Below, piece after piece: positions 1 through 64,000 of a DNA stretch of 64,000 nucleotides (its first letter is position 1; each line of letters opens with the position of its first letter). Both the position numbers and the translations under genes were made by a program. The stretch is from Ruditapes philippinarum (taxonomy: Eukaryota), in assembly GCF_026571515.1 (NCBI RefSeq), contig NW_026852009.1, forward strand, positions 1 to 64,000, read 5' to 3'. The notes below the pieces were generated by a model, which was given only the letters and a program-made list of their open reading frames with translations, made no database searches and had not been told where the DNA came from.

Positions 1-476
1 AAAAACCCGTGAAGCGTATTAATGCGAGACAGATTTAGGTTTTAATGTGTAAAATTAATGCCATAATTATAGACTTTGGAAATTGGAGGAAAGGTGTTGA
101 ATTATGAAAAATTCTTGAAATAATACCACGTAACTAGATTATTGCATGAGAAGAAAACATTTATATCAGTGTATAGGAAGTAAAGATTACTCATAAAATG
201 GGATTTGATTAAAGTATATGTTCTGCTTATGATACGTCAATGATGCTTCTCCGTAAAAAAGCATAAATCAATAACAATACAAACTTTGTTAGACTCATGA
301 TCTGTCTTTGAATAAACAGAAAAAGAATAAATTTACTAACCATTTTTCATTTCCACATTTTCTCTTAATAACTGGCCGTTTCATGCACAAAACAATTCTG
401 GACCATTTACCAATGCACTTATTTATTCAGTCTGTCTTCTCTGAATTACACACAAGAACCATAGCATCTAACGAAG

Positions 477-3400
477 ATGAGTTCTTCAATTGATCTTGAA
501 AGCGACAGAAGAGACCATTTTGAATTGTCATTATCGGGCAGCAAACAATTTAACAGAAGCAGTAAAACTATTTGTGCAATATGCTTGGACAAATACCAGA
601 AAAACCCAAAATATTTACAATGCTTGCATGCGTTCTGTGAACAACCATGCCTACAGCGTCTGCTTGACAGGTAGGTGCATTAAAGTAGCAAATATTTACT
701 TAAAGACATATGGTTATACCACACTGAAGATAACAAATAACATTTTATATCAGATATGTAACAGATAATAATATTCAGTTGCTTAAAAGATGCAATGCTG
801 TAAAACAGCTCCATCTTAAGGAGAGACATGAATGAAATATTGGATGAAACATTTAAAAAGAAGATAATAAAAGATGTGCCCGTATATCCATTTCATGAAT
901 AAATTGGTGTAATTATAGATTACTCTGAAAACTCTCAGATTGAGTAAAACGTTATTTATTAAGATTTCAATAGATAAATAAATTTTTGGTATATTATATT
1001 CCTCAACATATCAAGAAAGTGAATGGCGAACCTTTTTTATTCTAAAAAGGACTTTTTACAAAATATTTAATTACTTAAAATATATTCTAAATAAAGATAT
1101 ACCCCTTACGTATTTCAAAGTCCGACAGTGCTTGAAATGTAGTATAAACAGCTTTACCTCTTGTCATTGGGCTACAATTATCTGTTTTTCATATACATTT
1201 TTTTACATATTGCAGGATACACTTGTTTCTCAAAATTATATCCACTAACAGGTATTCATTTATAAATCCCTGAAGTGGAATAAAACGATGTGAAACTGAA
1301 ACCTGTCCATCCCGAATTGCATGTCCAACCATTGACTGCTGTCTCCGAGCTTTAAATGATAATGAAATATAATGCCAATTCTGCTAAATCACGCCCGTTT
1401 AACTCACAACGAGTGAAAAATGTCCATCGGTAAAAATGTTGTGAGCAACTTCCGTTCCTCGTTGTGAGCACCCATCTTTGACGTGTGACACGATAAACAA
1501 GGTGAGTTTTTCATAATTTTTGAAGATTACAGACATTTATGTAAAATATCGAAATGCAGTTAGCTAGCGATGTGTTTTCCGAGTATGCACATGTAAAGAT
1601 ATTGCCTGTTGGTGGACAATTTGATGGAAATACCGTGCGACGCAGTCACTCGGGGTAGCAGGAAAACTGGAGACAACTTCTCTTTGGACCTAATTTAACA
1701 TTGAAAACGTCGATTCTGGTGACGTTTTGTGCATTCTAACATAAAACAGATGCCCACAAGTCTTCAGCGTAAATTATTATCTGAAAGTCTTCATAGAAAC
1801 GAAGATATACCCTTTTTTGCTTTAATCCTCGTTGTGAGCACCATAACCTCGTTGTGAGCAAGACAAGCGCAGTGCTTGTCTGGTTTTAATATGTAATTCA
1901 AATGGCAAGAATAAAATTTTCAATCTACCAAAAGCAATCAAAACGTTTTTGTACAATAGTTTTTCTTTGCAATAGTTCTTCTTTTTCTTTTTTGAAAATT
2001 ATTCTTCATATTCACAAGTCATCAGATTAACAAAAGAATTAATCAGTGGATTTAATCTGCTATTTTATTTCATATACTCTAGTGTGGCACGAGTGAACAT
2101 CACGGGGAGTTTATGAATATTTCAATAATTTCACAATCTGTGTGATACACACATACATGTGTTTATCCTGAGCTGAAGACTGACCAAGTTTTGTTAAACA
2201 AGAACTATCACGGTAAGTTGACAATGCCCCCGAAGTGGTGCTTTGTCCTTTGATTTATGGACCAGATAGATTATTTGTTTTTGGACAATTAGATCTTCAA
2301 TGTGATGGTCATTCAAGGTCAACGTGAAATAAATATAGTTCAGTTTGAAGGTGTCTTGTCCAAAGGTGCATTGTGTCCAAATATAAATTAATTCCACTTA
2401 CTTAAAAGAAGTTATAACCAATGTTAAAGTTTTTGGATGTTCTAGAAGGTCATTCAGGGTACAAGGTAAAACAAATACAGATCAGTTTGAAGGTCTTGCC
2501 TAAAGGGGTGTTGTTTCAAAATGTGAGTAGAATCCGTATGCTAATAAGGAAGTTATGATCAATTTTTAAGTTTTTGGACAATTTGACCTTCAAGTAAAAG
2601 GTCATTCAGGGGTCAAGGTCAAAAGAATATAGGATAGCTGAGAGGCCTTGTCAAAAGATGTGTTGTGCCTAAACATTATGCCAGGACATTATGGCCAATC
2701 TTAAATGTTTTTGGACAATTTGACCTTCAAGGTAAAGGCCATTCAGGGGCCAAGGTAATAAAATACAGGTCCGTAGGAAGGTCTTGTCCTAAGGGATGTT
2801 GTGTTTAAATATGAATCAAATCCGTTTACTTATAAGGAAGTTATGGCCAATGTTAAATTTTTCAGACAGGTTGACGGACTGACAGACGGACAGTTTAAAA
2901 CTAATATGCCTCCCTTTGGGGTATGCACAACGTCTTGCAAAGAAATGCTGTTGTGCAAAAACGTTTTAATTGCTGTGGTAGATTGAAAATTATATTTTCA
3001 CCATCTAAATTACAAATTAAAACCATACATGCACTGCGCTTGTCTTGCTCACAACGAGGTTTTGGTGCTCACAACGAGGATTAAAGCAAAAAAGGGTATA
3101 TCTTTGTTTCTATGAAGACTTTCAGATAATAAATTACGCTGAAGACTTGTGGGCATCTGTTTTAGGTTAGAATGCACAAAACGTCACCAGAATCGACGTT
3201 TTCAATGTTAAATTAGGTCCAAAGAGAAGTTGTCTCCAGTTTTCCTGCTACCCCGAGTGACTGCGTCGCACGGTATTTCCATCAAATTGTCCACCAACAG
3301 GCAATATCTTTACATGTGCATACTCGGAAAACACATCGCTAGCTAACTGCATTTCGATATTTTTACATAAATGTCTGTAGTCTTCAAAATTATGAAAAAC

Positions 3401-5895
3401 TCACCTTGTTTATCGTGTCACACGTCAAAGATGGGTGCTCACAACGAGGAACGGAAGTTGCTCACAACATTTTTACCGATGGACATTTTTCACTCGTTGT
3501 GAGTTAAACGGGCGTGTAAATGTATAAAAAATTTAATTTTCGACAACCTGGATTACATAAGTAACTTAAGTAAGAGGTGTATGCCTATCAAAAATATTTC
3601 AGATCGGAGAACAACATCTTCAAGTGTCCCTTATGTCGACGAAGTTATAATGTGCTGACCTTTGAATGTGTAGCTTCCGAGTCTGATCCTCTGCTTGGCG
3701 AAAGAACAGAGCAAAGTACAGAGTGTAAGTAATTAGTTTCCTTTTTCACCATTGAATGTAACGAATATAGTTATACTTTTCATTACGTGTTTCAACAATG
3801 ATATGCGTATATTGGTTTTAGTGATACATTTTTTTGATTCACCAGTCAAGTTAAAAACTTTATAAAGAAGAACATTCACCATTTCTATAAGAACTGGGAC
3901 GAATTAATTTACACTACATTTACAGGGAACGCTATTGAAATGTTATAATATACTGAATAAGTATATAACAATTGATACAAGTCGTCTGATTTAATAATTC
4001 ACTTTAAATGAATTGTTTTCTTTTCCAGCGAATACATGTGAACGATTTTACACTTTAAGCGTTTTAGGTAAAGTATATTTATAGTTCGTAAGACAAAATT
4101 GCATCTATTTGATATGTATGTGAAATACTGCTGATTTTTATACATATTCTTAACATTATGCAGAAGAATACAATTATATCTATTCACACGTTTTCATATG
4201 TTATTATACCTTTATAACCTAACCCAACACTGCAGTACCTACGCTCCCTTCGCAGCTCACTGAATACACTCACGTTACTTAAGAAGTGAGCGATAGTGGA
4301 ACATTCGACCGATGCGCAGGAGAGTATGCAGTACCCTGCCCTACTGCCCTAGGCTACTTACCTACTTCCTACGGTACCAACACATAGCTGTGGATCTAAT
4401 CTATTTTTTTTATTTCAGTTGCTGTGTTTCATTTTTGCATCATTAGCGTTGCTAGGAATAGTATTAGGTAAATATACCAGAATTTTGATAAGCTTTCACA
4501 AACATTACATTATTCAATATTTATACGACAAATAAATTCCCCTTGCTGCGATTGGTCGAGACACAATCTCATTTATAACGAACATTGAAATGACATAAAG
4601 GTCGACTCGAAGTGATGTTCATCTAAATAGAGGGTATTGAATAAGTGAAGGATCAATAGAAAATTTATTTAACGAGTTGAATAGAATTATATTATCCCTA
4701 CTGGCGAGCTTAATATTATTTTATTTAACAAGTTTAATAAATTTCAGTAATGAATCTACACGGCTATAATATTTTAATGTATCACATACCCAAAAAGTGA
4801 AAAAGAAACATATTGCATTGAGACGCCTACAGTAAGCGCTCATTACGATATGTTTGTTAAACTCAAATCATGTGTAAATATATATTACCATTTTTACGGA
4901 GTCGCAAAAGCGGCAGGGGTATGTGACAAACAACTTTAAGTCATTAAGCGTGACAGAAAATTTTACCGTCCCTTCATATGATGACTTTACGATAAATAGG
5001 AACTAGGCAACTCTTCCTATTGTGATCAATTATTGTGGTGAAAGCTCGAAACTTCTTTGAAACCTTTAGAACTACCCAGCACTAGTGTCATATGAGGCAC
5101 GTAGGTATTGGCACTATAAGGAATCGAACCAACGATAAATATGTTGAAAAGCAGATATATTAACCACTTGGTCACAGTTTCCTTACGAATTGACAGTGTA
5201 ATTCAAAATCAACGGTAGTTCATGTAATTTTGTTGTTTAAATGCAAACGAAGCAGAAATTAATGCTCGGTGTATATAATGAAACACGATTACATTTGTAT
5301 CATTTTCTGTTATATGCAGGGTCTTATTTTCATGAATGTAAAGAGCTATTGTATGCTTATCAAATTGCGAAAGGGTTGATAGACATTTTCATTGCACTGT
5401 CATACTGCAAAAATCAAACAGGAGTATGCACTTCAATTCTGTTGGTCGTTTCAATCATTGGGCTTATATTAGGTAAGACATTATTTGATATTTGTAGTGT
5501 TAGGAATGTGTTACTGTCACCTCATAAAAATAAAAATAACCCTTCGTAATAATCTTTGTTTGAAATTTCTATGTTATTTTGACTTTTGTGTTTGGGAAGT
5601 GTACATACTATAAGTAAGTATACATTTATCATAAAAGTTTTGTTTTTGAATAACATAGAATTACTGAATGTTCCGAAGTATACATATTTCCAACAATAAG
5701 CAGAATACATCCATTTATATGACAAATAATTATGTTTCTTGTACAGGTACTATGGAAGCCTGGGAGACAACAGAAGACGACAGTCAATGTCAATTTCTAA
5801 TAGTATTTTCCCGCTATTACGTTGTTGCCGACGGCATTATGATCTTATTCATCTTCAGTTGTGCAGGATGTCGATCGGAAGACCTTTACGATTAA
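477..5895 (+). CDS. RING-4TM gene A: C3HC4 RING plus four-TM module; 6 coding exons; +1 frameshift in exon 4 as assembled (pseudogene or consensus error)
   Basis: Exons 477-670, 3603-3724, 4029-4067, 4419-4467, 5320-5472, 5747-5895, all GT-AG. RING CAIC-x12-CLH-x2-CEQPC-x14-CPLCR is split across exons 1-2. Exon 4 is 49 nt versus 48 nt in B, C and D (gctaGGaata vs gctaGaata). Exons 5-6 encode hydrophobic helices (YQIAKGLIDIFIALS; ILLVVSIIGLILG; FSRYYVVADGIMILFIF). Confidence 0.8.
1390..3516. mobile_element. Non-autonomous DNA transposon with about 580-bp TIRs (5'-CACGCCCGTTTAAC) and 5-bp TSD TAAAT, in intron 1 of gene A
   Basis: 1390-~1972 is the reverse complement of ~2935-3516. TAAAT flanks both ends (1385-1389, 3517-3521). 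The paralogous empty site in gene B has a single TAAAT (ttcttcTAAATgtata, ~30771). CTCGTTGTGAGCA is repeated within the TIRs. Confidence 0.92.
2197..2925 (+). mobile_element. pearl/Helentron-type non-autonomous element with four ~135-150 bp internal tandem repeats, nested in the TIR element
   Basis: Starts AACAAGA...ATGCCCCCGAAG. Four units begin tttttggacaatttgaccttcaa (~2277, 2430, 2571, 2709). These are followed by a GACA/GACG microsatellite (2865-2893) and a 3' hairpin-like atgcctccctttggggtat. Confidence 0.7.
5065..5178 (-). mobile_element. tRNA-derived SINE head (degenerate); also present in gene B at ~34395-34487
   Basis: The minus strand shows an A-box-like TGACCAAGTGG followed by the B-box GGTTCGATTCC. 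Confidence 0.5.
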
Positions 5896-7126
5896 TCACA
5901 ATAATCTTGGACTTAATACAGGTGTTAACCAAACAATACTGTATGATGAATATGTATATTTGAAATTTTTCAAAGGAAAATAAAGTCTAGTTCGTTAAAA
6001 TCATTATTCAAAAATATGTGTGACCATTATTCAATTATAACCTAATAAATGTCAATAGATATCGGTTTAATAAGTAAAATGTATATAAACACGAGTATAT
6101 AAATTGCTTATATCTATGAATATACATAATTTAGGTCGACTTTGACATGATAAATCGGAATAAACGTAGTCAATCAACTTACTTTTTGTTATCGTGTTTT
6201 GTTTGTTACTGTAGGTTAGACAGAATTACCGTATCCGTTCTTTGCACGAGCGTTGTCCTACAATTGTGTTCAATGTCCCTAGGAAAGTTTTGAAAAGTCG
6301 CGATTGGTAGGATTAATGGCATACGAATCGATGGAAAACAATAATTACTCATATACAAAAATCGTATTTGAGCAAAACTTTCCCAGAGAAGCACATGATT
6401 TAATTTAATACATTCAAGATATAAAACATGTCAACATAGCCTTTCAATTTGTGTTTTACTCTTCATGATTTTAATTTTAAGTATTATAATAACAATGGTA
6501 TGAATCCCCTTATGTTTTGTATTCATTTTCATTAACTAAGACTTATTTTACATAATTGTTTTTCAAAATATTATACTGACTATTTAAAGTGCCACTATTT
6601 TAATTTATAGTAATAAATGAAAGAAACAATTCATGAAGTCTTATACCAATTATATTCCGGTTGCGGTACTTTGCCAAGTAACCAGATCGCAAAATCATTT
6701 TTTTCGCAAACAAGTGTTTACAAAAAAATCACACTCTGTGAAAACAGACGAATAAGTTCAACGTTTTTAGATAGAATTTTACAAATTTAACTTACATCGC
6801 AACGGGTCAGTCTTCATTGTCTTTAAGGACTAGGCTAGAGCCCGGAGAGTTTTTTCCTGGGTTTTGTGTGGAAACCCTGTTCAAAATGTGCATCAGGATA
6901 GTGTTGAGCCTCGGTAGCATATTGCCATAACGTTTGGAGATATCTTACAATGAACTTTTATGTGCCCTACACCACTGCATTGACGATTTGAAAAATACAC
7001 GTTTTCGAGTATAAATAGACATTTTTTCCAATTATTGACGTTAACCAACGTAAAAATGAGTAAAATAATATCTACTCATATTGAATGAAACGCACCAACA
7101 AGTAAAACATTGACATTTATATGCAG

Positions 7127-7747
7127 GGATATATTATCGTGGATATACAACACCACTGCCTGTTTATCAAATTGCAATTGGAAGCCTAGACATTCTAATT
7201 GCAATGTCTTACAGCATCAGAAAGTATACGAAAGTTTATATTGTATTATTATTGCTGGCTATTTCGACATTGTGGCTTATATATGGTAAGATATTATTAG
7301 ATATTGTTATTGTAAGACTTGTTTCACTGTCATCTCTGTTATTAAAACTTTTCAGATCAAGCTTTGTTCGAAAATTATCAACTTATTTTGGCTTAATATT
7401 TCTATGGGAATTTTACATACTATGTATGCTTTAAACATCTTTTTAATGAAAATTTTGTGACATAAAAGTACTGAATGTCTAAGAAATTTACATATCATAT
7501 ACATTTAACAAAATATATTCACCATTACAACTGAAAATAACTTTGTTTTACAGGCACGAAGGAGGCATGGCAGAAAAACGACGACAGTCAATATCATTTT
7601 CTAACAGTATTTTTTCGCTATTATGTTGTTGCTGACGGCATAATGATCGTCATGATTTTCTGGCTTTTGGGATGTATGAGTGAACGAACAAGAAATATTC
7701 TTACCGAAAATGTAAACATGTCACATGCGTCAATGGATTATTCTTGA
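7127..7747 (+). CDS. Orphan two-exon paralogous TM cassette (equivalents of exons 5-6), open frame and intact splice sites; 5'-truncated paralog or alternative terminal exons
   Basis: Exon 7127-7285 (tgcag|...G|gtaag; GIYYRGYTTPLPVYQIAIGSLDILIAMS...LAISTLWLIYG) and exon 7554-7747 (tacag|; GTKEAWQKNDDSQYHFLTVFFRYYVVADGIMIVMIFWLLG...DYS*). Both begin in phase 1 like gene A exons 5-6. No RING exon was seen in 5896-7126. Confidence 0.7.
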
Positions 7748-7929
7748 TCATATAAATTATAAATGTTCAATATTCAGAAATCCTATTAGAGCATGTAGAT
7801 CAAACCTTTCTCAGAGACAGCCGTGAGATTTAAAAAAAAAACAATGAAAATATTTAATTTTGACTAAGATGTTTAATCTACTGAACATTTTTATTCATTA
7901 TAATAATAAAAATAGCATTTATTCAAAAG

Positions 7930-8370
7930 AGCCATTAAAATCGTTTAATCTAATTATAATTGAAATAAATAATTTATGATATAAAACATTATACAGAAGA
8001 GAATAAATGTTCCAGCCTAATCGATTTCGAAAAGGCTTTTGATTCTTTGCCTTGGGTTTGTGTAAATAAATCGTTGTCACTTTGTAAATTTGGATAAGAT
8101 AAGACTAAAGTAGTTTAGCGTTTTTTCTAAGATTAAAGATCGGATTTCAGCAAAATTTAGCAGATACAAAGTTTATTTTTTATATTTTATATGTCTAGGT
8201 ACAAGGCTAAGCCTTGTAAGGTTAAAAATGTTATGAAGTAAAAAACAAAAAAAAAACACAACCCCCCCAAAAAAAACCAATAAAAAAAACAATGCAGGAC
8301 TTTATATGCGCTTATAACTACATTAAAATGCTTTGGACAGGCGAATCACTATGAGCAATAGAAACTGTGC
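7930..8370 (+). mobile_element. Degraded L1/Tx1-like LINE reverse transcriptase fragment (duplicate at ~12440-12890)
   Basis: 8017-8095 translates LIDFEKAFDSLPWVCVNKSL. The duplicate reads HSGILLLTDFEKA. Both match the L1-clade RT motif xIDFEKAFDS.W. Confidence 0.55.
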
Positions 8371-11300
8371 AGGTATTGTTTCTAAATTGATAGATTTAGA
8401 TAAACTTCTAAATTGTGTTCTCATTACCCAGACACCATAACGAATTCCTGCACAAACTTATTTTTGAAAGATAATTTTAATGGTTTTGTTCAATTATGTT
8501 AAAAGAATGTGCTCTATTCTGATACATTGTCAAACTATCCATTGTTTTATAACTCAAATATTGTGCTTGGTAAAAACATTTAAAAAGTTATGGGTTTATG
8601 CTGGTGTTCAATGTATAGCGCATACGTGTAAGATGAATTTGGTTTTATATGATATCCAAGTATTCATAAACTGCGTTTATTTAACATGGTAGGTAACTGA
8701 TTCTGACTTTATAAATGTGTTTGTACTATGTGAATAAGTGATATAAATTAAATTTCAGGAATTTAATGTTTCACGTTAAACCCACTGAATAGGCATTACA
8801 AAACTTTATAGACAATTAAAGTACATATTACATGTTCTTTCTTTATTTTCATTCTAAGAAATTGACAGATCCCTACTCCGACTGGTCATATAACAAAAGA
8901 TTTAACCATTTACATTGACATGAGCTCTTTTTGTCAGCAAATACGTTGTTGTGAAATGTTAATTGTGATATGATAATTAGAATAAGACAAGCTTAGGATC
9001 TATGCACAGCATAGAATAGTGTATGTAATCTATCCGTTTATGTGAAGAGAGTCTGTAAAATTTCATACAACTAGGTTTTTGATTCTGTCATTGCATTGAC
9101 ACTGATTTGGATTAGATAGAATTATTTTGTTACGAACATGACCAAAACAGTATATGCGTTATCAAAACAGTTATAAAATAACCGGAAACCCGATAAGATA
9201 AACTTGTTATTCTTTTGTATATCACTCTCGCTTAATGCCATGTATGCTGTATATTCACATGTATATGTGATGTACAGGAAGTGTTTTGGTTAAAATTTTA
9301 AATCATAAAAAGCCCATATTTTGTAATGATATCGCAATTGATAAAGATCATGATAAACAAATACCATTTAAACTTCCTGTTTAATATGACACGCAACATT
9401 TCTTTCGGTATTATTTCTTTTTCTTCCACTGCCTTAGGATGACCGTTTGGGTGCTGGTGATTGTAGGGAATTTTTGCGTTTGTGAATGTTGCTCCCACTT
9501 CGTTGATCTTTATGCTTTAATTTAAATTTTGATTATCATTATGTTAACCCCCTCTTTTTTTTTGCAATTTCTTAAAGTGAATATGGTCTGCTTTTATGAT
9601 AATAATAAATCAATGTGAAAAATGTTTTCCCTAACATCTATTTTTTTGTTTAACCTAACAGCATTTTTTGTGTATCGATTAGAGCAAAAAATACATGGGT
9701 CACAGCTTCCAGAAAGAAGGGGACAACTAAGATATGATAATGTTAATTGTTGATTCTGTTGTAAGTTCTCATTCGTTGATATTTGACTTCTTTCAATAAT
9801 CAATAAAGTAATTTCTATTTTACTAACCACAGTATACTCATGTGTTATATGTAAATCTAAAGTTTGTTTGAGAATAAGTGTGACAAAATTAATTCCTGTA
9901 TCACTTTAATATACAACGTTTTTTTAGAAACAACCATACCCTTTTTAGTTTAATTAATTTATCAAAATTGAAAGTGTTAATATGTTTGTGATCTGCCTAG
10001 ATAAGATATGAAAAAAGGTACGTTGATAAATGACAAAAATGTTTTAATCAAAAAATATCGATATTATAGATAATAACATTGTTGATCATGCATTAATTAA
10101 AGATGTGTGATGGATAGTGTTAGCATATGGTATGTAGCTTTTTAATTATTCATAATTATACTAACAGTATAAGTATTTTGTCGATTGTAAACAGTTCCCA
10201 AATATCATCCCTGATACCTCGGGACAACAGTTTGACTGTTCCACAAAAGACCCATGAAATAATTGTTTTTTATATCTCTGATGCTTTGCAATCAAACTAT
10301 TATATATGTTGCAACAACACACCAATAACATTTTTTACAGCCGTTGTAATTGTGAACCGCTTACAACTAAATGCCACCAACGTTTGGTTTTTCTAAAAAC
10401 ACTACCGCACATTAAGCTGAGGCGACGTTCAACTAACCGAATAGTTGCGGACGGCTTTAACGGAAATACCCGGTGACAGCAATGAAACCATTTAAAAATG
10501 TTGACCGGTCAACAGTTCATTTCATCACTGTGCATGCATAGAATTTCAGTGGTTCATTTGAAGCAAACAGTTGTAAATAATGAATGAGTATAAACAGAAG
10601 GCGTTAGGTAATAATAGATATGAGTGGTGTTCCTTGATATTATTACTAAACACTTTAGTGAATATATGAAATATTATTAATGGAATATAAACATAACACA
10701 GTCGTGTGTTTGCTGTAGACTAGACATTGAATTACTTGTACAGAAAGCAAAATTTATTGTATGTAAATATCATGAACAAGAACGAAAATGATCTAAAATT
10801 TTCAACTAATTGTTACATATTTGAACTAGCACTTAATCAACTCTTTACCTTGAACTTGTCTTTTTACGATTATTTTATTATGTAGAACAAATTTATAAAC
10901 ATGTCATAGCATCCTTTTCAAAACATCATCACATTTATGTTGTTATGAACGTTATTTAATTTGATCATATGACCAATCTGACTAAAGTTCAGATCTTCTA
11001 ATTTCTTTTATGTATATCGTATGACGACCGTAAATTTTTCGCCTTCTTTATAATTCGGTTTCTCGAGAAAGCTATTTTAGCCATGCAATCAAACCGGTTT
11101 TTACATAAGAATTAGAACAGGTATCAAAATTCAGTTTTTCGTTGAAGTTAAACAAATTGTTGTTTTTATTAGAAAAAAATATTTGAAGTTATTTTTATCA
11201 ACTCAACTTGAAATAAAAGAGTCATTTCTAGTGAGCAAGATTGTTTCTGCCAGATTAACCTGTCGGCTATATGAACAACGCCATGTTTGTTTTCAAAATC

Positions 11301-11659
11301 GTGAAAATTACGTACTCAGTATTGGTTTTACAGGTTTAAAATTAGATACCCCAAAGGCTTTCCAAAAAACATGAAAGCTCGCCCAGATTGGCGTGTGAAA
11401 AAACTCGCCATTTAAAGAAATTTTGTATTTGGGCCCCGGGCAGATCTAAAAAACGGAAGGGGTTTTAAAAAAAAATTTTTTTTAGAAAAATCTATCACAC
11501 AATACTAAAAACCCTTTTTACACTTTCCCTTTTTTATAATGGCGCCCCAAATTTTATTTTGAAGAAATTTTACCCGCAATAAGTGCTATTAAATCAGCCT
11601 CAAAAACTCATATGTTGCATTTTTGTCTGTTCTTATTTGACAAATATACCCGTTCTACA

Positions 11660-12251
11660 ACCCGTGAAGCGAATTATTTTACACTACCATTTACAGGGAA
11701 CGCTATTGAAATATTATAATATACTGAATAAGTATAAAAATATCAATTGATACAAGGATCAACAAATTTCGACATTGTGGCTTATATATGGTAAGATATT
11801 ATTAGATCTTGTTATTGTAAGACTTGTTTCACTGTCATCTCTGTTATTAAAACTTTTCAGATCAAGCTTTGTTCGAAAATTATCAATTATTTTGGCTTAA
11901 TATTTCTATGGGAATTTTACATACTATGTATGCTTTAAACATCTTTTTAATGAAAATTTTGTGACATAAAAGTACTGAATGTCTAAGAAATTTAGAGATC
12001 ATATACATTTTACAAAATATATTCACCATTACAACTGAAAATAACTTTGTTTTACAGGCACGAAGGAGGCATGGCAGAAAAACGACGACAGTCAATATCA
12101 TTTTCTAACAGTATTTTTTCGCTATTATGTTGTTGCTGACGGCATAATGATCGTCATGATTTTCTGTTTTTTGGGATGTATGAGTGAACGAACAAGGAAT
12201 ATTCTTACCGAAAATGTAAACATGTCATATACGTCAATGGAGTATTCTTGA
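11660..12251 (+). pseudogene. Doubly deleted RING-4TM paralog: upstream region joined to an intron-2 fragment, then to the 3' end of exon 5 and an intact exon 6
   Basis: acaacccgtgaagcg (matches positions 1-16 and ~29186) is fused to an ~85-bp match of 3901-3981, then to atttcgacattgtggc (matches 7261). Terminal exon 12058-12251 is open. Confidence 0.78.
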
Positions 12252-15067
12252 TCATATAAATTATAAATGTTCAATTATCAGAAATCCTATTAGAGCATGT
12301 AGAGCAAACCTTTCTCAGAGACAGCCGTGAGATAAAAAAGTAATACAAATATTAAATTTTGACTAAGATGCCATATATTTTATAATACTAGACATTTATC
12401 TATTTATTAAAATAATGAAAATATCATTCATTCAAAAGAGCCATCAAATCGTTTAATCTGATTATAATTTAAATAAATAATTTATTATATAAAACAAAAT
12501 ACTGAAGAAATTAAACATTCTGGCATTTTGCTGCTAACCGATTTCGAAAAGGCTTTAATTTTTTGCCTTGCGTTTGTGTAAATAAATCGTGTGACATTGT
12601 AAGTTTGGATAAGATAAGACAAAAGATAGTTTAGCATTTTCCTAAGACTAAAGATCGGATTTCAGCAAAATTTAGCTGATACAAAGTTAATTTTTTATAT
12701 TTTATATGTAAAGGTAAAGGATAAGCCATGTAAGGTTGGATAAGGTTAAAAATATTATGAGGTAAAAAAAACAACAAAAAATCAATCAAAATACGATGCA
12801 GGACTTTATATGGGATATTTAAATGCGCTTATAACGGCATTAAAATGCTTTGGACAGGCGAATGACAATGAGCAATGGAAAATGTCCAGGTATTGTCTCT
12901 AAATTGATAGATTTAGATAAACTGCTAAATTGTGTTCTCATTACCTAGACACCATAACGAATTCCTGCACAAACTTATTTTTGAAAGATAATTTTAATGG
13001 TTTTGTTCAATTATGTTAAAAGAATGTGCTCTATTTTGATACATTGATAGACTATCCATTGTTTTATAACCCAAATATTGTGCTTGGTAAAAAAAATATA
13101 AAAAGTTATGGGTTTATGCTGGCGTTTAGTGTATAGCTCATACGTGTGAGATGAATTTGATAATTTTGATTTTATATGATATCCAAGTATTCATAAGCTG
13201 CGTTTATTTAACATGGTAGGTAACTGATTCTGACTTTATAAATGTGATTTTACTATGTGAATAAGTGATATAAAATAAATTTCAGGAATTTACTGTTTCA
13301 CGTTAAACCCACTGAATAGGCATTTCAAAACTTTATAGACAATGAAAGTACATATTACATGTTCTTTCTTTATTTTCATTCTAAGAAATTGACAGATCCC
13401 TACTCCGACTGGTCATATAACAAAAGATTTAACCATTTACATTGACATGAGCTCTTTTTGTCAGCAAATACGTTGTTGTGAAATGTTAATTGTGATATGA
13501 TAATTAGAATAAGACAAGCTCAGGATCTATGCACAGCATAGCATAGTGTATGTAATCTATCCGTTTATGTGAAAAGAGCTTGTAAAATTTCCTAAAACTA
13601 GGTTTATCATTCTGTCATTGCTATGACACTTATTTGGATTAGATATAATTATTTTGTTATCACCGATACTAGTGTGCGAACATGACCAAAATAGATTATT
13701 TATAAAAAAAGTATATGCGTTATCAAAACAGTTATAATATAACCGAGAACCCGATAAGATAAACTTGTTATTCTTTTGTATATCACTCTTGCTTAATGCC
13801 ATGTATGCTGTATATTCACATGTATATGTGATGTAAAGGAAGTGTTTTGTTAAAATTTTAAATCATAAAAATGCCCCTATTTTGTAATGATATCGCAATT
13901 GATAAAGATCATGATAAACAAATACCATTTAAACTTCCTGTTTTAATATGACACGCAACATTTCTTTCGGTATTATTTCTTTTTCTTCCACTGCCCTTAG
14001 GATGACCGTTTGGGTGCTGGTGATTGTAGGAATTTGCGTTTTGTGAATGTTGCTCCACTTCGTTGATCTTTATGCTTTAATTTAAATTTTGATTATCATT
14101 ATGTTAACCCCTCTTTTTTTGCAATTTCTTAAAGTGAATATGGTCTGCTTTTATGATAATAAATCAATGTGAAAAATGTTTTCCCTAACATCTATTTTTT
14201 TGTTTAACCTAACAGCATTTTTTGTGTATCGATTAGAGCAAAAAATACATGGGCCACAGCTTCCAGAAAGAAAGGGACAACTAAGATATGACAATGCTAA
14301 TTGTTGATTCTGTTGTATGTTCTCATTCGTTGATATTTGACTTCTTTTAATAACCAATAAAGTTTTTTTTCTATTTTACTGACCACATTATACTCATGTA
14401 TTATATGTAAATCTAAAGTTTGTTTGAGAATAAGTGTGACATTATAAATTCCTGTATCACTTTAATATACAACGTTTTTTTAGAAACAACCATACCCTTT
14501 TTAGTTTAATTAATTTATCAAAATTGAAAGTGTTAATATGTTTGTGATCTGCCTAGATAAGATATGAAAAAAGGTACGTTGATAAATGACAAAAATGTTT
14601 TATCAAAAATATCGATATTATAGATAATAACATTGTTGATCATGCATTAATTAAAGATGTGTGATGGATAGTGTTAGCATATGGTATGTAGCTTTTAATT
14701 ATTCATAATTATACTAACAGTATAAGTATTTGTCGATTGTAACAGTTCCAAATATCATCCCTGATACCTCGGGACAACAGTTTGACTGTTCCACAAAGAC
14801 CCATGAAATAATTGTTTTTATACTCTGATGCTTTGCAATCAAACTATTTTATATGTTGCAACAACACACCAATAACATTTTTACAACCGTTGTGTAATTG
14901 TGAACCGCTTACAACTAAATGCCACCAACGTTTGGTTTTCTAAAACCACTATAAAGCTGAGCGACGTTCAACTACCGAATAGTGACCGACGGCGTTAACG
15001 GAAATACCCGGTGACAGCAATGAAACATTTTTTAAAAATGTTGACCGGTCAACAGTTCATTTCATCA

Positions 15068-15896
15068 TGTGGTAATTCATTTATTGTTTACATATACAGT
15101 CAAACTGAATATACAATATATCTTCTAAGTTCTCTATTGAAGTCAACTTTAATCAAGGCACTGAAATGACATAATAATAACAATGTTTGCACATATAATA
15201 TATACAATCAATAAACATAGCATTTAATAAACATCTTATTACTATAGACATTAAGATCACTAAATGATTAAAGCATTTGTACTCTTATGTCTTACCAGTT
15301 AAACATTACACGTATAATGTTTACATTATTACAAAAGGTATAAATACCAACATACTCTTATACTTACAGATCTAAGGGATCTTAAGCCTATTCCACAATA
15401 AACCAATGACAAATTAGAATCTATATCACTTCACTTCACATCACATACATCCTGTCTCACGTGATGGTTAACTGTGAACAAGATTAAAACATATAATACA
15501 TGCTGGTTATAAAAATATAGAATTGAAAGAGAAAGTCAATGACTGCCATTTTGGAACATTCAACGCGCTGTAAAATACAACATATCAAATAAACCGAATA
15601 ATAAATAATCATTTCAGCCATCACAAAACTACCTTAAATACTTCTCACAAACACTTGGATAGCTCAACCAAATGTAAATCATATAAACAAGTTCAAATTA
15701 ACAGAATGTTCTCTACATCAACCCTGTAAACCCTTTTCAAAACCTGCACAACATTCCCGCCAAACTCTCGCGAGATCACACAGAAAACAAGAAAATAAAA
15801 GACCAGCAAGAACTTATCAAAACCTAAAGAAATAAAACACCAGAAAGAGCTGACACGTTTCATAATACTGTCATACAAAAATATGACCCTGCTACA
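15068..15896 (-). repeat. 3' LTR (829 bp; lacks the terminal 31 bp present in the 5' LTR)
   Basis: Matches 27398-28226 with about 10 substitutions counted by eye; adjacent to the PPT. Confidence 0.93.
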
Positions 15897-16665
15897 CACT
15901 CCTGCTCCTTGGAAAATGACGTCTCGTCATTTAACATTAAACATCTTCATCAAGATATAACATATTGAATGTTTAAGTAACATAATGACATAATCATTAA
16001 TGAACATTCATAAAATACAGTCTGCTTTTAGGCACATAAGCTGTTACTGAAAATAATTATGAATATACATAAACTTTACATTATATGTCAACTGCTACTT
16101 CTGCTCTCCCCTGAAAAAAAATTTGTGTCTCTACAATTTAAAATAAAATAAAATGTATTAAACATACAAAGGTAAAATAGTCTTATGTTTACAAGCGTTT
16201 ACACATAATTCCAGATGAATTGTTTTCATTAGACTTAAATTCCACATGAATTCTCGGGAATTTTCTCCACTATGAATAATCAATAGTTAAATTCCACATC
16301 AATTCTTCAGTATTTTCTCCAGTATGAATTGTCAACACTATTTCCTAGGAATATTCATTAGTTTCTTATTGTATCAGTATGAATTGTCAGATTCTTACTG
16401 CATTCTCATATTTTCACCAGTATGAATTTTCATATGTTGACTTTACATTCTACTTCTATTGCAATTCAAACACCTTCCAGTATGAATTATCATCACATGT
16501 TGTTGAAACACCTTCCAGTATAAATTATCATCACATGCTGTTTATAAATGTTTATTCACTTTATTCTTACTGGCACATTTCTAAAGAACCCCGGTAATAC
16601 ACAATTCTCAGTCAATGATAAACAATAGTTTGGAATTCTGAACAAATTGATAAAATTTCAAATCA

Positions 16666-19600
16666 CTATTTCATGATGGCATCTATGAGTTTAGATGAAA
16701 TATCCGCATTCACTTTTTCTAAAATTCCTGAAGATACAAGATTGTCTAAAGCTTGTAATCTATCCACAGATCTATGTGACATTTGATTTATTTGATAGTC
16801 ACTGTACCATGAAGGATTTTTTCTGTCTCTTCCAGATCTTCTGGGTAAAACAATTGTTTTTTTCTTCTTCTTATTGTCTATAGTCGGATCGAGTTCCTCT
16901 TCTTTTTGGGTTGTGTCATTGTTTGTTTGTGTTGTTGTTTCAGGTGTGTCGTCATTTTGAATAACTGATCCTTCTTCCTCTTCTGTATGTTTTCCTAATT
17001 CTTAATCAAATTTTGTATGACTGTCTGTAGGACTGTCCGTAAAATCGATGATTTCTTCTATGTCTTCTTCTTCTGTGTGTATTTCTAATTCTTCATCTGA
17101 TTTAGTATGACTGTCTGTGGGACTGTCTGTTAAATCGATAGTATCTTGTATGTCATCACTGTGGGTACCCAATTCTATTGTCTGTTTTGATGTTTCTTTA
17201 TCTTTGATTTCTTCAGTCAATTTATCAAACAATTCTGTGTTAGCTGGAGTCTGAGCGTCCTCAGAAATGCTTGTAGTTATTACAAACTCATCTCCAGAAT
17301 CTTCACTATCTGCTACTGTATATGTGACGTCACTTAATGTCTTCTCTTTTGAAATCTTTTCTTCTTTTTCTTCCATTCTGTCTTTTTTAATTAAGTTTCT
17401 ACGCTTAGGTATAGGTCTTCTTGTCTTTATCATAGCATCACTTTCCTCTTGGTCTGTTTTATTGTGGATAAAACCCAATGGGAAAAGATGATTGCTATGT
17501 AGAGTTTTAGTATCTCCAGTATGTGATTTGACGACAAACACCGGTATTTCTTTATTAGGTTGATCAATGACTTCATATGTATCTTTTTCGAATTTGTCCG
17601 AAATCTTATGTTTTCCATCGAGTGCCAAGATCTTGACTAATACTGTATCTCCTATATCTATTCTGACTGCTTTTGCTTTTTTATCGTAATTTGATTTTTG
17701 TTTTATTTTGGCTTTTTCAATGTTCTTATTCACTATTTCTTGGGTAACTCTCATTCTTTCCTTTAGTTTCTCAACATATTCTACTTGTGATGATGAATTT
17801 TCATTATTCTGTGTTCCAAAGAGCGAATCAACTGGCAGAACAGGTTTTCGACCGAACATTAACTCAAAAGGCGAATACTTTGTGACTTCGTGTTTTGTTG
17901 AATTATAAGCATGAACTAGCGTTGGTAAATATTTCTTCCAATCAGATTTCTTTTCAGGCTCTAATGTTCCGAGCATATCAAGTAATGTTCTGTTGTACCG
18001 CTCAGCACTCCCATTACCCATGGCGTGATAGGGTGTTGTCCTTGATTTGTCGATATTAAACAATTTGCAAAGTTCTTTGATAGTTTCAGATTCAAAGTTT
18101 CGACCTTGGTCAGAATGTAATCGTGTTGGAATGCCATAGTGAACAATAAAATTTTCATATAGAGCTTCAGCGGTAGATTTAGCAGTTTGATTCTTTGTAG
18201 GAATAGCTAAGGCATATTTACTAAAATGATCTGTTATCACTAAAACGTTGCTTATCCCGCCTTTACAAGGATCGACTGTAAGGAAGTCCATACAGACTAG
18301 TTCTAATGGGTATGTAGTTATCACATTCACTAAAGGTGCTCGTATATTTGTTGATGTCTTTCTTCTTAAGCATCGATCACAAGTAGTAATGTATTGCTCA
18401 ATATCAGCTGTCATTCCCGGCCAAAAAAATCGTTCACGAACAAGAGACATTGTACGATCTCTGCCAGGATGGCCAACGTCGTTGTGTAATCCCTTAAGAA
18501 CTGTTTCCTTGTAAACATTTGGTAATACAAGTTGCTGTATTTTATTTTCTCCATCTGTGATTTCCCTGTATAAAATGCCACGAATCATCTTAAAGTTATG
18601 GAAGTTCCTTTTCATAGTTTGGTATTCTTTTGTGTAATGTTTGTTACATGGATATCTGTTATCTATAGTTGCTCTAACCCATTTACCTATTACGCTATCT
18701 TCTCGTTGATTTCTTCTGATTTCCCTACTTTCAATTTGAGCAAAAGGTTGACCTTGTGTATAAGTAACGTCTACAATATTTATTGAAGCTGCTGGAAGAA
18801 TTTCAATGAAAGCTGGCATCTGATTTGATGAACAAATTGTTTCACTGTACTGTCTGCTATCTTGATTAAATTTGAGTCAGATTCTGTAATTTGGTCGTAC
18901 GGATATCGGGACATCCCATCAGCATCTGCGTTACGTAGTCCTGCTCTGTATATGATGTCAAAATTATACTGTCCAAGAGCTGATGCCCAACGTTGGCCTG
19001 TAGCATCTAATTTGGCTGAAGTTAACACATGTGTTAAAGGATTGTTATCAGTGAAGACAGTGAATTTGTTGGTGACCAAATAGTCCGAGAATTTTTCTGT
19101 GACTGACCATTTTAACGCAAGAAATTCAAGTTTGAATGCCGAGTAATTTTTTTCCGAACGAGTTAGACTGCGACTAGCATAGGCGATGACTCTTTTTTGA
19201 TTGTTCTGTGTTTGGTATAATATAGTACCAATACCTTTCGTCGAGGCATCTGTATGAAGTTCGAATGGTTCACTAAAATCAGGATATGCTAAAATAGGTG
19301 GAGATGTCAAAAATAACTTTCAACTCTTCAAATATCTTTTGTTGTTCACTTCCCCATTTCCATTCAAGTTTTTGTTTCTGTTTTGTTTTCTTCTCTGATG
19401 TAGGAGGTAAAAGTTCTGTAAGAGGCTTCGTTATTTTGGAAAAGTTCTTTGATAAATCTGCGATAGTAAGAAGCAAATGCGATGAATGAACGAAGTTGGT
19501 CAGAGTTTTCTGGTGTTGGCCATGTGCGTACTTTTTCAATCTTATCCGGATCTGTTTCAATACCATCTTTGCTTACTACATGTCCTAAAAATTTAACCCT

Positions 19601-20280
19601 TTCTGCCATAAAGTAACACTTGTCTGCCGAAAGTTTGAGATTGCATTCTTGAAGCCTTGTCAGTACCTGATTAAGTCGTTCTAAATGTTGTTCAAAGGAA
19701 TCGCTGAAAATTATCAAGTCGTCAAGATATATGATGCAGATCTTCATGTTAAGTTCACCAAGACATTCTTCCATTAACCGTTGGTATGTTGCAGGAGAGT
19801 TCGAGAGTCCGGAAGGCATTTTTACATATTCAAAAAATCCAAGAGATCCTACGGTAAAAGCAGTTCTTTCTTTATGTGAGTCTTCCATTTCGACTTGATG
19901 GTAGCCGCTTTTCATGTCTATAGTTGAAAATATTTTTGAACCTTTGAGAATGTCAAACACTTCTTCTATTCTAGGAATTGCATAAGCATCTTTGACTGTT
20001 CTTTGATTTAGCATTCTATAGTCAACACACATCCTTAACTTGCCGTTCTTTTTCCTAACTAAAACCACATTGCTAGCCCAGGGAGATTTTGATTTTCTTA
20101 TCACACCACTGCTTAGAAGTTGTTCCAAATGCCGTCTCACTTCATCAATCATAGAAGGAGGAATTCGTCTGTGTCTCTGTTTAAAAGGTACAGGATGTAT
20201 AAGGTCTATTCTGTGCTTGATTTTGTTGCAGTAGCCAATATCAGTTTCACTAGTAGAGAAGATGTTCTTGTGTTTTTATA
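16666..20280 (-). pseudogene. pol: Gypsy pol (RT, RNase H, integrase) broken by frameshifts and a premature stop
   Basis: RT: SPWASNVVLVRKKNGKLRMCVDYR, YLDDLII (19364-20152). RNase H: FELHTDAS...LEFLALKW...VFTDNNPL (18780-19310). Integrase: HHCC (LHNDVGH...CDRC), DFL...TDHFSK, LHSDQGRNFE, GNGSAERYNRTL (17002-18819). The tail continues past the TAA at 17002 to PRRSGRDRKNPSWYSDY...AIMK* (16666). Confidence 0.93.
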
Positions 20281-22420
20281 AAAGTAGTCTTATCTGTTTG
20301 TCTTGTTCATGAGTCAAAGTTTCTATATGTTTCAAATATGTTGTAGGTGGTAGTATTCTCTTCATTGTTGTAGTGTTATACAGGTTGAAGTTCAGCTTCG
20401 GTGAACTGGTAATGTTGTGAGACAAGTTGGTTAACAGACGATTCTCGTTCATCTGTAAACAAATGAGTAACCGAGTAATATCAATGAAGTTTGGAAGTGA
20501 GACTGCTCTGTTTCTTGAAGTATCGGCCAAGTTGATTATAATTAAGTTCTTTGTATGTGTAACCTTTAATGCTTTTTTGACTGGTTAGGATATATGGTAA
20601 CTTTTGGAAGTTTCAGCATTTCTCACTATAGCTATTCTATCCTTGTTCCTTTTCAGTTCCTTTTCTCTGATTGTAATATAACGGAATGATAGATACCAAG
20701 GTGTATATAATCCAGCTGTTTGTAAATAATTTTCTCCTAAATTCTGTTTACAATCTTTCATCAATTCATTTAAGATGTTATTGTACCATAGAAGTAAGCG
20801 TGTCGTTGTTGTTGTAAGCATGTGTTTGGCCATATAAGAGAAATAGGCAAATTGTTCTTTACAATGGATTCCCATTTGATGATACATGTTGTTTCATATA
20901 ACCAAGGTATGGTAATTGTAGTTACCATCCCTGAACAATGTCTATGTTTGAAAATTCATAAACTAGGTGAGAGAGGTTTGTATTAAGTTGGCGTTCATAA
21001 ACAGGATAGCTGATAGTATTATACAATCTGTGATCTATCAGTGCCTGTTGTAGGAATTTTGTTTGATAAAATGTATGCTTCAATCTTGACTGTCACAACT
21101 TTAAATTAGGACCTTGTTTTCCATAATGCCGCTGTTGGTCCTATGCAGACATTTTTAGTTTAAAGGTCTGACAATAATGGCTATTTATGTCCCTGGTTTT
21201 TACTTGGTAGCAAGTAATATGGAAGTCATGACTCGACATATATCTGTTACTTGTCTAAACTGTTATGTACCATAAGGGACGAATATGATGTTAAATAATT
21301 CTCCTCTAACGCACACCTCTGTTAAACTGACCTCAATAACAAATTTCTCTTCATATGTCGACTTCCTCAATCCATCTACCTTGCTATGTGTTAAATTTCG
21401 ATTCATTACTCCTTTTCCATGTTTTAATTATTGACTTCTATCAATTCTTACTTTGATAAAAGTTCCCTTTGACCGTCGACCTAATTCTGTCACTTTTCAG
21501 GTTTCACTTCACAGCATGACACTTTTCCACGTTGTTCTATTATTCTGTATCAGAATCCATTCCACTTTCAAAATTTTTCTTACTTCCACTTTAATTTATC
21601 ATAGTCACGAGACTGTTTCAAATGTAAATGCAACTTTGTTTTCAAGTGGCTGTTTTTTAAGTCCCAGAATAAAAAATACAACTTTTCAAGTTCCTTCATT
21701 TTTGGGAATGCGAGCATGCATACAATTTCCCCTGCATTGTGAATATTTCTCTAATTGGCGTAATTTTAGAGACGACTGATTCCATTTTGTCTCTTGTTAC
21801 TGGCATAAAATTTCTGTCAATTATTGATTCCTTGGCTCTATATCTCCACTAGTGCTTTCCAAAATTTACGCATTAAAATCATCAATAGTACACCTGGGTT
21901 CCACACTTTTCTCATGAATAGTTGCCGCTTCTCCTTTTTAACACTTTCGTAATACAAGTAAACTTGTTCTGGTATGTATATGTTTTCCATCTTAATCAGG
22001 ACAACATATCTCATATTTCCATGTAGAAATAGTGTTACTTCTCCTTTTCCCTGTTCTCCGCTTAAACAAGGATCATCCTTCGGAAATTTAACTGCTAATT
22101 ATCAGTTAGTTTCCTCTTTAAAGAGGGTTTTTCCAGTATCCCATGTTTTAGTAAAATCGGGGTTACTCCTTCCATTATGTAATGTTTCATAATAGAAACA
22201 AAGATCATCCATTGTTTCAACTTCATTTGGAGGTTCTTTCAAACTTGTGCATTTAATTCTAAATGCTTCAAGTTCTCTTGATTGTTAATTTTTGCCAGGA
22301 TCCACTGTAGTGCTGTATTCTCTCCTTACGTCACTTTGTCTCAAAGACAGATTTCAACTGAGCACAATTAAACGGCACTGGTCGATATCACAATTCAAAA
22401 TCACAACACAATACTGGTAA
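20280..22420 (-). pseudogene. Heavily disrupted gag-protease region of the Gypsy element
   Basis: Position upstream of RT; short recognisable peptides (QTAGLYTPWYLSFR; garbled QALID near 21040); no continuous ORF. Confidence 0.55.
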
Positions 22421-22449
22421 TCTCAAAAATATCTTCCTTCTTTAAATAT

Positions 22450-22920
22450 TCAAACTATGTATTTCACTTTATCACTTCAATCGCTCAATTCTTCACTATA
22501 TATATTCAATTACTTTCATTTCTATTTCAACACTTCAATATCTGGTCTCGACTATCTTCAAAACAACTATAAATTTCTTCTATTATATATTCACTTTTGT
22601 CAATTTATACAATCAACTTCTAAGTTTCACTTCTGTTATCTCTATCACTTCACAATATTCAATTCAAATAAATCAAGTTAAATTCAATCTAACTCGAATT
22701 TCACTTTCCTAAATTCAATTATATTCTACCTTCACAGTCTAATTTCCATTCAATTTCATTTTCACCTTCTTATTTCAATTCAATTTTCACCTTCCAATTT
22801 CAATTCAATTCTATTTTCACCTTATTTCATTTAAATTCTACTTTCACTTTCACATTTCAATTCAATTCTACATTCACCTTTCAATCGCGGCAGAACGATT
22901 CGCGTTTCAACTTTCAAAAC
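22450..22920. repeat. Degenerate TTCAA/TTCAC-rich low-complexity tract in the Gypsy 5' leader
   Basis: Repeated ttcaattc, ttcacttt and ttcacctt motifs. Confidence 0.7.
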
Positions 22921-24030
22921 CAAATTTATAGTGTATGCATCCACTATTTATTTATTTAGAGCTCTAATATTAATTCCGAAATTAATTTAAAAATTAATTC
23001 CAGAAAATGTTATTATTTTAAATGATGATTGAGATAAATATTTATCTCAACACCCTTATAAATATATATTTTGTTTAACTTTAGAGATCAGTTCCAAAAT
23101 TAATTATCAATTATTTTAGAAAATTAATTATTTTAATGATGAATGAAATAATTTTCTATTTCACACACCCTTATAATTATTTCCTGAACTATTTCAGAGA
23201 TGTAACACAGATTTCTTTCAATAATATTCAATTTTATAACATTTTATTTATAATCAGTATTCAAAGGCAGATTACTCCGTAATACCTGAAAACAATAATA
23301 TGTGATTCACTATAAAGTTTAATTCAATGAAAAGACAACTCCGACCTGACTGAAAACAATAACATATGACTTACTATGAAGTTTAATTCAATGAAAAGAC
23401 AACTCTGGGCTGACCAAAATCAGGAAGTTCAAAAATCAGAACACACAAGTCCAAAAATAAAACAGAAAAAGATTCCAAGATCAAATGAACAACTTCAAGT
23501 CACTAGTGAGTCTATACAGCTTGGAACTCAGCACTGTTTATGAAATATTATATGATGGCTGAAATATAACCTTAGCAAAAAAATTCTTGTTTACTTATAA
23601 AATAATTTACTTTATTACTTAAATTTAATGTTCCAATATAGCAGTCACTATAGAGTAGTTAAACAGAAGATAATAAGAGAAAGAAATTACTAGTTTGTGC
23701 AGCTTACTGGTTAGTTCCCTTCACCTATCAGTGTACCAAGTGAAATTCTTTCATTCAGCATACAATATCACACCCTGTAGATAACAAAATAACAATTTAT
23801 TAAATATATATCCAAACATATTTTCCTGCAAAATATTAAAAATTATATATGAATATTTATTACAGAATTAAATTTTCAGTGCCAAAGATTATATTAAATC
23901 CAAAGATTATATTAAATACTTTTTTAAAAATATATACTTGAAATAATAAATACTTTTGCAAAAATTCAATAACTAAACACTACTTAAATAGAAAGTTCAT
24001 CCAAAAAGAGTTTTTACAATGTTCACTGTT

Positions 24031-26856
24031 CACTGCGGTATACCGTACCCCGGATATTGCTCGATATTATGAGGACTTTCATCCCATTTCGCGACTTTGA
24101 ACGAGGAAAGAAGGTATGTTTAGTGACGATATTTAGTCATTTTGAATTGGTTTGATATAAATTTTGTAGAAAAACAAATACTACGATAATTTCTCTAGTT
24201 ACTGAAACCCCAAAAATGTTGAGAAATAGCTTTGAAATGTAATTAGGAGGTAAAATTCGTCTCTTTGCTCACGTGATAAATGAGCTCGGATCAATCAAAT
24301 TTGATGTTTTTGTGCATATACTTCTTTAAAAGAAAAACTTGAATCGAGTGAAATGTGATAATGATGATAATGTTTATGTTGTAAATGTTCAATCAACAAT
24401 AGAACCTCAGATGACAGTGCATTTTGAGAATAAATACACATGTCAGTGTACCGATTATTGCGTTGGAGTTGCCCGTCGGTGTCACGAGATATTGCTTTTA
24501 GTGTAACGAGTATTGGTTATCAATGAAGAGTAAATGCAAGTAGTAAACACAAAAACACATGTAATTTTATTAATTAAAGAAATACTATTTTTGATCAAAA
24601 AAAAAACAAACGAAACAAAAAATACAAAAATCCAGAGAAACGAAATTAATTTTTATTAAATGTATGTATTTTGTTTAATTTGCAGAAGCAAGCGAAGCAA
24701 GAAATAACTTACAGATTATAAATACAGTATTTTTCTTACTGTGTGATACTTATTTACAACTATATGTGCACAGAATAATGCAGAATTCGAGGGTATACTT
24801 ACTGGAAATCTGCGAATATCCATATTTTTCATATGTGTGCTCGTGAAAATCTCAGACGAACAACTCAGCAATTTTCTGTTGTTTAAAATGTTCTCGTTGC
24901 TATACGAAAGCGGTCAACTTTCACAGAATTTGTTGAATAATTAATTGCAATATTTCACTTTAATTAAATAGTTAAAAAATGCATACCAAACGTGCATAAA
25001 ATCTGCCTCAAGATGTCAATATTAGAGATATTGAGCAGGTGCCAATATCTATGAGTCAACGGACTTCCTCTATGCCAAAAATCCATATAAAGGTAACTTT
25101 CGGCATTTTGTACCTGCACTCTAGCAACGGCAGACCGTCTGCACGTGAAATTTTGTTACGCCATTAGCAATGAGTTACCGTATGACTGCCGAGCGGGTAC
25201 AGCTCAAAAAACGAATAATAGATTTTGATAAGATTATGATAAAGGGCAGCAGATGCAATAAAAAGGTTATGTTCCTTATAACCTTTACCTCATGAAGGCT
25301 TTACACCCACCACCCTTTTGAGGCCTCAAATAGTGTAAAACATGCGCTATTTAGACCCCAAACACGGTTTTTTTCGTTTGACAAATGTTGTTCAAAAGAG
25401 TGATCACTTTTTCGGCGCCACCCCATTAAAAAGGTACATCAAGGGGGTTACGTAGGCGGGGGGGGATGTGCCCCCTTATGTTTGGGGGTTTGAAGTGGGG
25501 CAGTAGCCCCTCTAATCGCCGAGAAGACTTGGGACTTGTGGGGGCTAAATGGCCTCAGGTCGATTTAAAGGTACCTGTAAATAAACGCCGAAAACCTAAG
25601 ACTTTATATCAATCAATTGAGAAGTTGGTGCACCTTGAAATCAGTTTTGATGGGAAAAAACAACGCAAAATAGAGGTTTTTGGCAATTTTGAGACGCCCC
25701 CCCACCCCGTTGCCATGATAATTGGAAATTTAAAATTGAGCATGCTATTCCACAGGCTATGGTCCAGCTAACATTTGTGCCCAGTTTGATTTTGATCAGT
25801 ATTGAAGCATTTTTTATAGTTTCATAGCAGTTTGAACTTGTAACAAGAGGCTTGAAAACAGCCATTTTTTCGCATTATGCTCATGCAGTAACAGGTTAAG
25901 ACGATACCGACATGCTTGGACGGCATTAGCCCTGGGGCCAATATTTTATTAATTTCGTCGATATGTTTCTTAAGGCAAAACTTGCCCTGTAAAACCTGTT
26001 ATTAATGTCATCTAAATATGTTTTTTTTTTATTCTTGTCCATTTCAGAGATGGGTCTCCTTGATCAAAGTGTCTTGAGACATGTATTTAAAGTTTTTTAT
26101 CGTCAATTTTGATGGTTCTACCCTGCTTCCGACCCCGCGCACACTTTATTTCAATCCATAGTGTGATTGTCAACCAAATTGGAAATTAAATCTCTGTATT
26201 TGCCCGTAGGAAAGAACTGTAAATAACACTGAAAATGCACTGTTGAATCTGAAATATTTGAATAAATATCATATAAACAAGTACATTATCAGAAAAATGA
26301 AATAAAATCGATAAACAGACGTAAAAATTAGACAAAAATATCGAGTTTCCATACTAATGTGCTCATTCTGTTTTTGCAATACTCTGTACACTAAAGTTGG
26401 GCTATTTTGCAATACTCTGTACACTTAAAATCAATACTCGTACACTGTCTTGTATCTTTTTTTGGCCTGTATCTTTTTGTACTTTCACACTTTTTGCCTG
26501 AAATTTGGACAAGGCATACTTGGATTGTGAATAAAAAAATTGCTCGATTCAATTTTTTTTATATTGTAATATAATAATTTCTAACGATTCTACAGTATCG
26601 CGGTCAGTATTTTCTAGTGAGCAGCGGATCGTTTAGGGGTAGTTTAATCAATTTTACAAATAGCTGTAATATTTTTACGTCTTTTAGAGCTACAAAAATA
26701 CCTCTAGATATATAAAACTCGTTTAGACAAATGAAATAGCCATTAGTTTGGAAAATATCGTCGCTGAACTTACCTTCGTTCCCCGTTCAAAGTCGCGAAA
26801 TGGGATGAAAGTCCTCATAATATCGAGCAATATCCGGGGTGCGGTATACCGCAGTG
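24031..26856. mobile_element. Non-autonomous DNA transposon with ~104-bp TIRs (5'-CACTGCGGTATACCG) and 5-bp TSD CTGTT, nested in the Gypsy leader
   Basis: 24031-~24134 is the reverse complement of ~26753-26856 with about 6 mismatches. CTGTT occurs at 24026-24030 and 26857-26861. No transposase ORF was recognised. Confidence 0.92.
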
Positions 26857-27366
26857 CTGTTGGTTCGAGTAGTTAATAGTTACTATAACACTTGACTATC
26901 TTCTCCCCAGCTCTAGTTATCGTGTCCTCACGATAATGGTGATAAAGTCATGTATCAATGTTGTATGATTTCTTAATCACTATGATGGAAATATTATTTA
27001 TCAAATTATTAAAATTAAAACAAATGGTTGTGTAATAGTATGACAACTACACAATACTGGTCAGTAGTGAAATAATAATGAATTCCAAGGTAGATCACCG
27101 ATGAAGGTAAGAAAGTAGAACACAAATTGCACGCAGATAAGATGGTAGATCTGAATTGTAAGCACTGACGAAGGTAGGAAATTAGAACACAATCTGCACG
27201 TTGATGGTCAATCTTAATTTATCAAGCAAAAGAAGTGAAGATTCTTCTTTTGTTTTAATATAAAATGTAAACAGTTATATTCTTGACACAATTATATCTC
27301 GTAGATTTTACCACATCCTTGAGTTCGATCTGGTTTTCTTCTTCAAAGATCACTTGGGGGCTCCAT

Positions 27367-28226
27367 TGTAACACATGGTGTTATAACACAGGGTAGATGT
27401 GGTAATTCATTTATTGTTTACATATACAGTCAAACTGAATATACAATATATCTTCAAAGTTCTTTATTGAAGTCAACTTTAATCAAGGCACTGAAATGAC
27501 ATAATAATAACAATGTTTGCACATATAATATATACAATCAATAAACATAGCATTTAATAAACATCTTATTACTATAGACATTAAGATTACTAAATGATTA
27601 AAGCCTTTGTACTCTTATGTCTTACCAGTTAAACATTACATGTATAATGTTTACATTATTACAAAAGGTATAAATACCAACATACTCTTATACTTACAGA
27701 TCTAAGGGATCTTAAGCCTATTCCACAATAAACCAATGACAAATTAGAATCTATAGCACTTCACTTCACATCACATACATCCTGTCTCACGTGATGGTTA
27801 ACTGTGAACAAGATTAAAACATATAATACATGCTGGTTATAAAAATATAGAATTGAAAGAGAAAGTCAATGACTGCCATTTTGGAACATTCAACGCGCTG
27901 TAAAATACAACATTGCAAATAAACCGAATAATAAATAATCATTTCAGCCATCACAAAACTACCTTAAATACTTCTCACAAACACTTGGATAGCTCAACCA
28001 AATGTAAATCATATAAACAAGTTCAAATTAACAGAATGTTCTCTACATCAACCATGCAAACCCTTTTCAAAACCTGCACAACATTCCCGCCAAACTCTCG
28101 CGAGATCACACAGAAAACAAGAAAATAAAAGACCAGCAAGAACTTATCAAAACCTAAAGAAATAAAACACCAGAAAGAGCTGACACGTTTCATAATACTG
28201 TCATACAAAAATATGACCCTGCTACA
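27367..28226 (-). repeat. 5' LTR (860 bp, TGTAAC...GCTACA termini)
   Basis: TG...CA ends with an imperfect inverted repeat; adjacent to the PBS-like TGG motif. Confidence 0.93.
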
Positions 28227-29664
28227 TTTGCATGCACAGGAATACAGTGCTTCAGTTGAAGTAAACAGTTGTAAATAATGAATAAGTATCAACAGAAGCC
28301 ATTAGGTAAAACTAGATATTAGTGATTGCCATTGATTTGTCCCTTAATATTATAACTTAACATTTTAGTGAATATTTAGTGAATATATGAAATGTTATTA
28401 ATGGAATAAACATATAACACAGCTTGACATTTTACGATTGCACGTATTTTATTATGGAGAACAAATTTTTAAACATGCCATAGCATGCTTTTCAAAAGGC
28501 ATCACATTTATAGGGTTATGAACTTAATTTCACCAATCTGACTAAAGTTCAGATCTTCTAATTTCTTTTATACATGTATAAATCTGATGACGACCTTATA
28601 AAATACCCCCCTTTATAATTCGGATATCTCGAAAAAGCTACATTTAGCCATGCAATCAAAACTGGTTTTACATAGGAATTAGAACAGGTATCAAAATTCA
28701 GTTTTTCGTTGAAGTTCAACAAATTGTTATTTTTGAAAAAAAATGTTTGAAGTTATTTGTATCAAATCAACTTGAAATAAAAGAGTCATTTTTAGTGGGC
28801 AAGATTGTTTTTGCCAGATTAACCTGTCGGCTATATGAACAACGCCCTGTTTTTTTCCTCAAAATCGTGAAAATTACGTGCTCAGTATTGGTTTTCACAG
28901 GTTTCAAAATTATGAAAGCTCGCCGAGTATTGGCTGTGTGAAAGCTCACCATAAATGATTTCGTATTTGGTCACGGTCAGATCTAAAAGCGGGGCGTTAT
29001 TTAGAGCTGGTTTTTATTAGAAAGATCATATAACACAATATCTCATCAACTTCTTACACTTGCAGTTTTTTCATAATGTGCGCTCACATTGATTTTGAAG
29101 CAATTTTACCCGCTATTAATTCAGCTACAAAAACTTATGTGTGCATTTTTTCTGTTCTTTTTTTTGGACAAATATATTCGTTTTACAACCCATGAAGCGT
29201 TGTAATGCAAGAACAATCTAGGTTTTAATGTGTAAAATTAATGCCATAATTATAGACTTTGGAAATTGGAATAAAGGTGTTGAATCCTGTAAACAAAGAC
29301 GGTCACTCTGTTTTCTTGAAATGATACCATGTAACCAGATTATTTTATAAGAAAAAAATATTTCAATCGGCGTATAGAAAGCTAATGTTACTCACAAAAA
29401 TATATGTTTTGCTAAATTAAATGAGCTTTGAATTTGCTTCTCCGTTTGACATAACAATAAATGAAAACAACACAAACTTTGTTAGACTCATGATCAGTCT
29501 CTGAATTAACAAAGGATAGAATTGCTTACAAAATCTCGTTTAAACATTTTTCTCTTAATAACTTGCCATTTCATGTACACAAATGTTTTGAACCATTTAT
29601 AAATGCACTAATTTATTCAGTCTTATTTTTTGATAACACTGAAGAACCGTAGCTTATAACGAAC

Positions 29665-32600
29665 ATGAGTTCTTCAATTGACCTTGGAAGCTACAGAAGA
29701 GGAGACCATTTCGAATTGTCATTAACGGGCAGCAAACAAATAAACAGAAGCAGTAAAAATCTGTGTGCAATATGCTTGGACAAATACAGAAACCCAAAAT
29801 ATTTACAATGCTTACATGCGTTCTGTGAACAACCATGTCTCCAGAGTCTGCTTGACAGGTAGGTCCATTAAAGTAGCAAATAACCTTATATAAGACATAT
29901 GAGCCGTGTCATGACAAAACCAAAATAATGGGTTGCGCAGTCTGATCAGGATCCATGCTGTTCGCTTACAAATTCTATTACAAGTAGAGAAACTGATAGC
30001 GAACAGCATGGATCCTGATCAGACTGCGTGGATGCGCAGGCTGGTCTGGATCCACGCTGGTCGCAAACCAATTATGTTGGTTTTGTCGTGGCGCGGCTCA
30101 TATGGTTATACCCCTCTTAAGATAACAAATTACATTTAATATCAGATATGTAAGCAGTTGCTTAAAAGATGCAATGCTTTAATACAACTCCAGGAGAGAC
30201 ATGAATGAAATATTGGATGAAACATTTAGAAAGAAGATAATTAAATATGTGCCTGTACATCATTTTCATCAATAAATTGGTGGAATGATAGGTTATTCTG
30301 AAAATTCCCAAATTAAGTAACATGTTATTTCATTAAGATTTCAATAGATAAATAAATCTTTGGTATATTATATTCCTCAACATATCAAGAAAGGGAACGA
30401 CGAACCTTTTATTATTCTAATATGGACTTTTTACAAAGTATTTGATGACTTAAAATATATTATACATAAAGATATACTCCTTGCGTACTTTAAAAGTCCG
30501 ATACTAGTTGAAATGTAGAATAAACAGCTTTACCTCTGGTTACTGGGCTACACGTATCTATGTTTCAACAACATGTGGCGTATTGCACTCAATGTAAGCG
30601 GCATACACTTGTTACGCAAAATTATACCCACTAGCAGGTATTTATTTATACACCCATTAATTGGAATGAAGCGGTGTGAAACCTGAACCTGTCCATCCCG
30701 AAAAGCATGTCCAACCGTTGACTGCTGTCTCCGAGATTTTAATGATTGTGGAATATAACGCAAATTCTTCTAAATGTATAAAGTTTTTGATTTTGAATTA
30801 TTAAATTTCGACAAGCCGGATGACAAAAGTAATTTAATTAAGAAGTGCATGCCTATCAAAAACATTTCAGATCGGAGAACAACATTTTCAAGTGTCCCTT
30901 ATGTCGACAAAGTTATAATGTGCTGACCTTTGAATGTGTATCTTCTGAGTCTACAGCAAATGAAGATGTTCCTCTACTTGTCGAAAGAACAGAGCAAAGA
31001 ACAGAGCAAAGAACAGAGCAAAGCACAGCAGAGTGTAGGAAATTAATTTTTCATTATTTCACCATTGAATGTAACGAATATAGTGCGACGCAAGCACGGT
31101 GCTTGTTCGTATTTTCATTAGATTCTACTTCTTACTTGGTTTTTTGAATTTATAATATTTCTAGGGGGTTTAGTTTATTTAAATTTCAATGATGTACTCG
31201 CGTCGGGCGTCACTAGACGGCCTATCAAAATGGGCGGGGAAAATCTCTTTAAATGATAGCGGGCCCATTCTAATCAAGGCTGATATTTTATGTTTTTCTC
31301 TGTTTTGTTCTATGATCTCGAGTGTTTATTGATGTTGAAATTCAGACGAAGACACAAAGTCTTGTCTTTCTATGGTTGATGAAAGTGGCTGAAGAGTCGT
31401 AGTTTATCAGTTAAAATATTTAATTTAAGTAACAATTATATCAAGAATTAAAAGGTGCAACAATTATCAATAATATTTAAAGTTTGACTACTACGCGGAC
31501 TGTCAGACCTCGAAAAAAAACCAAAGTTAAAAAGATGAATATTTTGGAATAAATGTCCCAAAAAGCTGGACATAAAAAATTTACGTAAAAATCTAAACTA
31601 TTTAAATGTAATATAATTTGATTAACTTTACCTCAAATTCTTAAATTTAATCATTTAAGATAATTTTCTAAGAGAAATGAGACAATGCTGCTCAGAAGAA
31701 AATCTAGAAGACTGACTTTGGGCGTTCCGAGCCGATAGCGCGCATGTGCAGTCACCGTGTCCGAGCCGGTCCGAGCCGGTGCTCATGCGCAGTACATGTA
31801 AAGGAGCCAGAGATGAGCCGATATACATGTACAATGCATGTTAGGGAGCCGGGACAGAGCTGATGCACATGCGCAGTGTAAATAAAATAGCCGGTAATAC
31901 GATCCGCATAATAATACAAATCTGACTATTAAACTATGACCGAGATTAAATAAATGCATGCGCAAACAATGCAAAGACAAAAATGAAAGTTAAATGTTGT
32001 CAACAGACATGAAATGAGCAAATACATCCATTCCACGCGATGTCAGTCATAAGCAGCGGTGTATAATGAATACTTACTATAGATAATATTGATTCCCATG
32101 TTGGACATTTCCTGTATACAAAAATAGATCGAAAATAATTCCATAAAAATGACCGTAGTTTATTATTATATGGTTTAAATTAATTAAATATGGTGTAAGA
32201 GGTAAAATGTTAGACGTTATTAAATCAATGTACGAAAGTGTAAGATCCAGAATAAAATATCAAAATGTTTTGAGTGAAGAATTTTCATGTGTGTTAGGCG
32301 CCCCACAAGGAGAGTCTTTATCACCTTTTTTTGTTTGCCATGTATCTTAATGACATAGAAGAATATTTTATTTTGAATAAGTTTGAAGGAGTTAATTTAG
32401 GCTTCTTAAAATTGTTTTTACTTTTATATGCAGATGATATCGTTATTCTATCTGAAACAGAAGAAGGCTTACATAAAGGTTTATTGTTACTGGAGAATTA
32501 TTGTGATAAATAGAGATTAACTGTAAATATCAGAAAAACTAAAATAATGATTTTCAGAAAAGGCAGACTTAGACATAACATTTCATTCGTATATAAAGGA

Positions 32601-35561
32601 GAAAATTTAGAAATTGCCGAAAAATTTACTTGTTTAGGAGTAGTCTTTACAACTTTTTCAGAAATAAATAACTCAACTAGAGCTCGTACATATGTAATAT
32701 TTGCAGATTTTAAATTTCAAAAGTACTTAAACTGTATTAATATTGAAAAATTTAGAATTCCTCTGTCCCGGCTAAGAGTTTCTTCACATAGATTCGAGAT
32801 TGAAACCGGCAGGTGGAATAAACCTAGTGCTATACCTTTTGATGATAGGAAATGTAAAAATTGTTTTATAATGGAAGATGAATTTCACTTTATTTTAGAA
32901 TGTTCTCTATATAATGAATTACGAAAATATATATAAAAAAACACTTTTGGGAAAGACCAAATATACCTAAAGTTGTTACATTGATGAATTCAGAAAATAG
33001 AAATAGAAATTAGAAACTTATCAATGCATATATTTAAAGCTTTCGATGTTCGAAACACTATTCTTTACAGTTAATCAAAAGTTTGTCCCAAACGCTGTAT
33101 CACTGTTTCTTACATACACTTATTTTCGTTTTGTTTTGTGATTTACCAGTATATGAATTGAGACATGTTGATAGTATATTCTATTTATAGTTAACGTTTT
33201 CTGATTGCTAAAAATACTGTGTAACTTAATGATATATGTTTTATTAAGTTGTGACATTGACCATTTGATTGTATTGTATGCTTTGTTATATGTACCGTGT
33301 ATGCATGGGCATATTGCCCAAATGTACTGTGAAATAAACTCTTGAAACTCTTGTATCAGCGTCGGATTAACTAATTCACTTTAAATGCATTGTTTTCTTT
33401 TCCAGCGAATACATGTGAACGATTTTACACTTTAAGCGTTTTAGGTAAAGTATATTTATAGTTCGTAAGACAAAATTGCATCTATTTGATATGTATGTGA
33501 AATACTGCTGATTTTTATACATATTCTTAACATTATGCAGAAGAATACAATTATATCTATTCACACGTTTTCATATGTTTTTTTTTTTGTAAATGTTATT
33601 ATACCTTTATAACCTAACCCAACACTGCAGTACCCTGCCCTGCCCTAGGCTACTTACCTACTTCCTACTGTACCAACCATATATAGCTGTGGATCTAATC
33701 TATTTTTTATTTTTATTTCAGTTGTAGTGTTTCACTTTTGCATCATTAGCGTTGCTAGAATAGTATTAGGTAAATATACCAGAATTTTGATAAGCTTCCA
33801 CAAACTTTACATTATTCAATATTTATACGACAAATAAATTCCCCTTGCTACGATTGGTCGAGACGCAATCTCATTTATAACGAACATAGACAATGACATA
33901 AAGGTCGACTCGAAGTGATGTTCATCTAAATAGAGGGTATTGAATGAGTGCAGGTTCAATACACAATTTATTGAACGAGTTGAATAAATTATATTATCCC
34001 TACTGGCGAGCTTGATATTATCTTATTTAACAAGTTTAATAAATTTCAGTAATGAATCTACACGACTATAATAATTATTTTCTGTATCACATACCCAAAT
34101 AGTGAAAAAGAATCATTTTGCATTGACGCGTCTACAGTGTAACGCTAAATTAAGCGCTTCTTTACGCTATGATTGTTTAACTCGATGACGTTATGTGTAA
34201 ATATATATTACCATTTTTAGGGAGTCGCAAAAGCGACAGGTGTTTGTGACAAACAGTTTTAAGTCATTAAGCGTGACTGAAATGTTTACCGTCCCTTCAT
34301 ATGATGGCTTTTCGATAAATAGGAACTAGGCGACTCTAGCTATTGTGATCAATTATTGTGGTGTAAGATCGAAATGTCTTTGAAACCTTTAGAACTACCC
34401 AGCACTAGTGTCATATGAGGCACGTGGATATGGAACTATAAGGAATCAAACCTACGATCAATATGTTGAAAACCACTTGGTCACAGTATCCTTACGAATT
34501 GATAATGTAATTCAAAATCAACGGCAGTTCATGTAATTTTGTTGTTTAAATGCCAACGAAGCAGAAATTAATGCTCGGTGTATGTAATAAAACACGATTA
34601 CATTTGTATCACTTTCTGTTATATGCAGGGTTATATTCTCATGAATGTAAAGAGCTATTGTATGCTTATCAAATTGCGAAAGGGTTGATAGACATTTTCA
34701 TTGCACTGTCATACTGCAAAAATCAAACAGGAGTATGCACTACAATTCTGTTGGGCGTTTCAATCATTGGGCTTATATTAGGTAAGACATTATTTGATAT
34801 TTGTAGTGTTAGGAATGTGTTACTGTCACCTCTTAAAAATAAAAATAACCCTTCGTTATAATCTTTGTTTGAACATTCTATGTTATTTTGACTTTTGTGT
34901 TTGGGAAGTGTACATACTATAAGTAAGTACGAGTATACTTTAAACTTATTTATCATGAAAGTACATACTATAAGTAAGAATACTTTAAACACATTTATCA
35001 TGAAAGAACATACTATAAGTAAGTATACTTTAAACACATTTATCATGAAAGTTTTGTTTTTGAATAACATAGAATTACTGAATGTTCCTGAAATATACAC
35101 ATTTCCAACAATAAGCAGAATACGTCCATTTATATGACAAATGAGCCGTGCCACGACAAAACCAACATAATGCGTTTGCGACCAGCATGGATCCAGACCA
35201 GCCTGCGCATCCGCGCAGTCTGATCAGGATCCATGCTGTTCGCTTACAAACTATATAACAAGTAGAGAAATTGATAGCGAACAGCATAGATCCTGATCAG
35301 ACTGCGCGGATGCGCAGGCTAGTCTGGATCTATGCTGGTCGCAAACCCATTATTTTGGTTTTGTCATGACGCGGTTCAAATAATTATGTTTCTTGTACAG
35401 GTACTATGGTAGCCTGGGAGACGACAGAAGACGACAGTGAATGTCATTTTCTAATAGTATTTTCCCGCTATTACGTTGTTGCCGACGGCATTTTGATCTT
35501 ATTCATCCTCATTTGCGGAAGACGATTAATCACAAAAATCTTGGATTTAATACGATGTTAA
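29665..35561 (+). CDS. RING-4TM gene B: intact 6-exon model, 252 aa, putative membrane-anchored E3 ubiquitin ligase
   Basis: Exons 29665-29858, 30871-31034, 33406-33444, 33722-33769, 34629-34781, 35401-35561 (759 nt, in frame, GT-AG). RING CAIC-x11-CLH-x2-CEQPC-x14-CPLCR. TMs: VVVFHFCIISVARIVLG, YQIAKGLIDIFIALS, TILLGVSIIGLILG, FSRYYVVADGILILFILIC. Confidence 0.85.
29901..30099. mobile_element. Palindromic MITE, GAG...CTC termini, 4-bp TSD ATAT (Sola-like signature)
   Basis: gagccgtgtcatgacaaaacc...ggttttgtcgtggcgcggctc, flanked by ATAT. The empty site in gene A is gacATATggtt (~707). Confidence 0.88.
32165..33353 (+). mobile_element. 5'-truncated, internally deleted non-LTR retrotransposon (RTE-X-like) in intron 2 of gene B
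   Basis: RT motifs GAPQGESLSP and LLYADDIV; C-terminal RLRVSSHRFEIETGRW...CKNC...EDEFHFILEC; ends AATAAA-CTCTTGAAACTCTTG; absent from gene A. Confidence 0.85.
34910..35052. repeat. Three ~45-bp tandem repeats in intron 5 of gene B (single unit in gene A)
   Basis: acatactataagtaag...tactttaaac..atttatcatgaaag repeated three times. Confidence 0.8.
35143..35377. mobile_element. Palindromic MITE of the same family as 29901-30099, 4-bp TSD AAAT
   Basis: About 105-bp inverted arms; AAAT on both sides. The empty site in gene A is gacAAATaattatg (~5724). Confidence 0.9.
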
Positions 35562-38500
35562 CAAAACAATACTGTATGATGAATATGTATATTTTCAATT
35601 TTTCAAAAGAAGATAAAGTCTTGTTCGTTCAAATCATTAGTCATAATATGTGTGACAATCTATTAGTTATAACATAATAAATGTCAAAAGATATCGGTTT
35701 CTATAAACAAAATAATAATTAACGTGTATATATATATATAAATTGCTTATATCTATGAATCTACATAATTAAGGTCGACATTGACATGACAAATTGGAAT
35801 AAACGTAGTCAATCCGCTTACTTTTTGTTATAGTGTTTAGTTTGTTAGTGTAGGTTAGACAGAAATACCGTATCCGTTCTTTGTACGAGCGTAGTCCTAC
35901 AATTGTGTTCAATGTCCTTAGGGAAGTTTTGAAAAATCGCGATTGGTGGGATTAATGGCATACGAATCGATGGAAAACAATAATTACTCATATATAATAA
36001 TCGTATTTGAGCAAACCTTTCCCAGAGAGCCAATGATTTAAATTAATACATTCAAGATATAAAACATGTCAACATAGCCTTAACTTCGCGTTTAACATTA
36101 TTTATGATTTTAATTTTTAGTATTATTATAACAATGTTATGAATCCCCCTATGTTTTGTATTCATTATCTTTAACTAAGACTTATTTTTACATATTTTTT
36201 CAAAATATCATACTGACTTTTTAAAGTGCCACTATTTTAATAATACATCTGAACCATTAATTTCAATGGTAATACAATCACGACTTACTCATAAATTCGT
36301 CGTTACGAAATAAACGGGCATATGTTTCAATTATAAGATTATAAATATCATTTATTTGTTGTGATTATTGATAACTGCCTGAGTTGTAGTTACTTGTTTC
36401 ACTTAAAATAAATAGCAATATTAGATTGTATTTACATTTATTTATACATTTGTCTAATCACGAAATCAGTCATATATTAACTTTTGTATTTAAAACATGG
36501 CATAATGTTATTTTTTTGCCTTTTATCTTATTATAAAAATCTCCATTTTTTATTAAAAAAATTTGAAATTCCGCAAAACAAAAAATAAAATTTTTTCCCG
36601 CATCTTGGTTCTTTTTTAAAAATTTAAACTTTTTGGGTTTTTCAATAACCCCCAAAATTTTAACCCCTTCTTAAGTGGGCCCCCTTTTTTCCAAATTTAT
36701 ATTTTGGGTTTTTTTAAAAATAAAATCTCTTATCTTTTATTTCAGAAAAAAAAAAAAAATATTTGCCCAATGGGGTGAAAAAAATACAAAAAAAGTTTAA
36801 ATTTTTTTAAACGTTTTTTAAATTAATTTTTTAGCATTTTTTTTTTGATTCTTTTATTTAAATTTCCAAAAGATGCCAAAATTGGGGGAAACAAAAAATC
36901 CCAAAACCAAAGGAAAAAAGAATTTGTTGAAATTTTTCGTGAAAAAAAAAATCAAAAAAAAATTTAAAAAATATTTAAAAATTTTTCACTTATTCTGAAA
37001 TTTTAAAATTTTTGATTTTTTAAACCCGATAAATAAAGTAATTTCCCCCAAAATTTTAATTTTTTAATGTTACATTTTTGGGTGAAAACAAATTTTTTTT
37101 GTTTTGTTTATGTTTTCCCCTTTTTTTACCTTTTTTTTAACCCCCGTTATAAAATAAACCTATGGGTTTTTGGGTTAACAATTTTTAAAAAAAATTCATC
37201 CCGAAATAAAAAAAATTAAACCCCCAGTAAAATAATGTTAACCCCCTCCCGGGAACCCGTTTTTTTACCCAAAAAGGGGTTAAAATTTTTACTGTTACCC
37301 CCCCAAAACCCAAAAGTGTTAAATTTTTTTTTATTACCCCCCAACAAAAACTTTTTGTTTTTATCTTTAAATATTAAACAACCCCAATTTAAAAACATTA
37401 AAAGAAATAGAATAACAAAACCCGTCCTTATTCCCAAATTTTATGTACCTTTTTTGAGAAGCTTTTTTTTTTTTTATTCTTTGAGCAAGTGATGATATCT
37501 ACCAGTCATAAACATACAATAAGCTGTGTTTTACTTAGAAAAAAAAAACATTAATCCATTTATAACGTTATGATCTGTGAAATCTGATCTTTCTGTATTC
37601 AGAATATTCTTCGCATGGTTTTTGACAAAGTGCATTTACAAAATAACGATGATATCTTACAGATGTCTGTCTTCCAACTCTATCTGTAACGATCACTTGT
37701 TAAACTTGTTTAATAATCCTTAGTTGCATGCTTTAATCGTCTGCATGTTCCAATTTGACACAAAATTATTCACATAACAATAACTTCCGTTGGAAACGGA
37801 TGTTTACTTTTTGACTATTCAACAAAAAGATATATTATATGCGAAAAAGAACTCTACGGTGCAAAGAACTAAATTTTATGAGAGTCATAGTTACTTTGGT
37901 GATGCTCTAGGCCCTATCGTCGAAAATAAGAATGAATCGAGAGAAAAATGGCGACCATTTCATTTCATTGTATTTAGGAAATAGACCACGTGACCAGATT
38001 TTATACTGTTAAAAATTACTGTTACCTATGTAACAGTACGAAATTCTTAGTAAGAATAACTCCCAGAGGCCTATGGGAAATTAACATTACGAAAAAAGTG
38101 AGGGGTAATAATTCAAGATACTGTGATTTTCATGAAAATGAAAAAATCTAAATCAACAATTGAAACTTGTCTGTAACGAGCTTTGTGAACATATGATGTG
38201 AATTGTGCGAGTTCATTTTAAAAAAAATATAAAACCCCGTATTGTTATTTGTTTCGTACGAATATTTACATAGTAAAAAGAGTTAATAGCCATTTATCCT
38301 TTGCATCAGTGTTGAATGTTAATTTCCATTAAAGGGACTCAAGGAAGTAAACTATTTATTTTGTAATCTTTTCGAGTTCACTTGTTTAAAATTTATTTAG
38401 AGGAAAGATAAAACTCACAGAAACATTTTTATAAATAACTTTGGGACTAAAACTCAAAGATTATATTGTGGTCTCGCCTTGGGATGTAGAAAGTAGCCAG

Positions 38501-38942
38501 GTAACGTATTGGAAAGCTATTGGCACACTGGCAATAGCTTTTGCAGAAGCGGTAGGTCTATCGCAGCGGCGGTGGAGTATTCGTCGCAGAAGCGGTGGAT
38601 AAAACATGGCCGTTTGCTGTTGTCGGTAGGTATTTGACTGAATTTTATTTTATGTTCTATTGTTTTACTGAAAACATTAAGTGAGACTGGAGCCCACATA
38701 TGTACTCTTTCAAGTTATTGCACACAAACGGTGCAATTTATTGTCGTTTATGTAAACACTTCTGTACAATTTGGCGAGCGGACGCCACTTTTGCCTAATT
38801 TTGGTTTAGACACATAAAGATTTGTGCAAAACGACCCCTTAATAGAGCTATGGCCAGCGTGCTATTTTGTCATGAAAAGAAAGGGGAATGGTGTTACTTA
38901 TATCTCCAAAAACTATTGCTTCAACACATCTTCTGACTACAA

Positions 38943-38944
38943 AA

Positions 38945-38992
<48 letters not shown>
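38943..38992. repeat. (AAT)n microsatellite
   Basis: Direct reading. Confidence 0.9.
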
Positions 38993-38994
<2 letters not shown>

Positions 38995-39501
38995 GTAAAT
39001 AAATACATAAAAGCAAATAAATAGATAAAAGCAAAAACAAAATAGAGCATTGTTTCTTTTGGCCAGATTATAAAAATGTCTAAAGCTAGAAGTATATATC
39101 TGACAATGTAAATAATGTTACAAAATTGGAATCTTTTGAAAAAATAAATTTTATCAATGTTTCGGTTAGTACAAAGAGATTTTATTATACGCATTGATAC
39201 AATCAGATTGCACGGATGTGAAGACATTAATGGTTCTATACTAGTGAAAAAGTCTTTTCACTTTTACACTTTCGGTTCCAGCAGGTTAAAAGCGGACGGT
39301 AGATTGATGTCGCTGTTTAATGTTGGTAAATATATAGAAATAAAAAAATTAGAAAAATGAAGTTTCATATTAACTTTTTTAACATGACAATTTACAGACA
39401 GCTATATAAATGTTCAAGGAATAACTTAACAATTTTTGCAACTACTTCACTGAAATAAAATGTCAATATGGTTCAATTGAGAGTACACACACACAATGCC
39501 C

Positions 39502-39532
<31 letters not shown>

Positions 39533-40750
39533 ACAACAAAAAACAAAACCAAAACAAAACAAAACAACAAAAAACAAGACAACAACAATATCTAACTTAC
39601 AAGCAGCATGGCAAAAGTAAAATCTTAATAACAGGCCATTTCTGTGCTAACTTGCTAAACGCAAAGTGTTCCATGAATATCACTACCAACAACTCTTTTT
39701 ACTAATTTTTCTTATTAAGACCAATATTTATCAAATGCTTCCCAATTAAATTGTACCTTCTTTTCAGTGTTATAGTAAAGATAAGTGTTCTCTTAAAGTA
39801 AAGTATACTAAGGGGTATATTTTTGTATCAGCGTGTCTTTATGTATCGTTTTTTGCAATTTGTAAAAGAAAATTTTAAGTAATGTCATAATTATTATTAT
39901 TGTATGTATTAGTCCAAAAAGAATTTCATCTCTTGATCAGTTATATGTGGGCATTTATGTTTTAAGTTTTTTTAGACTGCCAAAATTGCTTTATATGTTA
40001 ACATTCGTAAAACAGATGTACGATAGCTTCATCTGCCATTTCAAAAACCTTTTATCAACCTTGATGTCAATTGTAGTCAAGAAAATGTTTGCTGCTAAAT
40101 TTCTATGAGTAAGCTTCAAACGGAAATATTGGGAGATTTGTGTCAGCTGTTCCCCCCGCTGATTTGTATATATACTGTAAAAATAAATTAACGTATATCA
40201 TATAAATCTGTAGATACATTGGCAGATCTATAAAATGCAAAACATTTATGTTACAATACAGCTAATTGTAAAAGTAAAAGTTTACACGGCTTGTAAAAGG
40301 AATTTAAGAACTAACATATACGCAATCGAATGTACAAATAAATGGGCTTTGTTCATATCTAAATGTAACAAATAAGATAAAATGAAATAAAGACGATCAT
40401 GGAAAATTTATTGCTCATTTTTATTTATTTATTGACCATACATGAAATTTCCCGAGAAGGGACATAATTTGGATCCTTTTAAATATATGGTCTCATAATA
40501 CTAGTATATGTTAAATGTAAATTCTAAACATGCAAGAAAATGTTAAGGTTATGATGAATATTCATCCTGATCTATGATGATTACATGAAGTATATAAAAC
40601 TGATATCGGTTCAGATAAAAATATATCATTAAACTATGCACAATAAATCATTTTTAATTGGTAAAATGTTTGGATAATGTCCTGTTTTATTTCGTACATA
40701 TATCTTTCATCAGATAAGACATAGATGTTTTGAAAGTTATTCATAGTTAA

Positions 40751-43700
40751 TCAGTCGTCTTTAACTAAACAGTACATGTATAGAGTTATGCAGAATATCA
40801 TCAGCCAGTCCACTATTATATACCATCCAAGGAAGTCTCCAAAAAAACATTCTGTCCATATGAAATGCGTACCTAAAATAGATTGATCTAATTATATGTT
40901 ATGTAATTATTTTGATTCAACTATTATGATACAATTTATTTGAGATTTTTTTTATTATTAGCTCAGCTATATTAATAAGGAACATATCTCTGTTTACAAG
41001 AAAGAATTAAAGTAACTGAATGATAAGCAGTCACACTGCTGCACGTGTCGTAATTTGAATAACTTAAAACTATAATGACCCTCAAACCTTACTAGGGAAT
41101 GTTATATTACATACAGAGGACATGATCAAATAACCACAAGGTGTTAGAAAAACATCCCCATTTCGTTTACAACAAAGCAAGGGCCAAACTAATGGAACTG
41201 GTGAATTTAAAATAAAACAAAGAACGCAATTAATTTCATGCTTTCCAGTGTTTTACTGTTATACATCAGATGATTGTATTCTGATAAACCACAAGTGAAA
41301 TTTATAAGATATAATTTCACTGTAGCATAACTATATCTGAATGCGGGTGAAAATAATATCATAACTAAATGGAATAACAGGCAAAAATAAATGCCGTCAT
41401 GCGTAAATTTTGCTTATACAGAAAATGAAAGTCGATGTCACCATAAATCATTTTAAAATGTAACGACATTAGAGAAATTTAACAGAACTATATTTCAAAA
41501 TTGATGATGTGACGCCATGATGTGATGACATCATAAAGGAGAATGCGCGACGTTACTCGGTAAAATCATTGAACAATACTTAGAAGCATCACTTATAAAG
41601 CATGTAATTAAAAGAAAATTTATTTGTTTTGCATATTAGATTGATATATATTTCATTCGTGAACACCAGCTATTCTATTGTCACTCGTGGCTATGCCACT
41701 CGTGAAAATTACGCATCTGGTGTTCACTCAGTGAAATATATTTCAATCTAACATGCAAAACAAAACATATCGTGTATGTAGAACAACGACATACCAAAAC
41801 CCGTCACTATAACTGAAGCCAGTATTAGAACCAAGAAAAGATATTTACGATAACGACATTTCACATTTCGCCAAAGAGTTATTGCAATAATGAAATCAGA
41901 TGCTCCTTTAAGCATTTGAGAAATGACACAACCGTTCCATGTGCTTGTGAAAGGACCAGAAAATAAACCTGTGGTAAAAAAGAATACACAATAGGATAGT
42001 GGAACACACATAAAAGTAACAACATAAACCGATGTCCTATCACACTTTTAATGTAATGTTCATTTCAATAAGTCAAAGTTTGAGGAGGCAGATATCACGA
42101 AGGCAGATAAATATGTTTGCATAACAAAATAACTGTGTATGCGAATTAAAGTTCTGAGGATTCTGTGTAAAGTTTCTGGTTAATTAATTTAGATAAGCTA
42201 TTCTATACGGTCTAATCATTTATATTAAAAAGAAATGAAAAGATATTTCCTAAAGATTACTAGATTTTTCATCTATTATTAACAATAACGTCATATTCTT
42301 ACCTAAAAGAACTCTTGCAATAGCAACTAAGATTAAATGCAACATACAAACTGAAAACATAAAAAAGTGACTTTGTAGTAATAACAGCATGTATCTTTAA
42401 GAGAACAAAACCTCTGATACCCCCTACGATTCAATTGTGCAGCTAAGAACTATATTAATGGATATCTTGCGATGTTTTTAGTTTTTGTTTCAAATACTGT
42501 CTATTACTCTGAGAATTATAGTTTAACCATGATAGTGAAAATTAAGACATTTTAGATGTTGAGTCAAACAGGATAGAGTTTCTGCTCAGATACAACTTGA
42601 CGTTGGTAAATCATATTGTATTATTAGCCAGCCCGCAATGCTAAATCGGTTAGAACGCGAGACTTTATGGGTCCGATTCCAAGACTGGCCAACTAAAATT
42701 ACTTAATTAGTCTTTCGGATGAGACTTCCGAGTATGAGTGATTAATTACTTGGCACGTTGAAGAACCAGTAGAAGCTTTTGGAATGTGGGCATCTTTCTG
42801 TATCTGTATCCTTCACTATCCTCTAAAATATATAATGACTAATACTCTACTTGAGGACCCATCTATATGGACAACCGGTGGCAAGTACAAATAATCTCAA
42901 ATACACACACGTGACAAAACATTCGTTTGGCTGCATGACCCTGTGATTAGTCTATCGGACTAGTCATCTAAGGATTGCTTTCCGCATTAGTTCAAACCCC
43001 GTCACGGACAAGTCGTTGTTTCCGCGAGCAAGAAACTTTACACATGTTGCTTAGTACTGACTGATTACAGGACTTGAGGGGGTTTCAATAAGCTTATACC
43101 TTCTAATTTTTGGAGGGAGTTTGCATCGCACCAACACATTCTTCGAACTAAAATGAATTAGAACTAAATTTTTCTTTCAGAAGAGCACCAATAAATGTTA
43201 TATTATATACACCATTAACGAATACACTTATATAAATTTGAAAAAAGTTAAAATTCTCGCTTCTTGTGCTATGAACAACAAAGACACAGTAAATAAAATA
43301 AAAATACAGAACATAAATATTTTAAACAAAACAAATGCGAAATTTCACCACATGAACAGTTACTTTTACAGCATAAATATAAGATTATACAATATAAGTA
43401 TGCTTTATATCACATAAAAATATTTTTAGAATTTTGCAACGTTCCACACACCATAGATTACGTGGTACTTATATTATGTACCTTTCTATCAATATCTATT
43501 TTTTTTATTATGTAGTAACTTATTTACCTCCAAATGCCGCGGCTTTAATACACGACCGACAACAGACACATTCTGAAAAATGTAAATATAGCATAAATGT
43601 TGAAAAAGTATTTGATATATGCGTGTAACTGTCAATTCCTACGATTCAATATAACGGTCTTGGACAAATAAGTGACTCTATTTTCATTAATATTTTGATA

Positions 43701-45486
43701 AAATATTTACTCACATTGCACTGTAGCAACATATATAAGCTGATCACAAACTTAGCTCACGCGTAAACTGTTTATGTTGAAATGCACAAGGTAGTAGATA
43801 CAGCAAACTACTATATTGCAGGCTATATGTTGTATTTGTACATCCATTTTTAATAAAGCTTTACTCTTTAATTGTAATTAATAGCCGAAGTTATTGTCAT
43901 TATCTTGGTCGTATATGAAGACGTAAACGTCGTAGTCGAAATGGTCATGGTTGTAGTCTTGATCATGGGTCATGTATGTAGTCGTAGTTTGGACGAAACA
44001 ATCTTACAGTNNNNNNNNNNNNNNNNNNNNNNNNNNNNNNNNNNNNNNNNNNNNNNNNNNNNNNNNNNNNNNNNNNNNNNNNNNNNNNNNNNNNNNNNNN
44101 NNNNNNNNNNNNNNNNNNNNNNNNNNNNNNNNNNNNNNNNNNNAACGTAGGGTTATGCCTAAGAAATGATTAATTTTTAATTTCTTATGAATTACCTGAT
44201 TTGTTATAAGAATACGTTTGTGGTCTCTGATTGATTGCTGGGCCATTATTGCTCCTGAAATAGATTGTGTATCCTTTAAGATTTACCATTTTTCACCCTC
44301 ACGTTTTATAAACATTATTCATTTGCTTAGAAATTGCAAAGTCTTTTTTTATCAAACATTCGGTTTTCCGGATTTCATTTATAATAACGAACTAGAGCAC
44401 TTTAGATAAATTGCAGCACTTTTGTTAATTATACGTGTACGTTTAATTTTCAACAGTGCTGATACGTGATAGATGTTTTCAAATTATTACAAAATAAACA
44501 TAGGATTTGCGTGATTATACTATTTATGTGGCCATCCTAAAAACAAATGAACTGAAAACAATACCGTAATTTATCACTAATTTAGTATGCTCTGTATTCT
44601 AATCATGCACAAGTCGATGTTATATTCTTATTAAATGTGAAACAACATAAAACTTGCAATCATCTTTACATAGTTTTAAAGCAAGATTAATTTTCATACA
44701 ACAAAATAAAAAAAATGTATAATTTATCATTCTACTTTGTAATAAAATTTCTGATTTAAATCCTTGCAGAACACAACATTACCTGATCACTCGGTCAGCC
44801 AAACGTCTATCTCCTGCAGCTTCAACTCTTTCTGAAATAGTTGTTAAAATCCCTTGACTTGAGAAAGATGTTTCTGCATAGTGATTATTTTGTTCTCCGT
44901 ATTGTCGAGTTTTCACTGGAGCAAATGTATCAACGTAGTACTCTTTTCGACACAAGGGACATTTGAAAGTGTTTCCCTCTGAACTGAATTATTGTTAAAC
45001 AATATCATTATTGCATACCAGTAGTTGAAATTATATTCAAAAATTTACATATAAGATATCATTTTTCTGAACATTATACTTATAATTATACCAACTGACA
45101 ACAGAACCATAATAGTTATAGTCAATCGAAGTCGTCGGCGTAGAAGTATAACATCAACAAAAATGTATGCATATTACGAGTTTAACAAAACTTTACTAAT
45201 GTATATTAAACGTTTGAAACTTATACCTATCAGAAAATACACATGTTTATATATATAATCATACACAATTACATTTAGTTGGTTATTTGTGTGTTTTTGT
45301 TCAATTAAAGACGTTATAACTTAAATTATACCATTTGATCAAGTCTTGAAGACATGGTTCACATATCATGTGAATACATGGAAGGAACCTGGTTCGTATT
45401 TCGCGTTCACGACAAACAGGGCACAACTCCTTGTCGGTTTCTACATCGTTAGGGACAGGCAACTGAATTCTGATCTCCGAACTCAT
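40751..45486 (-). CDS. RING-4TM gene C: intact 7-exon model, 267 aa
   Basis: Exons (minus strand) 45486-45332, 44983-44783, 44254-44196, 43572-43528, 42350-42303, 41968-41795, 40872-40751 (804 nt, in frame, GT-AG). RING CPVC-x11-CIH-x2-CEPC-x14-CPLCR. TMs: VCMLHLILVAIARVLLG, SQMLKGASDFIIAITL, LFLVLILASVIVTGFG, FLGWYIIVDWLMIFCITLY. An N-gap lies in intron 3. Confidence 0.85.
41620..41765. repeat. Inverted-repeat element end (possibly Crypton-type non-autonomous)
   Basis: ttgttttgcatattagattga...gtgaacaccag and ctggtgttcac...tcaatctaacatgcaaaacaa flank cactcgtggctatgccactcgtg. Confidence 0.5.
42625..42910 (+). mobile_element. tRNA-headed SINE with V-domain-like core
   Basis: A/B-box-like head (gctaaatcggttagaacg...ggtccgattcc), core gtctttcggatgagac and ggcacgttgaagaacc, (CA)n tail; absent from gene D. 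Confidence 0.55.
42940..43100 (+). mobile_element. CORE-type SINE remnant; paralogous copy at ~51090-51240
   Basis: gttcaaacccc...gttgtttccgcgagcaagaaactttacacatgttgcttagtactg resembles the CORE domain; same intron position in C and D. Confidence 0.5.
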
Positions 45487-45945
45487 TTTATATCCGAGAC
45501 AAAATTGACATCGACGTTGAAATGGGAATTTAAAAATTCTGGAAACCAAACGTAGTTTCTTCACAGTCTTATTTATAACAACTTGTAAACGATTACATCG
45601 GGTCAATGTGATAAGTACATGTTTGTGCATACCAAAACGGTAACCTAAATATTCATATTGTTTATGTACGTGCTATCAAAAATCAAAATAATTTCCAACT
45701 GGCTTATTTACTTAAGTACTGGTCGAAAAACACATACATGTTTAAATAAAACTCAAATATGATCTGTGCAAAGACAATTATAGCGACAATTTATGAAATC
45801 AGAAGCATATTTAAATACAATAAGTGTGTATTGGTTATATTGTAAAAGTTATTGATTACAAAATATGAAAATGATGTATTAATAAATTTAAGTTTCATTC
45901 TTTCAAAATAACAACAAAAATAATAATAAAACATATAACGCTTAC

Positions 45946-46340
45946 CTTCAACCAATAATCACAACCAGATGACTATGTTATGTGTTTTTTAGATCGATTG
46001 TATTGATAAGTTTTACATTTATTTGCCCAATTGATTGAAACGTACTTCCTTGTTCATATCTGCATAGTTCGGTTGTGAGATGATTTGGGTTTTCAATCAA
46101 CTTTTATTGTTGTTATATCTAGATTGTATTTACAAATATGTTCATTTTGTAATTTACTATATGAATAGATACATAACGAAACAAAACACTCTTTCGGAGC
46201 AAAGAAACAAGCCTCGTGTTGGTGGTAAAGTTAAGATCAATCCACATATTCCATGATGTTTATGGTTCGTCGTGATTATTTCTATGCGGATTTCTATTTA
46301 CGAAGGAGAGTCAGCATATTATGCTCAATTGTGGCGGACT
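45946..46340 (-). promoter_or_regulatory. Candidate non-coding first exon and promoter of gene C; homologous block for gene D at ~61823-62815
   Basis: A strong minus-strand donor AAG|GTAAGC lies at 45946 and 61823 within conserved non-coding blocks (acttccttgtt..at.tgcatagttc at ~46045 and ~62433). Confidence 0.45.
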
Positions 46341-46360
46341 AGTCTATATGATACACCAAG

Positions 46361-47648
46361 CGAAATATTAATTCGTTTTTACGAAATATTATTTCGTAAT
46401 TACGAAATATTAATTCGTAATTAAGAAATATTATTTCGTAATAACGAAATATTATTTCGTAATTACGTAATATTAATTCGTAAAAACGAAATGTTATTTC
46501 GTAATTACGAAAAAATAATTCGTAAATACGAAATAATCTTTCGTAAAAAAGAATTAATTTTTTTCTAGTGTTTCAAAGAGTTTTGATAAAAGTTATAAAT
46601 AAGGCCTTAAAACTAAGTTTCGGCATGTTAATGCAATATAAATAGTGCCTTTTGTTTTCCCCAAGCTTTTTAACTTAACACTATTGTATATTAATTAAAA
46701 TAATCGCCTGTCATTGAGCCAGAGCCGTGATAGTACACGCGCTAGGAAAATTTAGTTAAAAAGGGGGTACTGTGCTTCAAATCCAAAAACGGACATTTAT
46801 TTTCTGTTTCATTTTGTCGAAATTATTGAGTTTTGAAATAAATTATTATGTTTTTATGATCATACGGTGCCCATACATAAATTGTAAGGAAATATTCTAA
46901 ATTGATTAGATTAGTGAAACACTTGAGCACCCCCTCGCCCCTTTAGTTTAACTAATGTTAGAGTATATGATAAAAGAAAGGAATAATATAGCAAGTTTCT
47001 GTTTTAAAGAAACATGTCATAAAAGATTAATTGCCTCAAACATTAAAACATTGTTGATAGGAACATGTATTTGACAATTGGGAAAAAGAAACCATTTTGG
47101 ATAGAGAATGACTTCTCACTCAAAAAACTCTGTTCATTTAAATTTAATAACTTGAGAACCATTCGGCTTATAATCGCAAGGTTGATCAAGGCTTGTAAAT
47201 GACCCATTTGTGAGATTAGTAGGTTGTTTGTCAAGCTCACAATAACCTTAAATAAGAGTTCGTAAAACTGAATTAATATTTCGTAATTACGAAATAATAT
47301 TTCGTAATTACGAAATAATAATTACGAAATAACATTTCATAAAAACGAATTAATGTTTCGTAAATATGAATTAATATTTCGTAAAAACGAATTATTATTT
47401 CGTAAAAACAAATTATTATTTCGTTATTACGAAATAACATTTCGTTTTTACGAATTAATATTTCGTAATTACGAAATAATATTTCGAAATTACGAAATAA
47501 TATTTCGCAAAAACGAATTAGTATGTCGTAAATACGAATTAATATTTCGTAAAAACGAATTAACATTTCGTAAAAACGAATTAATATTTCGTAAAAACGA
47601 ATTAAATGCCAGGGGAAAAGTGTCAAGAATGTCACCTTAGGGGCTCCG
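46361..47648. mobile_element. Foldback-type non-autonomous DNA element with inverted arrays of a 21-bp near-palindromic repeat; left terminus deleted
   Basis: acgaaatattatttcgtaatt-type units at 46361-46550 and, inverted, at 47260-47605. The right end is ...gtcaccttaggggctccg followed by TA. Confidence 0.75.
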
Positions 47649-47679
47649 TACGTTCGAAACCTGATGTTTTACGATACAG

Positions 47680-47813
47680 ATATGAGTATAAAATACTTTC
47701 AAATGCCCTATGTCCACAAGAGTACTACGTTGATACGTTTGCTCCTGTAAAAATCGTAAAGATAAACAGCAAAGTAATCACACTACAAAGCATCTTCCTC
47801 AAGTCCAGGGAAT
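47680..47813 (+). pseudogene. Decayed plus-strand copy of RING-4TM exon 2, head-to-head with gene C
   Basis: aatactttcaaatgccctatgtccacaagagtactacgttgatacgtttgctcctgtaaaa matches gene C exon 2 (NTFKCP...EYYVDTFAPVK) with a frameshift, then catcttcctcaagtccaggg. Confidence 0.75.
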
Positions 47814-49895
47814 ATGCAGTCATTTTGCAATCATTTAAAAGACCGAGGCTGGAAGTTTTGAGAGTAGTAAAATACAGCCTCAGAATGCTACTTTACACAA
47901 TTCTTCTTTCATTATATAACCATAAGTTCTAAGTCGAAAAGTGATCCAATTTACTGACCTTGTATTAACCATTCCACAAAACAAAATATAGCTGTCAAGA
48001 AATAATATTAATGACGTACGGATGAATACATCAGTTTTGAAAATAGGCCTCGCCCTCAGTAGCATATATGTATTGAAATAAAACTGAAATAGCCTCAGAA
48101 ATATTATAAAAAAATACAGTAAAGCGACGTAAATCTAAAGGTGATTCTGCTTTGGAAATATATTTCCCATGAATCTAGGGTAACTATAAGAGCAGAGACA
48201 GAGACAGATTCACATTATCTGAGGCGTGCACAAGACAGAGATGGTACACAACAGGTCCAGGCGAAGTAATCCTAAGTATCAGGGACAATATTGGTCGACT
48301 AATACAAGATGATGATCCTAAAATATGTCTTGAAGGAAATTTTCCTTTCCTTCCACGATTTGAGGATATGTCAACATATTTTGCAAATGATTTCTAATGA
48401 GGCGAATGGTGCGGCCCGGCAAGGAAGCAAAAGGTCTCGTACATGTGGTTCATTCCGAACCGAGTAAAAACTAAATCACACACGCTTTTGAGTTGTTGTC
48501 GCTGTTGTCATCAGCCAGAAAAATCATACAAATAGAAATTATTGATGACCAGCTAACTATCAAAAGTGGCTTAAGAGAAGTTATACATAATAGCAAAAGC
48601 TATTGCATTATATTGGTTAAAGTGTGGTCATTAAAGCTATCTGTATTATATTGCTTCATTGACAACGCTGCCACTTAAATGTTACGAAATTTCATAATGA
48701 AAACTAAAGTGACATTAAACAAAAGAGAATGGTGTTACAATTATTTACTGATTTTCATGCTTCTGGACACCTTTAAGCTACAATCTAGAACACTGTTTCT
48801 ATTTACCAGGTTTATTTCTTAGGATGTGAAATATGGGAACTGATTATGATAATAATACCTTTTAAGTTTCGGTTCATTAAATATTAGATTTATAACTACT
48901 AGTATTGCGCATTTGAAACAATAAGACTGCACAAATGTGGAGGCTGGCATGCTTCTATACTGTTGATGAAGTTTTTTCACTTTCGGTTCCATCAGGTTAA
49001 AAGCAGATGCATTCCTTTGAACGATGTCGAATGTAAAGAAGAGAATGAAGTTTCATAATAATCTTTGGTCACTTTGGCAGATCAATGATCAGGCAAAACA
49101 GTAAAATTGGTAATTATGTTAGAATATACAATATTCACTGAACGAGATTTAAAAGGAAAATTTACACGGCTTATAAACGGAATTTTTGAAACTCTTACAT
49201 AAACACGCCCTGATGACGCATTTAAATATTTTAAATAGAGATGCTTTGTTCAAATTTTATTGGCGACAAAATAACATACAATAAGAAAAGACTATCACAT
49301 ACAACTTATTATGCTTTTTTGTATTTTTGAACATACATGCAACTTTAACGCTACTCCCTGATGAGTGAGGTATTTTGGATCCTAACCTATTTTAATAAAT
49401 ATCTTACAATATTGGTAAGTGTTAAAAGTAAAAATTCCAAACATGCAAGAACATGTAGATGCTATGATGAATATTCATAATAAGTTACACAGAATCATTC
49501 AACTAGAGATGAAGTTTAACTGAGCAATACAATTTCCTGATACATCGTAGGTTATATAAAACTTTCAATGGAATAAATGATTTGGTAAAGCTAATCTATA
49601 TTCAGTTCAGATAAACACAATGTTTTAGATATATCATTAAAAAGTTCAAACAAAATCACTTCTTAATAAGTACAATACATAGATAATGTCTTGTTTCTTT
49701 CGTACCATATTTTAAGCATGTAAGACAGAAATGTTTTGTTATTCACACATAATTCGTCTTAATAGTAGACACTAGACATTCTATTTTATTGCAAATAGGC
49801 TTTAAAGCCCATAAGGGTACATGTATGCAAAATAACTAACAGTGCTTGACATCTACATATATAAACAATATCAACAATCTTAAAAGATTTGGTGA

Positions 49896-52800
49896 TCAAT
49901 TTTGGTTTATAAAGAACAACACATACATGTACCAAAAACTGCAAAATATCATCAACCAGTCCACTATCGTATACCAGGCCATAATTATTCGAATAAAATC
50001 TGTCCATATTAAATACGAACCTAAAAAAGATAAATCGAATTATATGTTATATGATTATTTTGACTCTGCATATTTTCATAATTCAACACTTTGCTCAGCT
50101 ACATAGTATTTAACAAATTTCTTTTCATAAACAAAGATGATATATCGTTATTAAATTAATGAAAAACTATAACGACTTTCAAACGTTAATGGGTATTATT
50201 ATATTGCTTATTAAGGAAATAATAACACCTCCCCATTCCCTTCCCCATTTCCCCTTTCATTAAAATGAAAGGATCAAACAACTGAACTCGTGTATTTAAA
50301 ACTTAAAAAAGAACACAAGATAGAACACTGACATACATGTACCAAAACCCATCACTATAACTGAAGCCAGTATCAGAACCCAAAAAAGATATTTACGATA
50401 ACGACATGTCACATCTCGCCGAAGTGTTATTGCAATAATTATATCTGTTAGGCCTTTAAGCGTATGAAAAATGCCAACACCTTTCCAATGGTCCCAGGCG
50501 GAAATAATTATTAGAATCAAACCTGTCGTAGAAAAAACACAACAATAGACCATAACATAGAAGAACACACAAAGATTACAACATAAACCGATGTCCTGCC
50601 ACACGTTTAATGTAATGTACATATCACTTAATCAAAGTTTGAGAAGACATGTATCACGGAAGCGTTTTTGTTTGCTTGCATAACATGATTACTGTGTTTG
50701 CAAATTACTAAATAACTAAAGGCACAATGTCGTTATTAGATTAAAGCGTTAACACATTAACTCTTTCAAATTAAATTGATTACTGTTTTATAGATAATCT
50801 TTACATAATTTAGTTTATTTTAAATTTCTAAAATTTGTTCTTTTTAGGTTACTTGATTATTCAACCAGTAACATCATATACGTTACCTGCAAAAAGTCTT
50901 ACAATTGCCACTAAGTTTAAATGCAACATAAGAACTGAAAACATAATTAAATGTTACATTCTAGCATTAAAACATGTATCAATTGAAATAGACCAAAACC
51001 TAACGATTCTATTATACAGCTGGGAACTACATAAACATTTTTTTTACATGTTACATATTTAAACATTTTAAAATTTTCAAATACTGGCTAGTGGTGAGCC
51101 CATATGACTAGTAATCTAAGGATCGCTTACCGCGTGCGTTGAAACTCCGTCAGGGGCAATAGCAAGAAACTTGACACTCATTGCTTAGTATTGGCTGGTT
51201 CAAGGAAAGCATTTCAATCGTTTCAATCAGCTTATAGCTTCTAATATTTTACTTGGGATTTATGTTACAACAACACAAAAACAATTAAACTAAATCAAAT
51301 TACAACAAACTATTTTTTCTTTTAAAAGGGCAGCAATAGATGCAATGATATAAACCATAAACAAATACACTTATATAATGTGAAAATAGTTAAACTTTAC
51401 TCTGTTCAACAAAATTAAATATTTACACCTATCCGTTAATGACACTCATGGTGTAGAAATAAATAATAATAATAATCGTCATTCATGCTTCAACATCATT
51501 ATAGTGTTTGCTTTCATGATTATTTCATTTGATACTGATTGTGTCATTAAAATGATACTGGTTATATAATTTTCCATTCTATATATATTTTATTGATTAT
51601 GTTAATAATTGTTTTACCTCCAAATGCCATTGTTTTTATACACGATCGACAACAGACACATTCTGTAAAACGTAAATACCATAAATATTTGATAAATGTG
51701 TGTAGCTAACAATGTCCGTTTTAATTAAACTGACTTAGGAACGAAAATGAGTATTGATTCAAATATTAAGAAATATTAAAGTCTCTTTCATTTATATTTT
51801 CATGAAATATTTACCCGCATTGCACTGTTGCATCATCATTTTTNNNNNNNNNNNNNNNNNNNNNNNNNNNNNNNNNNNNNNNNNNNNNNNNNNNNNNNNN
51901 NNNNNNNNNNNNNNNNNNNNNNNNNNNNNNNNNNNNNNNNNNNNNNNNNNNNNNNNNNNNNNNNNNNNNNNNNNNNNNNNNNNNNNNNNNNNNNNNNNNN
52001 NNNNNNNNNNNNNNNNNNNNNNNNNNNNNNNNNNNNNNNNNNNNNNNNNNNNNAATTACTTGCAATCATATTCAGGACCATAACAAAAGGCTATTGTTCG
52101 ATAACGAAATAGCTATTTTGTCTGCAGTCTTAATATCATGTAGGGATGTTAGTGATGAAAACCAAATAACACCTATTGTGGTATTGATGGTCTTACTAAT
52201 AAATATAAATTATGAAGATTTTTTCAAAGTCGTGGTAATAGTCGTTATCGTACTGCTCATGGTTGTAGAAGATGTCATTGTCAAGATCGTGGTGGTGGTC
52301 GTAGACATAAAATCAAATGCTTTGTCTCAGTTTTGGTTGTAGTCTTATATCAACTTTGGTCAAATAAAACATAAAGTTGGTTGTTGTTAATGTAAAAATA
52401 GTTCTTCTCGTAGTCATATAATTGTAAGAGGTCGTAATCCTTTTTAGAAAAAGTTGTAATCTTCATTGTTGTTTTAACATTTTTCATTTATCTGTTTATG
52501 ATTTCGGTCCGGATTTTTTGGCCTTGAATATAGTCGTAGTCTGAAGGAAACACTGTCGGTTATTCTACAAGAATACTTCAAATGCATATACGATTTAACG
52601 ACAAGATGCATTTAGAGTGATTTGTATACTGTGTTACGAACAACGTTTAAAGTGTACGCGTATTGTAACAGATATAACCTTTTGCCTATTTAGCGGTATA
52701 CGGTGCAACATTAAAGGTCTCTAAAGCTGTATACTGTGTTACGGTCAACGTTAAAAGTTAATACGTATTGTAACCTATCTGCGCAGTAGGCTGTTTACGG

Positions 52801-55374
52801 GTCAGAAAATGTACAGTGCTAAACAGCTTATGCCTAGTGTATCATACATACGGATTAAGCTGTAAACGGTGCACTATTTAAGGTCTGTAAAGCTATATTC
52901 AGTGTTACGATCTACGTTAAAAGTTTGTGTGTATTGTAGAAATGGTCATAGATTTAAAAGAGTAGGTCAAAGTCGAGTTGATCGTGGTAGTCGTACAAAT
53001 TAAAAACGTGGGTTCAGTGTTGGTCGTAGTCTCATTTAGTCATGGAAATCATAATATTGGCTGTCGTGTTAGTAGAAAGAGTTCGTCTAGCAGGCATGAC
53101 ACTTTTAAAGGTCATAATTATATTTAGTGACACTACATGCTCAGTTAGCTGTAACGGTGCAAAATAATTTGTGATTTATTCATTAAAATTATTTATTTTC
53201 AATCACATATTAATTACCTGATTCGTTATTGTAAAAGACATGTGTTTGCGGTCTCTGGTTGATTCTTGAGTCTCTGAAATAGGTTGTGTATCTTTTCAAA
53301 ATTTTATCCATTTTTACCCAGACGTGTTATATTTCTTTTTGCTTACAAATTGCATAGTTTTGATATCAATGCCTGGCCCCTTGTTCACAAAGAAAAGATC
53401 AGGATCATTGTTTTATAAAACTTAAATTGATCATATTGTGCAAGAATTGAATGGTACATATTCAAAATGTAAAAGAAATGCTGATTTGTAAAGAAAAAAC
53501 ATATTTTTGGATAAAATCAATGAATAACAAAACAAATACAAAAATAATCTAATAAAAATAAAGATCAACTTTAGGATCAAGATCAATATTTGGATCAACT
53601 GTAAAATGTTTATTTCTTGTAAAATAACAATAAATTTTTTGTTAAATTTCAAGTCAAGTTTTATAAAGTTAATATTTAATATTTAATATATTATAATAAG
53701 GAAAATCATTGGATAATATTTGAGTTTATATTCAACTGATCTTGATCCTGATCCTTAAATCTTAAAGACGTGGCCTCGGTGTCCGCAAATTTATTTACGT
53801 TCCGAAACATAAAACTTAAGATAATTACGACACGTTTTTATTTTTGTCAATTATACATGTACTTACAATGTTAAACAGTGCAGTGCGAAAGATGTTTTTT
53901 AAATGTTAACATAATCAAAATAGGAGATACGAGTTCATACCGTTTTGTGGTCATCCTAAAAACAAAATGAACTGAAAAAACAACATAATACATTACTTAT
54001 TCAAATAAGTAATACAAAACACATGTAAAACATAACTGTACCTGATCACTCGGTAACCCAACTCCCTATCTTCTGTGCTTTGAACTCTTTCTGAAATAGT
54101 TGGTAAATTCCCTTGACTTGAGAAAGATGTTTCCGCAGTTTGTCTGTATTGTCGACTTCCCACATGAGCAAATGCATCAGAGGGGTACACTTTTCGACAT
54201 ATGGGACATTTGAAAGTATTTTCCTCCGAGCTGCATTATTGTTAAAGAATATACCATTACATATATAAACATTTTCATATCAAAGCATTTTTAATAAGAT
54301 GTTTGTGACGACTTTGTAAGATTTGTTCGTATATCATCACCCGTCACCTTATGCGTGTTATGATATTTATTTATTTATTAAGTCTATGGTTTATAAATAT
54401 AAACAAATATATATTTTGCTAGTTTCATGTTAAAAGGAAAAATACCTTATTTAAGCATTTATATATTAAGATAATGAATAAATTGTATCCATTAGCTGAA
54501 AAATTAAACAACTTTTGGTGATATAGTTACTAAAAATCTTTGCTGTCTACGTAAAGGGTTATAGTTGGATTTATAAATCTGTTATTTGTAAAAAATTGTT
54601 TTGTCATCATGAATATTGCTTTACGCCTAGCAAGAAATTATAGTCAAAATTATCAACGTCCTCAAACTCCTTAACCTCTGATTTTCCAGATTCAGTATAG
54701 ATCATCGACGGTAAACGAAACCTGATTATAACCATGGCAATTGATAACAGGCCAAGTTCATTCTGATAATACCAGTATAACACAATAACATAGGAACATT
54801 TTTGCCCTTGTATTAAGTCTAACTTTGAAATGAATGTATATGATGACAATAAAATAGGCCCTACCGAGTTTTTGGTCGAGGGTGTAGTGGCCGTTATCAC
54901 ATTCGTTTAACTAGAGAACGTGTTCCTTGTTGAATTTAATTTAGAATTCATGGGCGTTGTTATAGTCTAAATCTTAGTATTGGGCGTAAAAGTATACCAT
55001 ATTACTAAATAGCATCAACAAAATTGCAAATTACGAATTAAACAAAACATAGGTAATGCATATCAAACATTTGATATTAACTTTAACCTATCGGAAAAAA
55101 ATACATGGATATTCATATTATATAAAACATTTCATATTTGTTAGTAAATTAAATGATAATACTGTTAATAATAGTGTATTCGTTCAGTTAAGGCAGTAAT
55201 GAATTCATACCTTGTGATCAATTTCTGCAGACATGGATCACATATCACGTGAATACATGGAAGAAACCTGGGTGGTATTCCACTTTCAAGACAAACAGGG
55301 CAAGACGCTTTGTTGTTGGTGGCGTCGTTAGGACTTGGCAAATGAGTATGAAGCGCACTGTTCTCCAAACGCAT
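49896..55374 (-). CDS. RING-4TM gene D: intact 7-exon model, 268 aa
   Basis: Exons (minus strand) 55374-55211, 54230-54042, 53273-53218, 51662-51618, 50934-50887, 50522-50343, 50020-49896 (807 nt, in frame, GT-AG). RING CPVC-x11-CIH-x2-CDPC-x14-CPICR. TMs: VLMLHLNLVAIVRLFAG, FHTLKGLTDIIIAITL, LFWVLILASVIVMGFG, IMAWYTIVDWLMIFCSFWY. An N-gap lies in intron 3. Confidence 0.85.
52620..52940. repeat. Three imperfect tandem copies of a gtgttacg..caacgtt.aaag...gtattgta motif
   Basis: Copies at ~52625, 52729 and 52894. Confidence 0.6.
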
Positions 55375-56389
55375 TTTTTACAAATTTGACAGAAATTTTG
55401 AAAGGGATATTTAAAATTGCTGAAAATCAAACGAAATTGCTTTACTTTCTTTTAAACCACATCAATTCTAAACGCTTAAGTAAGTTCGGTGTGCTTAAAA
55501 AAGATAAGCTTACAAAAGGTAACGTAAAAACATTCTATATTATAATCGTTTATTTACTTTCTATCAAAAATCAAACTGCTTTCCAAGTGGCTTCTAAACA
55601 CTGAAATGGAATCATAGATTGACATTTTAGGCATCTTATAACGATATTTAAACTCTAATTGTATAATATTATATTGCCAGTCAATGTGCGAGACACAAGC
55701 AAGACAACAAACCCCAAAAATATATATACTTCAAATACAAAGTTTATGTCGTTCGAACATTACAACACTTTTTGTAACTCTGGAAACCACGTTTAAGGTA
55801 ACAGTTATTATATGCATTTTAAAGTTGGTATATTTTCTTCAAGTCTTGATTTTTCTTTAAAAATAACACAATAAAAATGATAGGACCCACTAAGGTCATT
55901 CCCAGAATTTTTTTAAACTAACTTCAAATGGCAGGATAAAGAACAGAACAAAACAGGAAGAATTTAATCAAGATATGCCAGGGCTGCTGAAAGGTGTAGA
56001 AAATTTCACAATAGTCATTCAATGACTTTCAACATTTTTTTTCAAGATTAAAAAAAAACAACCAAAAAACTTTCACTAATTTAAAATAAAATAGTACAGT
56101 ACAATGCAATTGTATGGCTACTGTTAATGTGTTCATAAAGGGAAGTTGAAGGTGTCACATTTAGTACACAAATTGGGATGCAAAATAATAAAGTATCCAA
56201 TCAACACAGCCATTTTACCTTCCCTATTTTATTATATCACAAAATATAGTAACTTGCTTAGATCTGCCAGGTGGTATAACTTACAAAATATCTATTCTTC
56301 AACTACCACTTGAAAAATGTTGATAAAAAATTAAGACTTTATTAATAAGACCTCTACGTCTAGTCTAATGAATATATAATTATAATTTT

Positions 56390-59210
56390 CTAAATGTTTT
56401 GTATGACCAGTAAAATTTAATGGCAAATTCAAAAATAGAAATAAAAATATATGTTGACGTATTGCATTTCTTGTAAAATGGCAGTTTCTATGGTAACCGT
56501 ATATCTCAAAACTGTCAAAATAGCCAAACAAATAGAAAATGTATAAGATTAATACACAGAGCAAACATTGTTTTATGCAAAGATAACCTTATCCAATGAT
56601 TCTGTATTTAACAAATGATAATTTGAAAAATGAGTTTTCCCCAGCAGGCACTCAACGTTGTTTATTATACGGATATATTACCAATGTATATTCAATGTTG
56701 ATTAGTCAACGTTGTTTATGGTCGAAGTTTTATTTTTAGTTAAATCATTATCTAAACCTTTACACCACTTATTCTGTGTAATTATTTCTTTATTTAACTG
56801 GTCTGTAAGTGATTTTTGTCAGGAAAACTACGTAACCATTTTTATTGCGAATATCTAGAGTTGGAAATAATTTTGCGCTTTCCGTTAATGCTTTTAATAT
56901 AAATATGTTTTATATTTATTGACTTGTTCGTTATATTGATTAAAACACTGCTTTTAAATAACGCTGATCAGGGGAAATAATTGTTGCGGATACTTTGGTG
57001 TCCATGATTATCGTTCTTGCAAATGGTGGCGCTGTTTTGAAATTTGAACAGATTCAGAAGACGATGATTTATTTGGATTTCTAAGGTATAACCGTAATGT
57101 TTTATTTTAGTTTGCAGATAATTTTTCATTTTATAATTACTGATTCTTAAAATTCTACTTTGATTTACTATATGAAAGAAATTAGAGATGTAAACACATG
57201 ATTGAGTTGATTTGACACGTTTTCGCGACCTAATTGGTAGGCCTTACGCTTACGCTAAGTTATTGATGCCGAGGTTACAAGTCTTGTCTTTTTTAAGCTT
57301 ATTTTTCATATTGTTAAACTTTATTTGTGGTGCTATATACCAATTAAAATTTGATCAGTTATAAGATTGTAACCTATAAAGTGTAGTTCGGCCCACATAA
57401 TTTACGTCCCAATACGATTCGTCTATCTAGCTGCATTAATATTTAAGTGTTAGTAATATAGAGTGTTAATTGGTCTGAAAAATACATTGTGTTCATTGCA
57501 TTATCAAAAAATATTGATTCAAATTGATTGATTGATGTTAAATATTAACAAAGTTGAGTTTTAAACTTTTAAGTTTAATTGTCGCGAATTTATAGGGAAT
57601 AAGAAATCTATTTTACATTCCAAATCCTTCAACTGGCTGAAATGAAGAGTTTTTGAGCGATAGTCTGTATACCATTTGCATTCAACACGGAAAGAAATGT
57701 CAGGTTTGTTAAATTGTATTTCATATATTTAATATATATATTTATTTACAAAGTATAAATATTTCAACTACTGGATATTAATCTTGTCGTAATAACATAT
57801 TATTTTCAGAATACTTCTGCAACATTAATATAAAATTAACATATTTGTTGTTTTCGGGATGCTGCATAAAATGGTCTTAGCTAGAGCCTAGAATATTTAT
57901 TTGAAAAAATGCTGCCAGTAACTGATGGGGAGCAGTTTGCTTACCAATCACAGGTGAGACGTTTAAATAGCTTCTTTTTTTATAAATATTTTGATGTTTT
58001 ATGTACATAATTTGCTGTCAATATGAAACTTCAGCTATATCTCAAATTCTATGCTGTTTATTATGTAAATCGTAGAGATAAGCATTTTAAGATAAAAAAC
58101 AAATCACTAGGTTGATTGATTATATATATAAATTTAGATTGACAAAGTCACTTTTAACTACTAACTTCTTATTTTTTTATTTGCAGAAGCAGTAAGTGAC
58201 AGCCAAAGAAGTATTCAAACGCCATCATGAAACACTTGAGACATACCCAGGAAGATCTAGAAAAAGAAGTAGATTGGAACAGATTGTAGCTTAATTGTTG
58301 AACTAAAATGACTTCTTAAATCGTTTGAGTTTATGCTGCACTTGAACTGTATTTTTGAAATAAAATATCTGAAGTATCTAAAATTGTCTTGATTCTTTTT
58401 TTAATAACTATTTTACTCTGCTTAATATCTTAAAATTAAAGTATGGTGGGTTTTCAACGTTACTTCATCTTGTGCCAACGTTGACGCTGCAACGTTGTAT
58501 CAACGTTAAAATTTCAACGTTGTTTAAACTTTCAAATCCGAATATAAATCCAACGTTATTTCAACGTTGAAATCTGACCATAATTCAACGTTGTTTTAAC
58601 GTTGGTGTGCCTGCTGGGTCCATGCTTTTTAAATGAACAAAAAATGAAAAAAATAAACATGAATTCTGTGAATAATTAAAGATATTGAAAAATTTCTTTC
58701 ATAGGATTTTCTAAATTTTTTGTATGTTGTGTAAAATTTAATAAGGAATTCAACAATAAAAAGAATAAAATATATGTTGACGTGTTGGAGTTTTTGAAAA
58801 ATGGTAGTTTCCATGGTAACAGTATATCTCAAAATTATCAAAATAACCAAGCTGTGTTATAAAAATGTATAAGACAGATAATTACAAACACAATAAGCAT
58901 AATTTTATGCAAAACTTGCTTTATCTAAGGGTTTTGTATACAACAAACGATAATCTGAACATATTTCTTTAAAAATAATGAGTTTTTCATGCTTCTTAAC
59001 TGAACAAAAATGAGAAAAATAAACATGAATTCTGTAAATAATTGAAGCTATCAAAAATTTCTTTCATAGAATTTTCTACATTTTTAATATATCAAGTAAA
59101 ATTTTATGGCGGATTCAAAAATAGAAATAAAAATATACGTTGACGTATTAGTTGTTTTGTAAACGGACAGTTTCCATGGTTACCGCATATGCCAATAGTC
59201 AAAATTACCA
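56390..59210. repeat. About 365-bp tandem repeat (three copies), first copy interrupted by the CCCAG element; probably internal to a larger transposon
   Basis: aaatata(t/c)gttgacgt...gtttc(c/t)atggt(a/t)ac occurs at ~56445, 58768 and 59131. Confidence 0.7.
56640..58618. mobile_element. Non-autonomous DNA transposon, TIR CCCAGCAGGCAC, 2-bp TSD TC, subterminal CAACGTTG repeats (CMC/EnSpm-like)
   Basis: cccagcaggcactcaacgttg (56640) and aacgttggtgtgcctgctggg (58618); TC on both sides; many CAACGTT palindromes at 58455-58605. The neighbouring repeat unit shows the empty site (gagtttttcatgc, ~58980). Confidence 0.85.
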
Positions 59211-59881
59211 CGCTTTCTTGAGAAATATCAGTGTTATACTAAATGCTGTCATATATACAACAAAAACATGTAATATAATTTACTATTTCTTTTGATGTTA
59301 TATGAAGTAAATGATACTGAATATGTTTTAAAACAAGATATATAAGGCCATATTATTTCTTCACTCGACTAACATACCCGAACAGTAAGCAAGTATTCAG
59401 AAATTTACAAAGAAAATAATGAAAATTGGAAAATTTCTTAGTCTAAGATATTATTTTTGTTATTTATTCATCATTTTTAAAATATATCATTTTAAACTTC
59501 TTTGCCCACTTGTCTGCTAGTTATCAAGTGGCGACGCACTTTCGTCACTATACCACAAGTGGGTGGGGTAACGCGCGAAGAATCATCGTCAATGATGACG
59601 TACTAATGCTAGGGGAAATCCTTAATCTGATGTTGTCTAAACGACCTCTTATTCTTTTGAACCGATCTCCTCCCGAACATTTAGAAATAATTATTCTGTA
59701 TTATTTACTCATTATTTGCTTATAGCCGAAATTTAAACAGTAATCCGAGGACTATTCAACTTGACCTTCTTTTTGAAGAGTAATTATCGTGATTATCTTT
59801 CTTGGAAGCGCATAACGATGCGCACAAAAAACTACCGAAAACGTCTTTAAGTGGTATTTGACATTAATAGTTATTAAATAC

Positions 59882-60057
59882 ATATGACAGCCATCAAACT
59901 AATATGTTCGACAGATGTCAAACTGGCCTCCGGCATCTGATAGGTCATGCTTCAAGTTCTCTACGTAGGTTTGTACGACAGCATGACTGATAATCCGAGG
60001 CGCAGTGGTCTGGATCATCTGCCGCAAACCACTATGTGTTTCATGCACGGTCATATG
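59882..60057. mobile_element. Deletion-riddled third copy of the GAG-ended MITE family
   Basis: gcgcagtggtctggatcatctgccgcaaaccactatgtgtttcatgcacggtcatatg resembles the right arm of 30030-30103. Confidence 0.55.
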
Positions 60058-63000
60058 AATGAGTCAATGCAAGTTTGTAGCAATCTTTATAAAATCTGAA
60101 TATTATCAGTATGAAGATTATTTAAGTGAAAGTTGGACAATTTACATTGTTTCACTAAAAACTCATTTTCATATTGTTTTAGTGATAACATCTGACAATC
60201 AATTAATTGTGGCATCTCTGCATGAATTAAAGTAAATACAACACGTGACTTTATGCAATATAGTCTGACATGACATCAGCGCCGCAGAATTTAGAATGAA
60301 TCCGAATAGGTTGTGATTGAAAAATGGTTGCTTTGGACTATTGCTACATAACTTACGAAATGTGTGTTATGACTTGTGTTTCACCAATAATTAGTTGGTA
60401 CTGATTAAAAATTCCAGATATAGGCCTGAAATATGTATATGGAGACAATGTGACGTCATCAAATAGGTCACATGATCCATCTAGGTCTTCGTGAAGTCAT
60501 TATATGAAGTCACGTTCTTGTTTCAAGACATAAGCGACCTTTTCCTATAATTAACCCAAAATACTTTTACAATGTGTCGATTATATTGTCCGCTCTACAA
60601 ACCTCTTTGTACAATGTCATATAGAAAGTACTCATCTACAGAGGTAGTACCCGAAATCATTTAATAAATATATTTCCCAGGTCAAGAAAGCTATAATAAA
60701 ATTATAAACTTAAGTATGAATAAACTTGTAAAAACCTTATCTATGTAACTGATGTAAACAAACCCAACTGGAGTTGTTCCGAATATATACCCAGTTCGAC
60801 TACATGTGTTATTTATATTTCTATATTTACCCAAGATAAATATTTAAGGTGTGTTAATAATTTAAAACATCGTAAAATGCTATCAATGTTTAGGTGCATA
60901 AATCATCTACTGAAGAGGGAAGACAAATAAAACAACGCCTCTGTACAAAATGCAATATGAAACAAATTGAAACTAAATATCATGTTTTATTATAGTTGCC
61001 GGGTCATGTGGGGGCTGCGGTTATTGAACTACGCCTATCTTGTTTATCATATTTTATTAGTATGTCCATATTAAAATGACTTAAGAAAAACATTTTACCT
61101 ACATATTATTACACATGGCCTAATTGAAATACATTCACTTCAATTATGATACGTACGAACAATAATGTAATAGTAAACTTAGCAAAATTTGTTTATTCAG
61201 CGATGCAACATAGACTTGAATCAGCTTAATATATGTGTTTGGATTAATGTACACTGAAACATATGTATACTTTATAATGTTTAATCATAAAATACGTATT
61301 AGTATCTTACTTTTTATACTTTGTATTGTACCGCCAAAAAGTTACTTGGCGGTGAACGTGTATATGTTTTTGCCAATAAATTAATTGACTTGACTATATA
61401 ATTAATAACTTTTTTTAATAATAAATAAATAAAATGTTAAACCTACTACTGTAATCCTCCTAAAATGTAACATATTTTTACTATTAAATACATAAATTAA
61501 AGTGATCACCAGCAATATAGGTCTACTTTTAAAATATACATCCCAAAAAGTATAATTATTCCCGAGGACTAGCAGGCTCACACCGCCGGCGTAACAATAC
61601 TGCCAATAGATATTTTTATTATTATTTCTGCACATTAAAGTACAGCGACAAAACGTATTAAATTAAAAGCATAAGGAAAATACAAAAAGTGCGAATTGTT
61701 AATATTATAAAAGTTACTGAGTAAAAAAATATAGAAAATTTCAATTTTTTAAATGTTTATTCTTACTTAGTAACAAAAAAATATCAATAAAAATATATAA
61801 TTATAATACATTTAACGCTTACCTTAACCAAAAACAGAATATAAGAAATGACTATTTTTTACTTGTGATCGATATTGACTGTATTGTTAAGTTTATAAAG
61901 TTTGTGACAAGAGAAATGACATCCGTATTATTTCATCGGTTATAATACATCTATTGTTGGTACATATTGTTGCTGCTGGAACAAAGTCTCCCTTGTTGGT
62001 TTCGTCAAGACCTTCAGCTATATCAATCTTAAATCCCTTGCATTATCTAGCCGGATTAAATACTAAAATTATATAATAAGGAGGAACAATCAATAAACCA
62101 AACTATGCTGCAAATTAACCATACTCTCATTGGCAATTTTTACAGGATGTTGTTAATTTGATGTTTATTGGATTAAATGTTAAATAGGATTGCATCTTTT
62201 GTTTCATGAGGCGGACCTGAGATTGATTCATATATGTCACTAGCTTCTAGAAGTTAATACGTATATAATATTATTGGTATGTCAGAGTCTTTCAAATATA
62301 ATACCTTTGCTAAATAGATATAAAGCATATTTTCTAGTAGAACTTTATTTTATCTTACGAATGTATTGCTAGTTATTAATCTTAAATTAAATTAAATGTA
62401 TAAACAACTGTGGAACGCACTATAAGATATAACTTCCTTGTTTACATTTGCATAGTTCAATTGTTAGGTCACCGGTGGTATTAAATCACTTTTTATTGCT
62501 TTAATATCTAGGTTGTACATGTTTATACAAACAATCAAAAAGAAAAAAAAATTAAAAGAAAAAAAAAAACAAATAAAAAAACCAACAAAAAAACAAGAAA
62601 AATGGGTTATTTACTAAATAAATAGATATAAACAAAGTAACAAAGAAACAATTCTCGTGGTGGTGATAGGGTAAAAATCAGTCATCAGTAGTTTTATCAT
62701 GTAGTTTTAGGTTCCCATTGGTCGTGGTTAGTTCTATGTGAATTTATGTTTATGAAAGAGAGTAAGCTTGCTATGTTTCATTGTGGCGTCGAATCTATGA
62801 ATTGATATACGAAGCGCGTATTTCAAGCCAAAGGGGACGCCTATCTGTCAAATGATAATCCAAAGAGAACACATATGAAATATAGGTGTTATCAATTAGT
62901 GTGCTTCCCTGTAGATATACGTTTGAAATTTTGAGACTCAGTTACATTTAGATATAATTTATTAAATTGTTTTAGTCTATTGATTGTTTGAGACCACATA

Positions 63001-63061
63001 ATGATTAAGATAATTATGATGTATTATGATGTATTAAATACTTTCAAAAACCTTCATTGTG

Positions 63062-63159
63062 AAAACATCTTTCTCAAGTCAATGGAATATTAAAACTGTT
63101 TGACACTGAGTGAAAAAGCAGGATGGAGACAGAACTTTGCTTATCCGGGCGGCGATCAG
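63062..63159 (+). pseudogene. Decayed plus-strand 3' half of RING-4TM exon 2, head-to-head with gene D
   Basis: aaacatctttctcaagtcaa...ggcgatcag|gtattg matches the C/D exon 2 end (ETSFSSQ...gtgatcag|gta); contains in-frame stops. Confidence 0.7.
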
Positions 63160-64000
63160 GTATTGTAGTGTTTTGCAAAGATATCAGCATTTGGTAAGCA
63201 AAATAATGGTTGATAATTTTGAACTTTGGTAAGTATCTTAAACATTTGTAAATCCATCAGAACTGGTTGCCTTTATCGTTTCGGGATAATTAGTTTGACC
63301 GTAATCATTTAAAAGACCGAAGCTGGTACAAAATGAGGAAAGTTTTCACTTAGTTCGAGCAACAACATGAATCATCTTAGAAAGCAACTTCAACTAAATT
63401 CTCCTTTCATTGTAATACCACAAGTTGTAAATCAAAATCCAACTGATTGGGCTTCTGTTAATAATTTCACAAACAAACAAACATAACTGTCAAGAAATAA
63501 TATTTCATGACTGACGGAGGAATACATTAAGTTTTGAAAAATAGATACCGCCCTCAGTAGCATCTGTTCCCGTTTCCCTGTCATTCATATTCGTCAGTGT
63601 TTTAAGTACAGGATAAACAAAAAATCAAAACACTCAGCCCATACATATCTATCAAAATCTATTTTTTGGAGACCTTTAACCTTTACAAGTTGATGATCAT
63701 TATACATTGTACATTAAGATGCAAGGAAATAATAGCGACTCTTAAATAGTCTTTCAGAAATATTATCAACAGGTAGGCAACGTAAATCTAAGGGCGACTC
63801 TAGTTTGGAAATATATTTCCCATGAAACTAGTGTTACTTTAAAACCAGAGACACTGGCAGAACACCTAATCTCTACTGAGGCGATTACATCGCAGGAAAG
63901 ACAAATAACAGGTTTAGGTCAAATCATCCTAAATATTGGGAATAAATGGTCAAATTTGACTAATACAGGATTATGACCGTAAAATGAGCCACCTTGGATA

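Follow-up and report, generated by a model that had tools for sequence, protein, structure and literature searches.

A tandem gene family in Ruditapes philippinarum that encodes putative membrane-anchored RING ubiquitin ligases

Short exons scattered along one contig of the clam Ruditapes philippinarum raise the question of whether a RING finger and a set of hydrophobic helices belong to the same proteins, and what those proteins might do. The window analysed here, a 64,000-nucleotide stretch of contig C496, contains four paralogous genes (A, B, C, and D) of common layout, in which a split C3HC4 RING is followed by small phase-1 exons coding for four hydrophobic helices. Frames are intact in B (252 aa), C (267 aa), and D (268 aa), and gene A carries a 1-nt insertion in its TM1 exon. 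An initial sequence-only reading had proposed four genes joining RING and TM exons, and the RING halves lie exactly where it placed them in all four. The C-x2-C...C-x-H-x2-C portion, in exon 1, is found at 573-647 (A), 29764-29835 (B), 45423-45352 (C), and 55302-55231 (D), and the F-x-C-P-x-C-R portion, in exon 2, at 3619-3639 (A), 30887-30907 (B), 44967-44947 (C), and 54214-54194 (D). The intron dividing the RING is in phase 2 with GT/AG ends in 4/4 genes, and the phase-1 joining of the TM1, TM2-TM3, and TM4 exons was likewise borne out. The proposed exon layout was correct in the exons that it named and incomplete otherwise: A and B each have an extra 39-nt phase-1 exon (4029-4067 and 33406-33444), and C and D each have two extra small exons, one of 56-59 nt and one Cys-rich exon of 45 nt. 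The proposed TM1 exon length of 48 nt holds for B, C, and D, and fails for A (49 nt).

Genes A and B lie on the forward strand. Exon 1 of gene A (477..670) provides the start codon and the N-terminal RING half (C-x2-C ... C-x-H-x2-C-x3-C), in agreement with RefSeq P0018 (LOC132746514). Exon 2 (3603..3724) encodes the C-terminal RING half (C-P-L-C-R) and an acidic linker, and the 39-nt exon 3, in phase 1, encodes S-N-T-C-E-R-F-Y-T-L-S-V-L. The TM1 exon (4419..4467), at which P0018 stops, is 1 nt longer than those of B and the near-identical copy L008, so that the frame runs into stops. The B-type TM2-TM3 exon (5320..5472) and TM4 exon (5747..5895) are each open in their own frame, the former being out of frame after the TM1 shift. 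Behind gene A, also on the forward strand, an orphan cassette of a second type consists of a TM2-TM3 exon (7127..7285; open, AG/GT ends, 94% identity to LOC132748069) and an open TM4 exon with a stop codon (7554..7747; 92% identity to LOC132748069). This cassette had been recognized in the sequence-only reading along with three relics, two of which are clear. The first is another orphan-type TM4 exon (12058..12251, forward strand) within a tandem duplication (7261-10532 / 11766-15071) that took in only the last bases of its TM2-TM3 exon. The second, between C and D and on the strand opposite to theirs (47692..47755, forward), is a frameshifted C/D-type RING exon 2. Gene B starts with exon 1 (29665..29858; start codon and N-terminal RING half), which alone scores 30.3 bits against Pfam zf-C3HC4, above threshold. 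It continues through exon 2 (30871..31034; C-terminal RING half and T-E-Q-R repeat linker), the 39-nt exon 3 (phase 1 to 1, present also in P0017), the TM1 exon (33722..33769; 48 nt, phase 1 to 1, with an invariant His and Arg), the TM2-TM3 exon (34629..34781; invariant K-G-x-x-D), and the TM4 exon with its stop (35401..35561), which completes the 252-aa model. This model is identical to RefSeq P0017 at 234 of 252 aligned positions (93%).

Genes C and D lie on the reverse strand. The coding part of exon 1 of gene C (45332..45486) begins with an ATG homologous to those of D, E, and I, and a transcript contig reaches approximately 45538, the likely site of a 5' UTR acceptor. Exon 2 (44783..44983; C-terminal RING half and linker) is placed by transcript junctions at 44983/45332 and 44253/44782, and the 59-nt exon 3 (44196..44254) by transcript junctions as well. 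The assembly gap at 44011..44143 lies inside intron 3, since spliced contigs from runs X1 and X2 cross it and join 43572 to 44196. Exon 4 (43528..43572), the 45-nt juxtamembrane exon, encodes C-V-C-C-R-S-C and is followed by the TM1 exon (42303..42350; 48 nt), the TM2-TM3 exon (41795..41968), and the TM4 exon with its stop (40751..40872), completing the 267-aa model. Gene D comprises exon 1 (55211..55374), with an in-frame stop two codons upstream of the ATG, exon 2 (54042..54230; C-terminal RING half, F-x-C-P-x-C-R), exon 3 (53218..53273; 56 nt, in RefSeq P0015), the Cys-rich exon 4 (51618..51662; 45 nt), and TM1 (50887..50934; 48 nt), TM2-TM3 (50343..50522), and TM4 (49896..50020, with stop) exons that complete the 268-aa model. 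Its assembly gap (51844..52053) is assigned to intron 3 by homology to C and by P0015, whose joining of exon 3 (53273-53218) to exon 4 (51662-51618) would span it.

Whether RING and TM exons are joined in real transcripts was answered for gene C, to which the splicing evidence is confined, and there the proposed union was confirmed. All six of its junctions (6/6), with GT..AG ends, were recovered in the assembled contigs of two independent studies (runs X1 and X2), and one 474-nt contig spans RING exon 2 through the TM4 exon. Transcript levels are low (contig depth 8-14), with few exon reads and zero junctions in two deep raw RNA-seq runs. The TM2-TM3 exon is used alternatively, giving 4-, 3-, and 2-TM isoforms. 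One contig of run X2 omits it, so that the TM1 and TM4 exons abut (40869 to 42300); paralog G is modelled in RefSeq with the same skip (P0013), and in RefSeq isoform X2 of gene C (P0012) use of an internal GTAAAT donor removes TM3. P0012 otherwise agrees with gene C exon by exon.

The family had been described as hidden from annotation, which is true in part. D and A are truncated in RefSeq, the TM exons of D being absent from its model; the D (P0015) and H (P0014) models are RING-only proteins, and no TM-bearing RefSeq model of gene B was found. In contrast, C (LOC132746564), E (LOC132746524), LOC132748069, and LOC132748062 are modelled with their TM modules, each under the name "uncharacterized protein," and P0001 matches our own model of paralog E letter for letter. 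Genome-wide, matches to the TM module occur on contigs C496, C5384, and C11579 only. Over these three contigs the family comprises approximately eight intact and four decayed copies. Among the broken copies are the frameshifted A, L008 with stops in both cassettes, and F and H, which lack some parts.

The RING itself is TRIM-type, as had been proposed. Its best match among solved structures is the TRIM2 RING (E 8e-9, 38% identity), followed by TRIM32, TRIM56, and TRIM3, and Foldseek also places the TRIM2 RING closest. Genes A, B, C, D, E, and I each encode all eight zinc ligands (C-C-C-H-C-C-C-C). RINGs of the C/D type have the spacing C-x2-C-x11-C-x-H-x2-C-x2-C-x15-C-x2-C, and the A/B type departs from canonical spacing at one point, an unusual C4-x3-C5. 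Pfam recognizes zf-C3HC4_3 in P0001 (35.5 bits, cut-off 27) and zf-C3HC4 in P0011 (35.5 bits, cut-off 21). Two sequence features relate to E2 use, a Pro before Cys7 and the Arg after the last Cys; the latter, the linchpin position singled out at the outset, is occupied in all copies. Resemblance to the TRIM-NHL proteins TRIM2 and TRIM3 extends to a Pro-Ser-Pro stretch N-terminal of the first Cys and to the C-P-x-C-R end with its linchpin-position Arg. However, the clam proteins have no B-box, coiled coil, filamin, or NHL domain (Pfam returned RING models only); their RING is split by a phase-2 intron and instead precedes a polytopic membrane module. Membership in the TRIM family was rejected, as neither zf-B_box nor any other Pfam domain was detected at E up to 1. 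The AlphaFold2 model has a single short helix (101-118) in the stretch that links the RING to the TM module.

The membrane module was expected to contain at least three to four TM segments, and four hydropathy peaks occur at homologous positions in B, C, and D. AlphaFold2 also predicts four helices (148-180, 185-206, 212-237, and 243-271; pLDDT 65-79). Confidence in the model as a whole is low (mean pLDDT 56.7, pTM 0.38), its input alignment having 11 rows from one species. TM2 alone is marginally hydrophobic (Kyte-Doolittle 1.4-1.5; Hessa sum approximately +6 to +7). The TM2-TM3 loop of the C/D type is rich in Arg and Lys, which under the positive-inside rule fits an N-in, four-TM topology. 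An H and an R in TM1, K-G-x-x-D in TM2, and Y-x3-D, with its Asp in TM4, are invariant across eight proteins from two subfamilies that are otherwise approximately 25% identical. The suggestion of divergent loops held up: conservation is lowest in the first exoplasmic loop (0.29 identity, vs. 0.84 for the RING). No Pfam family matches the TM module, and among P0001, P0011, and P0016 no non-RING Pfam family was found at E up to 1. When 1.84 billion proteins were searched exhaustively with the TM2-TM3 HMM profile, the matches came from Ruditapes philippinarum only, as a lineage-specific family would predict, and neither this search nor word-based searches gave a non-clam match to the module. The tandem gene family thus appears to be confined to this species.

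These observations are probably best explained by a clam-restricted family of membrane-anchored RING E3 ligases, each with a TRIM2/3-like RING, a linker, and a four-helix module. We infer ligase activity, topology, acylation, substrate class, and biological role along the following lines. A protein of approximately 240-270 aa would consist of an N-terminal TRIM2/3-like C3HC4 RING, a short, mostly disordered linker, and a C-terminal four-helix module, with the RING and both termini on the cytosolic side. The C/D-type linker closes with a Cys-rich juxtamembrane motif, a probable site of S-acylation. The RING, with its intact zinc ligands and linchpin Arg, would recruit E2~ubiquitin, and the four-helix bundle, with its invariant and presumably buried His/Arg, Lys/Asp, and Asp residues, would anchor the enzyme in the membrane and probably select membrane-protein substrates or partners. 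The immune or restriction role raised in the sequence-only reading is equally putative.

A functional reading has to be weighed against the possibility that these are young, weakly expressed duplicates drifting to loss, spliced but without selected function, whose frames are open because the copies are recent. Every region has a dN/dS of 0.6-0.85, a high value that indicates weak constraint; together with the intact and decayed copies on three contigs it accords with the birth-and-death evolution suggested from the sequence. Drift would account for these ratios, for the broken copies, for the low RNA depth, and for the failure to detect orthologs elsewhere. Yet neutrality at dS 0.25-0.45 would, by a rough estimate, put several stops into each 800-nt frame, and open frames persist in each of B, C, D, E, I, LOC132748069, and LOC132748062. 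Indels between C and D, at that same dS, are multiples of three and preserve the frame, the RING is far better kept than the loops, and five polar intramembrane residues are invariant between the two subfamilies. Drift to loss is unlikely.

A different objection concerns which product matters. If inclusion of the TM2-TM3 cassette is regulated and the main functional products are shorter (a hairpin of two TMs, a form with three, or a soluble RING-only protein), the 4-TM form being minor, then the label "4-TM ligase" would be misleading. The skipped contig of run X2, the same skip in the model of paralog G, the loss of TM3 from isoform X2 of gene C, and the RING-only D and H models are all in keeping with this, and any subset of the TM exons stays in frame because all are phase 1 to 1. 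Nevertheless, the full six-junction form of gene C occurs in both runs at depth 8-12 and the skipped form in one contig at depth 4.2. Moreover, the TM2-TM3 exon contains invariant residues and is open in all intact copies, and the truncation of D in P0015 may be an annotation artefact, because the model reads into the intron after exon 4. It is quite improbable, on this balance, that the shorter forms predominate.

Membrane-anchored RING ligases, the reading preferred here, have precedents, and to speak of a new class, as had been suggested, was too strong: ligases with an N-terminal RING and C-terminal TMs are known, among them the RNF183 family and MARCH5 with its four TMs. Judged by sequence, the clam family would be a known sort of enzyme in a new arrangement, a variant of the membrane-anchored RING ligase. 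BFAR combines a RING with a SAM domain and a multi-pass TM region; membership was rejected, with no SAM in Pfam and clam proteins of only approximately 250-270 aa. MARCH5 is similar in size to the clam proteins and, unlike them, is conserved across animals. Also called MITOL, it has the same general layout, with four TM domains after an N-terminal RING that faces the cytosol (PMC4897099). Its finger is RING-CH (C4HC3) whereas that of the clam proteins is C3HC4, and the TM parts have no sequence similarity. MARCH family membership was accordingly rejected on the C3HC4 ligand order, and RINGv was not among the Pfam matches. The RNF183 family (RNF183, RNF186, RNF182, and RNF152) consists of small proteins with an N-terminal C3HC4 RING and predicted C-terminal TM domains (PMC7313026). 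The overall layout is alike, and the exon-skipped clam isoform also has two TMs, but family members have one or two TMs as opposed to four predicted helices. Outside the RING, Pfam and database searches detected no similarity to this family, nor was a family-specific RNF183 Pfam match or, in database searches, any vertebrate match obtained. The absence of a full-length relative in any characterised RING-TM family had been anticipated and was upheld by Pfam, profile, and word-based searches.

That the clam genes are very diverged members of a known family (the RNF183/186/182/152 group, or a BFAR-like or MARCH5-like lineage) is very unlikely: the RNF183-like order of RING, linker, and C-terminal TMs in approximately 200-270 aa, the two TMs of the skipped isoform, the architecture of MARCH5, and the speed with which short TM segments lose sequence signal would favour it, but the Pfam and database results above, the C3HC4 finger, the lack of a detected SAM domain, and a RING nearest to TRIM2/3/32/56 among solved structures (where no RNF183-family RING was listed) point away from it. 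The predicted TM module can also be superposed (VIA Z 10-12, 115-130 residues) on PRPH2, Fc epsilon RI beta, sarcospan, uroplakin, and CD20, values at which soluble and designed four-helix bundles tie and which lie within the background for helical bundles (Z under approximately 13). Atlas structural neighbours begin with an MS4A cluster, with feature scores (0.83-0.89) at chance level. Unlike MS4A/CD20 proteins and tetraspanins, the clam proteins have loops of only 5-14 residues and no large extracellular loop, and no CD20 or tetraspanin Pfam match was found in them.

A bolder account, possible although doubtful, is that an orphan four-helix domain, recently invented, joined a pair of TRIM2/3-type RING exons that captured it within the Ruditapes lineage, and serves to recognize substrate TMs with a switchable topology. 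The invariant intramembrane His/Arg/Lys/Asp network would then be a recognition site for the transmembrane segments of substrates. Phase-1 exon modularity, visible as TM2-TM3 skipping and as a tandem pair of interchangeable cassettes, one of each type, behind gene A, would provide a built-in means to diversify or switch topology and specificity. If this account is true, the clam genes would encode polytopic RING ligases of a new and fast-evolving type, plausibly for host defence.

The genes that join a RING finger to a predicted membrane module on contig C496 of Ruditapes philippinarum are real and transcribed, with transcript evidence for gene C. The window, the first 64 kb of this 88,283-bp contig, has a G+C content of 31% and two runs of N (44011-44143 and 51844-52053), and a six-frame scan of it returned exactly eight RING halves, four N-terminal (C-x2-C ... 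C-x-H-x2-C) and four C-terminal (F-x-C-P-x-C-R). These form the pairs A and B on the + strand and C and D on the - strand, at the coordinates proposed in the sequence-only reading, and the phase-2 intron said to split the RING occurs in 4/4 pairs, exon 1 ending with two codon bases before GT and exon 2 following a pyrimidine tract and AG. In self-comparison, A and B share 79-96% DNA identity, introns included, and C and D share 67-78%, in blocks; exons were therefore sought by comparing C with D and A/B with C/D. The resulting models of B (six exons, 252 aa), C (seven exons, 267 aa), and D (seven exons, 268 aa) have open frames and canonical AG/GT at all exon boundaries. The TM1, TM2-3, and TM4 exons, which encode the four predicted helices, are in phase 1 at both ends in the gene models, as had been described. 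The length of 48 nt given for the TM1 exon holds for B, C, and D and fails for A, where an apparent 1-nt insertion at about 4455-4460 makes the exon 49 nt long and shifts the frame into stops. Absent from the earlier account were an extra 39-nt phase-1 exon in A and B and two extra small exons in C and D, one of which encodes a C-V-C-C-R-S-C motif. Three exon details aside, the description of RING and four-TM genes was judged correct.

Transcript evidence covers gene C (40100-46000). All six predicted junctions (44983/45332, 44253/44782, 43572/44196, 42350/43528, 41966/42301, and 40869/41792) are found in Logan contigs of X1 and X2, sequencing runs from different studies, with ends reading CT..AC on the + strand and hence GT..AG for the gene. 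A single 474-nt contig extends from RING exon 2 into the TM4 exon with all the small exons in between, the two RING exons are joined in another of 519 nt, and one contig from run X2 skips the TM2-3 exon in frame (40869 joined to 42300). The joining of RING exons to TM exons in spliced reads had been put forward as the first test of the proposed architecture, and in C they are so joined. Runs X1 and X2 carry the label "RNA?" by guess, and the spliced forms with exact exon ends indicate that they are nonetheless cDNA. No intronless copy was found in the genome search, and each genomic TM2-3 match falls within a short open frame that is separated by kilobases from its RING exon. In the deep raw RNA-seq runs X21 and X23, only a handful of reads fell on exons of C, and no junction reached the listing threshold; such sparse exon coverage indicates low expression of C in these samples. 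Heavy coverage in the same two runs at 41085-41872 and 42661-43054, within introns of C, was rejected as gene C signal, nearly all reads running into unlike sequence; the coverage of hundreds to thousands there represents transcribed dispersed repeats, not gene parts.

The transcripts also bear on the sequence gap and on the start of C. In the contigs, 43572 is followed directly by 44196; the 623 bases left out contain the gap at 44011-44143, which is therefore intronic. The gap in D sits between its exons 3 and 4, which are joined in the RefSeq protein P0015 at a junction homologous to a transcript-confirmed one in C. RefSeq isoform X2 of gene C begins at an ATG at 45630. The match of a contig from run X1 to C ends at about 45538-45540, next to a pyrimidine tract and AG, and another 172 letters of the contig have no placement; this end at about 45540 suggests an upstream 5' exon. 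An apparent splice into exon 1 near 45538 in this contig makes a start at 45486 likelier; the ATG there is homologous to those of D, the neighboring paralog E, and copy I.

Existing annotation covers part of the clam family, under uncharacterized or TRIM-like names throughout. An exhaustive HMMER search with a profile of eight TM2-3 exons against 1.84 billion representative proteins gave ten matches, six of them clam proteins or fragments and four internally repetitive false positives; P0005, P0007, P0008, and P0010 were rejected as family members, being internally repetitive and matching only short profile parts. The RefSeq protein P0001 (LOC132746524, 272 aa) is identical to the independently built model of E, a gene situated just past the window. 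Gene C is matched, exon for exon, by P0012 (LOC132746564 isoform X2), in which TM3 is lost through an internal GTAAAT donor and translation begins at the upstream ATG. D and A are incompletely modelled, D as P0015 ("TRIM2-like", 169 aa), cut off after exon 4, and A as P0018 (135 aa), ending at its frameshift. B is probably incompletely modelled as well: P0017 (LOC132748062, contig C5384) is 93% identical to the B model, and database protein searches found no protein with B's own TM module. Searches and folding took as input single exons, or database proteins that equal the models or nearly so (P0001 for E, P0012 for a C isoform, P0017 close to B); the joined A-D models were used for translation, hydropathy, and dN/dS. 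Three TM2-3 exon fragments, P0002, P0003, and P0019, come from short JGI contigs (1.5-3.7 kb). P0003, distinct from every copy seen in this assembly, could stem from clam DNA in environmental samples, from another allele, or from a related species.

The RING scores above Pfam gathering thresholds, and its closest solved relatives are the RINGs of TRIM2 (E 8e-9), followed by TRIM32, TRIM56, and TRIM3. A Foldseek search of the PDB agrees on these relatives and matched the RING only. The RING keeps its eight zinc ligands and an Arg following the last Cys; the A/B-type copies show one unusual ligand spacing, C-x3-C. No B-box or coiled coil was found after the RING, so the clam proteins are not TRIM proteins in the strict sense. 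A whole-genome search with the RING part of the profile hit dozens of long single-exon open frames (300-900 aa), spread over many contigs. These frames fit a large TRIM-like expansion in the Manila clam, and the RING of the genes studied here probably derives from it.

After the linker, which AlphaFold2 left disordered, hydropathy analysis (with approximate Hessa scale values) finds in each of B, C, and D four hydrophobic segments whose positions are homologous, with TM2 of marginal hydrophobicity. The AlphaFold2 model of P0001 has four helices (148-180, 185-206, 212-237, and 243-271; pLDDT 65-79). The Arg/Lys-rich TM2-TM3 loop of the C/D type is compatible with a cytosolic loop in a predicted N-in, four-span topology. 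In blastp, the A/B-type and C/D-type TM exons share almost nothing besides the RING, with one match (E 0.001) in the TM1 exon. Homology of the module across subfamilies is drawn from common exon phases and from an alignment of eight proteins, in which the two subfamilies are about 25% identical in the TM region and 8/8 proteins keep a His and an Arg in TM1, Lys-Gly-x-x-Asp in TM2, Leu/Ser/Gly in TM3, and Tyr-x3-Asp in TM4. The conservation of two positive and two negative charges inside predicted helices points to possible buried salt bridges or a polar site of recognition. Pfam, run on single TM exons and on P0001, P0011, and P0016 at full length, matched RING models only and left the TM module unmatched. 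Two sets of candidate relatives of the module were rejected: ESM Atlas feature neighbors scored 0.83-0.89 with no consistent family, at chance level, and a VIA wide search returned generic four-helix bundles including MS4A, sarcospan, and tetraspanin at Z 10-12, which the tool gives as background for helical bundles.

Throughout the 1.41-Gb assembly, the TM part of the profile matches only contigs C496, C5384, and C11579, and no RING-less parent of the module was seen in this search. About eight copies are intact (B, C, D, E, I, G, LOC132748069, and LOC132748062), G having a three-residue insertion in the RING, and about four are decayed (A, the A-like copy L008, F, and H), with stops or frameshifts in both cassettes of L008. 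The gene order of C496 recurs on C5384, where the A-like copy shares 96% identity with A over 3 kb, so divergent haplotypes may account for some of the "paralogs". Pairwise among C, D, E, and I, dN/dS is 0.6-0.85 at dS 0.18-0.45, and identity peaks in the RING (0.84) and is lowest in the predicted first exoplasmic loop (0.29). That frames stay open and indels preserve the frame at such divergence speaks for some coding constraint, and the overall pattern appears to be that of a young, fast-turning family. Two further loci, L004 (C11579:172501-182000) and L002 (C496:81501-88283), combine a degenerate, stop-containing RING exon 2 with an intact TM module, modelled by RefSeq as the TM-only proteins P0006 (120 aa) and P0016 (169 aa), so that the module may persist or be expressed without a RING.

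Behind gene A lies an orphan cassette with open TM2-3 (7127-7285) and TM4 (7554-7747) exons, 94 and 92% identical to those of LOC132748069, an intact gene on C5384 in which an orphan-type cassette directly follows A-like RING exons. Exon phases rule out A's 49-nt exon feeding the cassette, and no TM1 exon for it was found within the window. A further TM4 copy lies at 12058-12251. Direct repeats of 830 bp (15067-15896 and 27397-28226; 98.8% identical), about 11.5 kb apart, enclose reverse transcriptase, RNase H, and integrase domains in three separate - strand ORFs (17002-20152), and 15067-28226 looks like a recently inserted LTR retrotransposon. It appears to lie inside the second copy of a tandem duplication (7261-10532 / 11766-15071), since the duplicated sequence resumes at 28229. 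Intron 1 of A holds inverted repeats of about 580 bp (1390-1972 and 2935-3516; 96% identical) enclosing about 960 bp; B and L008, the near-identical copy of A, lack these repeats, which probably mark the insertion of a foldback or TIR element. Between C and D, a 21-bp AT-rich repeat forms tandem arrays in both orientations (46361-46546, about 9 copies; 47259-47605, about 17 copies), adjoining a relic of RING exon 2.

None of 49 human transmembrane RING proteins is known to combine a TRIM-like RING with a four-helix module. The layout itself has parallels. RNF183-group proteins have, like the clam proteins, an N-terminal C3HC4 RING and C-terminal TMs, numbering one or two rather than four (PMC7313026), and MARCH5 likewise combines four TMs with an N-terminal RING on the cytosolic side (PMC4897099), whereas the clam finger is not a RING-CH. 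RNF170, RNF182, and BAR are taken up in a review of the 49 human transmembrane RING proteins (PMC4021871). Because of the finger type, the TM count, and the lack of similarity outside the RING, the clam genes belong to neither the RNF183 group nor the MARCH5 kind. The sequence-only reading had offered them as a candidate new class; with layouts so alike, they are not a categorically new system, and are instead a lineage-restricted new variant of membrane-anchored RING ligases, with putative activity and topology.

Membrane-embedded RING ligases govern the turnover of receptors, channels, and organelle proteins, and their known repertoire comes almost wholly from conserved families. The clam genes expose annotation gaps (truncated D and A, and B without a TM-bearing model), and their practical reach stays limited as long as activity, location, and targets await measurement. 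A catalytic-type RING of the bivalve TRIM expansion appears here to have been joined, in one lineage, to a membrane domain without detectable ancestor, which would offer a natural case for the origin of new membrane domains and for the evolution of E3 substrate specificity through exon-level modularity.
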